Shown piece after piece: positions 1-64,000 of a stretch of 64,000 bases of DNA. A program made the translations under genes and the position numbers. The DNA comes from Botryllus schlosseri (taxonomy: Eukaryota). The notes under the pieces are model-generated. The model saw nothing but the letters and a program-made list of their open reading frames with translations. It did not search any database and was not told the origin of the DNA. Position 1 is the stretch's first letter; the number at the start of each line of letters is the position of its first letter. The stretch lies in NCBI GenBank assembly GCA_051294905.1, contig CM119371.1, positions 35,776,001-35,840,000 of the forward strand, read 5' to 3'.

Positions 1-519
1 AGCCTACAGCGAATAATCATGTAATAAATATTACACGTTATATATTACCTTGCACTTGCTTCAACTGCAAAGGCAATCAACGCAATATTAACGTAATCAT
101 ATCTCGGTGTTACTAAAGTAATCAACTACACATATGACGTAATCATGAACATGCTTCAACTACACAATCATATTAACGTATTTCTCAGTGTTATTGGAGT
201 GGAACTAGACGCAATCATGACGTAATCATATCTGAGCATTACTGGAATTAAGCAAAGGCACTCTCGTAATAACTAAAGTAATCGCATGTGACGTAATCAT
301 GAACATGCTGCAATACGCAATTGAAGGTAATCAACTTACGCAATGACGTAATGAATATCTCAGCGTAACTGGACTGGAACTATGCTATCTCTCGCACAAC
401 CAAAACCTCTCTCGTATTGGAACCACACCCACATTGTTCTGCATTCTGATTGGCTAACAGATGTCACGTGATCAAATACTCGACGCTGATTGGAGGGGAT
501 CAAATGACTGTGTATAATA
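1..519. repeat. Degenerate tandem repeat (~155-160 bp period, CGTAATCAT-rich) ending in a CTGATTGG / CACGTG / CTGATTGG cluster; unclassified insertion, truncated by the window edge
   Basis: TGACGTAATCATGAACATGCT recurs at ~135 and ~289, and ACTAAAGTAATC at ~112 and ~272. Sequence from ~520 onward matches the interior of the GACTT-array MITE family, so this block interrupts that element. Confidence 0.45.
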
Positions 520-923
520 CTACTGGTTTCGTATTCTATTCTCTATTTTGGCTGATAATTATAGATTGGATGAGGCTGTACAGTTACTTATTGGTAGTTT
601 AGCGATATGACGCCTTTTTGCATGTTAATATAACTGTATTGGTGCATATATTCGTCCCTACATTCAAAATAACTGGCAACTTTCTAACAGCTATCACAAC
701 GCAATGACGTATAAGATATGGCTCGTACTGCGAAAATAAACTTAACTTAAATTGTGACTTGACTCGTGACTTGACTTGACTCGAGTCACCTCTAAAAATC
801 GAGTGACTTGACTTGACTCGAGTCACCTTCAAAAATCGATTTACTCGACTCGACTCGAGTCAAAATGTGCAATGACTCGAGATGACTCGCGACTCGAAGG
901 TAGTGGACTTGATCCCAACACTG
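520..923 (+). mobile_element. Right part of a hAT-type MITE with GACTT/GACTC subterminal arrays (TIR CAGTGTTGGGA), in intron 2 of gene A1
   Basis: Ends GACTTGATCCCAACACTG at 923, matching the end of the complete copy at 56787-57719. It is absent from the paralogous site near 14196. Confidence 0.8.
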
Positions 924-960
924 ACTTCAACTGTAACTGTCAAATCTGCCGAGATCTTAC

Positions 961-1619
961 CTTTCAATGGTTTGCTGGCCTCCCCAAAGTCAGTGTGATC
1001 GGTGCCGCCAGCCGTGACGGGTGGTTTGTCAGTTCCTTGTCCGCGATTATCTCTCGCCTCGGCTTGTTCGGCAGTCTCCCATGTTTTCGTCGAAACGGCT
1101 TCCGGCGTCGGAGTGGATTTTCCACTACTAGCCAACTCTTGTTGAGCACCCTCGTCAGATTCATGACAAGAATTCGGCTTCGCGAGTTCTCCAAGTTTCG
1201 CCGATGTTGCAACTCCGTCTCCTTTCCTATCTGCCCGGATCCACTCTCGCAAAGATTTCCCACCCTCGGAGTCAACTGTTTTAAGCTGCCTAATCTCACG
1301 CAACGTTCCATCGACTCGGCCTTTGTCCAGAAGGTAGTTGGCGACAGACGATCTGCAAAACATGTCTTGCTAGCATCGATTGGCCATCGACGATCTGGAT
1401 TTACCTCACAATCAGAATTTATCCGAAGAATTATGTGAGCCAGGTCACTCTTAGAGATTCTATGTATCTAGTAATATTCATAATGTGGGCAAAGCTGCAT
1501 AGGAATGACTACAAGTTTCAACTAAAATACAGCATGATGTAGACTTACCCATCTGCATGCCCCGTTTTCGTGCGTGAGACGAACATATCAACCGCTAACA
1601 CAGCTATCGTCAAAAGCAT
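961..1619 (-). CDS. Gene A1, TPR-like helical-repeat family, partial: exon 1 1619-1549 and exon 2 1352-961; downstream exons not in the window
   Basis: Exon 1 runs from ATG, MLLTIAVLAVDMFVSRTKTGHAD, to a GG|GTAAGT donor (phase 2). Exon 2 has a TTTTGCAG| acceptor and an AAAG|GTAAGA donor (phase 1). It is collinear with gene A2, and the exon-2 length differences are 3-nt and 6-nt indels. Confidence 0.7.
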
Positions 1620-2399
1620 CGCCGAGGTGATAAGTGAAATGTGATGTCGCTCTGACTTAGTTGCTAGTCCAATGATTGTATTCGCGTGCCGCTAATTATT
1701 GCAATCGCATACGTGACGGGACGACCCATGCGGTGTCTACATCTCCAATCCAACCCTGTTCCGTATTTGATATAACTATTTATTCGATTATAGACGAATT
1801 TAAATTGAAAGGTCAACTTATTAAACTCAAGTTTCCATACACAAGTACAGACTAGTGATTGAACATTATTGAATGGTAACAGTTACACATACATATGATA
1901 CCATATGAAATCTAGAGTCGTTACCTGAATTCTTCCAATGCTCGGTAACATACTGTCAAGCTATTCGAAGAGATTTATGCAGAGATTGATTCATACTGTA
2001 ATGACTGGACCTAAAGCTTGTGCTACTGCAGTGACTGACACGCAAAATTCCCATCGGAATCTAAAGCGTAACGGTACGACGCATGTGCTCCTTCGCATCC
2101 AATGACCATATGCTCGGCCGCAATACAGGGGAATGTAACTCCTAATCTAGTAGGACCGAATTTTATCGATTGTTATTGACATGGATATTATAACATACGT
2201 CGTTCGTCGCCTATAGATCAAATGCTGGTGCGTGATATTTCGGCTCGATTAGAGACTCGGCTGCATCAATCAGGGCTCTTATAGTAGCTTGCTAACTGGA
2301 TTGAGACTACAACCTTACTTGCAATGCCTCTTATTTATTCGAGCCTATCCTTGAGACATGATCAAAATACGTAAACTATCAATAACCGAATATTATCTT

Positions 2400-3867
2400 A
2401 TTTTAATAGGCAGAAAGTTTACGTCAACTTCGAGGTAACAGCTGCGATAGGTTAACAACGGTTACCTGACTAGGTCAGCGGTTTTAAACATGAGGTGCAT
2501 GAATATTTCGAGATCCGAGGACTATTAGTTTTGAGATTAATAGTAAGACTAACTTTACTTTGACCCGCGCCCTAGCTCAGCCCCAACAATAACCCTCAAT
2601 CGCAAGTGCAACATGCTCAATTTGACAGGGGTCACTAAGACGCGGCCAGCCGTTGTGAGTTGGTGACTACTCAATTCGGCCCTTGAGTAGTAGAACAAAT
2701 TTTGGAAATATTTACTCTCCTGCCTCTGCGCAGTTGTCCTTAACATCGAATTTAAATTGGTCATTTTCATAATGTCGGTGCACGTAGACTTAGATGAACA
2801 TGCCCGTCTTTCCGGCTCCCGTATAGCCAAACTTTAATCCCCGATTCGCCGCAATTTATTCCCTCCATTGGTCGTTGATGGACATGAGATGTTCAGTATT
2901 GTCACAGAGGCATTTCTGTCTAGCCCCCCCCCGTATATTTTTCAGTCATAATTTATTTTTGTAGGTATACATTGATGTACTTCATTAGATTGCTGGCAAT
3001 TTTAATACATTGCTGGGAATTATTCTGTCAATCCATTCCTAAATAAACTGAAACTGTTTCGAAACCCAGAATGTAATGACACTTTGGTATAATTTCATGA
3101 TTCACCTGGTAGCCGATCTGTGTCAAAAACTCCAACACAATCACGATGGTCTTCGTTGAAATCTCTCGCAATTCAAGTAAACTCCCTTGAAAATCTCGTA
3201 TCGCACAGGGCAACAGAATTATAGCACAAAAAAAACAAATCATTTTATCATTCTCGATCAGTAATATAACATGAAAAGCATGACGCCACAGGCCAAGATA
3301 TATCATAAACTTCACTCGTGCGTAGACTGACGAGAGTTTTATGGCTTCAATCCTCTTCCTATTCAAACATAGGTCTTCTTTTAAGACTGAAATTGAAGGT
3401 ATTAGATAGTAAGAATGATACCTTCGCCTACTATAACTAATATGAAGAACATGAAGTCGCTCCCCACTACAAGCTATCGAAATAAGAAGAGTTGGAATCG
3501 TAAGGGAATTGGCAATTTTGCTTGTCTATGTTCCGAAGAGAAGCATCAAGCGCCGTTGCGTGTGGTCCACCAGCGTTTTTTTCGCTTTGGCTTCGTGTCC
3601 AGTATGTCTCGTTGTCGTTATGACGGCAGCCGTCTTCGCAGAAGATTTACCTCTGCATTCAATCTTTTTGGCATGCTTGTCTGTAACATGGTGGGAATCT
3701 TCCCTCACTTTCACTTACACTGTAGTGCTCCGTCTGCTTTCGGATCTACACGAATCATTACTCTCAGACATAGCCTTTCTTCGGATGTTATCGTTTCAGG
3801 GTGTTGGAAGTCTCGCAGAGTTATATTAACTCCTTTTGCACGTGGGAGATCAATAGTGACTGAGTAT
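2400..3867 (-). pseudogene. Decayed paralogue of the same family (exon 2-, exon 3- and exon 4-like remnants)
   Basis: After TTTTTGTCAG| at 3867 it reads RYSVTIDLPRAKGVNITLRDFQHPETITSEERLCLRVMIRVDPKADG, which aligns ungapped to A exon 2 (19/47 identical by eye). After TTTCAG| at 3386 it reads LKEDLCLNRKRIEA, similar to A2 exon 3 SEENLYFMKKRLEA. Near 3211 it reads ALCDTR-FQGSLLELREIST, similar to C exon 4 ALCEEKQFTKALTVLRRIHT. Multiple stops and frameshifts; lower boundary approximate. Confidence 0.6.
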
Positions 3868-5366
3868 CTGACAAAAAAACAGTTCTTACTATCACAGATT
3901 CTGATCATCCATCGGATAGCTTGGTGTAACGAGGTGTAACCGTCCTGAAGTTATATTAAAGGTTAAATCAGCAAATCTATGAACATATTGCAGCACAGAG
4001 ATTAGAATTTCCACCACGTTCTAAGAATATACGAAATCGGCTTCATTCCAAATTTTTGCAAATTGGTTATTCGGGATGACCAACTTATAACGTCTGGTTA
4101 ATGTTTTTGGTCCGTGTATGTAATCATCAAATTAATATTTGTGTGGCCCGCGAAAGTCACACAAAACGGTAAAATATTGATAGAATTTGTACTAAAAATC
4201 AAATAATTGTGGGTACTTGATTAAACTTTTACCTAATATATTACAACATGATGATGATATATTATATTTTTACCATTTAGTCCTTTTTATTTTATTGATG
4301 GCGTGATAGCCCGACTTCACGTCCCATGCATTTGCAGGATTTCAATTACTAAACACCAAAGGTGGTCAGTAACGGAGAACTTCTACTTTTTCGAAGTACT
4401 CAAGTAGTTTTCCTCTACTTCTGGTACTTACTCAGGTAGATCAGATTTCCGCTACACCTACTTTTACTTCGTAATATTTAGTGATCTACTTACTTACTTT
4501 TCGCGATTTTCAGTTTGTCAAGTGGAAGTAGTTTAATCCTCCAATCAGGAAGATAGCCTGAGGAATTTCGGGGCTGTTTTCACGGAGTATCAACATTTAA
4601 TTTTCATAAAAGTTGAGTAAAGCCCAGAATTGTCGTCGTTCTACGCGCTCAGTGGATACGCAGTAACCAGTATGATTTCACAAAAGTATCGGTGAATATA
4701 ATTTATGTTGCGGGTTGGCGTGGTTCCGTTCATACCGCATTGTCACCCTTCGCACATAAGAAATATTTCGTCACAGTATATATGGCTCATAATAACGTTT
4801 GAAACGGATGTTTCGCTATCTAGAATTGACTTATCACATCGTAATCTAGCAGTCCACGGCATGTCCTAATCTGGAAAGTGGACTCTGACTTTTTTAGTTT
4901 TAGAGCTGTTTCAGCATACCACCTTTGAAACTTTCTGGACTAAAGACATGAAATACATTTCCACTTTTAGAAATAGTATTTATACCTCACTTTCAATCCC
5001 CAGTATCATATACTTTGAGTTCTAATTCGTATCAGTTATTTTGTCTGCATGGATAACATACATGTTGAAGTATAAAAGTGTAGTAATGCCTTTAATAATC
5101 GGAAATAAATCTATACAATTAGGAATTTTTACGATCCATCATATTTTTCATTAACGTTTACTAATCGCGCGAAGTGTTTACACCGTATCCTATGCAACTT
5201 CTCCGTGTTGCTTTTCGACTAAACTACGGGCCTTATAGTATGAGGGAGTGCGTCATACCAAGGTATTTTCTAAAACGTGCTGTTCTAGTAAACAGAGGAC
5301 TAGTATCGCATTTCCACATCAATACTATCATTTTCATCCCATGATTGGAAAGAATGCTTATGCTGT

Positions 5367-8300
5367 CATTCAATACGCTCACGAACTCGTCGCTATTTGA
5401 CAGCATCATATTGGACAAGTACCACTTCCCATCTATTCCCCCTTGGGTTTTTCCCCAGCCACACGTTGACATTCTCCCTTCTGCTCGAGTCTTCTTCCCG
5501 TGATGTCTCGGAATCTTTCAAACAGATCTGTTTGAGTCATGTGGTGCTCCAGTGCTGTGCTGTGCATTCGCAACTCTAATTTGCAGCCCCACTACAGACT
5601 GGGTGAGGAAATTCTCTCATCTCGTCTCGTCTAGATTTACGAAAGCGAAGGATCGATGTGACATTTTTGTGGGTTCCAGGGCACGCCGTGATCAGCGGAA
5701 ACGAGGAAGAGGACCGGCTAGCGAAAACAGCTTCTCACTCCCAGTCCAATATCGTCCAGGAATTGTCAAAGCACGTGCTGCGTAAGATCATTCGACGGCA
5801 CTGTATATTTCTATGGAACGAATAATTTCAAGTATCCGACAACGGACATCATTACAAAATTTGTAAGCCATCCATTGGGAACAATCCGTCGGCACGTAGA
5901 AACCGGTAGAACATCGGTTCCCAATCGGTGTGGACATGCACCCCCCTTGTCAATGATCAAAACAATTGCGCCCCCTTATCTCCCCTGCACTGATCGTTAT
6001 GTCGAAAAGAGCACATATAATCTAACACGGAGGTGGGCAACGTTCTTGCTAATCATGATCGCATTTGAATTACCTATGTAGTCAAATGCCGTATTCCAGG
6101 GCATAGCCGTAATTAACTAACTGGACGCGCATGGCGCGAAAAATTTTCAGATTCACGAATGAATTCCGTAATTAATAGTAGTAGTATCAAAAATTACTAT
6201 TAAATATATATATTTTCTCAGCCTATGAGATCAGATTCACCGGTAGAGTTGATGGATGGAGTGCGTTTGAAAATTTAGGACAAATTATAAATGATAATGC
6301 ATCTTCGGTTATGCCAATTGTTATTATAGTCCCATTGTCGAATTCCTTTATTTTTTGACCCCCCCATCGGGATTGTCGATTGTATCGGTGGTAGAAATAG
6401 TGGAAATATATGGAAATCGCCCAAAAGTACCATAAACAAAATTCATTCGTGAGGAGCAGACGATTCCGATTCCGGCTTAGATTGATAAGGGCGCTCCTAT
6501 ACTAAAATCGGAAAATAACGTCGCGTTAAATAGCGCGGAGCTCGAAGAAAATTGTAAGATAAATTAAAATCTCTCAAAAATTCGGGAGTGAATTGGTGAT
6601 TACAATTTGCATGTCGGTGGCCGGCAACACATACTAATTGAATTAGGTGTCGACGGCCGCACAAATTCCCTTCTACGGCCGCAGGTTGCCCACCCCTAAT
6701 CTAATGGTCTACATATGGTATATCCCACGCCAAGTTTGAATCCGCATTCCAGTTGTTAAGTCTTTTACATTTCTGACATAATTCCCCAAACTTGTTTGAA
6801 AATAACAAAAAAACATTGACAACAGGACATCAATTTATTTCAAGGTAGGTTGCACTGGGACTTTAATCCTAATGCTGGTAGTGACTATACAGAAAGCACG
6901 GGGTAGTTCTGTCCAGCCATGCTAAATGTGACCAGTTTTGGAATTTAATTAAATTGTGTTGATTTAGGGTAGCCTAATTGAGTGCAGAACCGGGCAACCT
7001 ATATTGCATTCAAGTCTGTCTTAGGCAGTGCAGTTCGCCAGCTATTAACAACAGCAACCCAACGCACCGAGCGTTAGGCGACTGCCAAAGCTATGAAATA
7101 ACGAATCACTTACACGTAGGAATTGCTCTATATCTTCAGAGAATGTAAAAAATTTGGTCAAATGAAGTTGAAATGAGCATGTAATCCGTAGAGCTTGACA
7201 GCTGAAGTTTGAATTTGGCAGATCTTCTAGAATACGAAATAAGTTTCATCTTCAACAATCGTCTTTTCAGAAAGGTTGTGAAACACATGTTTAGTCACGA
7301 TTTATAAAGACTTTGTCAATTTCTCGCGCCCCCTGAAGGCCTCCCCGTCACCAGGTTGGGAACCACTGGTATAGAAGAAAGTATCCCTTTTAGTTTTCAG
7401 TCCTGTCACTGTCGTCTGAGTATAGCCATTCGATTAGAATAGGTTCAGTGGAATCTCCAATTTGCTCGCTTCGTCAGTATCCGGAAACCACCGAACATTT
7501 TTTGATCCACTGTTCAAAATATGATTGCCATCGTACTTTCCTCATTGCTAAACGTGCTAAATTGAATGTTGATTTTCGCCTTGAAATTCTCCTCGCCGAG
7601 GATCATATCATCCCTTTCACAATTGAATTTGTGTTATCATTAGGGCGATTTTATTTGACATGTCACAAAAAGTCAAAATTAGACCAAAATTGTAGCGTTA
7701 GGTCAAAGAAAGTCAAAATTGTTTACAAAGTCATTTTTTTTGCAACCTGCATTTCGTTTGTGTCGTAGAATTTGCACTGTCGGGAACTTATCATTTGACA
7801 TTTTCCATCGTGCAGCTTACTTTATAGGCCTACCGTTCTTGACGGCTCATTGTCTGCTCATTATGAATCATAAACATTCAAATGGAAAAAACAGGCTCAC
7901 ATGGTGTCATGCTCAACGTACCGCAATATCCCAACTGAAGCAAGACTGCGTGGGCATTGCATGGTTCTTATATCAAGAAGCGCATTAGGAAAAATTGTGA
8001 TGAAGACACCATTGTCAGAGTGAAGCAACACGGCGTGTCACCAGCAGTGTACGCAAATTTTTTCAAGCTACTTAGTAAGGACAGACAATTTCTACCCGAG
8101 AATGTAGGAATGTATACAACAAATTTTAATTATTTCTACCGTAATACGTGATGTAACTACTGGAATTCTTCATAGTGCCAGATTTGGTTAAAATATAGTT
8201 TTCTCACGAAAAAATTTGTCTGTTTTTGAGTTAAAAAAGTTTTTGTCAGGTCAAATTGCTTCCTAAGGACGGACATTTGGAACCGGAAAAGAAGATAAGT

Positions 8301-8546
8301 AGTACAATTGTAACATTATTCGAGAAAACACCTAATTTGCATACGTCAGATCAAAATGTGGTCAATATTAAGTTTTTTAAGGTAAAAAAATGTCAAAATT
8401 TTGATTTTGTAGGTCAAAATCTTCCGTCTGTAGGTAAAAAAATGGCCGTAGTTATCTCGCAACCGTAACTTGTGAATGACCGTGAATTTTTTATTTTCCA
8501 CCGCTCCGAAATTTCCTTTTTCTGGCCTCGATATAAATTTTTTCTC
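5367..8546 (+). mobile_element. Degraded second copy of the RNase H-containing LINE 3' region, split by the insertion at 5912-7368
   Basis: 5367-5911 and 7369-8546 match 23116-25005 (KYHFPSIPPWFFPQPH, PGHAVISGNEE, CSLRQYPETTEHFLIHC). The N-terminal half of RNase H is deleted. Confidence 0.85.
5912..7368. mobile_element. Composite non-autonomous hAT-type element inserted into the LINE
   Basis: Termini CATCGGTTCCCAATC and GGTTGGGAACCACTG. Flanks CGGTAGAA / GTATAGAA correspond to the single GCGTAGAA in the uninterrupted LINE copy (degenerate 8-bp TSD). Confidence 0.6.
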
Positions 8547-8745
8547 TTGAGCTACTCGCTCGTTTAGCCAGACAGCATTGTTGCGTCCCAATTCCAATCT
8601 CAATAACAATGAAAAACACGAGGCGGATTGTGGGAGTTCCAGGGCCACGAGCGTAATAAAATTGACCGTCAAATTGCCTGCAGCCTAATGGAAATTGTGA
8701 CGTGAATCAATTTCACTGACGCGTGAAATTTGCTTGTGTTAGCAC

Positions 8746-10675
8746 CAGGGCTGTGGAGTCGGTAAATTTACCACCGACTCCGGCTCCGACTCCACACATT
8801 TTCAATATACCGACTCCGACTCCTGAGTCTTTAAACGTACCGGGTCCGACTCCCACTCCTGGGTCTTTAAACGTACTGACTCCGACTCCCGACTCCGACT
8901 CCAGCGTTATTACCAATTTACTTCGAAAATTATATGCCACATTGTCGGTTGAATGACTATCATACAACTATTAAACATATGCAAACATATGATTAATGGT
9001 GGCATGCTAAATTGTTTCATTGTGGCACAGCTCGAATTATCCACTATGCAATTACCATGAAAGAAAAATTTGCTAAATATCCTTCCTTTTTCAAGTTTTT
9101 ATAACATGGACTCTCTAATATCCTGAAATGTATGAATCATTCAAATATGGCAGATATGCAATCCTGTATAGTAAAAATGTAGATAAAAACTCCAAGTGTA
9201 GCTCTTGTGTATGAGTCAGCAACTAATAAAGAGATTGAACTTACTAATTTTGTAATTGCACACTATCCTGATTACAAGCCTATGTCTAGTCTACATGTAG
9301 TTAATCAAGTATTCAGGGATTGGAACTTGCAGTCTTTCTTAATCATTTGTTCGACCCAAACAGCTAAGCTACACTACAAATATTTTGAATTTTGTCAAGT
9401 GGGAAGCATCGTTTGGTCATATTTACATCCTTTTTACAATTTTACAAAACAAGCCGATGCATTTGCTCTGTCACAGTATCATAGTATAATTCCAAAAATT
9501 GCATCAATTCCGACTGCATCGCGAAAACGCATATTGCGATTTTCTTCCCCTGTGCAACTGAGTTGTAATTTGCAAGTAATGTCTAATTTTATTTATATCA
9601 GGGGTGGGCAACTTTATCGGCCAAAGGGACCCATGAGATTTACGCACCATTGCGTGGGCAACTGGAATGTTGATAACCTGTTTTTAGTCGTCCGATAAGA
9701 GTGGAACGAATTAGGTAAAATTGCAAACAAGACTTATATTAATACGCTCTAAAATTGATAACAATATGTCATGCAATTGTGCAGTGCGCAATCAGGCCCT
9801 GGTCGCGCGAAGCACGAAATGTTTTTGCAAGATAATGACTGAATTATCTCAATAAATATGTGGCTAACATACATTGGGGGTCGCATCTGTATACCACTGG
9901 GCTCATTTGGCAAGGATAGAATTATTCGACGTTTAGACATAGCAAAATCGACGGTATCAGTGAACATGCCTCTATCATTTTGTGCAAATATTTTGTCGAC
10001 GGTCTCGCTGCGAGTGCACACGTGAAGCCGTATGTTGAACGACACGTTATCTCCTAATTGCGAATATAGTTAGACTCAATTCTGTGAATAATATGTATTT
10101 ATAATTTTCATAAGGGGGCTCAAATACTGAATACAAGAAATCTAGTGACAATGAATCATGCGAAGTACGGAGAAAAATTTCAAGTCAAATAAATTTGCTA
10201 TGAAATATTCTACTTTATGGTCATATACGAAGATCTGGTATAAATGTGGCTGGCCCCTGGATACGTCAATGCGTCAGAACTGTTGTTTTAGTCATCATCG
10301 AAATTTCGCGGTCATGCTAATCAAAGTTTGGTTGGCCTTGCAATTGTACCTGATGTCATAAACAATTTCGAGAATTACCTCGCAGGCCACACCTAACCTT
10401 CTCGTGTGCCAAATTAGGCCTGCGTGACACGGGCTGGCCGCACCTGATCTGTATGGATATTAATAATAGTCATTGGTGGTGCATAAAAATTATATTGAAA
10501 ATTCTTTGAAAGCAAATGTTTCCATCATAGAGAATTTGGAGTCGGAGTCGGAGTCGACGTCAGGGTCATTCTCACAAACTCCCACTCTGACTCCAGTCAG
10601 AATTTTCATCACGACTCCGACTCCAGCTATTATAGTTTTCACGACTCCGACTCCGACTCCGACTCCACAGCCCTG
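8746..10675 (+). mobile_element. hAT-type MITE with (GGAGTC)n subterminal arrays, containing a nested MITE at 9599-10446
   Basis: TIR CAGGGCTGTGGAGTCGG ... CCGACTCCACAGCCCTG with 8-bp TSD GTTAGCAC/GTTGGCAC. The nested element CAGGGGTGGGCAAC...GCACCTG has flanks ATTTATAT/ATCTGTAT. Confidence 0.85.
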
Positions 10676-12655
10676 GTTGGCACCGTATAGGACACTATGG
10701 TCACATATCTTTTTTAGATATTAGAACTTCAAGTTCACCCTAAAACTACTATGAAAAAAATCACAGAAATCTCAACGAAGTACATTTTCACATCACTTTT
10801 AAAAGCTAGCATGAGGTAAAAGATGAGATATTACGTCACATTTCTAGTTCATTGTGATAAAGCATGGTCCATTGATTCGTGACTGAAAATTGTGATTTGC
10901 TTTCAAGTGACCTTTCGTAAAATTAATCGGTTGCGGATTGACTGGGTGATTCAATAAAAATGACTCGAGTTGAGTCTGGTCAAAAGTTGAAATCAAAGAC
11001 TGACTTGCGACTCGGAACGGGGACTTGGTAATCCTACGGACGCAACAGTCTATGAAACTGTCATGGGAATAGTAATATGTAAAAAGGTCGTAGCTTGCAT
11101 TGCGTAGGGTATATAGCTATCTAGTCAGGTCAGTATGGCAACCACCGGCAATATATGACCCCGGTCCCGTATAGTTGGTTACAGGCTGGGTGTTGTTTGT
11201 TCTCTTTGACCATGTTATCATCGGTGTTGATATAGGTACCGCATCAGACATTGTGTTGAAAATGAACTGGGGCTACGAGAAATCTTATTGTAAGCACAAG
11301 GGGTACGATCGCTAACGTCAAGAAAAAATGGCTTAATAATGATTATATTTGTTGTTATTGATATGTTCCAATAATAATCGAAGGCAAAATCCAACGCTGA
11401 TATAATTTGACTTTTGCAGTGACAGTAATAATAGCCTACCTATCACGACTATATCAAACCCGGATTTAGCCACACCGCTCAAATGCTCTGATATCAGATC
11501 ATTCTTCGGTAGATTTTAAAATATTCTATGTAAAATTGTGACACGTCAAAGGTCAACTAGCTGCAATATTATAACCCGACAGGTCGACAATGTCATGATG
11601 CATCCTCTCGCATAATTTCTATATCTCATTATGGTAACAAATTATGCCAGGCACAATAATAATTTTATTCATTTACTTGGAAATGTGATTTTTTTGTGCG
11701 AAGAATGCATATACAATTGGATAGCATAGATTCAATTGTATATTGAAGTTCTGTACCCCCAAGAAGCTCTTCGGAATGCATATAGTACAACAGTAAGTTA
11801 CATTTTCACGATGTTTTTGGAATGCCCGTCTGAAAGCTCCCGTCAAGTAAGGCCTACTTGGAAATTATACATTGAATATCCCTATTATTGATGCTGCGGC
11901 CCGCGGCGTCATCAAAATCTAGGCAATTGGCCCGCGAGCACATTTGAGTTCGAGAGCTCTGGTCTACCGGGAGTCGATTTTGAAAATATATTTTTTTAGT
12001 CAACACACAGCAGAATTATGTTAGAACGGGTCTATGTGGATAGTGTAATTGTGATGCGTCCGGTCTCTCGGTCATTAGGTCGTGGGGTCGACATGCGGCC
12101 GGATCAAACCGAAGACTCGGAAACTGGTATCCGCAGCTATCCTTCCAGGCGCTCAGCATCCATGTATATAGGGTTACCATACGCCGGGGATTTGTCCTCT
12201 TTTTTGACTTTTATGAAAGTGTCCTCGGAGGACGCCCAAATGTCCCTTTTTACAGATATTCTCCTATTTTTTGAGAATTTTGGGTGAATATATGGCAGTA
12301 TCGACTTAGATGCAGTAAATCAGCACCGAAGTTACGCTCCAGCGGGCATTACGGAAGCGGGGCCGGAGAGTTGACCCAATCACCCGTTACCGTATCCGAC
12401 TTCAGTTTTTTAATTGTAGAAAGTGCCCTCTCTTCTGGATCGCAAAATATGATAACATCAACTGCAAGTATATAAAACCTACGAAGTACTATGAAAAGGT
12501 ACGAGTACTTTTTTACTGATCACCTCTGATAACGACTACTTTTTTCGATTATTGATGGACACTTCCCGATAAGGCATTTACTGACAACATTTACTGACAA
12601 TCACGAACGAAAACACAAACTACACCTATACATAACTATATCGCATAACGTGACT

Positions 12656-14735
12656 CTACTGAGGTTCACCACTCCCCAAGCTCTGCAGGCATCGCTGTCG
12701 GCACGACTCGTCTTCAAAATCAGTCGCTCTTTTATACTCGTCGATGGCAAACTTCCTGTATCTCTCCGAAGAGAGATGTAGATTATTCGACCGACACGCG
12801 AGGCTCAGAGTGTAGAATATATCCCCCGCTGTGCTGTTCGGTCTGTAGTTCGGGCTGTTTACGAGATGTATTAACGCCTTCACGGCTTCACTGCCGCACC
12901 TAATGGCTTCTTCGTAGCAGTCAGTTTTGTGATGCAAGAGAGCGATGAAGCCTAAACATCTGGCGAACGCTACAGTTCTTCTGTCGGTATCCACGCATTC
13001 CACCATCTCCAGTTGAAATGTAATCTCTTTCATCCAAGCAATGACAAGTTTAGCAACAATAAGACGCGATTGCCCGCCGGCTTTCACCATCTCCAACGCT
13101 CCACAAAAAATCCTCGCAACTACGATGTAATGCAGCGCTACACGATCCTCCAGTTTTCCAGAGCTGTATGCTTGGTAGACCGATCTGTAGATAATCAAAG
13201 ACGCGAGATGGCGCCCCCGTGTAGACACTTCGTCACCCCACTCCAACAGTTGATGCAGGGGCGTTGACCAACGTTGCACACATTCATCAAAACACCTCAT
13301 TGTCTTGTCCGCCTCGGTAACCTTCCCAAGATAATGCTCGCACTCTGCCATTAGAAGCAACGTACCCAGATTGTCGGTTGCGTGTTCCCGCTGTGGTAGA
13401 TACGATAGAACTTCGTCATAGCGATTATTTCTTATCAGAGCGTGTGCCAGACCTGCAACAAAAATGCAATCTCAGAAGATTGCCAGCGATGATGACATTG
13501 AATTCAAGGGCGTCGATGTAGGCTATATAGCCTACATATAGCGAAATCTCACAGGCAGTGTCAGTATAAACTGATGTAAAATTTTATTTCACGAATTTCC
13601 GCCATATCGTAGGGTGCGAATCAGGTAAATGGTTTTTAATAATAGTACGATATTTCACACCAAACTATTGTAATGGGAGTAAACGAGCTTAATACAACAA
13701 CCGCAATGCCATGACTCATTACAATTCTCCAAGTCAATAAATTCGTCACTAGAAAAAAAGTATTTGATTTGGCCTGATTTCGGCTCTGAACTGCTACCTA
13801 AGTTAATACCGCCACGTCAACGTTAATTTCAAATACTTCGTGACTAAGTCAACTAGTAGGTTATCACCATGGTACACAATCGTCATTGACGTATAATACC
13901 GGGAAGATCTTCAATCTTACATGGAAACAAGACTTGACTTCCGCGGCTGTTAAGATGCTATGAAAAGCCTGAAGATTCGATCAATTGAAGATTCAATCTA
14001 TGCCTAGATACATAGCTTGAGTCATGCAATAGACACCTCACCTCTGCAAATAGATCTGTCGGCTTCCAGCCGTTTCTTCATAAAGTAAAGGTTTTCTTCG
14101 CTGACTGAAACAAAATTTATTCTGTACCACGGCGCCTCGAATTAGGTGGCGAATGAATTCGTACACACTACATGGCATCGAGTGAAGAAAGTTTAACTTC
14201 AACTGTAACCGTCAAATCTGCCGATTTCTTACCTTTTAATAGTTTGCTGAGCTTGTGAAGGTCCGTGCGGTCAGTGCCGCAAGCCGTGGCGGGTGGTTTG
14301 TCAATTCCTGGTTCGCGATTATCTCTCGCCTCGGCTTCTTCGGATGTCTCTCTCGTTTTCGTCGAAACGGCTACCGGCGTCGGAGTGGATTTTCCGGCCA
14401 ACTCTCGTTGAGCACCCACGTCAGATTCATTACAAGAATACGACTTCGCGAGTTCTCTAACTTTTGCCGATGTTGCAACTCCGTCTCCTTTCCTATCTGT
14501 CCGGATCCACACTCGCAAGGATTTCCCACCCTCGGAGTCAACTGTTAGCTGCCTGATCTCACGCATCGTCCCATCGACTCGGCCTTCGTCCAGAAGGTAG
14601 TTCACGACAGACGATCTGCAAAACATGTCTTGCTAGCATCGATTGGCCATCGACGATCTGGATTTACTTCACAATCAGAATTTAACCGAAGGATTATGTG
14701 AACCAGGCCACTCTCAGAGATTCTATGTATCTAGT

Positions 14736-14771
<36 letters not shown>

Positions 14772-15178
14772 GGTTTATTAATCTTTTCATCGTTTCAAAA
14801 CATCACAAGACTGCTATAAAATGAAAGGGTTGGAAGGTGTCGAAACAACTTGGAGTAGCCTTTAACATCAGACACCCACCTTAGCCTAGGCGAAGTAAAT
14901 AAGGGGCATGCACACTGAATGAAAAGTAACGCAGAGAATACAAGACGCAAGCGACAAAATGAGGTGGCATGTGACGGAGGGCGAGGTCGATGTTAGGTCG
15001 TGGTCCTGTAATCCTGAAGACTGGCTAGCGTAATATACATATTGCGGGCAAAGGTGCAGAGCAATGAATACAAGTTTCAAGTAAAATACAGCATAATGAA
15101 GACTTACCTATATGCATGCCCCATTTTCGTCCGCGAATCGACCTTATCAACCGCTAACACAGCTCTCGTCAAAAGCAT
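12656..15178 (-). CDS. Gene A2, uncharacterised TPR-like helical-repeat protein, 437 aa; exons 15178-15108, 14615-14233, 14104-14042, 13452-12656
   Basis: All introns are GT-AG with compatible phases (2,1,1), and 71+383+63+797=1314 nt stays open to TAG. The last exon includes the 234-aa ORF with TPR-like segments (FARCLGFIALLHHKTDCYEEAIRCGSEAVKAL; AGDIFYTLSLACR...YKRATDF). Confidence 0.8.
14737..15035 (-). mobile_element. 5'-truncated 3' end of an L2/CR1-group LINE with (TTGA)n tail, in intron 1 of A2
   Basis: Reverse complement matches 35150-35400. AATAAA is followed by the microsatellite tail seen as (ATCA)n at 14737-14770. Absent from the A1 intron. Confidence 0.75.
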
Positions 15179-16180
15179 CGCCGTAGTGTCAAGTTAAATG
15201 TGATGTCGCCTTGGCTTAGTTGCTAGTCCAATGATTGTATTAGCGTGCGGCTTATTATTGCAATCGCATACGTGACGGGAGGACCCGTGCGGTGTCTCTT
15301 CAATCCAAACACTGTTCCGTATTCGATGTAGCTATTTATTCGATTATGGAAGAATTTAAATTGAAAGGTCAACATATTTAACTCAAGTTTCCATATACAA
15401 GTTCAGACTAGTGGTTGAACATTATTGAATGGTAACATTTACACATACATATGATAATATCTGAAATCTAGAGTCGTTACCTGAATTCTTCCGATGCTCG
15501 CTAACATTCTGTCAAGCTATCCGAAGAGATTTAGGCAGAGCTTGATTCATAATGTACTGACTGGCCCTAAAGCATGTGCTATTGCAGTGACTGGCCGCAA
15601 AATTCCCATCGGAATCTATAGCGTAACGGCACGACACATGTGCAAGTGCATCCAATGACCATATGCTCGGTTGCAATGCAGGGGAATGATACTCCTAATC
15701 TAGTAGGGCCGAATTTTATCGATTGTTATCGACATATATATTATAACATACGTCGTTCGTCGCCTATATAGATCAAATGCTGGTGCGTCATATTTTGGCT
15801 TGATTAGAGCCTCGCCTGCATCAATCAAGGCTCGTTTAGTAGCTTGGTAACTAGGTTGAGACTACAACCTTACGTGCAATGCCTCTTATTTATTCGAGCC
15901 TACCCTTGAGACACGACCAAAATACGTAAACTATCAATAACCGAATAATATCATAATTTACTAGGCAGAAAGTTTACGTCAACTTCGAGGTAATAGTTAC
16001 GATAAGTTAACAACGGTTATCTGACTAGGTCAGCGGTCTTAAACATGAGGTGCATGAATATTTCGGGATCCGCGGACTATTAGTTTGAAGATTAATACTA
16101 AGACTAACCATACCTTGACCCGCACCCTACTTCAGCCCTAACAATAACCCTCGTGCGAAAGTGCAACATGATCAATTTGC

Positions 16181-16821
16181 CAGGGGTCACCAATTAAGAC
16201 GCGGCCCGCGAGTTCATATTTAGCGGACCTAGATCTCCTAGATCAGATTTCAGAAGAACGCTAAGAAAAGCATTTTGGAACACTAAAATTGATTTCCGTT
16301 TAAATATATTATTGTTGTTCCAAAAGATTCTACTATCTTGTGAGAAATATCACAATTCTTCACTGGCAGTAATATGAATGGGCAGGATCGGGCATATTGC
16401 ATTGACGTGCAATGGCCCAGACACAGCAAAGACCGAGACGCTTAGAAAATGGTTTATTGATTTTCCACATAACGAGAGTTACGATGAGATAGCCTTTCAG
16501 CTAATACCGTTTCTCGATATTCCCAATAACGATTCCGTAGTTGCTGCAGAGCGTTGTCAAGTATCCAGAGCAGCACATAGTCTGAAATAGAATAAAATTG
16601 GTTAATATGAGATTTTTTGCTATATTTGCATGTCTTTAATAAGATAGTACTTCTTTTGTTGTCACTATTCACGTCGCCTATGTTAGAGAGCACAGCGTTG
16701 TACTGATTTAAAGATTTAAAAACGAGCTTGCTAACGTGTGGTTAATTTTATCTCGATATTGCATTCTTGCCGCCAGCAACGAAATTTGGTCCCCTCGTCA
16801 CCCGCTGTGAGTTGGCGACTA
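16181..16821. mobile_element. hAT-type MITE (CAGGGGTCACCAA terminus); internally deleted in the duplicate copy at ~2627-2670
   Basis: Its left part is the reverse complement of 19250-19369. The A1-side duplicate keeps only the two ends. Confidence 0.6.
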
Positions 16822-16829
16822 CTCAATTC

Positions 16830-17375
16830 GTCCATTGAGTAGTGGAACACATTTTTGAAATTAATACTCTCCGTACTCTACACAGTTGTCATTAAAATCG
16901 AATTTAAATTGGTCATTTTCATAATTTCCGGCACGTAGACTTAGACGAACATGCCCCACTTTCCGACTGCCGCATAAGCAAACTATAATCCCCGATTCGC
17001 CGCAATGTATTCCCTCCATAGGTCGTTGATGGACATGAGATGGTCAATATGGCCACAGAGGCATTTCTGTCGAGCGCCCTGTATAGTTGTGAGTCATAAT
17101 ATGGTTTTGCAGGTATACATTCATCTTCATGAAATTATGACTTCATTAAAATGCTAGCAATTTCAATACAATGCCGGGAATTAGTGGGTCAAGTCATTCT
17201 TAAATAAACTGAAACTGTTTCGAAACCCAGAATGTAATGACACCTGGGTATGATTTCATGATTCACCCGGTCGCCTATCTGTGTCAAAACCTCCAATACA
17301 ATCACGATGGTGTTCACGGAAATCTCTTGCAATTAAAGTACACTTTCGTAAAGATCTCGTATCGCACAGGGAAAC
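16830..17375 (-). pseudogene. Second copy of the decayed exon-4-like remnant
   Basis: Duplicate of ~2680-3215. Reads SLCDTR-FTKV near 17372 and LYRAL...CGHID near 17086, compared with gene C ALCEEKQFTKA and LYRAVLETCGNVD. Confidence 0.45.
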
Positions 17376-17807
17376 AGAATTCAAACACAACTAAATTAAT
17401 CGATTGTATCATCGTCGATCAATTATAATACCATGAAAATCATGACGTCATATAGGCCTATAGATCAGACCCGGGCAAAGTACGGACCGCGGACCACTTG
17501 CAGCCCACAAAGCTATTCTGTGCGACCCGCGAAAGTTTGCCTGGAATTCAAAAAATAAAACTTGCTTTTTGAATGACTAAAACTAGCTGTTTCAAATGAA
17601 CATGAAATTCGTTTACTTTGAACCTGTTCAAAGTGTTCATTAATATGCCACAATAACGCTGCCTACGTACCTGACATGCGTAGACCAGATTCAAAATAAA
17701 GGCAATGTGGCAAAGTATGAGTAGCAATTGAAGACACAAGTAATCGCTCTTTTCATATAGTTTAGTTCAAACCGTCGTTGTTGCCATTGTCAAATTACGC
17801 ATTACAC

Positions 17808-19369
17808 CAGGGGTCGCCAACTCAAAACGGGTCGCTGGCCACTTTTGAAATTTCGTACCGGCCGCGGGCCGCATGAATTCAAAATCGATATAAAGTAGGC
17901 AACCACGTTTTAAAACTCTTCGCCAGTACAACACTGTGCTATGCAACATAGGCTATCGGTATGGTATAGTTAGCCAAAAAGAAGTAAAATCTTATCATTA
18001 TAAAGAATAAAAAATACAACAAAGGATCACTGTCATCAATTTCATTTTATTTTGAGCTCTGAGCTGTGCACGATAGCTGAAACGATTTTTGGGGCTAGCG
18101 AGATACGATACTAGCAGAAACAATATCTCCACGCAAAGTTTGATCTTATGGGGAAGCCCGAAGCTAGTGGTTCCCAAACCTTTTTAGACATGCCCCCTTT
18201 ATGATTCTGAAAAAATTAGCACCCCCCCTTATCATCATATCACTAAATGCAGCCATATAACCACGGTTGCCATACCGTCCTTATTTCTAAGATTTGTCCT
18301 TATTTTGAAGGGTCACGTCTTAGAAAACGCAACTGTCCTTATTTCTAAGAAATGTCCTTATTTTCGACTTGCGTCCTTATTTTTTCTTATTTTCAACCAC
18401 TGCAGAACTTTGATCGTTTATCTCTGGTATTTGTGTTGCACAATATTTATAAATTCTGCTTTTGCGTCGAGATTTTATGACATCATAAAGGAAAGGAACT
18501 CTTGTGACGTTCACGCCATAAAATTTGAGTTTTAAGTGGTGAGATAGCTCGGGCCGTGCCCGTGAGTGGTTTCGTCTGTACCAAGCTACGACGGCGGACG
18601 TCATTTTAGCAGTAAACAGTAGTACTCGGTTCCTGCTGTTTGGTCTACAGCAGAATAAGCTCAAGCTGTGGAAAAGGCAGCATTTATTGCGTAGTGCAAT
18701 CGATACATTGGTTAAAAAGCAGTAAGCTGTTAATCATTGATAAATTTTTCTAAATTATATTGCACTTACGTCAACGCTTATTCAGGAAGGGGGGTTGATG
18801 AAGTGCTGTTTCGGTCATGAGTAAAGGTAAATCTAGACCTGAGCTCTCGTGAAATCCATTAAGCAATTTCTAATAACAAGGAGTTGCTGGAAAAGATTGT
18901 TTCTAGCGAATATGCCACGGCTCATAAAAATACAAAGTATGTTCAAAAACGTTTTTTCATGCTAATCTAATTTTTCGACTGTCCTTATTTTTGAGTCTAT
19001 GTCGATGGCAACCCTGCATATGACTGTTGATGACAGAATTCTATACTATGAATTCGTGATTATACACAGAGCAATGTCTATAACTAATTTTAATTCGAGG
19101 TAAATTGCCCAGAGCGCAAAAACATTCTCTGTTCACCGAAGCTCCGCGCTTCCTTCAGATGCTTTTACGTCCCCACAAGGCGGGAGCGCACCCCAGTTTC
19201 AGAACCACTGCTCTATGCCGTTTTCGAAGCGTCACATTCTTTGCAATGTTTGGGCCTTTGCGCTTCAATTTCAGCATTCCAAAATGTTTTCTTAGCTTTC
19301 TTCTGAAATCTCAAATCACGTCGCGCACCGCTAAATACGACCTCGCGGGCCGCGTGTTGGTAACCCTTG
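17808..19369. mobile_element. hAT-type MITE hosting two further nested MITEs (18165-19210 and 18262-19016)
   Basis: Outer element CAGGGGTCGCCAAC...GTTGGTAACCCTTG with TSD CATTACAC/CATTATAC. Innermost element CACGGTTGCCAT...ATGGCAACCCTG with TSD CATATAAC/CATATGAC. Confidence 0.75.
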
Positions 19370-20622
19370 CATTATACGGTATGAGTTTTAATTTGTTACG
19401 TGAAATGTTACCAAATCCCTAATTCGGAAAACAAGTCAATCAGTGCTTGCGATTAGTATATGACTCATCATATCCATCAGTACACATAAAGGATTAACGG
19501 TCATGCCCAAAAAAGAATGCCGAAAACTGAAATTCAAAGAAGGTTTAGGTTTAGAATTTAGAACACTATGTACTATTCCTTATCTGTAGGCTTACTTTCC
19601 ATCATTAGTTGATTGATTCACGTTGATTACGGTCACTCTCCTTACGTAGTGCTGTGAGTAGTTAATCCGTTGTCAGTTGTTCTAGGTATTGGGCCTTGTG
19701 TTATCGTATTTGAACTGTTCCTATACTGTGTATCTCATTTGTCGTCTGCTGCAGAATAAGTTTTAAAAAACCTATCTGTATGTCAGAACACACTAAATAG
19801 GCCTACACTACACTGGAGTCAGGGGTGAACCCGTCCTTTCAGTTTTTTCCGAGCATGTCGCCGAGAATAGGAATTTTAACAAAAGCCGGTCTTATGATAA
19901 AAGCAAGAAACAAAACTCTGTCAAGGGAGGGCGAAGAACAGAAAAACTGCAAGATTCGTTCAACATAAAGGTTATTTAGGCTGCACAGTGCTCGGAAGGC
20001 AGCGACCGAGAAAATAAGCTTTGTACTATTGCATATATATTCCAGTACAGCGGTTCTGAAACTGGGAGACGTGAAGGCATCAGAAGGATGGCGCCGGGGC
20101 CTACGACATTCAGGCTTTATCTCGCACAAGAAACTTGAAAGAGCTAACAGGCCAACGCTGCAAAACAGACATCAGCGATTGACCCAGGAATTGTTTTGAT
20201 TTCGCTTTTTATAACAGACTCGCGCGCAGTATTCATTATTCGGCATGTTCTTGACTTGAAGGGATGTTATGAGCTTTTAAGACCATATTTTACTATTAGG
20301 TAGGCTACCGTCATGCAATTGTGCTACTATGAAGCAGTCCCCTTAGTTTTTGCACTGGTGGCCGATTTTGAATTGTTGTAGAATGATACTGTGTCTAACT
20401 ACAGGGATGACTGTTTCCTTATTGTAGTGGATATATGGTTAGCTGCCGCTCTGAATGGCGTATAGCCATTGGACAGTTGGTAAATAAATCTTTATGTTGC
20501 GATATTATGCATGCACACGACATTTAAAAAAATAATTGCGATGGTAGTTCATGTGGTCCTTCTCACAGTGACTGATTGTATACTTGGTGACCCAAGTGTG
20601 GCTTATGGCTAAATAATCGATA

Positions 20623-22537
20623 ATGGTCAACAAATGCTATGTTTATGGTTGTAAGTCTGGGTATTCGACAGCTAAGAAAGAAGTTTCATCGTTTCAATTT
20701 CCATTTGATGATACGGAGTTACAAATGAAATGGATAGCTTTTGTGAATAGACGCGATTGAAAGTCAACTAAGAATTTTGTAATTTGTGCGTTGCAGTTTG
20801 AATCAAAATACATCAAAGACTGTGGCTTACGAAAAAAGCTACTTTTGGATAGAAAGCCAGTCCCTTCCATTCGATCCGTGCAGGAGCTGCAACGGCCTTC
20901 ACTGATCCCGACTGTGTCTCCCAGCACAAAACAATCAAAAAGAAAGGATATTCCAGAAAGATGAGTTGAAAGATTTCAAGCCGTCCGATAAAATAAGCAG
21001 CTTATCAGATTTGACTGAGTCACATGCTCCACAAGGCTATACCATGTACAAAAGAGATAATGAATAGGGCCTATGTGATTTTCTACCATTTGGAATTCAA
21101 TGATGTCCCGAAGGTGTCGGAGAGCATAGGGATTTATGATTAGTTGCATGTCAAATTGCAGTGTGATGGAAAGAATGTTCCTTTGCCACCTCGGTTCACA
21201 CAAGGCACCAATGCTACCCTGACTAGATTTGGTGCTTTACTAAACTTTCCGCAATATCTCAAAAATCTCCGTGAAAATTCGCACCCTAATTTACCGGACG
21301 AGCTTCAAAATCTAATATATTACGAGACTGATGACCATGCTCATATTCGATATTCATCCGAAATGATTCGTTTTGTTCTACTACTTCGGTACACATCTGC
21401 ACAAGCTTATAAAATACTTACAAGAAGCATTCCTTTCCATCAATGTCAACCTTGAGTCGATACAGCGAAGGGAGCTTTGACGCGGTTAAAGTCCTGGAAA
21501 TTATGAAAGAAAAAGGCGAAATCTCCACTGACATAATTTTGATGGTAGATGAGATGTAGTTACAGACAGGTGTTGAATATCATGCTGGTAAATATTATGG
21601 AGCAGATGAAAGCAGTAACCTATATAAAGGTGTTGTTGTAATGATGGTCAATGGTCTCAAAAAATCAACATCAATCGTGGTGAAGGCACTGCCAGAGACC
21701 GAAATTACGGGAAAATGGTTAGCAGACGAATTGCTGGATTGTATTGCTGCTCTCAATCGCCACGGATTTTTTGTTCGAGGACTTGTGTCGGATAATCATC
21801 CATCCAATGTGAAAGCATTTGCAGTAATGAGAGAAAAATACCCTGGCAATGATGTGTTCTCTCTTCATCTTCCATCCTGTGCCAAGAAAACGTATCTATT
21901 TTTTTATTCTGTCCATCTTGTAAAGAACATTCGAAACAATTTGCTCCGAGCCAAAAAATTGTTTTTCCTGCATTCCCATTCACCGTTCATTGTTTGAGTA
22001 TATCATCGCCCGGTGGATTCATTGCATGGAGCGATCTTCACACAATCAGAGATTGTGACGATAAGCTGGATTCGAATTTACGTGAAGCGCCAAAATTAAC
22101 GTTTGCCTCATCGCATCCAAGCAATAACAAACAGAATGTCAATTTGGCTTTTGCTCCATTCCACGAGTCGACTATCGCAGCGAGCAAAAGTTACTTGCCT
22201 CACAGGGAAGATATTGCTTAATTTTGGAGTCTTATTAATGCTTGGTGGACAATCGTAAATTCCTGTAACAGAAATTCAGGAAACCCCAAGGCCAAATCAG
22301 TGGTCCCACAAGATAGCAAAATCAATTTCCAACAAGATTTCGCGAATTGGCTGATAAAATGGAATGGATATAACCCCCAGAATTATTGTTTGTCGAAGCA
22401 AACCTTATATAGCCTACTCTGATTAAAACGCTGCAGTCACAATCGCTGCTTATGAAGGACTTGTTAACAGAGAGGGGTATGGATATGAGATTCTGAGAAA
22501 ATTCCAAAGTGACCCAATTGAAAGAAGGTTCTCACGG
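20623..22537 (+). mobile_element. Decayed P-element (THAP9-like) transposase pseudogene
   Basis: N-terminal THAP finger MVNKCYVYGC...FQFP...W...ICALQFE...PVPSI, followed by RYSSEMIRFVLLLRYTSAQAYKIL, LMVDEM, VRGLVSDNHPSN, SVHLVKNIRNNL and FQSDPIERRFS, in the order expected for P transposases. Many stops and frameshifts; TIRs not found. Confidence 0.85.
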
Positions 22538-25005
22538 TGTAATCAGTGGGTCCTGATATTATCCAAGGAAGAAACTGTAGCAATGCACTTCACACGTAAG
22601 CGCAACATTCCCCCCATCTTGGCGGTTCGGAAATCCCGTTTGTGGAAACATTCAAGTACCTTCACCTCGGTGTTGTTTTTGACAGAAGACTCTCATACAA
22701 AGTTCACATTGAATATGTCTCGTCCAAGTGTTGTAAGAGGCTCAACGTACTGAGAGTCTTGAGTGGCACGAGTTGGGGAGCCAGCAAGAGAACCCTTTTG
22801 CGCGTCTACCGTTCACTCAGAAGATCTATCATGGACAATGGTTTGACTGCATACTACTTTGCGCCTGTAACCACCACAAGAAGCTGCAATCGATCCAGAA
22901 TAAAGCCATTCGGATCTGTACCAATGCAATGACCGGTACCCCGACATGTGTGCTCCAGGCCAACTGTCACGAGATTCCTTTTCATCTCCGACACCTTCTA
23001 ACCTCGATGAATTGATCGATGTCATATTTTGAATCAAGTGTGCCTGGGAGTGAATTTGTCAAGCATATAGTTCAAGACAACTGGCATGGGATTTACGAGA
23101 CCTAACTTTCGAACGTTCAATACGCTCACGAACTCGTCGCTATTTGAAGGCACCATATTGGACAAGTACCACTTCCCATCTATTCCACCTTGGTTTCTGC
23201 CGCAGCCACACGTTGACCTCTGCCTTCTGCACGAGTCTTCTTCCGGCGATGTATCAGAATCTTCCAACCAGATCTGTTTGAGTCATGTGGCCGACCAATT
23301 AGTCGGATACACTCCAATTTATACCGACGGGTCTAAATCAAGCATTGGAGCAGGAGTAGCATTTTTTATTCCGTCACTCGCAGTATAAGATGTCCATCGT
23401 TGCCCCAGCGAGCAATCTGTTTTTTTCACGGAACTCATTGCGATCCAACGGGCTGTCAGCTGGATCTGCAGAAGTTCTCTGACGACGAATAACTTCCTGA
23501 TCATGTCCGACTGCTTCATTGCTGTGCTGTGCATTCGCAACTCTAATTTTCAGCCCCACAGCAGACTGGTTGAGGAAACTCTCTCATCTCGTCTCGATTT
23601 ACGACAGCGAAGGATCGACGTGGCATTTTTGTGGATTCCAGGGCACGCCGGGATCAGCGGAAACGAGGAAGCCGACAGGCTAGCGAAAACAGCCTCTTCC
23701 TCCTAGTTCAATATCGCCCAGGAATTGCCGATATTATCAAAACATGTGGTGCGGAAGATCATCCGGCGGCACTGTATATTTCTATGGAACGAAGAATTTC
23801 AAGCATCCGACAACGGACATCATTATAAAATTTTTAAGCCACCTAATGGGAACAAACCGCTGGTACTTAGAAACCGCGTAGAAGAAAGTATCCTTTTTCG
23901 TTTTCAGTCCGGCCACTGTCGTCTGAATAGCCATTTGATTAGAATAGGTTCAGTGAAATCTCCGATTTGCTCGCTTCGTCGGTATCCAGAAACCATCGAA
24001 CATTTTTTGATCCGCTGCTCCAAATATGATTTCCGTCATACTTTCCTCATTGCTAAATGTGCTGAATTGAATGTTGATTTTCGCCTTGAAATTCTCCTCG
24101 CCGAAGATCAAATCATCCCTTTCACAATTAAACTTGTGATATCATTACGGCGATTTTTTTGACATGTCAAAAAAGTCAAAATTAGGTCAAAATTGTAGCG
24201 TTAGGTCAGAAAAATTCAGTTACAATTGTTTACAAACTCAAAAAAATTTTACAAGCTGCAATTAGTTTGTATCGTAGATTTTGGGCTGTCGGTGAACTTC
24301 GACATTTGACAGCGTGCAGCCTATTTCATAGGCCCACCGTTGTAGACGGCCCATTGTCTGCTCATTGTGAATCATAAACATTCAAATGGAACAAATAGGT
24401 TGACATGGTGTTATGATCCACGTACCGCAATATCCTAACTGAAGCAAGACTGCGTGGGCATTGCATGGTTCTTATATCAAGAAGCGCATTAGGAAAAATT
24501 GTGACAATTTGTCAGAGTGAAGCAACACGGCGTGTCACCAGTAGTGTATACGCACATTCTTGGCAAGCTACTTAGTAAGGACAGACACTTTCTACCCGAG
24601 AATGTAGGAAGTATCTTTCATTGTATACAACAAATTTAAATTATTTCTAGCGTAATACGTGATGTAACTACTGGAATTCTTCATAGTTCCAGATTCGGCT
24701 AAAATAAAGTTTTCTCACGAAAAAATTTGTCTGTTTTTGAGTCAAAAAAGTTTTTTCAGGTCAAATTACTTCCTAAGGACGGACAGTTCGATCCAGAAAA
24801 TAAGATAAGTGGTACAATTCTAACATTATTCGAGAAAACACCTAATTTGCATACGTCAGGTCAAAATGTGGTCAATATTAAGTTTATTAGGGTCAAAAAA
24901 TGGCCCTAGTTATCACGCAACCGTAATTTGTGAATGGCCGTGAATGTTTTATTTTCCACCGCTCCGAACTTTCCTTTTTCGGGCCTTGATATTCTTTCGT
25001 TTCTC
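22538..25005 (+). mobile_element. 5'-truncated non-LTR retrotransposon of the RNase H-bearing I group (RT C-terminus, RNase H, C-terminal Zn knuckle) plus ~840 bp of 3' sequence
   Basis: KYLHLGVVFDRRLSYKVHI...LSGTSWGA; RNase H motifs IYTDGSK, TELIAI, IMSDC, LWIPGHAGISGNEEADRLAK; then CSLRRYPETIEHFLIRC. The frame is broken by stops and frameshifts. Confidence 0.9.
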
Positions 25006-25621
25006 TGAAATGGTATATCTTAAATATTATGTTTATCCAATGCGTACGCCATCATTGATTGCTTATAATTTCTTACGCCATTATTGAACGTGGTGCAAAA
25101 GACCAACGGGCGATAAGCGTCAAATTTTTCTTTCAATAAACAACAACAATCTCGTTCGAAACATTCTGTGGAAAATAACCCGAGCTAGCGTGATCGGAGT
25201 ATTTTTACGGGGATTTAATTAGCGATCTGAAAGCGCAATTAATTTTAAATGAATTGTAATAATCCATGAAAACATGATGAAAACATTGTCGGCATATATT
25301 GCGCACGTAGCGCGACAAAAAGCTTTTGGATTGGTCTGATTTTGTTGAATGTTAATTTGCAATGAGAACTTAGGGATATATAGAACTTTTGCTCCACTAT
25401 ATAATCACGTGTCCCACTGCACCCTCTACTGCGACACCATTTTCCGCAGCACCCCACATACCGTCCCCTGAGCAGAACGCCCCAATATCGATCCTTGAGC
25501 GTTTCCGTCCCCTTCAAAATCCAAATCGCTCCTCGGGGCCGCTGGCGACCAGGTTGAGAAACACTGTCTTACGGTCACTTTCTGGATGAAATGGCTGCGA
25601 CGAAAATTGTTTTCATGGTTT

Positions 25622-27125
25622 TAAGGCAAGTTTTTGCAACTTTTGCAACTTTTTTACAGCTTCCGACAGCTTCCCAGACACTCAGAATCTATGTACAGTA
25701 GGGCTGTTCAAAAATAACTTTTTTCTCCCGATTCAAGCCGGTCACCTCTTAAATCGTCAGGTTGCAGTAGAAAACCTTGCTCACCAAATTTCACTCGATT
25801 CCAACCAGTAAAGGCCTCCGCAGATCCAATTAAAATTTTTAACTTATTATGGAAAATTTTAAAAAAAAAAATCCAAATTTTTCTGCCAACCCCATGAAAT
25901 TGTTGAGCTGTCTTCAAAGACGTTGCAAATCAAATTTGAGTCAATTCCGACCAGTAGAAGCGGAGTTATGTGAGTTTTTCGTTGATAAATCGCGGATTAT
26001 CCACCAATCAAGGATAATCCGAGAAATATCATTGAAAAACTCACATAACTCCGCTTCTACTGGTCGGAATTGACTCAAATTTGTTTTGCAACGTCTTTGA
26101 AGACAGCTCAACAATTTCATGGGGTTGGCAGAAAAATTTGGAAATTTTTTTTTTTTATTTTCCATAATAAATTAAAAATTTTAATTGGATCTGCGGAGGT
26201 CTTTACTGGTTGGAATCGAGTAAAATTTGGTGAGCAAGGTTTTCTACTGCAACCTGACGATTTGAGAGGTGACCGGCTTGAATCGGGAGAAAAAAGTTAT
26301 TTTTGAACAGCCCTAATGTACAGTACAATGATGCTTTAAGCTGTTTGGAGGGATTTTATAGTGCAACTTTTTGCAACGTTTCTCTATTTTTCGTGACAAT
26401 TTTTACTGCAACTTTTATCAAATATAGCGTTAAAATGTGAAGAAGTGATTTCAAAACATGCTATAAACTATTTCTAGTCTGGTTGATTTGCAAAACAAGA
26501 AGGTAAATGATGGGTTAGCTGCATCTCACATTATCTATGACACAATGGCTTGCAAGCAAGAAGTTTAACTACTCCTTCAAAGCTTGACCGTGACCGTGCC
26601 CGAACAATATGCAAATAGTTCGCTTTAATAATTTTGTCGTTTTAAATTGGAAATAGTTTCACGAGCGCCCGGTCGAGACCGTCGAAAATTACATTTTCAC
26701 TAAGCCACCTTTTTCAGGCTATTGCTTTTGTTAAAGTCACCGAGAGTGAGTTTTTTGTAATGCCTTGGGTCGAGTTTGCAGACATAGGGGTTTTTCGGTG
26801 TGTTATTTGACATGCTTTAGGGCGAGAAGGTTATAGCTATGCTGTTTTTTTATTGGGATGGGGGGAATTATTCCCGCATTGCCTAATTGTCTTGCTATGA
26901 GCCAGAAGAAATGTAATTTTTGGCGGCGTCGCCAGACCGTGCGTTAAATGGCAATAAAGTAACAAATTTGACAGATCTGCAGGAACTAGGTTATAAAGCG
27001 GAACCTTTCGAGTACCTTATACCCTAATAATTTAACAAAAATTACAAATGCTACTTTTTACTGCAACTTTTATTCAAATTAAATGCAACTTTCTCGCGAT
27101 TTTAGTGCAACAAAAACTTGCCCTA
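25622..27125. mobile_element. Non-autonomous TIR element with TGCAACTTTT subterminal motifs, host of the palindromic MITE
   Basis: Termini TAAGGCAAGTTTTTG and CAAAAACTTGCCCTA. A related terminus occurs near 48618. No clear TSD. Confidence 0.5.
25699..26315. mobile_element. 617-bp near-perfect palindromic MITE (hAT-type)
   Basis: Arms of ~300 bp are inverted around a ~9-nt loop near 26007. Termini TAGGGCTGTTCAAAAA; perfect 8-bp TSD ATGTACAG (25691-25698 and 26316-26323). Confidence 0.92.
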
Positions 27126-29236
27126 ATGATGATATCAGTAATTTGAGACCATTTCGTATTTGGAGTACAGTGCCCTTCATTGTGATTTACATTTCCCTGG
27201 GAAGAATCAATATATATATATACCTTCAGTACGCCAGTTCCGTTAAAGAGCAACGGAATTCAAGAAAGGTTTCGCATGAGTGAACAAGATGGTAAAATTA
27301 AAGGTTAAGCATCTCGGTTCAATTGAGTTAATAACGCAACAACTAATATATTCCCTGGACGTTCCGCGTTCCTTTAGCAATCACGACAGTGTAATATACC
27401 TAATAATAACAACAACTGCAAATAGGATCACAAGTCATCGATTTTGTTTTGTCATTTCATCAATAACTAATCCATTCTAACGAAGCCCGAAACATGGGAT
27501 TACGTTATATATCAAACTCAAATGTGCTCGCTGGCCAATTTCCTAGTTTTTGATTACGCCGCAAGCCGCAACATCGATCGGGGTTTTATGTCTGTCCGAG
27601 TAGGCCTTCTTGTTTGACGGGATGAAATTGCCTAACTGAACATGTTTTGCAGATGACATTTCACACACACCGAGAAAATGAGATTTACTATTGTAGCAAT
27701 TTACACCTGCCACAAAAAAGACATTCATAAATATTTGAATAAAATTGTCCTTACTGCATAATTGACAGGAAGGAAGCATAATTTGTCAAACTTGTGAGAT
27801 ACAGACACCATGCGAGAGGACCAATGCATCACGACATTATCGAATGTAAACATGTTTGATTGTATAGATTCGATAATGTCATCATAAAAGCTGTCGCATT
27901 TTAATTTTGCACCATAGCGGACACCAGACGTGCCACGACACAATATGTTAGAGTAGTTTGTTGCGTCCATGGTTGTAACAAAGTTACGGCGTTCCGGGTC
28001 AAATGTCCTATTCTAATTTAAATTTTGACGCAAGTCGTTTAATTGGTCACCGAGTAACTTCGAAAGGGCAAATCCAAGTCACAATTTCCAGTCGCGAACC
28101 ATATACGATTCATGTTTTAACATCAATAGGCAAAGTGACGTAATAGCCGAAATTCCACCTCATAAGAGCGTTTGGAACTGATGTGATAGTAGAGTTGATG
28201 AGTAGTTTGAGATTTTTGAAGCAATAATAGACTGCATTTCTACTTTTAATATCCGAAAAAGACAAGTGGCATATTAAATACGATCTATTCCTTGTATATA
28301 GGTGGATAAAACCGCAATTAATGTATCGATTCAGGAATCCGGCCCACCAAGTGATTCATTTTCCCATATCCGGCCTGCCGAATGAAATTGTCCGTCCCTG
28401 AGCTATACCATGGAGCTATATCGTGGCAGCGATTTCGCGCGGGTTAAGCTGCGTAGACGCGCAGCCTCGCCGCCATAGAAATTCTCGTGGTCAAATATAT
28501 TAATCCGGAATTTGGTTAGGTAAGAATCCCAATGCTCTACGACTAGATCTTTTCCCCGTAGGCCGTCATTGCTGGTATTACCCCTAGCCACGAGCACGTC
28601 TTTACCACGACGAAGGCGGCTTCAAAAGATTCAAAACCAACCCCACCTGAACTAATAACTCCCTTCGGTCGCAAAAAAAAAACGAATCTACTTGCGTACC
28701 AACCGGAAGAACTTCGCGTACCACTAGTGGTACGCGTACCAGAGGTTGGGTATCACTGAATTACAGAGACTATCAAAAGGAAATTGGCGACGGCCCAAAA
28801 TTGTTTTCCAGATTTTATCATTAATTTAGGACCACATCATATTTGGAGTGCAGTGACATTTAATGTAATGTACATTTTCTCTGCACGAATCAATATATAT
28901 ATATATATATCTACCGAACTTCGTATTTGACAAATTTCTTAGGACTATACAGTGTGCATGATAACGTTTGAAAGTGATGTGATCGTGAAATTTGAAGAGT
29001 CGTTTAAGGTTTTTGGAGCAATTTTAGAGTGCGTCTTTACTTTTCATACCCGGAAAAGATATTTGGCACTTCAATACTGCAAAATACTTGATAATCCATA
29101 ATTTCGATGCGGTCCGCACAAATTGTTCTGGCGAACTGCGTGTCCGAGACCCCTGTTTTGCATTCGACCGGCACGAGCCAAATTGAATTGCACGCATTTA
29201 TTATGTAGCGAGGCAATATTTGAAGATAGCATCAGT

Positions 29237-31313
29237 GGTACGTGGACATATTAGCATGCGACACAATAGCAAGCGACATTTGAGCATGCGACACTTGAGC
29301 GTAGCGACTTTTGGTCATGGCGACTCGTGGGCATGTAGACATATCAGCACAGGGACATATTAACATGAGGACATATTAGCATGGGGACACATAAGTATAG
29401 GGACACACGAGCATGGATACACGTGAGCATAGGGACACGTCAACATGGTGACAATTTAATAAGTGCCACTTGAGCATGGTGACACATGAGCATGCGATAC
29501 ATGAGCCTTGACGACACATGAGCATGGGTACACAAGAGCATGGGCACACATGCGCATATGGACACATGGGCATGGGGACATAAGAGCAAATGTGCACATG
29601 AGCATGGGGTCATGTACGCATGCGACACTTGAGCATGCGACACGTCTACATGCAGACACTTGAGCATGCGACACGTGGATATGCAGACACTTGAGCATGC
29701 GACACTTGGGCATGCGACATTTGGGCATGCGACACTTGAGCATGCGACACTTGAGCATGTGACACTTGAGCATGCGACACTTGAGCATGAGACACTTGAG
29801 CATGCGACACTTGAGCATGCGACATTTGAGCATGTGGGCATGCTACACTTGAGCATGCGACACTTGGGCATGCGACACTTGGGCATGCGACACTTGAGCA
29901 TGCGACACTTGAGCATGCGACACTTGAGCATGTGACACTTGAGCATGCGACACTTGCGTGTCTTAAGCGACTTTTGAGCATGCGACACTTGAGCATGTGA
30001 CCGTATAGATTTGTCTGAAAAGCTCCAAATATCAAGGTAAAGCGATAAAGGTTGTCATTGCTCCACATATATTGGAATCGTTTACACGTATCAGACGAAC
30101 TAAAAGAATATATCCTTTTGTGTGACGAAAGCGATTGCAAATTCGCATTTCGACACGGGACTTGTTATATTATTTTAGTTTTACGTGCCGTGGGTGGGTA
30201 GGGGGGACATCAGGGTTGGAGGTGGGTTAGGGTTATGATTATGGTTAGGTTAGGGTTAGGATTAGGGTTAGCTTAGGGTTAGGATTAGGGTTAGGTTAGG
30301 TTAGGGTTATGATTAGGGTCCATGTTGGAGTTAAGGTTTCCCAAGATTAGGGTTGGGGGGATGGATATTAGGGTTGGTTAGGGTTAGAGTCAAGGTATCC
30401 CAAGATTAGGGTTTGGGGGTGATGAGTATTAGGGTTGGGAGGGGGATATTAGGGTTGGTTAGGGTTAGGGTTAGGGTTAAGGTATCCCAACATTAGGGTT
30501 GGGGGTGATGAGTATTGAGTATTAGGGTTGGGAGGGGGGATATTAGGGTTGGTTAGGGTTAGGGTTAAGGTGTTAAGGTATCCCAAGATTAGGGTTTGAG
30601 TTAGGGTTACGATTAGGCTTTGCGTTAGGGTTACGGTATCCCAAGATTAGGGTTGAGGTGATGGGTATCAAAGTTGGGAGGGGGGATATTAGGGTTGGAG
30701 GAGGGGAGATATATCATTTTCGGACTGGTATAAATCCATGATTTTGACGCTAGTTAACTACACACTAAGAAATGACAAATGCTCAAGTGTCGCATGCTCA
30801 AGTGTCGCATGCTCTAGTGTCGCATGCTCTAGTGTCGCATGCTCTAGTGTCGCATGCTCAAGTGTCTCATGCTCAAGTGTCTCATGCTCAAGTGTCGCAT
30901 GCTCAAGTGTCGCATGCTCAAGTGTCGCATGCGCAAGTGTCCCCATGCTCATTTGTCACCATGCTAACATGTCACCATGCTCATATATCACCATGCACAA
31001 GTGTCAACATGCTGAAGTGTCCCAATGGTTATGTGCCCCCATGCTCACTTGGTACCATGCCCATGTGTAACCATGTTGATTAGTCCCCATGCTAATGTGT
31101 AACCATGCTCAAGTGTCGCATGCTAATATGTTTCCATGCCCATGTGTCGCCTTGCTCATGTTTCACCATGCTGATATGTCCCCATGCGCATGTGTCCCCA
31201 TGCTCATGTGTCCCTATGCTCATGTGTTACCATGCTAATGTGTCCTCATGCTATAGCGTCGCATGCTAAACTGTCGTTTTTCGTTGTGTCGCATGCTCAT
31301 ATGTCGGGCAACC
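29237..31313. mobile_element. Mutator/foldback-like non-autonomous element: inverted 15-bp tandem arrays around a TTAGGG-like core
   Basis: Perfect 9-bp TSD AGCATCAGT (29228-29236 and 31314-31322) and GG...CC termini. The left arm is (CACTTGAGCATGCGA)n and the right arm is its reverse complement. Confidence 0.85.
30190..30705 (+). repeat. Degenerate telomere-like (TTAGGG/GGTTA)n array inside the foldback element
   Basis: Many TTAGGG units interspersed with a recurring GGTATCCCAAGATTAGGGTT motif. Confidence 0.85.
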
Positions 31314-34300
31314 AGCATCAGTATTTACGACACCAGAAATCATAATAGAAGATTCCTTCCCTAGGTACCTGAATCGGAATCATAGCCTGTCGGGACTTCA
31401 GACTGTACTGAAGTTCTAATATTGGTCAAGGCCTGCACTCGATTCATTTTCGTATTTGCAAAATAATAATTTATTTATCGCACCATTGCATACACAAAGG
31501 ATGACCAACCCTTTTACTATTCACGGCCGCATTTCGATTGCATATGTAGCCTATGCGGCCGCATTCCAGGACATATCCGTAATAAACTAATTTGATACCA
31601 AATACCCCTTTCAAATTCTCCGTGTCTGGTGAACCCTGAACGACGGTCCACATACGGTATTCCAAACTTTGCACGAGCCCCTTGAGCATTGCTGAAGTTT
31701 TGCTTGGTACTTGATTGCGCAATGGTGAACGCAAAATTAATTTTACAATACGCACGAAATCGCTTACATTTATGTCATGAAGAATCAGTGCCTAATGTGC
31801 GTTGATACTCCAGCCTCGCGAAGCGAGAAAATATTTCAAAGTAACGGAGTTTAGTCGATATCATGAGTATACTTGCACATATCGCATGTATTCCGGGTCG
31901 CATATGTATCACGGGGCTCACGCGTCGATCATTATCTGCCTCAATTTCTTCGCTCTTGGGAGCTCATCTGCGGAGTCACGTGCTCGCCAAAATTTAATTT
32001 ATCCTGATGTGAACTGACTACTCCGTTTTCTAATAATGACGAATACAGTTCGACTCATTTAGTATCTTAGGTGTATCTGTTAATTTATCCGGAGAGTTAA
32101 AAACCGGAGTGTTAGAAAAAGCAAGAAATATAGGGGCATTTAATCGGACGAGGTGCGACAAACAACATCAAACTAAATCAGTCTGCTGCGAAATCGACAT
32201 TTTAGGTGATTCTGCATTTTCGGAATAAATTAAGTCGGCAATTGATTTGATTTTCATGATAATATATCTAGTGTCAAAATTACCTCGCGGGCCACCCAAA
32301 AGCCTTCTCGCGGGTCAAATGTGGATGGCAATTCCTGAGATATGTACTCAGCGAATTATTTGAAGACCATATATTACTTTACGACTTTAAGGTGTCTGAA
32401 CAATCGAGTGCTTCGGTTCCTGTTGACACCAAGTTCGTCGTGGTCATATGACCGGTACCAATCATTGTTCGCATCTAGGATATTGCAGGTTTCTAGAGAG
32501 ATCGCACAGTGAAAGGCTTGTATTCACCTGAACGCAATGAAAGTACGATGAAGACCAAAAAATACTAATGCAGGAAGTATGGAAGCAGAATATGCGACAA
32601 ATCGATTGATACGTCTCCTATTTACATTCTGTGAATAATGGTGTCACGTTAGCAAGAATCCAGCGTGCAACACAATATCAAAATTCCTCACAATTCACCA
32701 AGGAAATTAGTTTCTCATGACAAAATAGTCGACGGGTAATCTCGGGTTATTCGTAGTCTTCTTTTAAAGTTTCGTGGACATGACTAATCGCTTGCTCTTT
32801 GTACTTCCCTCTTTTAAAATTGGTAGCATTTTGGAGCGCCAAAACGGCGTCGACAAGACATCTCACGCCGTTGCTATAATCTCCCACGCGCAAGTGAACC
32901 TCGCCTTTCAGTTGAAGCAAGGCCCAGCATCCCAGTTTCTTTGGAACCAGTTTCGTCCGTGCTTTCAATCCCTTCTTCCACGTATCGCAAGGCAACTCGG
33001 AACATATTCACCTTATTGCAAGTATCGGCGATATAGCCCGCGCATTTAGCAATATCGTTGGCTTTTCTTAGACGCCATAATTCCGTCGGCGTGCACTCGA
33101 TCAGTTTAGCTGCTTCGTAGACTTCAGCCATAAATGCGATGGCGTAATCTTGACTAAAACGACGTTCATACGCGTCCTCCGCCTCGCTCATTATCTGCGC
33201 GAGATCGTAGATATTCTCTACGACCCTCACGTGCCAATCAAACAAATCAGTTGGCAATAACATTCCCTTACAGGCCTCCAGTACAACTCTATATAGAAGA
33301 ACCGCTTCTACCAGTCGGTCTTGCTCCACCATGTTATTCCCCCATTCGTGCGTGTATACTGGCGGTATCGCGCAGACGCTTGATGCATCTATGAAACCCA
33401 ACACGCTTATCTCAGATCGCAAGCCGTTCCCTTAGATGATCTCACGTTCTGCTTGTAGCAATAGCGCCTCCAAGTCGAAGCATTCCTGTTTGCTGTTAAA
33501 CCTTTTCAATACTCTTGCGGCTACTTCGAAGTGCTTCTGTTGACGTGACGTGTACCCTGATCCTGTTGAAATGAGTAGCCCATGAGATGTGGAGATAGAA
33601 TTATGTCCGGTTACTGTTGTTCGAAACCGCAATCCAAAATCATGGCAAGAGGTTTATAAGTCGCAGTTGTTCGCAGGGAAGCAGATAATACAAGGCAAGA
33701 CAACTCTGCGTGGTTGCTTGGAGAATCCGGATTGGTAGACATCATCCTCTAACTCGGAGGTCACGAAGTTAAATGTGTTACCGATCAGAGTGGTGGTCTT
33801 CAACATTTTTGACCTCGCGGGCGAACGGTAAACAATAAAATATATGTTTAGGACCTGTAAACCTTTAACAACGAAAATTCCCCCTACATTTAATTAGGGC
33901 AAAATGCAAGCAGCCAAAATGTAATATTGGAAACTTCATTTCATGATGTGTTTTTGATAGTGTATATTATTACGTGGTTCTATTGAAGTCTCTACAAGGA
34001 CAAGCTCACGCCTCACTGTTAAAGATCACTCACCTGATTGTCATCGTTCGGTATCCTTTGGTAGAAATGCGTCACTGACAAGCACAGCTCAGTTTCACGG
34101 TCAGAATTTAACCAATTTTGTTTAAAGGTTCTAGTAGCTTTCATAAAACTAGTCCAAAACGAGTTGTAGGCTACTTTCGTACAATTTCATATAACACTTG
34201 CATCGTCGTGACACACGCCAAAAGTAGACCTTGGAACTTTCTATTTCGACGCCATAGAAAAATACGTCCCACACTTCAGTATATATTTCTATTTTGATGC

Positions 34301-34689
34301 TTTATTACTCCAATTACTGAACAATCGTCTGACCTTTTGCAATTCGGAATTGATATAAAAAATTCTAATATATCGAACGGACCGGCAGGAAACTTGTCAC
34401 GGACCGGTACCAGCACGCAGACAGGCGGTTGAGAACCACTGGTCTAGGGTATACAAAGGAATGCATCATTACAATATAGCGGTGTTCAAAGGACCTGGCC
34501 GGCCGCGTGTTTTCAACTCCATTTCCACTTATGTTCAAAATTAGTTACAGTTGCTACTTGAGATGTGGAATAGTGTGGATTAGAGGTTCCCGACCGCCGG
34601 TCCAGCAAATATGTTAGAATGTTATAACTCATTTTCCAAATGCAAGAAGAAATAAAATATCCAATTTTAGTTGATTTTTAGAAGTTTAG

Positions 34690-35410
34690 GACGTAATTGT
34701 CTGCATGGTGTCGTAACAGAGGGTTCATGGTCTGCTTTGAGCGAACGTCAAAATGGTGCAAATGTTGTATCAACCTGTTTTTAATCACGTCAGTGGACAT
34801 TAACAGGAGTTCGCGAGCTACTCCTTGCAAAAACTTTAATAGACAATGTATCAATGCACGAGCAACTCTACGCAATATGAAACTAGAAATCGCCAAGTTT
34901 ATGTATCAGTTCCTCTGCGGTCGTTGACCGAATATTTCAATGACTTTTTCACCTCGGAATCAAAAGCGCACAAGTACAACACACGCGAGTCCACGTCGTC
35001 CAAATATCATATGATCGACCGAAAAGATCATCGCTCCATCAAATATGCCGGACCTAATGTGTGGAACAGTATCCCGCCGGCTATACGACAGTCGACGAGC
35101 ATGTCCACATTCAAATCGAAAGACAAGCAATTAGCCTACTACTAATTGAATACTAATGCATCCTCAAGATTACCGGACCACGACTGACCTATCGATCTCA
35201 CCTTCCATGACATGCCACTCCATTTTGTCGCTTGCTTTTTTCTATACTATCTTCTTTACTTTTTAATCAGTGTGCATGCCTCCTCTTTACATCGCCTAGG
35301 CCAAGGTGGGTGTCTGATTCCATAAACTACTCCAAGTCGCTTCGACAACTTCCTATCTTTTCAGTGATGTATTGAACTCATAAAATTGGTAATAAACCAA
35401 TGATGATGAA
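34690..35410 (+). mobile_element. 3' end of an L2/CR1-group LINE in intron 3 of gene B
   Basis: ORF2 C-terminal motif HKYNTR...SIKYAGPNVWNSIPPAIRQSTSMSTFKSK, then a 3' UTR, AATAAA and a (TGA)n tail. 5' boundary approximate. Confidence 0.75.
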
Positions 35411-35782
35411 CTATTAGGAATAGGACGTTATACATTTTGTCCATGTGATTTTTCCTTCAGTAGAACCAAGTATATAAATATCTAACATTGAAATTGCAGC
35501 ATTATATTGAGTTCCAATATTACCTATGAGTTGCATACATCTGTCGTAAATAAATCAATTGATGATTTGATTTCTGAAGGTTAACCGGTCCGCGAGGTCA
35601 AAAAGGCTGAGAACCACTAGTTTAGTTTAGACGCTATAACTGTTGAGCACACATCTACTGTCAATGGCGATAGGCCTATGTCATACCTCCGTATAAAGCC
35701 TCACTTCGTCGAAGCACTTCAGCCGTAGCGCAAACGAGGTCTGACTGAGCTGAATAAAAACAAATTTGTCGCATCATCCATC

Positions 35783-36754
35783 CAGTGTTGGGATCAAGTC
35801 ACCACCTTCGAGTCACGAGGCATCTCGAGTCATTGCAAATTAAGTCAATCGATTTACGAAGGTGACTCGAGTCAAGTCAAGGTACTCGATTTTTGGAGGT
35901 AACTAGAGTCAAGTCAGGTGAAGTCAAGTCACGAGTCAAGTCGCAAGTCAAGACAAGTTGTCTTTTCGAAGTACGAGGTAAGATCAAGTCATTGCATTCG
36001 CTATTCAGTTTAAATAGAGAACCGAATATAGAATTGAATAAACATGCTAAAATGCATGTTTAGCTCACGCATGCGTAGAATTGCAAAGCATGTCAGTAAC
36101 TGTACAGGTGTACATCTCCCGTCTATAAAATTATCCGCCAAAATAAAGATTAGAATACGAAACCGGAGATAGTAGAAATGAATTGATATGATGCACTACC
36201 CCATTAGCCTACATATCTATGCTATGCAATTTAAGCCCCCGCCAATGGTTGACGAATATTATAAACTATATTCGAGTGTAATTTAAATCATACAGGAGGT
36301 TTGTTTAAGGCGATCACCGGGTACCAATGACCCATGAGCCTGACCACTGACCAGTCTCTACAACAGAGATTGATGCTTTGCTATTATATCGCTTTCCTAC
36401 TAGTTAACAACAATGTACTCTGCCAGGTCCAATGATTTCGTTTGTGGTTAATTTACTTGTGATAGAACAACAGAGGTTCAGTAAAACGCAAAATAATTGA
36501 ATGAATGAAACTGGTCGCTCCCACTGGTCACATCAGCATATCGCAAACAATCCGAACTCATGAAAATACAGATATTTTTGTCGACACCGACTACTTAATG
36601 ACTTGAAAATTTTTGTAAATTTTTCTCCGGGTCACGAGTCTATCCACATTTTTGAAACGCCGAGTCAAGGCAATTCATTTCTGTAAAGTGACTCGTTCAA
36701 GTCAAGTCAAACGAAAACGGTGATTCGAGTTTGACTCGAGTCATCCCGATACTG
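35783..36754 (-). mobile_element. GACTT/GACTC-array MITE, inverted copy, in intron 2 of gene B
   Basis: CAGTGTTGGGATC ... CATCCCGATACTG; reverse-complement match to 56787-57719. Confidence 0.8.
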
Positions 36755-39054
36755 CGACAATCCTATGAATTACCATGCAAAAATTTTCGAAATTCTCGAT
36801 GAAAATATGTCCACCATTAAAGTCAAGTAATTCCCTCTTACTTCGTTTCTCGGTAGGCTTCGTTCCCACTTTGCCAGAGCCGTTTCTGCTTCCGGACGCG
36901 GTCGATTCTGTGCTGTCTTGAATCCCTTCCTTGTATTTAGAGCCAGCACTTTCTCTCTCGTTAACCTCAACAGCTTTCGCGTTGGGACCGATCGAACCTG
37001 CCCTAAAATTAGATTTAATTTATAGTCTGGACGATTGCTGCTCCGTCTGGTAAGTGAATAGGTTCGATAACACACATACCGACATAAACGCAGAGGTAAA
37101 CTGGGCAGCAATCCAAAATTTCCAGGGTACTCATGTAGGTTTTGTCTGCTCCACCTTTTACCCAAAGTGGCTATGTTATTTCCACTTGTACTATAGTTCT
37201 GTGAGCTAAATTTCTTTCAAAGTTTGTCCATTAGTTAAAACTATTATTTTATGATTTAGTATGGCCCTTATCAATAGAAATGAGGATCCAAAACGTTCAA
37301 ATTTTAGTTATGACTTTGTGAAATTACTTGTTATTATCTTGATTGAATAGCAAATCGTTTTATGGTTCTTATACCAACGACAGTTGCTTGTACCGCTAGC
37401 TAGTTAATTAACATCCACAATACATTGTTACAATAGCTTTCATATGACAACCATCACAAAAACTTTGAAGCCGACAGATATGGGAAGGAGAGAGACTCCT
37501 GAAATATTGTTATGCTCGAGTGATTGTAGTGAAAGGTAGCGACATTTACCTTGGGCTAAATATACTGTCGCTATACAAACAAAATCATAAACAGCTATCT
37601 GGATCCTTTGCAATTCATTTGAGATTAATTAATATTTGCTCAGATAGTATACACGATGTTTTGACACAATATTCATCCAAATTTGAAAATTGAAGTTGAC
37701 GATTCGTATTTTCAGGTTGATTAAACATGAAATCACCCTAAAATCTAGACTTACTGCAGTCTCAGGAACACGTACCTGAAGTCATGTTGGTAAAACTAAG
37801 ATTTCCCATGTTTTTATTACATAGGCAAACATAATAATTTAATATTTTTTGTTACATAGTGAATATACCCCCTGCATCACGTAACAACCCGTCGACCAAA
37901 TCATCATTTTGAAACTATTTCACGACTATTTTTTATATCTTTGCTTTATCCCACTTGAAGTAGGTTCGAGATGTCATGGACCTCAATTCTTCGACTTGCA
38001 ATCAAGTATATATTTCCGTTATACCAATGCTGACTACTTCGACTATACCTCCGCATACACTTCACTAGCGCAAGCGCAGTTAACGCAGTAAAAAAAATAT
38101 ATAGCACACTCACCTGTTATGAGCCATGGCTTTTGAAATCTTTTCCGTTACTGCAGGTAATGGTGCAATGGTAAATTAAATTAACCTATATCTAATCCAA
38201 CGACAAAATTTCTCAAACTGTGATAGAAAAGGCATTCATGAAATGACAAATATATCGCCAATGTACTTGGCTAATGTGGGAGGAATTGGACAAGGAATCG
38301 TTTTTATTTATATCGATGTGAAAAAATGGAATTGAAGATAGGGTCCGGATTTCCTATGGATATGTTCTGGACTTCAACTATGCAGATATTGCGAAATTTC
38401 ACACGTCATTCATTCATCCATTGACTCATCTTATTCTGGAATTTGGTCATGAAAAAGGCATAGCTTAACGATATCGAATTTACGTTAAAACTCTCAAGTA
38501 GAATTCCGATGCGATTAAACTCTTTGAGCTATGTTGGTCAATTATTAAGTTACCTGAGTCAGGACACATGTATGCCCGTGAGACAACACCACCATTTGGT
38601 TGGTCAGCGATATTGCACTCCTTGAGATGTGTGTGACTTTACTAACCCTCAATTTGGAAAATGATTTGGATATATCTCCCGTATGACTGTAACCGGCGCC
38701 GCATACACTATCTCATGAGATTCGTGCGCTATTCAGCAACGTCCAAAGCAATCATAGTCCCATTACTATCCTCTGCTGCTAGCTAATGTTGGACAATAAT
38801 TCTAATCTCACTAAACCACACAAGTAAAATCGACCAGTACAACGTCACTTGCAGTTTCTTCAGTGCATCCCATATTGACTGCAATCAACAACTGTACCTT
38901 TAGCCGCTGTAGCTGGTATATAATACGGAAATTCAATTATTGTCACTCGACTGCCGACGACCTCATCTGGCACGGCGTATTGAAGGCGCGAAAACCTATT
39001 GGGAATTCAGGATGCATTCTTGAACTATTGAATAGTATATTCATATTGAAATAA

Positions 39055-39088
39055 ACCCGAATATTTTCGGCTGACACTCGTCAGCGGT
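39055..39088 (-). ncRNA. Minimal type I hammerhead ribozyme motif (core intact, one stem I mismatch)
   Basis: Minus strand reads ACCG-CTGACGA-GTGTCAGCC-GAAA-ATAT-TC-GGGT. Confidence 0.55.
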
Positions 39089-39513
39089 AATCGTCAGCAA
39101 CTAGTGGAGAATTGGAAAGAACATTGTATATCAACAATCGTATCACAAAATATGACGTCACACGCGAAATCTGTAATTTCGATAATTATTCGCACAAGTC
39201 GGATTATCGAACAGATGTTTGCCGATGGCAGAATTAATGGCCTTTATGGCCTGTTAGATAATCCGATTTGTGGAAAGAATTATCGAGATGACAGATTTCG
39301 CGTCGTTGGGAAGGGCCGTTTACACTTCCGTATGTGTGCCCTGGAGTCTACTTTTATCAAAATACACCAATCCAAACTATGTCAACAAAAGGAGTTCGTG
39401 TACCACCTAAAAATAGTACATTGAACGCTCTCTCTTTCATGCTGGTGACGTCATATTTTGTGATACGATTGTTGATATACAATGTTCTTTCCAATTCTCT
39501 ACTAGTTACGATT

Positions 39514-39547
39514 ACCCCTGACGAGTGTCAGCCAAAAATATTCGGGT
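39514..39547 (+). ncRNA. Minimal hammerhead ribozyme motif with mutated core (GAAA to AAAA)
   Basis: Reads ACCC-CTGACGA-GTGTCAGCC-AAAA-ATAT-TC-GGGT. Confidence 0.45.
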
Positions 39548-41208
39548 TTATTTCAATATGAATATACTATTCAATTGTATATTGAAGGACTGTACCTCCA
39601 AGAAGCTCTTCAAATATTCTTGAACTAGAAATACCTTTTTTCAGTAAGTTTGAAGTTTTCATCATCGGCATAAATAACACCCATACCGTATTACACAGAT
39701 GCTAGATATTGACTGATGATAGGTCTCGAACTGACCATAGAAAACATGTTTCATCAGTCTTCTCACTTGTGCTTCGACAACTGCAAACTTGAACGTGATC
39801 AAATGCCCAAAGCGTGTATTTGTTTCGCCCACTCTCAGTGGCTTATAGAAAGCTGCAAGGTAGCATGCTGTAGGCTACGCCCATAATGTTATTTGTATTT
39901 TAATTGGACAATAGTATCTGTGTAATACATATAGCCACACTTGTAATACAAATTCTGGAGCTAGAAGTAACTGACGGGATTGTTATGTTGTATTCATGGA
40001 TTCTCGATGGCAATATCGACAATGGCAATTTAATATATCTGCAATGTTACCAGCAGAAATGCCTGCAGGCAAAGACAATTTCACGGAAAGCAATCGTTAT
40101 CGGCTATGATCAACAAAATCAGTCTGTCAGCCAATCAATAGCTTTTTATTAAGGTTTCAACTAATCCGGATCTTTTTCTCGTGATTGCCCGCCTACACTC
40201 CGTCTATTTCCCGCCCACCCGCCTGCGTCTACTTTCAAGCGCTTTGCGCGATATGTTAACGAATTTCCAGTGGTATTCCTTCATACGAATTTCAGTTTTT
40301 ATCGATAATCTACAAAATGAGCCTTTAAAACGCAGAATTTGTGAAATTCCCTAAATTCCAAGGACAATCCTAATTTAGAATTTCTACATGTTTCAAGCCA
40401 AGATGGTTGTTAGACTTGTACAATATTCCAAATCGCTTCAACGGCTCCCTATCTTTTCATAGTATCGCGATCTTGTGTAGTTTTGAAATGATTGAATTGA
40501 TGATAAACTGATATTAACTTAAATGAACTGCACCGTCTTGCCGCTGGGATTATAGAATGAAATGAAATGCTTTCTATTAAATAGACTTCCTAAGCTTAAG
40601 ACTACATCTAGCGGATATCATGCTAACAGTGAATACAGACCGGATATGATGAAGATCCGGTTCAGACGCTGGAGCAGGATATTTTCATGCTGAAGCCCGC
40701 GATGCTGTATACACAAAAATTACACGTAATAGTGGTGTATTCTGGAAGCGCAATCAAATGATTTAGAAGCCATTGATATGCACTCTTCATTTCTCAATCA
40801 TTCATTCCCACCGACAGGTGGGGGCCAACTGTCAATGTCCTACTGAAGTCATCACAATTCATTCAAAACAAAGTTTCAATGAATGCGGTGCAAATAACAC
40901 TCTGTTGCGAGCTTGCTATGTATTCTTGATCCAAGATCTTGACCTAGATCTTAGCAAAAGGAATGTGTGAATTTATTCAGTTGCAAGTCCCCCTCTTTAC
41001 AAAACTACTGTAGTGATGTACAACGCATAGCACATGATCTGCCACCAACGGTCCAACTCCGAAGGCGGGATTCCTCCGTTCAAACTAACAATGGTTAAAA
41101 TTACATAACGAACGGAATTCTGCTCACTTATGAATCTCTGACTACCATTCCTGCAACGTTCACAATACACATACACACGTTCAAGTTTAGTTGAGCAGGT
41201 ACGCAATT

Positions 41209-42831
41209 CAGAGTTGGATCAATTGTAATTTGTAATTGAGCTGAATGTAATTAAATACATTTTTTCATGTAATTGTAATTGTAATTGTAATTGAAGCATT
41301 TCTATTTTGTGTAATTGTAATTGTATTTGTAATTTGATCAAAATTTTGCTTAATTACAATCTCAATTACATTTTCATGGAAACCTGACAATCACAAGATA
41401 AAATAATCATTTAATCAATCATTTATTCGTCGCACCAGTGAAAATCCGGTACGAACCAGGATGACGACGAGGGGCCTTAAGGCCTTAGTAAACAGTCACC
41501 ACATGTAATAACTAGCCTATTTACATCGGTGTTCTATGCGTGCCGCGTTATAACTGGATAATTCAGTCACGCTAAACTGTTTCCCATACTTCAGTAGCAA
41601 CAGAAAACTTTGTGAATTACAATATAGGCTAAATCAGTGGTTCTCAAACTGGGGGCGTGAAAGCATCTGAACGGGGGCGACGCTCCAGTGAACTGAAATC
41701 TTTTCCGCGATTGGCCCAATTCACCTCCGTTTTATGGTTATTGCTCGGTGTATAGTCTGAATTTCGTATTGGAGAATTCTCTCATCAACAGTCATAACCT
41801 TCCATACCATCTAACTATATTTAAGGATTGCTAACTTTCTGGTTTCATTGTGTGCTATGACGATAAGGGGGGCACGAAATATTCACTGTCATAAAAGTTA
41901 GAGAACCAGTGGGCTAAAATAAATCTTATTATTTCAAAAATGGATGAACAGCAAATAAACGCTTCTGAAACCTGTGCTGAACCATTTCTCTTACACCACG
42001 GTCAAAGTTTTATTTTTAATGTCTGGCCAGTACCGAGGCTTGTTGCAACAATAGCAAAAAAATATTCAAGTTTCCAACCAAGGATTCATCAAACTTGATC
42101 ACGCATTTGTAAAGATGTTATCCCAATCTTACCTACAATCTTGGCTAAATTTACTGGGGCCAGAAACTTTTCGCACCCTAATGTTCATCAAATGCTATCT
42201 AACAGTTTCCGAGCAAGTGAAAATGTAAATGCGAACCAAAATATTGTAATTCTTAGTTATTAGGACGTTATTTCCTTTTGCATTTATTATAATTTTTTAC
42301 GCACCTTATCGGTATCATCCTTATGGCTGACGCCTTTCCAATTACATTTCATTATCCTGGCTCAGCTCTGAGTAGGCTAATCGTTTGATCACATTTCATC
42401 GACTGTCCTGTAGCCTATTCGCTGTTAGTCGCTCAAACCTTTGGTTCTTAACAGTCGCTTGAAACATTTTTCTGTGCTTGTAGTTTTCAGTACCCATGAT
42501 TAGGAATAGTTCGAATACGTTCGTTTTTTTTCTAATTTAAGGGTATTCTACATATCAGGAATGAAACATGAATAGCTTGAGATTGTTGCTAATTACGTCG
42601 CTACGGTTGTAAAAGAACACCTCCTTACTGAATCAATTACCTGTTTAAAAGTAATTGTAATTGTAATTATATTTGTAATAAATTACATGCTCAACAGTAA
42701 TTGTAATTGTAATTGTAATTTGATATTTCTAGCATTGAGTAATTTTAATTGTAATGTAACTGAAACATGCAAGGAAGTAATTGTAATTGTAATTGTAATT
42801 AAATTAAAATATTGTAATTGATCCAACTCTG
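41209..42831. mobile_element. TIR element with (GTAATT)n subterminal arrays; nested MITE at 41635-41911
   Basis: TIR CAGAGTTGGATCAATT ... AATTGATCCAACTCTG, with GTACGCA on both flanks. The nested element CAGTGGTTCTC...GAGAACCAGTG has TSD GGCTAAAT/GGCTAAAA. Confidence 0.8.
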
Positions 42832-44157
42832 GTACGCATCCTACTGATGTTCTGTTCTGTCTATTTTCCATGTATATTTGCGCTGTAGGCATACTTATTG
42901 CTTACATGTCAATTAAGTTCTCTTGTTCCTGTTAACACGAAGACCGTCATGACCATATCTGCATAAGTGAATGTGCATGTTGTCTCCCTGATTGGGTGAC
43001 GAAACATCAGGAGATAACAGAGGCAGGCAACTTTTCCAGTTCGCGGGCCGGATTTGGGTGAATGAATTAGGCTACTTGGCGGGACCGATTCCTGACACTA
43101 TGCATCATTCGCGTTTTTGTCCGCCTATACAAGGAATAAATCGTATTTAACATAAACTTAAAGCTTAAAGTATAGAGACAAAAGTCAGTATTTAATGAAT
43201 TTATGAACGTCGATCGAAATTGTCAACAAGTTTTTTGAACTCAGGCTGCATATCAGACGCAGAAACTAGAGCGGGATCTGGACTGGTGTCGGACTAGATG
43301 TCCAGACGTTTTTTTTCTTCATTTTTGGCCGGGGAAAGATCAAAGACGGATTCACATTTTTCTGATATGGCCGGCGTCGGATCGGAGCCGTATCGTACTT
43401 TTATAATATGATCAGAATCGCTATTAAGGCTATTGATCAGTGTGGGTGTTGTAACTACCGATTACAAGACATTAGCCTTCAATGAAACCTGTGTTCAATT
43501 CAAAACAGAGTTTTTATCATCACATTTTGTTGTTGTTGCAATATTCAATATGTAACCGGCCCCCTACCGTATAATCTACTATTTCTGTAGTTTACTAGAC
43601 TTGTAGATGATTACTGCATCATCATCACTGCATAAAACCTCGAAATGATAAGTGGGACGAAAAAGGTTGGGAACCACGGCTGTAGTGCCACATTCCCTTA
43701 AATTTTACAAGTCTTCCGTAAACCATAAGGAAATAAAAAACACGAAAACAATGCGCATATTGTTAATACGCAATAAAATGCATCAATTTATAATAAGGTT
43801 GAACCTCTGTAGCAAAATGGCAAAACGAGTATGCACTGTGCAATAAATAAAAAGCTGCATGCGGCTGTCGAGTCGGAGTTTGCCCACTCCTGATATATCG
43901 TATTCTATAACAACATGTAACCGCCTTGGTTAGAGGCATAATGCGTACGGCATTCAAGACCAGTGGTGGCCTTACGATTAGGGGGGCCCTAGGCGAAACT
44001 TCCGGGGGGCCCCCTTATCTACATCATCGCAACTTCTGGGGGGCAGCGCCCCCCAGACCCCCCTTACTATTGTTGAACGAAGCTTTTATTGTTGTACACC
44101 TCGTATGCGCTGTTCCGGTACTACATTGTCTGTACATCATGATAAAACTGTAACCAT

Positions 44158-46745
44158 TAGGGTTGTTCAAAATTTGGAAAATGTTTGGAATTCTGCGTGT
44201 CCATCGCTTATTCTTTAGATTATTGTTAAAAATCAATAATGGGCTTGAAAGAAGCTCCCAGGAAAGCCGCTAACATTTGTCTAAATGCGTTTGAAAGTCG
44301 TTGTTGAAGAGTGGGCGGGCAACCGACAGCAGAGGCGGGCAATCACGAAACCACGGTTCTTGATTGGGTAATCGGCTAAGCTTCACTGATTACTGCAACA
44401 GCTGACTCGGATTCGGGAGCTTCGCTTTACTAAATAGAAAGTCTGTTTTGCTGAGGTAGAGTCTGTTAGTAGCGGTTGTGGTTCTGTACAAGCGCGTTGT
44501 GTGTTGATGAGTCATTAGTAGTACTGTAACACGTGTTCTTTGAATGCTTCACAGTCGATATCAGTAGTTTATGCTTTGGAGCAACAATAGTGCAGTCATG
44601 GCAGAGGCAAAACGGCGAAAGATTGCACACATGCCGCAGCGAAGAACAAGATCCAAATCTGAGCAGTACTTGGTCGGATATACTTGCGATCACATCTATG
44701 GCTCGAGATTACCTACTATACGAGAAGTAATGAGTTACTTGCTGCATCTGAAAGAGCATTGTCCTCAGTCAACCCCTACTCATGAACTATGTACTGTGGT
44801 GGTGGATGATGTAATGACAGTGTGGAAAATGGCGAGAATTGCAACAATGCAGAAATCACATGTGGTGCGATCACTTCAAAACCTGCACGAAAGATGGCGT
44901 GATCTGAAGAAGAATCCGAAACAGGAAAGTGATCCCAAGGGTAAGAGGAGAAAATTCACTGATGATTTGGACAAGCTGTGGGATATTGGAAGTAGAGATG
45001 CCATAACAACAATAAAAAATGACATTTATCTATCACATGAAAGAAAGCTTGAAGACATTGCATTTTATGAAGATCAACGGCAATCTCGCCAGTCAATAAT
45101 GTTGGGAAGAGACAAAATTCTGGCTAAAGACCTCAAAAAGAAAACAGCAGCCATTGCAGATCAAACTGTTGAAAACGTTTCACACGACTCAAGTTGTGAC
45201 TATGTTGTTTTAGCATCATCGTCATCTTCAAAAGAAGGTGACAGTTTGATTTCAAGTTCTGACTATGATGCTGATGTTGGAGTTGGCACCTCGACCCAAT
45301 CCATTAAACTGATGGCACCTAAAATATTATGAAAAATACGCATGTTTCCCAAGCTCTGGATCGATTGCAAGTAACTGACACCGATGCAACGATGCTGATG
45401 GGAGCATTTATTAAGGCTTGTGGAGGAGATATAGCCATGTTCTCCCTGTCAAGATCTTCAACGAAGAGAGCCAGGGAAACAAATCGCCTGGAAATATCTC
45501 AGGACATGTTGAGTTACAAGGAACATGATGAACAAGTTTCCAAAGCTGCTTCACAAAAGCTTTTAAAGCATGACTGGTATATCGTGGAGGAAACCGCTGT
45601 ATATGCCTTGTTTTCGCCGAGTGAAAGCAATGAAACCCGAGAAAATATGGCAAAGACGCTCCTACAGGTAGACCGAACTTCAAGTTTCAGGAGAGGCCCG
45701 CCCTCGTTGAATGCAACTGTACGCATCAACAAGGACACTACTTTGTCTGATTTTATTGGGCCACAGTCGTGGCACATATTTGATGTTTTTGAATGCTCTG
45801 GGGCGTGGCTAGCTCAACTGGTTGATGTTTGGCACTTATATGATTCCTACACCAGAATGAGCTCCTACATCAGTTCTGTCAAAGTCGTTAATGATGCCGC
45901 AGAACGAGGTGTAAAGCTAAGCACAGACTATGCTGCAATCTTGACTGACAATGAACAACAAAGAGACAGTCTGCTTCAAGCTGTGGAACAGCATAGGAAG
46001 ACAGTTGGAGACAGCAGGAAGTCAACTCTAATCAAAAGCCTGTAATCTGCAACTTGTGCCTGACAATGCAACACTGATCTGCAACGTACTTTTTTAATGT
46101 CTTTTGTAAATAGTGCTTTTCGCCTTCATTCAATTGTGAATAAAAAGTGTAATATGCGTTTGTTTATGGGTGAGACGTCGACCAGTCATAACAAGTACTA
46201 CTGAGATGTTGACTCCTGGTGGTAAATTTTTGAGTTTCACTCACTGTCAGTAACGTTTGGAAAGGTAGCAATATGCATGCATCTAGTTTATTCGTATCTC
46301 AACTAGCGAGAGCACCTGTGCATACATAGCACTTTCTGCAGGTAGATATTAACTTAGGCGGTTGCGATGTTGTACTATGGACTCTTGGTGACAACATTAG
46401 GCTAACAAAGGCAATATATCATGTCTGTAATGCCATCAACAGAAACGACTGCACAACAGCACGCAAAAATCGTTACCAGCAGTGTTCACAAAGTCGGTCT
46501 TTCAGCCAATCATTAGCTTATTATTACCGGCTTCAACCAATCAGGATTAATGGCTTCTCTTTGCCCGCCCACTTCATCGATTCCCCGCCCACTCGCCGAC
46601 GGCTACTTTCAAAAGCATTTAGACAAATGTTAGCGGCTTTCCTGCGAGCTTCTTTCAAGCCCATTATTGTTTTTTAACAATAATCTACAGAATAAGCGAT
46701 GGACACGCAGAATTCCAAACATTTTCCAAATTTTGAACAACCCTA
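44158..46745 (+). mobile_element. hATm-type DNA transposon, internally deleted, ~140-bp TIRs
   Basis: TIR TAGGGTTGTTCAAAATTTGG...; perfect 8-bp TSD GTAACCAT; contains transposase remnants. Confidence 0.9.
44598..46045 (+). pseudogene. hATm-type transposase remnant (frameshift near 45330; catalytic core apparently deleted near 45507)
   Basis: N-terminal GSRLPTIREV...WKMARI...LWDI...FYEDQR is joined to C-terminal KHDWYIVEE and VVNDAAERGVKL motifs. Total length is too short for a full transposase. Confidence 0.75.
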
Positions 46746-47239
46746 GTAACCATATTAAATAATTATAATGCCATGCCAAAGTACTACTTGTCATATTTGA
46801 AAACAAGTGGCTCAAGTGAACTATAGTGCGTGTCGAGACCCACCTATTTATAAGAATTATGGGATGTAGCATGACATGATAGTATACCAAGGCAACTGCA
46901 TGCCAAATAGACCATATAAAAATAAATCCAGAAAGCTGTCGGCTGACATTAGTAATAAGCCAGCACACCACGTCAAGGTTTCAGCCAGGTGCTGGATTGG
47001 GCCTATCTTTTTTCTACCAAGAAGATTTTGTTGTATGATTAGGCATAGAGCAAAATGTGCGGCAACGTGGTACAACACCAGTAATACCACAGGAACACAT
47101 CAGCACTGGTATAACCTGTGAAGAGCTAGTTCCACGATGAGTAAGAATGTAGCTTTCAATACAACATCCACTGTAATATAATATTTCTTGCACTCGAATT
47201 TTCGGGTGCCACTTTTCAAGAGTTAACGGCACACCAAAG

Positions 47240-47857
47240 TAGAGATGTGAAAAAAATAGCAGACCGTTAAAAAGTAACAGTTAAGCTTTTCAAGTAGCAG
47301 TAGCAGTTACCTGCTAACCCAAATCACAGTTAACAAAATAGCACTGAAGCACATGGCCGTAACATTCAATATAGCCTACATTTATCGTGGTAGTTCTCTG
47401 ATGTGTTTCATTATTCGACAAGCGAGTGCCATTACACTACAGTCTCAACCGGACCACCACTTCACACTTCTGACAATAGCAGTGCTTATCTTCAACCACC
47501 ACGACAACCTCGGTAGCAAAATTACATCCATATTTGTCATGAAGGGCACAAGATGGGCGGTTCTGTAAATATACTCCATGAATGGATTTTCTCCTAGCTT
47601 TATTGTAAGACGAGGCTAAACGACTCCGTATGATTATAACTTCAATCATAATTAATTGTTAGTTTAAGGTTTGATTTCGGCGAGCTTAGAACTAAACTAA
47701 TACATTTGAACTTTTTCGACTAAATTAGCGGTCAATTGTGACGTAGGCTTTACCTCCAATATAATTGCTAAAAAGTAACAGTTAAAAATCACAGTTAAGA
47801 TTTCAAAAGTAGCAGCTCGTAACTGCTACTGCAAAATATCGGTTAAGCCCATCTCTA
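47240..47857. mobile_element. 618-bp hAT-type MITE nested in the 6.7-kb element
   Basis: Termini TAGAGATG ... CATCTCTA; perfect 8-bp TSD CACCAAAG. Confidence 0.85.
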
Positions 47858-49504
47858 CACCAAAGGGATTTAAACAGATTAAAAAGCAAAACCAAAAAGG
47901 CAAAGTATGATGCAACAATTAAAATCACAAACCATGACATTCACATTGTAACAATGGCAACAACAACAAACTTTGAAGTATACGGACATACGGTACTGTA
48001 GTAGCAGCGCAATTTGTAAATAATATGTTACACACACGAAACAACACTCACTAATCAGAAATTTGTAAGATATGGAGAAAATCTTTTTGTCTGTAAGAAC
48101 TTGCCTGGTTGGATTAAACCTAAAAAGCCACAAATAGTATAGGCAAAAGACCACTACAATCAAATACCATATACGTATTTGAAAGCACTGTTACATCATT
48201 CAAGTCATAAGCCATTATAGTTGTTGGGAAAACAGCATCATCCTCAATTTGTGCAGAACATTCCTGAGCTGACATTGATTGTTAAAATATTTGTGTAGCA
48301 GTTCAAAATTTGCACTGTCATTTCTATCTGAATCTGAACCACTTCCTTTTCTGAGATTATGACTTACATTTAGCATGTACTCGCGGCATTTTAGCAGATA
48401 CTTGACTAGAGTACGGTAATTAGGAGATACTGATGCAACAAATTACAACATAACTTTTAAATGAGTGACAAAACTCATCGTAGCTAATGAAGTGTATGGT
48501 TGTCAACTGACGAGTGCGCCTTACTTAATATGCTGTTTACCGGGTCATATTTATATTGAAATGGTAGCCCATTTGAAGAATGAAATGGTCAAAATTGTCT
48601 TATGCAACACCTGATCTTAGGGCAAATCTTGGTTGCAGTCAAATCCGTGGAAAGTTGCATTTATTTTTCACTAGAGTTACACTAAAAAGGTATATTTATG
48701 GATAAGTTCCTTGAAATTATTAAGGTATGAGATACTCGAATCGATGCGTATCCAAGGCACTGTCGCAAAACTCAGTGTTAGCGCCTTTGACAAAATCAAT
48801 TGCCTGAAAAAATTGACCCAAGTGGTAATATAATTTACGGCGGTCTAGCCTGAATGTATGTCAAATCTGAAATGACCTCAAATTCAAACCACAGTGAAAT
48901 AATCAAGCGATCTATTTATATATAGTAGCCTACCAAATATTTCCAGTAAAAAGTGAGTTGCATGAAAAATCGAAAAGCTCTAAAAATTGCTTGAAAAAAT
49001 GAAGAAAAGTTGCAATTCAAGATTCCTGCAAACAGCTTAAAACACCATACTACATAACCTTTGAGTATTTAGGAAGCTGCCAGACAAGAAATGAACAAAT
49101 TATGACAACCCTGAGAATGGATTTCCATTCAGAAAAGGCTTAATTCACAACAAATATGTTGAGTCATGAGAATGGCTCAGTAAACAACAATATATAGGCT
49201 ATAATAGCCTACATGCTTTCATTGGCTTTGCAAATGACTATTTCCTTTGATATTTTGGATATTCAGGCTCAGTGTGGACTTGCTTCATTAGAAATTAACA
49301 TACCATATGAAAGCTGACATCAAGAGCTAGCAAGTAGAATCTCACACAAACATATACTGGAAAATTTTGATACACTGAATTATACACTGCTGCCACTAGG
49401 AAGTATATATTCAATAATAATTCATTACATGTTATAATATGACCTCATTGACATAAAATAGAAGTAAGCTCTTTTAACAAGCACAGAAATTCAATTATCG
49501 AACA

Positions 49505-50600
49505 CCGTTTATAGTACCATATTCTACATCGGTAGGCCTGCATGTATTTTCACGGTTATCCGCAAAATGATTACGAAAATTCACATAAATGTGGGAGGGG
49601 GGGCCTCATGAATTCAAAGTAAGCTCTTTTAGCGGGTGCAGAAATTTAATGATGGACTGTTTACGGTACCATATTCGACATCGGTAAATATATTTTCACG
49701 GTTATTCGCAAAATGATAACGAAAATTCGCATAAATGTAGGGGGGGGGGGCTCATAAAATCAAAGCAAGCTATTTATCTGATGCAGAAATGTAATGATCG
49801 ACTGCTGTTTACAGTACCAGATGCTACATGGGTACATATATTTTCACGGTTATTCGTAAAATGATAACCAAAAATCGCATAAATGAAGAAGGCCTTCCTC
49901 ATAAAATCAAAGTAATCCATTTTAGCGGGTGCAGAAATTTAATAATTGACTACTGTTTACGGTATTATATTCTACAGGGGTACATATATTTTCAGTTATT
50001 TGCAAAATGATAACATTCGCGTAAATGTAGGAGGGGGCCCTTTAGCTACTGTCAAAATGGATAGAGATCATAAAATCAGAGTGAGCTGTTGCAACTAGTG
50101 CAGAAATTTAATGATCGACTACTGCTTACGGTACTATATTTTACATATGTAGGCAGTAGGCCTACATGTATTTTCACGGCTCTTCGCAAAATGATAACTA
50201 AAATTTGCATAAATGTAGGAGGGGGGCCCCCCCATAAAATCAAAGTAAGCTCTTTTAGCGGGTTGACTACTGTTTACGGTATTATATTCTACATGGGTAC
50301 ATTTTTTTTCGCAGTTATCTGCAAAATGATAACATTCGCGTAAATGTAGGAGGAGGGCTCTTTAACTAATGGCAAAATGGATAGAGATTATAAAATCGAA
50401 GTGAGCTCTTGCACCAAGTGCAGGAATTTAATGATCGACAATTGCTTACGGTACCATATTCTACATTGGTGCATGGATTTTTGTGGTTATTCGTAAAATG
50501 ATAACTAAAAAATGTGGATTGATGTTTGACCCCTCTTTACGGTACAATACGAAGATTCTTTATGGTTATTCGGGAAATGGTAATACTTGGAAAAAAGCGC
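49505..50600. repeat. Degenerate ~150-bp tandem repeats in the right subterminal region of the 6.7-kb element
   Basis: Recurrent TACGGTACCATATTCTACAT...CGGTTATTCGCAAAATGATAAC...CATAAATGTAGG...CATAAAATCAAAG, about 7-8 units. Confidence 0.8.
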
Positions 50601-51161
50601 GTAAACTGAGGAGGGGGGGCCTCTCGAAAGCGCGTAAATCAACCAGGGGGGGGCCTAGGCGACCGCCTACCTCGCCTACCCCAAAAGCCACCACTGTTCA
50701 AGACCAACAATACATAAGGGGTTCTGCATCCATAGAAATAATTGAAAACCTTCACTACTACCTTTGACCAGCTCTCGCCGCGTTAGAACAAAAATTCAGA
50801 AAGATAGCAAGAATTAATAGGAAACGTCGATTCTTCAACTAGCTATGACTAAGAGAACAATAGATCCATTTCGCTCATTGTTTTTGCTTTTTGATACTGC
50901 TGCTTTACGGGATTTGGATATAGTTATAGGCTACCATTTTAGATTTGTATCACTTTTAATTGCTTCATGACAGTAAAAACTGACCCATGCGAGTCCTAAA
51001 CTTTCTTTACTGTACTATTGGTAAAATATAGTTTGGACGGCCTGATTCTATCAACTCCGGATATTGACCGACCTTCTCGAGTTTTCCCAATAACATTTAA
51101 CCCTATCTCCGCGGTCGGCCTCGAGTCCAAATTTTACCGCTCTCACGAAAAAGATCATAAA

Positions 51162-51244
51162 ATCCGAACAGTGGGACTTGAACCAATACCCAAAATATCG
51201 TAGTATGCAGGAAACAGCTGCCTAACCAACTGAGCTACTCGGAT
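51162..51244 (-). other. tRNA-derived sequence (probable SINE head or tRNA pseudogene)
   Basis: Minus strand has A-box TAGCTCAGTTGG, B-box GGTTCAAGTCC and closing stem ATCCGA/TCGGAT. No credible anticodon arm. Confidence 0.5.
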
Positions 51245-52541
51245 TGATCAGCTGGGAGAGCTGAAAGCGCTATGAGAAGAAGTGTTTCAGGTTTTGAAAA
51301 ATTAGAAGAGAATTTTGTTACTGAATTTGCCACTACGTCATACATAGACGCTCTCGGGGTGAAATCATCGCCTGACTGATTTTACAGCAATATCACCTTT
51401 CTAAAATGTCCTGAGTGAGCTTCATACCGTAACACAGTCGAGTGTGAAGGCCGTTTATGTAACACGTGCTCAACGTCGCGCATCTTGCAAACGAGGCTCA
51501 CACACGCGGCGCGCGTTGTTTTGATAGTCTGGCCGTCACAATATCATTGTATATAATCGGTAATTGACTATCAATCAGTTGTACGATTTATTGCTATGCG
51601 TTGAAATAAACCTTGCTCTTTGAACAACAACAGATAAATCCATGGTGGTTGAATTGACAGGTAGTGATAACCTGCAACTCCTCCATGCTTCCTCAGGCAC
51701 AGCTATGCCGTCAATATGGTTTATTGTGTATCGCATGCGCATCGCGGCATATATATTCAAGTAAAACGATATATTTACGTTTGGCACAATACAATATATT
51801 TCAATCATAAGTGGAATACTGACAAACTACACTGCTCAAGGATAACATATATAAAACGGATGATTCAACTGTCTGTATGATGTTGGTATTACAGGCGCGA
51901 ATACCGTACACTCGCGCCAACTTCCACACCCATGTCTGCAGTGGTTAGCACTGGCTTCGCGTAACTTATATACGATCAACCTTCGTGATACTGATCTTGT
52001 TGAAGTGTTATGGACTGCATCTAACTATGTGTGTGACATTCAACTGTGTAAGACAATCGTAAGTGAATGTATATGGCCTTATGTGCCAATGCTCATACGT
52101 GCGCGGCATTTTTCACGTAACAGAACATTGCTATATTTCTCACCAATTTGAAGCGTGTTCTATCCAACTAATTGCCGATATTATGGTTGAAATGAACTCT
52201 TGCGATCAACAGCTACTCTAAAACGACAACTGTGTCTGCTTACGACGTGTAGAACGGAAGATGTAAGGAATTATAAGATTAGCGTTCATTCAGGCGAACT
52301 GAGCTACACATTGTATTTTGCGGGAAACGTTTTTCTGTATTCAATCTGCATTTTGAACAGGTTATGCCATAAGGCAATGGTTTATATATAGCTGGTCGTA
52401 TGCGTATCGACAATCGCTATTTCTAGACGATCATTGTAACCGTTTACGACCCCTACAACGCCAGATGTCGTTAATTGATTGAAGCGTGTTTGTGAAAAAC
52501 TATGCGGCGAAAGGGTTAACGTCATCAAAGCCTGCTATATC

Positions 52542-53344
52542 CAGAGCTGTGGAGTCGGAGTTTGGCTGATTTTCGCTAAAGGGAGTCGGAGTCGGATTCT
52601 CTTTTTAGAACGCCTTGGAATCGGAGTCGGAGTCGTGAAATCTATAGTGGCAGGAGTCGGAGTCAGAGTCGTGGAAAAAATACTGACTGGAGTCGGAGTC
52701 GGAGTTTGTGTTATTGGTAGTGAGATTGTGTACTTGTAATCAGTATAGTGTGCAATGAGAAAATTAGTAAGTTACATTTCTTTATGAGTTGCTGACTCGT
52801 ATACAAGAGCTACACTTCGATTGTTTTATCTACATTTTAATTATACAGGATTGGATATATGTCATGTTTGAAGGATTCATATATATTAGGATATTAGAGA
52901 GTCCGTGCTATAAAAACTTATAAAATATGAAATAAGGAACGATGTTTAGAAAGGTATTCGTTCATCTTTATTGCATAGGGAATAATTCGAGCTGTGCCAC
53001 AATGAAACAATTTCGCATGAAATCGTTAATCATATGTTTGCATTTGTTTATTGTTTATATAAGATAGTCATTTAAATGTCACTGTGGCACATAATTTTCG
53101 AATGAAATTGGTAATACTGTTGAAGTCGGAGCCGGAGTCGGAGTCAGTACGTTTAAAGACTCAGGATTCGGAGTCGGTATTTTGAAAATGTGTAGAGTCG
53201 GAGTCAGTACGTTTAAAGACTCAGGATTCGGAGTCAGTATTTTGAAAATGTGTAGAGTCGGAGTCGGAGTTGTTATTATCAAAATGTCTGGAGTCGGAGT
53301 CGGAGTTGCAGTCGGTGGTAGAATTTGCCGACTCCACAGCCCTG
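52542..53344 (-). mobile_element. (GGAGTC)n-array MITE, inverted shorter copy of 8746-10675
   Basis: TIR CAGAGCTGTGGAGTCGG ... CCGACTCCACAGCCCTG. The interior is the reverse complement of ~8750-9290. Flanks GCTATATC/ACCATATC. Confidence 0.85.
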
Positions 53345-53440
53345 ACCATATCAGTTATCATGGATTGCACATTCAAAGTATATTTGACATTTGATATCTG
53401 CACGTCGATACTAACACAACATCGTCGAACGACACTACAC

Positions 53441-54152
53441 TAGGGTTACCATATTTCAGCAACCCTGATTCCGGACACTCTTTAGCGCCACTAGTGGATT
53501 TCAAAATGAGTTATGACGTCACACTAGCGAAGCTTTGCTCATAGACCAGAGGTGGTCACGATCCGGTTCAGGAGTATGTGGCTGTGTGTCGTGTAACTGG
53601 GACCGATGTAACATGTTTTCAGCCCCTCCCCGCCCAAATAAACAATGATTTTGAGCCCACATTATAGGGTAATCGATGCAACTTCTGGGGGGGGGGGCTT
53701 GCTATATGAATCTGGTTTCTATATGCATCTGGTCGTTCAATTATTTGAATGAATTTTGTCAAAAATATTGGTCGTTCCATATATTACTATATTGATACTA
53801 CTATCCGCCCACATGATCAGAGTTAGCGGTAGAGCTGGTGGAGGGTGATGAGTTCGAAAATACAGGGAGCGTAATTGCACTGTTAAGTCATGTTAATGTC
53901 CTACCGATAAGATTGTTCATCAGCCTTATGCCGGTGCGCACCACGGAGCTTTATAAACACCCCACATCCAGTGGTTTGCTACCTTTTATTATCGCGACTC
54001 CATCTCCAATTTGAAAATGTTCCGCGGCCCAGATCAAAATTTAACAAGCTGATTATTTAAAGAAGTCAACACCTTTGCCCAGACTTACTCACGGGCTATT
54101 TTGGAAGCTAGTTACGTTCAACATGTTCGCAAACCCCAGAATAAAGGCAAAC
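53441..54152 (+). mobile_element. Truncated copy of the TAGGGTTACCATA MITE family
   Basis: Collinear with 59148-59860. Confidence 0.75.
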
Positions 54153-54702
54153 GACGCATGGCAACCCTACACTACACAAACAAACGAGATCTATCGAAAC
54201 CTCGCACAAAACAAACATCAAGCCGATAAACGTTGGCAAGCATTCGACACCCGATAAGAAATAATTTTCAGAACCAAGACGAAAAACAATTGGCGTCCCC
54301 ACCACTGGCCATGGATTAGTGTAGAGATTCGAAACCTTGTTTGACCACGGACCCAAAAATTATTTTGCGTGATTGGGTGAACCAGTCAAGGCGATTCTTT
54401 GCGTGATCGCGCGGACCCTTAAAGAGAATGTCGGAGTAGCTTATGACTACAAAAGAGATCAAAACGTTCACCCAGCCCGCTTCACGGCTAGATTACCAGT
54501 TAGAGTGATACTACTAGCTTCAGGCTATTGTGATCTGTATGGCGAGCACTGACTATAATACAAAACAAGGAAACAAGACGGAAGTAAGGATAGATCTTTT
54601 CAATAGCGGGAATGAGGTTTTATGTTGCAGGTTCAACATTGGTCTTCCATGGACCCACCTTAAAACTCCCTGGATTAATGGGTAAACGTGTCATCCAGCT
54701 CA

Positions 54703-57700
54703 TTAGGCATTCAATTTTAGAGTGTTTTGGACGGAAATGATTGCTTGTTTTCTGCCCTTTTCGTCTAGAAAATCGACAGCTTTCTGGAACTCCACGGCAG
54801 CGTCAACTAGACAGCGCACACCGTTTCGGTAATCGCCGACCAGTAGGTGCGCCTCGCCTTGGAGATGAAGCAAATGACCGGTAGGGACAGTGGCTTGGTC
54901 AGTAAACTGGCGAACACCTGCAATCCCTTCTCGTGTATACCGTATAGTCAAATCATACATCTTCAGGCTGCTGCAGATCTCAGCGATATCACATGTACAT
55001 GATGCGTACATGAGAGCCTTTTGGCGATGACATATCTCCGTCGGAAGACACTCGATCGATTTACCTGCCGCGTAGACTTGGGACATAAAAGCGACAGCGT
55101 AATCACGGATGAACTGACGCTCATACTTTTCCCCCGCGTCCAAGATAAAACTGGCTAACTCGCGAATATCCGATACGACTTGTGTGCACCAAATATAATA
55201 CTCTTCCGAAAAGAGATCGACATTGCCGCAAGTCTCCAGAACCGCTCTGTATAAAAGTGCAGCTGCCACTCTACGCCCGTGAGCTGCCATCTCCTTGCCC
55301 CATTTGTGCACGTAGTCTGGCGGCACCGAGCAGATACGTGCGGTATCGATGAAACCAGCCACCATTCGGTCGTATTGCCGGGAACCCTGCGAGACTATGG
55401 TGCACTCGGCGCGTAGCAGCATCGTGTCCACATCGAAGCAGTTATCGGTATGAATCCGTCGCAACACCGTGAGGGCTTTTGTGAACTGCTTCTCTTCGCA
55501 CAACGCGCTTGCTGTTCCTGTTAAAACAAAGTTACCATATTTTAAGATATGAAAATGAGGACACTTTTCAAGGTACGAAAGGAGATATAGAAATGGGAAA
55601 TTTATGCAGATACTGCTGGTCGACTAAAAAAAGGACGTATGGTAACCCTAATAGCATGATAATAATATCAAGAAAAATCATATTGTTGCTGTTTATCACT
55701 AAGCCTACAGTTATCATTTGCACAAGACAGATGACGATTGCACGATAATTGAGCAAAATTTTAACTAAAACTTCGTGGGGGTCCGTGATGGTCCGAAAGG
55801 GGTCCACGAAGAGAAAAAGATTGATAACCACTGGGCTAGGGTATCGCCTAACGAAATATTCAAATGTATAATACCTCGATGCATCGCCTCTTGTCTTCGA
55901 ATAGCTTTAGACACGAGCTGTGCCAGCTTTTCAGGAACTAAACGAAAACGCAATTTTCCAAATCGGAGATCAAATTATTTATTCCTAGTTGACTCTAAAT
56001 TGTTAACACAAGGAAAATGGAAATAGGATGACATAGTATTTGTGTGGGCCGATTTACATAAAGAATCTCGCTCTTACCGATGGGTCGATTCGGAATATCG
56101 TTATCGCGTTCTACGGGTTTCGTTCCTGCTCTGAAATCGCTTTTAGTTCTGAACTTCACCGATTCCTCGCCATGTTTACTCCCGTTCTGATTTTGACAGT
56201 TAACACCAGAGCGTCCATCACATGCAACCGATTTCGGGTCGCTACTGGACGAACCCGGCCTGAAATTCAGACGAAAATCGCAGTATAGTAGGTCTTTCTT
56301 GTGCGCTGTACGTGAGTATACTTTCGCATACAAAACAACATACGTGTACATTAGGGCTGTTCAAAAACTTTTTTCTTAAAATTTCACTGGCTCGCGTGAT
56401 AAAATGATTATGTTGGCTAAAACAACGCTACATACCAAATTTGGCCCAATTCCAACCAGTAAAAGCGAGATTCTTGCAGTAGAAAGTTTTGAATTTATCA
56501 TATAAAAAACAGAAATAAAATTTGAAATTTTTTCTGTCGACTCCATAATGCGCACTAAAATTGGCTCAATTCCAACCAGAAGAAGCGAAGTTATTGCAGT
56601 AGAAAATTTTGGATTTGAAAAAAATATTATTAGCGGTGACTAACTCTTCAAATATTATTTATTATATGAATTCATGGGATTAGAAATTTTCTTGCTGCAA
56701 TAACTTCGTTTCTAGTGTTTGGAATTGAGCCAAATTTGGTGTGCAACGTTTTTTTAGCCAGCACATTAATTTTATCACGTAGCCAGCAGTGTTGGGATGA
56801 CTCGAGTCATGACTTGACTCGAGTCAGACTCGAGTCACCTTTTTGGTATGACTTGACTTGACTCGAGTCACTTTGCTAAAATGACTTGACTTGACTTGAC
56901 TCGGCGTATCCGAAATGTGGATTGACTCGTGACTCGGAGCAAAATTCACGAGTCAATTTCAAGTCATCAAGTAATCGGTGTCGATCAAAATCATTGTATT
57001 TTGAATATGTTCGGATTGTTAGCGAAACGCTCGTGTAAACCGTGATAGCGACCAATCATTTAACGATCGTGCGTTTTACTGAGCCTCCATTGTTCTGTCA
57101 CAAATAAATTGAACGCAAACGAAGTGATCGAAGCTTACAGCTTACGTTGTCGTAAACTAGTATAGTAAAGTAATTTCTGTTCTCAGTTTTTACCTTAACC
57201 AAACCTCTTGTTTTATTGAAACTGAATTCGAATATAGTTTATACAGTCCTCAACCATTGGCGCATGCTCGAATTGTATCATATCGGTTTGTAAATGCGTA
57301 ATGTATTGCATCTTCTCAATTCGTATCTATTCTTTTATTGGCTGGTAACTATAAACTGAGGTTCAGCAGTTCTACGTATATGTGAGCGATACAGCCCCTT
57401 TTTTCGTGTATATTTAACTCTATATTCGTTCGTCGGTTCTAAATCAATGACCACCCCATCTGTGTTTCAGAGAGCTAGCAAAATGCAATGACGTTATCAT
57501 GCCTCATACTTCGAAAAGACAACTTGACTTGAATTGTGACTTGACTCGTGACTTGACTTGACTTGACTCGACTTGACTCGAGTCAACTCCAAAAATCGAG
57601 TGACTTGACTTGACTCGAGTCACCTTTGAAAATTGATTGACTTGACTTGACTCGAGTCAAAATGTGCAATGACTCGAAATGACTCGTGACTCGAAGGTAG

Positions 57701-57889
57701 TGACTTGATCCCAACACTGGTAGCCAGTGAAATTTAAAAAAAAAAGTTTTTAACAGCCTATAATGTACGTAAATGTCGCACCATCAAGCTCGACCGTTAC
57801 ATGAACAGTATTATATAAGCCACTTACCCGTCTTGATTAACGCATTCTAGAACCTTTGCCGTGACTTTAGAGACGGCTGCTGCATCCAT
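54703..57889 (-). CDS. Gene C, uncharacterised TPR-like helical-repeat protein, 373 aa; exons 57889-57828, 56259-56078, 55937-55875, 55517-54703
   Basis: GT-AG introns with phases 2,1,1, and 62+182+63+815=1122 nt stays open to TAA. The last exon includes the 266-aa ORF with TPR-like TGHLLHLQGEAHLLVGDYRNGVRCLVDAAVEFQKAVDF. Confidence 0.8.
56352..57760. mobile_element. Palindromic TAGGGCTGTTCAAAAA MITE in intron 1 of gene C, interrupted by the element at 56787-57719
   Basis: Same terminus as 25699-26315. The arms TTTCACTGGCT...GTGATAAAAT and ATTTTATCAC...AGCCAGTGAAA are inverted copies. Confidence 0.7.
56787..57719 (+). mobile_element. Complete 933-bp hAT-type MITE with GACTT/GACTC subterminal arrays
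   Basis: TIR CAGTGTTGGGAT ... ATCCCAACACTG; perfect 8-bp TSD GTAGCCAG. Confidence 0.92.
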
Positions 57890-58384
57890 TTCAACATAAA
57901 CGTAACGCTAAATAAGATATCGACAATAACTGTAGAAATGTCATTTCAGAATATGCCAATTAGATCTGGAACAGGCGAGCTTCATCAAATCGACTACATA
58001 TCACACCGCCATAATACCAGCGAATGCGGCACAACAAGTCTCATACTATCTCCCCCATTATAGTACAAATGACCAGTGGCACCCTCCCATTACTTACAGT
58101 GTCTTAAGAGCGTCCTCTCTCGCTTGTAATCAACAACTGATGCGTCTTCCGCCGTAGCCTGTGCCTTAATTATTCAGAAACTCAATCAAGCCCAATCGAC
58201 CGCCCATGACCTGAGTCTGGTACGTCGGACCTGTGAATCGATTGGTTAGGATTCGTATGCGCTCCAGCTTTTTTTCATTTAGGAAGGCGGTCAGGTAATG
58301 AGCGGAGTCGACATACACATACTTTTATCAAAATACACCAGCCAATGCTGTGTCAACAAAAGAGAGTTCGTCTATCTTCCAAAA

Positions 58385-60740
58385 CCGGGGTCACCAACCT
58401 TTTCGCAACCTAGAGCTACTGCTTGGGTACTGATTGAAGCGACGCGCTACCATTTACTCCCGCCGTTCACCCGTACCAGACTGAATTTCCGCTTTGATAT
58501 TTGTAGCACTGATGGTCAAGAATCACATCGCGGTAAGACTTCTAAGAGAGTCTTTAAAATTTATAAATCAAAACATCTCATTTCAACTAGTTAGCCACTA
58601 AGATTTTTAAGAAATCATAAGTTGCTTCGCACCATGTTGGTAAAAATTATACAACAACAGTCAACTCAAAGTTTAAAATAAATCATGTCTGACTTTAGAC
58701 CGGACATTATGTTATCTGGTTCTATATCAGTCAGTTGGAAGCCTAGCATTGCATGCTACCAACTACTGCGCTGTACTCCAGTATGTAACTTGACACTGCA
58801 ACTCTGAGTGAGTGTTCCAGATGCGCGTTAGTGAGGCGTGTTCTGTGTTTGTTTTTGATGAAGTTCATATCCGAAAAGGCTGATTCACAAAGATAAGTCG
58901 AATCGAACACGCTTGCGACCTTCATAGCCGCTGCGCAGTGCGCATGCACCACTGTACTTTTCCGTCTCAACAAGGCACCAAAATTTTGCTGCAGCCTGGT
59001 GGGCATTGAGGTGGAGGTCATTTTGCAGTGTTACAATTTTAATCTCCAACTGTTCAGCACCCAAACATGACAGATTTCAATATACCGGATGGCAGCAACG
59101 ATTACGGAAAGTTGGAAACATGGTACTAAACTGCATTGAGTGTAAGATAGGGTTACCATATTTTTGTTCCACAAATTCCGGACGCTCATCAGCGCCCACT
59201 AGCGGATTTCAAAATGAGCTGTGAGCGCATTGTCGATCAATATGACGTCACACCAGCAACGCTTTGTCAATCGACTAGAGGTGGTCGCGATCCGATTCAC
59301 GAGTATGTGGTTGTATAATGTATGTTTTAACCTGGGCCGTAACCACATATTGCAGCCCCATCCCACCCAAATAAACCCTAATCTTGGGCCCATCGTAGGG
59401 TATTCGATGCAACTTCTGGGGGTTTACTATATGTATCTGGTCGTTAAATGATTTGAATGAATTGTGTCAATAATATTGGCTCTTCCATATAATACTGTAT
59501 AATTTTAATGCTCTCTCCGTCCACATAATCAGAGTCAGCGGTAGAATAGAGCTGATGTAGGATGATGACTTCGAAAATGCAAGGGGCGTAATTGTACATC
59601 GTTAAAAGTCATGTGTCATATCAGCCTAATGCGGGTGTGCACTTCACCACTGAGCTATATAAACACCGCACATCCGGTGTTTTCCAACCTTTTATGGTCG
59701 CGAATCCATTTCCAATTTGAAAATGTGCCGTGACCCAGCTCAGAATTTGATGAGCTGATTAGTAATTAAAGGTCGGCACATTTGCCCAGACTTACTCACA
59801 GCCAATTTTGGAAGCTAATTACGTTCAACATCTTCGCGAACCCCAGAATAAAGGCAAACTACCCCCAGGTTTAGAACCAACATCTTTAAATAAAGCATCC
59901 AAACGACCTAAAACGACGACTCTATGAATACCGCTATCTTGTAATTACGATTACAATTAGACTTCTTTTTGTAAATGAATGTTATTTTTTATTGATTTTT
60001 TTGATGACAGTTTTTGCGAGGGCGCTAGTCCCCAACTTAAAACCAATATATGTGATACTAAATCGCGCGCAGCGCGAGGAAAAATTTCATGTAGCATAAA
60101 TCTGCTCAAAAATAGTCTTGTTTAGGTTGATTTACGGAAAAAAAGATATGAGCTTACTTTAAGCCTTCAAAATTCCGGACATTTAGGCATATTTTAGAAA
60201 TTCCTTCCGGACGCAGTTTAAACAGTGAAATTCCGGACATGTCCGGGAAATTCCGGACGTATGACAACCCTAGTGTAAGAGAAACAAGCTGTCTCAAAAG
60301 ATACAATACGTAATGGGCATACAGATATTGAAAATCTGCTAGTACTTCACGGCTATGTGCTACCGAATAGCATTGTTGTTTACAACTTTGGCATTGTGCT
60401 TGACGTCGAGCTACCATATTAGAACCCCCCCCCCCGTCATTTCAAGAAACCGTGGATAGCATTCCGTCATGTCGCTTGTGATTCTATTACGTGTTGGTAT
60501 AATACTAATTGTAATTGAGGATATTTGATATCATCGCTTTAAGTGTTTATATAAAAATGTATTGTCATTTGTAAGTTACATGTTAGTGTGATTTAAACAC
60601 AACCTAAATAATTCAATTTATATATTTAAAAGCTCACTGGTTTAATCTATCGATTATTGGTAAATGATGCTATTCGATCTAATTTTAGAACAGGCTCGAT
60701 GGCTACCTGGGGCCTGCGGGCACCACGTTGGTGACCCCTG
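58385..60740 (-). mobile_element. Charlie/GTF2IRD2-type hAT deletion derivative with C-terminal dimerisation-domain remnant (58743-58960)
   Basis: TIR C(C/A)GGGGTCACCAAC and TSD TTCCAAAA/TTCTAAAA. Peptide VFDSTYLCESAFSDMNFIKNKHRTRLTNAHLEHSLRVAVSSY. Confidence 0.85.
59148..60272 (+). mobile_element. hAT-type MITE nested inside the Charlie-type element
   Basis: TAGGGTTACCATA ... TATGACAACCCTA; perfect 8-bp TSD GTGTAAGA; TCCGGAC subterminal motifs. Confidence 0.88.
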
Positions 60741-60862
60741 TTCTAAAAATAGTACATTGAACGCTCTCGTATTGGGCATTTCATGCTGATCACACCATAT
60801 TTTGTGATACGATTCTTGATATACGATGTTCTTTTAAAATTCTCTACTAGTTGCTGACGATT

Positions 60863-60896
60863 ACCCCTGACGAGTATCGGCCGAAAATATTCGGGT
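60863..60896 (+). ncRNA. Minimal type I hammerhead ribozyme motif, intact core and stem I
   Basis: ACCC-CTGACGA-GTATCGGCC-GAAA-ATAT-TC-GGGT; predicted cleavage after C60892; lies in a Penelope pseudo-LTR. Confidence 0.65.
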
Positions 60897-61361
60897 TATT
60901 TTCAATATGAATGTACTATTAAATTATGACAATTATAAAACTTGAGTAAATTATTTTATGTCATTTTTCAAAGAATGTGTAAATCATGTTTTAAAGCGTT
61001 TTATAATATCACTAGTTTTAAATGCAGCCCTAACCATACCATCTTCAAACTTCTAAACTTTAAAAACTTTATTCATGGAAGACGAGTAGATTTGTCAATG
61101 AGGTGTTAAAAGTAAAGAGACAAATAGCTGGCCCTTTCAGTACGTATTGTAATTTGGGAAATACATGCAAGTACTCAGAAGAAATACAAGGTCTCGGCTA
61201 CTGACCAGCTCTGGTCGTAAAATCTGGCTACCCAGTCTATGCAATGCGAGCCATCCGGCAAAAGATGAAAATAGGAAACGTAGAACTTCAAGTTTATTTT
61301 TTCCAAATTAAAACAAATTCATTCCAAAGTTTCGAATCAAAAGCCGCAAGTTGTATATCGG

Positions 61362-63099
61362 TCAGAGTACTTTTTCGAGCGCCCTCATCTCCAAACTCTC
61401 GTTCAAGCATCCGTACGCCATTTCCATGGTCGCCTTCCTGATCCAGTCGGTCCTGAAATCTTGAGCTTCTTCGAAAAAGCTGATCGACTTCTCCAGATAA
61501 TGCACCGCCTTGCTGTACCTGCGCTTCAGGTGATGGCCGAGACCTAGACGACGGTACATGTACCCGGTCAGTTGGCACCTGGTGATTGGCGGATTAGGGA
61601 GTTTACGCAGCCAGTCGATAAGCGACCGTGCTTGTATGATTGCCATGTCGTGGTTCTCCAAGTTACTGTAGAGCACGCATAGGTCTTCAGTGCTCGAGCC
61701 TATTGCGACAACTTTTCCTTCAATGTCCTCCCACGGGACGGACTTCAAGTCCTCCGTAAAATCTGCGACGAACTCGATAGCGTGTCGTTCGATAATATAC
61801 TGCGAGCAGTTGCCAGACTTCATCATGCGATCAGCGAGTTTGAAGATGTTTTGAGAGTTTGCGAATATCCACACTGCCAACTCTTTGGGCGATCGCTCTT
61901 TAGCCCTCTCGGATTTACCGCACACGCGGTACAAAATCATAGCAGCTACATCTCGGTCGTTGAACGCGAGCTGATCCGCCCACGATTTGACTTCCTCCAG
62001 AGGTATAGACGGGCAGTTGTCGATAGCGAGCTGTAAATTGTCGATGCTGCGTTTCGCAATCTCGCGCCTCAGGTGCACGTCGCAATCTGCCATCATTAGC
62101 AGCGTGTCCAGGTCCTTGGTCAATTCGATTTCTTCGATTTGCTCCAACCGCGCCCTGGCAACTTCGTACATTCTGCCTTGCATGTGCGAACAGGCGAGAC
62201 CTAAAGAGAGAAAACATTTTATAATTTACTTCCAATGAAAGGAATTGCATAGTTCGGTAACTCAATGCATGCACTGTTCATTTCTCGAGTACAATATAAT
62301 AAACAAGTTGGGACTCAGCAAAACGATTCCAGTTCTGGAATCCGAGGCGAGCAATGTAAACAAAAGCCTTTCCCAACTGCGGTGGTAACACACCGTTGAA
62401 ACCACTTTGCAAAAGCCTGATATTCACGGAAATTATAGTTAGAGCAGTAACAGACCCGCTACATTGTCAAACGCGATGAACTAGTCAGAATGGTCAAAAA
62501 ATACAAAATTATTTTTCAAATCGTGTTAGGAGAGTCGGAAAATAGGTACTATATGTACTAATAAATATGTACCTCAATACTTTTTTTAACAATTTTTAAT
62601 ACGTCACCCCATCATTATCACGTTACAGTGAAACAAACAACGTGGTATGCATCACATCTGTTCGATTTTCCACACATTTCAAATAGCCGTGGTTGAAGGA
62701 GTGAAAGCAGATACTCAGGTGATGGTAGTCCCTATACTTCCTAAATTGCGACTCGATTACCAATGAACTTATGGATTTCCAAGTGAAGTAACATGTAGGC
62801 CCATGTATTATAATTGACTAAAAACTGTTTGAGTACCCCGAAAAAGTAAAAACAATTCTTCTAACTACTGTCAATTTTCAATATTGCATAACCCTAGGAT
62901 AATTTACGTCAAGCCACGGTCTGCGTTAGAACGGTGATGCCGATGTCCCGGTTTAGGTACCGATTTTTATTTAGTATATTCATGTCAATGACACGAGTCA
63001 TCCCCCTCCCTCCCCAGGTATATAGCTTGTACTCACCTCTCAGGAACGACACAAACGCAAGCTTATCTCTGCCCAGCTCTCGGTAATGATCAAGCGTAT
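61362..63099 (-). CDS. Gene D, TPR-like helical-repeat protein, 5'-partial; exons 63099-63037 and 62200-61362
   Basis: A 63-nt exon (TTTCAG|...GAG|GTGAGT) splices in phase 1 to TCTCTTTAG| and the 273-aa ORF. TPR-like segment TGYMYRRLGLGHHLKRRYSKAVHYLEKSISFFEEAQDF. Confidence 0.8.
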
Positions 63100-63257
63100 C
63101 TGAAATGGAGCCAACAATATTCTCAATTGTAGCAAAATATGTTCGTTACTGCTATATGGAGGTAGTCAAAAAGTCTCAAGAGCATAGCCAGCATTGGTAA
63201 GCCCAGTAGAAGTTCAAATTCAAGTGGAAGCAGCGTTGTAATAACTCTAGTCACGAC

Positions 63258-63907
63258 TGGGGCTGGGAAAAATCGAGCACCTGAGTGATTCGATTCTGAT
63301 CACGTATTACGCTTCGATTCGAGTATTTGAGGATCACTCGTTATGACGTCATAACGGACTCTAGTCGCCATGTTCTGGTGACTCGACTTGATTCTAGTCA
63401 TTTTCTGAAAAAGGGAAAATAACTCGACTCGACTCGAGTCAATTTGTGTATTGACTCGACTTGTGCTCGAGTCATTGCGCATGACTCGGACCAAGTCATA
63501 TGACTCGAGACTGGGTCTATCAAGACGGGCATTTCATTGTAATTTCGAAGAATAGTAAAGTTGTTTCACTAATATTATTTCATCTATCAGTACTGCCACC
63601 TGAAAATGTTACCAGAAACTGCTAAATCTGAGGAAAACTAGTATATATTGAATGCGAAGCATTCAATATCACCAAGCTGAGCTGAAAAAAGTGGGTATCA
63701 CATGACATCAACTCGGAACTGAGCAGTGAACACAATGACTTGGACTCGGACTCGAGTCAAACACGATGACTCGGACTCGACACTCTATTCCGTGACTTAG
63801 ACTCGGACTTGACTCGCAGGTGAATTGAAAATGACGCGACTTGACTCGGTCAAAACGATAAAATTGAGATTGACTTGTGACTCGAAACCTTACGACTTGG
63901 TTACAAC
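63258..63907. repeat. GACTC-rich interspersed repeat (MITE-like)
   Basis: Dense GACTCG/GACTT motifs; its end resembles 10960-11035. Boundaries approximate. Confidence 0.5.
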
Positions 63908-64000
63908 CAGGGTTGCCATACCGTCCTCATTTCTAAGATTTGTCCTTATTTTGAAGGGTCACGTCTTAGAAAACTCAACTGTCCTTATTTCTAAGAAATG
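63908..64000 (+). mobile_element. Left end of a MITE of the 18262-19016 family, cut by the window edge
   Basis: CAGGGTTGCCATACCGTCC...TTTCTAAGAAATG is nearly identical to 18262-18354. Confidence 0.85.

Follow-up and report, generated by a model that had tools for sequence, protein, structure and literature searches.

What are the divergent genes that stand in tandem on the minus strand of this stretch of Botryllus schlosseri DNA, and what may their proteins do? The window, i.e., the whole stretch analyzed (64,000 nucleotides), had been described in an earlier note as a cluster of at least five same-strand paralogues and two relics of a TPR-like gene family undergoing birth and death. In this work, we found that these genes belong to an animal protein family that has not been described, although its kind is familiar. 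A predicted TPR-like structure and a history of local birth and death are very likely. The explanation as a whole, namely that these are paralogues without named relatives, gained and lost locally, with an intracellular TPR-like adaptor role in defence or stress sensing, is plausible and held tentatively, at slightly below an even chance.

Gene content and exon organization

Four homologous last exons of approximately 0.8 kb each were found on the minus strand (A2, B, C, and D; pairwise tblastn E of 1e-6 to 1e-55), and all four are preceded by a 63-nt phase-1/1 exon 3. When the whole 64 kb was scanned for an AG followed by a 63-nt open phase-1 exon and GT[AG], with a pyrimidine tract, six sites were recovered, four of which are the family exons, one ahead of each last exon. 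The exon phases 2/1/1 and canonical AG/GT sites are common to A2, B, and C; the first two of these phases are seen in A1 and the last two in D, such that the shared organization described earlier holds. Exons 1 and 2 of the models are predictions only. The features are as follows.

1619-961, minus strand: A1, open frame with phases 2/1 (exon 1, 1619-1549; exon 2, 1352-961)
924-8534: first copy of a segmental duplication, which carries A1 and matches 14196-24992 in six collinear blocks with 82-90% identity
3867-3343, minus strand: A-type relic, with a frameshifted exon-2-like piece (3867 to approximately 3570) and an exon-3-like trace (3403-3343)
15178-12656, minus strand: A2, intact four-exon model of 437 aa (exons 15178-15108, 14615-14233, 14104-14042, and 13452-12656; last exon 797 nt)
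38127-32747, minus strand: B, four-exon pseudogene (exons 38127-38114, 37002-36842, 35749-35687, and 33562-32747)
57889-54703, minus strand: C, intact four-exon model of 373 aa, weakly transcribed (exons 57889-57828, 56259-56078, 55937-55875, and 55517-54703; last exon 815 nt)
63099-61362, minus strand: D, transcribed, with exon 3 (63099-63037) and an intact last exon (62200-61362; 839 nt); exons 1 and 2 were not found in the window, the edge of which cuts the model

The claim of at least five paralogues is thus borne out in part: there are four last exons plus the two exons of A1, but only A2, C, and D have intact TPR exons, and B is broken, with a stop at position 33434 and, near 32922, a frameshift of one base. 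Profile and tblastn scans of the window found neither a fifth last exon nor a second relic, so the count of two relics falls to one (tblastn E of 1e-4 to 6e-4; in blastn, 66% identity across 61 nt with E of 0.005). For A1, exon 2 shares 87% DNA identity with that of A2, and the identity overall is 82-89%. The match between their introns ends at 924, where a repeat is inserted, and no match to exons 3 and 4 was found in positions 1-923. Many transposon relics lie between the family genes.

The paralogues differ widely in age, as had been proposed. Next to the recent pair A1/A2, B and C share 41% amino-acid identity, and A2, C, and D share only 20-22%. The sparse common motifs also stood up, with W[GA]..YR and [FYL]..A.[DN]F present in 4/4 genes (A2, B, C, and D) and a TLL.A[ED]C-like motif discernible in the family alignments. 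Intact and broken copies, a recent segmental duplicate, and a relic together agree with birth and death, in which family genes would be gained and lost through local duplication.

Predicted fold

TPR is a 34-residue repeat with a small/large consensus. The TPR-pattern score peaks at 66, 171, and 213 (0.76-0.81, against a mean of 0.30 and sd of 0.12), which predicts approximately three TPR units, all degenerate, with a spacing of 42 residues between the second and the third. Consistent with the TPR-like fold suggested earlier, the AlphaFold model is an all-helical solenoid of 13 helices (pLDDT 85, pTM 0.82), predicted to be a stack of antiparallel helix pairs as in the TPR superfamily. The repeats are irregular in length and show no internal conservation.

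Database comparisons point in the same general direction. The Foldseek and VIA lists consist mostly of TPR proteins, and the matches are generic: the top Foldseek matches are consensus TPR and Pins/LGN (E of approximately 1e-4, TM up to 0.55), and a Z of 13.6, the highest in VIA, is no more than helical models can reach through a common arrangement. The family profile matches consensus TPRs, LGN, and, weakly, kinesin light chain through the C-terminal part (approximately 90 positions in PDB), and six of 11 family members match TPR_12 at E up to 0.1. None of the window proteins reaches the Pfam TPR cut-offs (23.5-30.1 bits), the best scores against TPR models being 11-17.5 bits. Searches of the viral fold library (TM of 0.45 at best), NCBIfam, and the protein atlas likewise gave generic matches, which in the atlas are TPR clusters with a recognition score below threshold. 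Compared with solenoids of the kinesin-light-chain, LGN-Pins, or TPR_10-TPR_12 type, this family shares the predicted helical hairpins and the small/large pattern in approximately three units, but differs in its scores below the Pfam cut-offs, irregular repeats, own motifs, lack of orthology, and local, expanding cluster.

No catalytic domain was found in the window proteins by domain searches. Signal and membrane helices are absent from the A2 and C models, and no 19-residue stretch in A2, C, or D exceeds a hydrophobicity of 1.74; based on those two models, a cytosolic location is probable. The model of A2 exon 2 is a four-stranded meander of low confidence (mean pLDDT 47). Its match to Pur-alpha (Z 7.3, rmsd 1.9, 52 residues) is no better than a common arrangement can give, and therefore no function was drawn from it.

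Transcription of C and D

RNA and contig mapping covered C and D, with reads less than 88% alike left out. In RNA run X23, the D last exon has a summed depth of approximately 18-23, and the depth is 0 in both bins that lie wholly inside the D intron (62351-63018), whereas contig run X18 is even across this exon and intron (70-101). An X1 contig departs from the genome at 62198, next to the D acceptor at 62200, with 109 letters of the contig unplaced, and another departure at 55519 is the exact point predicted by C splicing. No splice-junction read for C or D was found among the 15 joints listed (1,257 more are unlisted, and the joints are swamped by repeats). The predicted splicing is accordingly backed by exon-confined RNA and by contigs that exit at the acceptors, but not by a junction read among those listed. 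Both genes are expressed at a low level, with almost no signal in the single-cell run X21. The X18 depth is also even on the C and D last exons (70-80, compared with 85-101 in unique intron bins), which speaks against additional near-identical copies.

Relatives outside the window

We found eight unnamed relatives and no housekeeping orthologue among them. Searching 1.84 billion representatives with C by phmmer returned seven matches, all unnamed, and the insensitive word-based protein searches returned two matches each. In the tree, C pairs with P0001 (70%), B with P0002 (72%), and A2 with P0007/P0008 (50-53%), with clade support of 99-100. The A, B, and C subfamilies are therefore old, since each has an outside counterpart. 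P0002 is intact, though its window counterpart B is broken. No relative turned up in metagenomes scanned with the B/C and A alignments, and an exact look-up of eight window ORF variants found none (0/8).

Literature searches found no published description of such a family, which supplements could list as unannotated; TPR or tetratricopeptide has zero mentions in the main texts of PMC7540406 and PMC13746493 and in one supplement of PMC7540406. None of the collections searched contains a named member, and ORF-based annotation would miss these genes, the models of which thus add an undescribed animal family. The surprise is limited because lineage-specific TPR expansion with birth and death is a familiar pattern.

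Selection and polymorphism

The dN/dS estimates are 0.66 for A1/A2 exon 2 (95% interval 0.37-1.32) and 0.55 and 0.24 for B/C; those for A2/C/D were left out, dS being saturated. As no point estimate exceeds 1 (range 0.24-0.66), there is no signal of positive selection, and an arms race is not supported. The values below 1 for B/C indicate that selection has maintained the fold. Changes are more frequent on the concave face than elsewhere (64/119 versus 45/120, p = 0.014), an excess that is not robust with independent pairs or fewer units (p = 0.11-0.49). All five tallies of concave versus outer change lean in the same direction (one-sided p = 0.035 by column permutation).

Polymorphism, for which the earlier note had also asked, is not clearly above that of the flanks for C and D. 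The exon pieces of C differ at 13/701 letters (1.9%), against 1.9-4% in nearby genomic contigs, and 51 of approximately 1,220 letters in a single RNA contig of D do not match the window (4.2%, including the 3' UTR). Synonymous and non-synonymous changes are not separable in these contig differences. Taken together, these results lend no direct support to the roles in immunity, self/non-self recognition, or genetic conflict that the earlier note had inferred.

Possible roles

In the explanation that we prefer, each intact gene would encode a variable N-terminal tail followed by the predicted TPR-like solenoid. This solenoid likely serves inside the cell as an adaptor or a sequestering factor without catalytic activity, with a protein or peptide as its binding partner. 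Binding would probably take place in the concave groove, and paralogues that are approximately 20% identical may have different partners. That the role is intracellular defence or stress sensing, similar to that of IFITs, is a possibility to which we commit ourselves only weakly, arguing by analogy.

IFITs are induced by viruses and interferon and bind RNA. They are TPR-only genes in same-strand tandem, coding mostly in the last exon, with lineage-specific expansion and pseudogenes, and all of these traits recur in the window family (PMC3688568). Most IFIT genes have two exons (46/60), the first of which encodes only the start of the protein, and they are reported from jawed vertebrates, with none found in the sea squirt Ciona (PMC3688568). 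The window genes A2, B, and C differ in having four coding exons and a variable N-terminal tail. The family profile matches 51 PDB sequences at E up to 1, none of which is an IFIT chain, and the IFIT clamp fold is absent among the Foldseek and VIA matches listed. Should the genes respond to infection, the family would gain in importance as a convergent solution, given that no IFIT genes were found in Ciona (PMC3688568). A bolder version is unlikely, in which an invertebrate chordate lacking IFITs would have evolved its own, comparable set of TPR sensors acting inside the cell, all built on one orphan solenoid with paralogue-specific grooves and exchangeable N-termini and subject to pathogen-driven turnover; such N-termini would be a disordered tail, a small beta-meander, or a membrane anchor. 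Innate-immune families of oyster similarly combine tandem local duplication with paralogue divergence, but they are known to be immune and have challenge-expression data, neither of which applies to the window family (PMC4346834).

The alternative that survives best, doubtful yet to be taken seriously, is a lineage-specific scaffold with a non-immune, tissue-restricted job (e.g., gonad, cilia, or trafficking), which drifts under relaxed selection while an unstable, repeat-rich region generates duplicates and pseudogenes. Such a scaffold would fit dN/dS below 1 throughout, the divergence of A1/A2 exon 2 at roughly the flanking rate (43/383 nt mismatched versus 100/1024 nt in the upstream flank), the abundance of transposon relics between genes, the low expression, and the age of the subfamilies. 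However, the low identity among paralogues and the losses suggest more turnover than in a core scaffold, and the one-sided lean of the concave-face tallies also speaks against it.

NB-ARC/NACHT-TPR receptors have a central STAND NTPase domain. It is improbable that the window proteins are sensor domains detached from such NLR-like receptors, whether they would serve as decoys or pair with an NLR as its separate sensor, because this domain is absent from the complete A2 and C models (exons 2 and 4 have no such Pfam match), the repeats are degenerate, and a word-based search of 7,999 candidates of 490-2,000 aa, which is weak evidence, found no longer fused homologue. The family also has no effector domain and no near-identical internal repeats. 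What connects the two is a TPR module as the candidate diversifying, ligand-binding part: fungal NLR TPR domains have been modelled on kinesin light chain, which our family matches weakly in its C-terminal part, and vary on the concave face (PMC4986451).

An origin of the window genes by divergence from one of the conserved housekeeping TPR genes (LGN/Pins, kinesin light chain, TTC29, or NASP) is very improbable. Such proteins lead the fold, profile, and language-model lists, but only with short or weak natural-protein matches (E of 1e-4 or worse, 8-16% identity), confined in PDB to the C-terminal 90 or so positions and thus short of full-length orthology, and the phmmer matches of C are all unnamed. 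Clear housekeeping orthology, which would have refuted the earlier note, was accordingly not found in these searches.

Allorecognition loci are characterized by extreme allelic polymorphism and a secreted or membrane-bound ligand or receptor. A self/non-self locus (allorecognition or self-sterility) would be equally far-fetched here: the genes are clustered, divergent, and lineage-restricted, and the D contig differs from the window, but the window proteins lack a signal or membrane helix, the C exons differ no more than nearby contigs, and a term search of a Botryllus histocompatibility review found TPR mentioned zero times (PMC12065747). Two outside relatives, P0005 and P0006, do have a predicted membrane helix (hydrophobicity 2.19 and 2.78), which would place the solenoid outside the cytosol and favours such a locus. 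That one solenoid occurs both in soluble form and with a predicted membrane anchor is a small, testable oddity.

Gene structure and copy number

The window has a G+C content of 41%, contains many introns, and is dense in repeats. Based on six-frame translation and tblastn homology, we found the last exons of four minus-strand paralogues (A2, B, C, and D) of a TPR-like gene family, together with a single A-type relic:

13452-12656, minus strand: last exon of A2
33562-32747, minus strand: last exon of B
55517-54703, minus strand: last exon of C
62200-61362, minus strand: last exon of D
3867-3343: A-type relic, one copy

Profile-profile comparison joined B/C to the A subfamily (probability 98.7, E 4e-16, 249 columns). 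A 63-nt exon of phase 1/1 lies directly before every one of the four last exons. The sequences of this exon 3 are clearly alike for B and C alone (BLOSUM 23; remaining pairs at most 10). Despite this weak similarity, the common exon layout is unlikely to be due to chance, because the signature of the 63-nt exon occurs at six sites on the entire minus strand and four of these are exon 3 of A2, B, C, and D.

Complete models with phases 2/1/1 and open frames were obtained for A2 (437 aa) and C (373 aa). B has the same four exons, yet is interrupted by a stop codon at 33434 and by a single-base frameshift near 32922. Exons 3-4 of D are open (299 aa), and no first exons of D were located within the window. 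The tandem four-exon family described in an earlier note was thus right in kind, but only three TPR exons in the window are intact. Its recent duplicate A1 does lie within a segmental duplication of the A2 region that aligns in six collinear blocks at 82-90% identity, but A1 consists of exons 1-2 alone, and the match stops at 924, at an inserted repeat. As for the two relics claimed, profile and tblastn scans of the window found neither a second relic nor a fifth last exon. A donor-like site upstream of the modelled exon 1 is kept in A1 (1922) and A2 (15481), and may belong to an alternative first exon or a 5' untranslated one.

Transcription of C and D

Reads and contigs were compared with 54001-64000, the region of C and D. 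In the bulk RNA run X23, summed depth was ~18-23 over the last exon of D and ~1-2 over that of C, and fell to 0 in two bins (62351-63018) entirely within the intron above the D last exon. In X1, a contig run that we guessed to be RNA, a 1361-nt contig matches 60978-62198 with 109 letters unplaced at the D acceptor, and a 270-nt contig stops at 55519, the point expected from the C exon 3-4 splice. This coverage and these contig ends are the pattern of spliced transcripts; the RNA library carries no strand information. At the predicted junctions, exon-confined RNA and contigs ending at acceptors were found, but none of the 15 joints listed, which are repeat-derived, is a junction-spanning read; another 1257 joints lay beyond the list. 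X18, a run whose kind is not on record, has one 2405-nt contig that spans the D intron with even, DNA-like depth, and the single-cell run X21 has next to nothing over the region.

Predicted protein

With an 11-sequence alignment as input, AlphaFold predicted the C last exon as 13 helices (pLDDT 85, pTM 0.82). Consensus TPR proteins and Pins/LGN head the Foldseek matches (E about 1e-4, TM up to 0.55), in line with the TPR-like fold proposed in the earlier note. The top VIA match is NASP (Z 13.6, rmsd 4.9, 183 aligned), which is generic because designed repeat proteins tie with it. Compared with consensus TPRs, LGN, and kinesin light chain, the family profile matches only in its C-terminal part. 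Pfam TPR matches in the window proteins are all below cut-offs, and a TPR residue pattern is strongest at positions 66, 171, and 213. No membrane helix was found in the A2, C, or D models.

The N-terminal tails of B and C are short and polar; that of A is predicted to form a four-stranded meander (block pLDDT 63-71, single sequence) and then a disordered stretch. This putative beta-meander, encoded at the start of A-type exon 2 (14615-14450; 1352-1180), is not in B or C. Its top fold match, Pur-alpha, was rejected as not significant (Z 7.3).

Relatives outside the window

A phmmer search with C against 1.84 billion representatives gave seven matches with E no higher than 0.001, and an eighth came from a word search; all eight are unnamed singletons from Logan or ENA assemblies. 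In a tree of 12 rows, the relative P0001 groups with C (70% identity), the intact P0002 with B (72%), and both P0007 and P0008 with A2 (50-53%). The branch of D is long and its position uncertain. C and P0001 are as far apart as B and P0002, which suggests that P0001 and P0002 are orthologues from a single related species; if so, B would have died recently in this lineage. The relatives P0005 and P0006 start with a hydrophobic helix (2.19 and 2.78) that has basic residues ahead of it, and would therefore be type II membrane proteins. This single membrane helix, predicted ahead of the solenoid, suggests that the family has soluble and anchored forms.

Selection and polymorphism

Nei-Gojobori dN/dS was 0.66 for A1/A2 exon 2 (95% 0.37-1.32; 127 codons), and 0.55 (0.37-0.77) and 0.24 (0.09-0.50) for the B/C last exon taken in two parts; more distant pairs were saturated. 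A1/A2 exon 2 diverged at about the non-coding flank rate, yet its two gaps (9 nt in total) keep the frame. At positions that we take to form the concave face, 64/119 comparisons differ versus 45/120 on the outer face (p 0.014). Among four independent pairs, the counts were 46/95 and 35/96 (p 0.11), and with three units p was 0.40, such that greater change on the concave face amounts to no more than a trend.

In single contigs, 1.9% of the C exon and 4.2% of the D exon plus 3' UTR differ from the window, as against 1.9-4% in genomic contigs. By comparison, Botryllus fuhc-sec alleles are reported to differ at ~25 of 550 residues (PMC12065747), so the contig differences are compatible both with hyperpolymorphism and with its absence.

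Possible roles

The family was gained by duplication, diverged, and was partly lost, and C and D are transcribed. Its product is modelled as a stand-alone TPR-like solenoid. By established TPR biology, the groove would bind peptide or protein in the same manner as other TPR scaffolds, and the product would function either as an adaptor or by sequestering its partners, which would vary between paralogues. We are highly confident in the structural and evolutionary part of this explanation.

Defence or stress sensing in the manner of IFIT proteins is a plausible but tentative reading by analogy: the family resembles IFIT loci in layout, but has neither the gene structure of IFITs (PMC3688568) nor a sequence match to them. 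A non-immune scaffold drifting fast is about equally probable. The other readings are less likely than these two. A detached NLR sensor is improbable, and the family is without the NTPase of NLR-TPR receptors (PMC4986451). Allorecognition and a housekeeping paralogue are both very improbable. No published description was found among the papers listed by literature searches or by term searches of two tunicate genome papers (PMC7540406, PMC13746493). The family is real, apparently undescribed, and of a familiar kind.

Neighboring repeats

Several repeats lie among the genes. The segment 21144-24160 holds a broken P-element-type transposase (PF21787, E 2e-7) and then a LINE fragment encoding RNase H (PF00075, E 8e-10). 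Some of the LINE recurs in the first duplicate copy (5369-5911). A MITE-like inverted repeat lies at 25692-26322, its 311-bp copies almost perfectly matched (95%) and separated by 9 nt. In 29230-31305, a TTAGGG-rich core (30224-30660) is flanked by two inverted arms built of 15-16-bp tandem repeats; the whole looks like a foldback or a non-autonomous element, or else like an interstitial insert of telomere-like sequence. The element at 44158-46745 is probably a DNA transposon; its inverted ends are ~210 bp (88% identity), and its two long plus-strand ORFs (44568-45329 and 45323-46042) gave no convincing Pfam match. A degenerate tandem array of a 148-bp repeat occupies 49484-50511.
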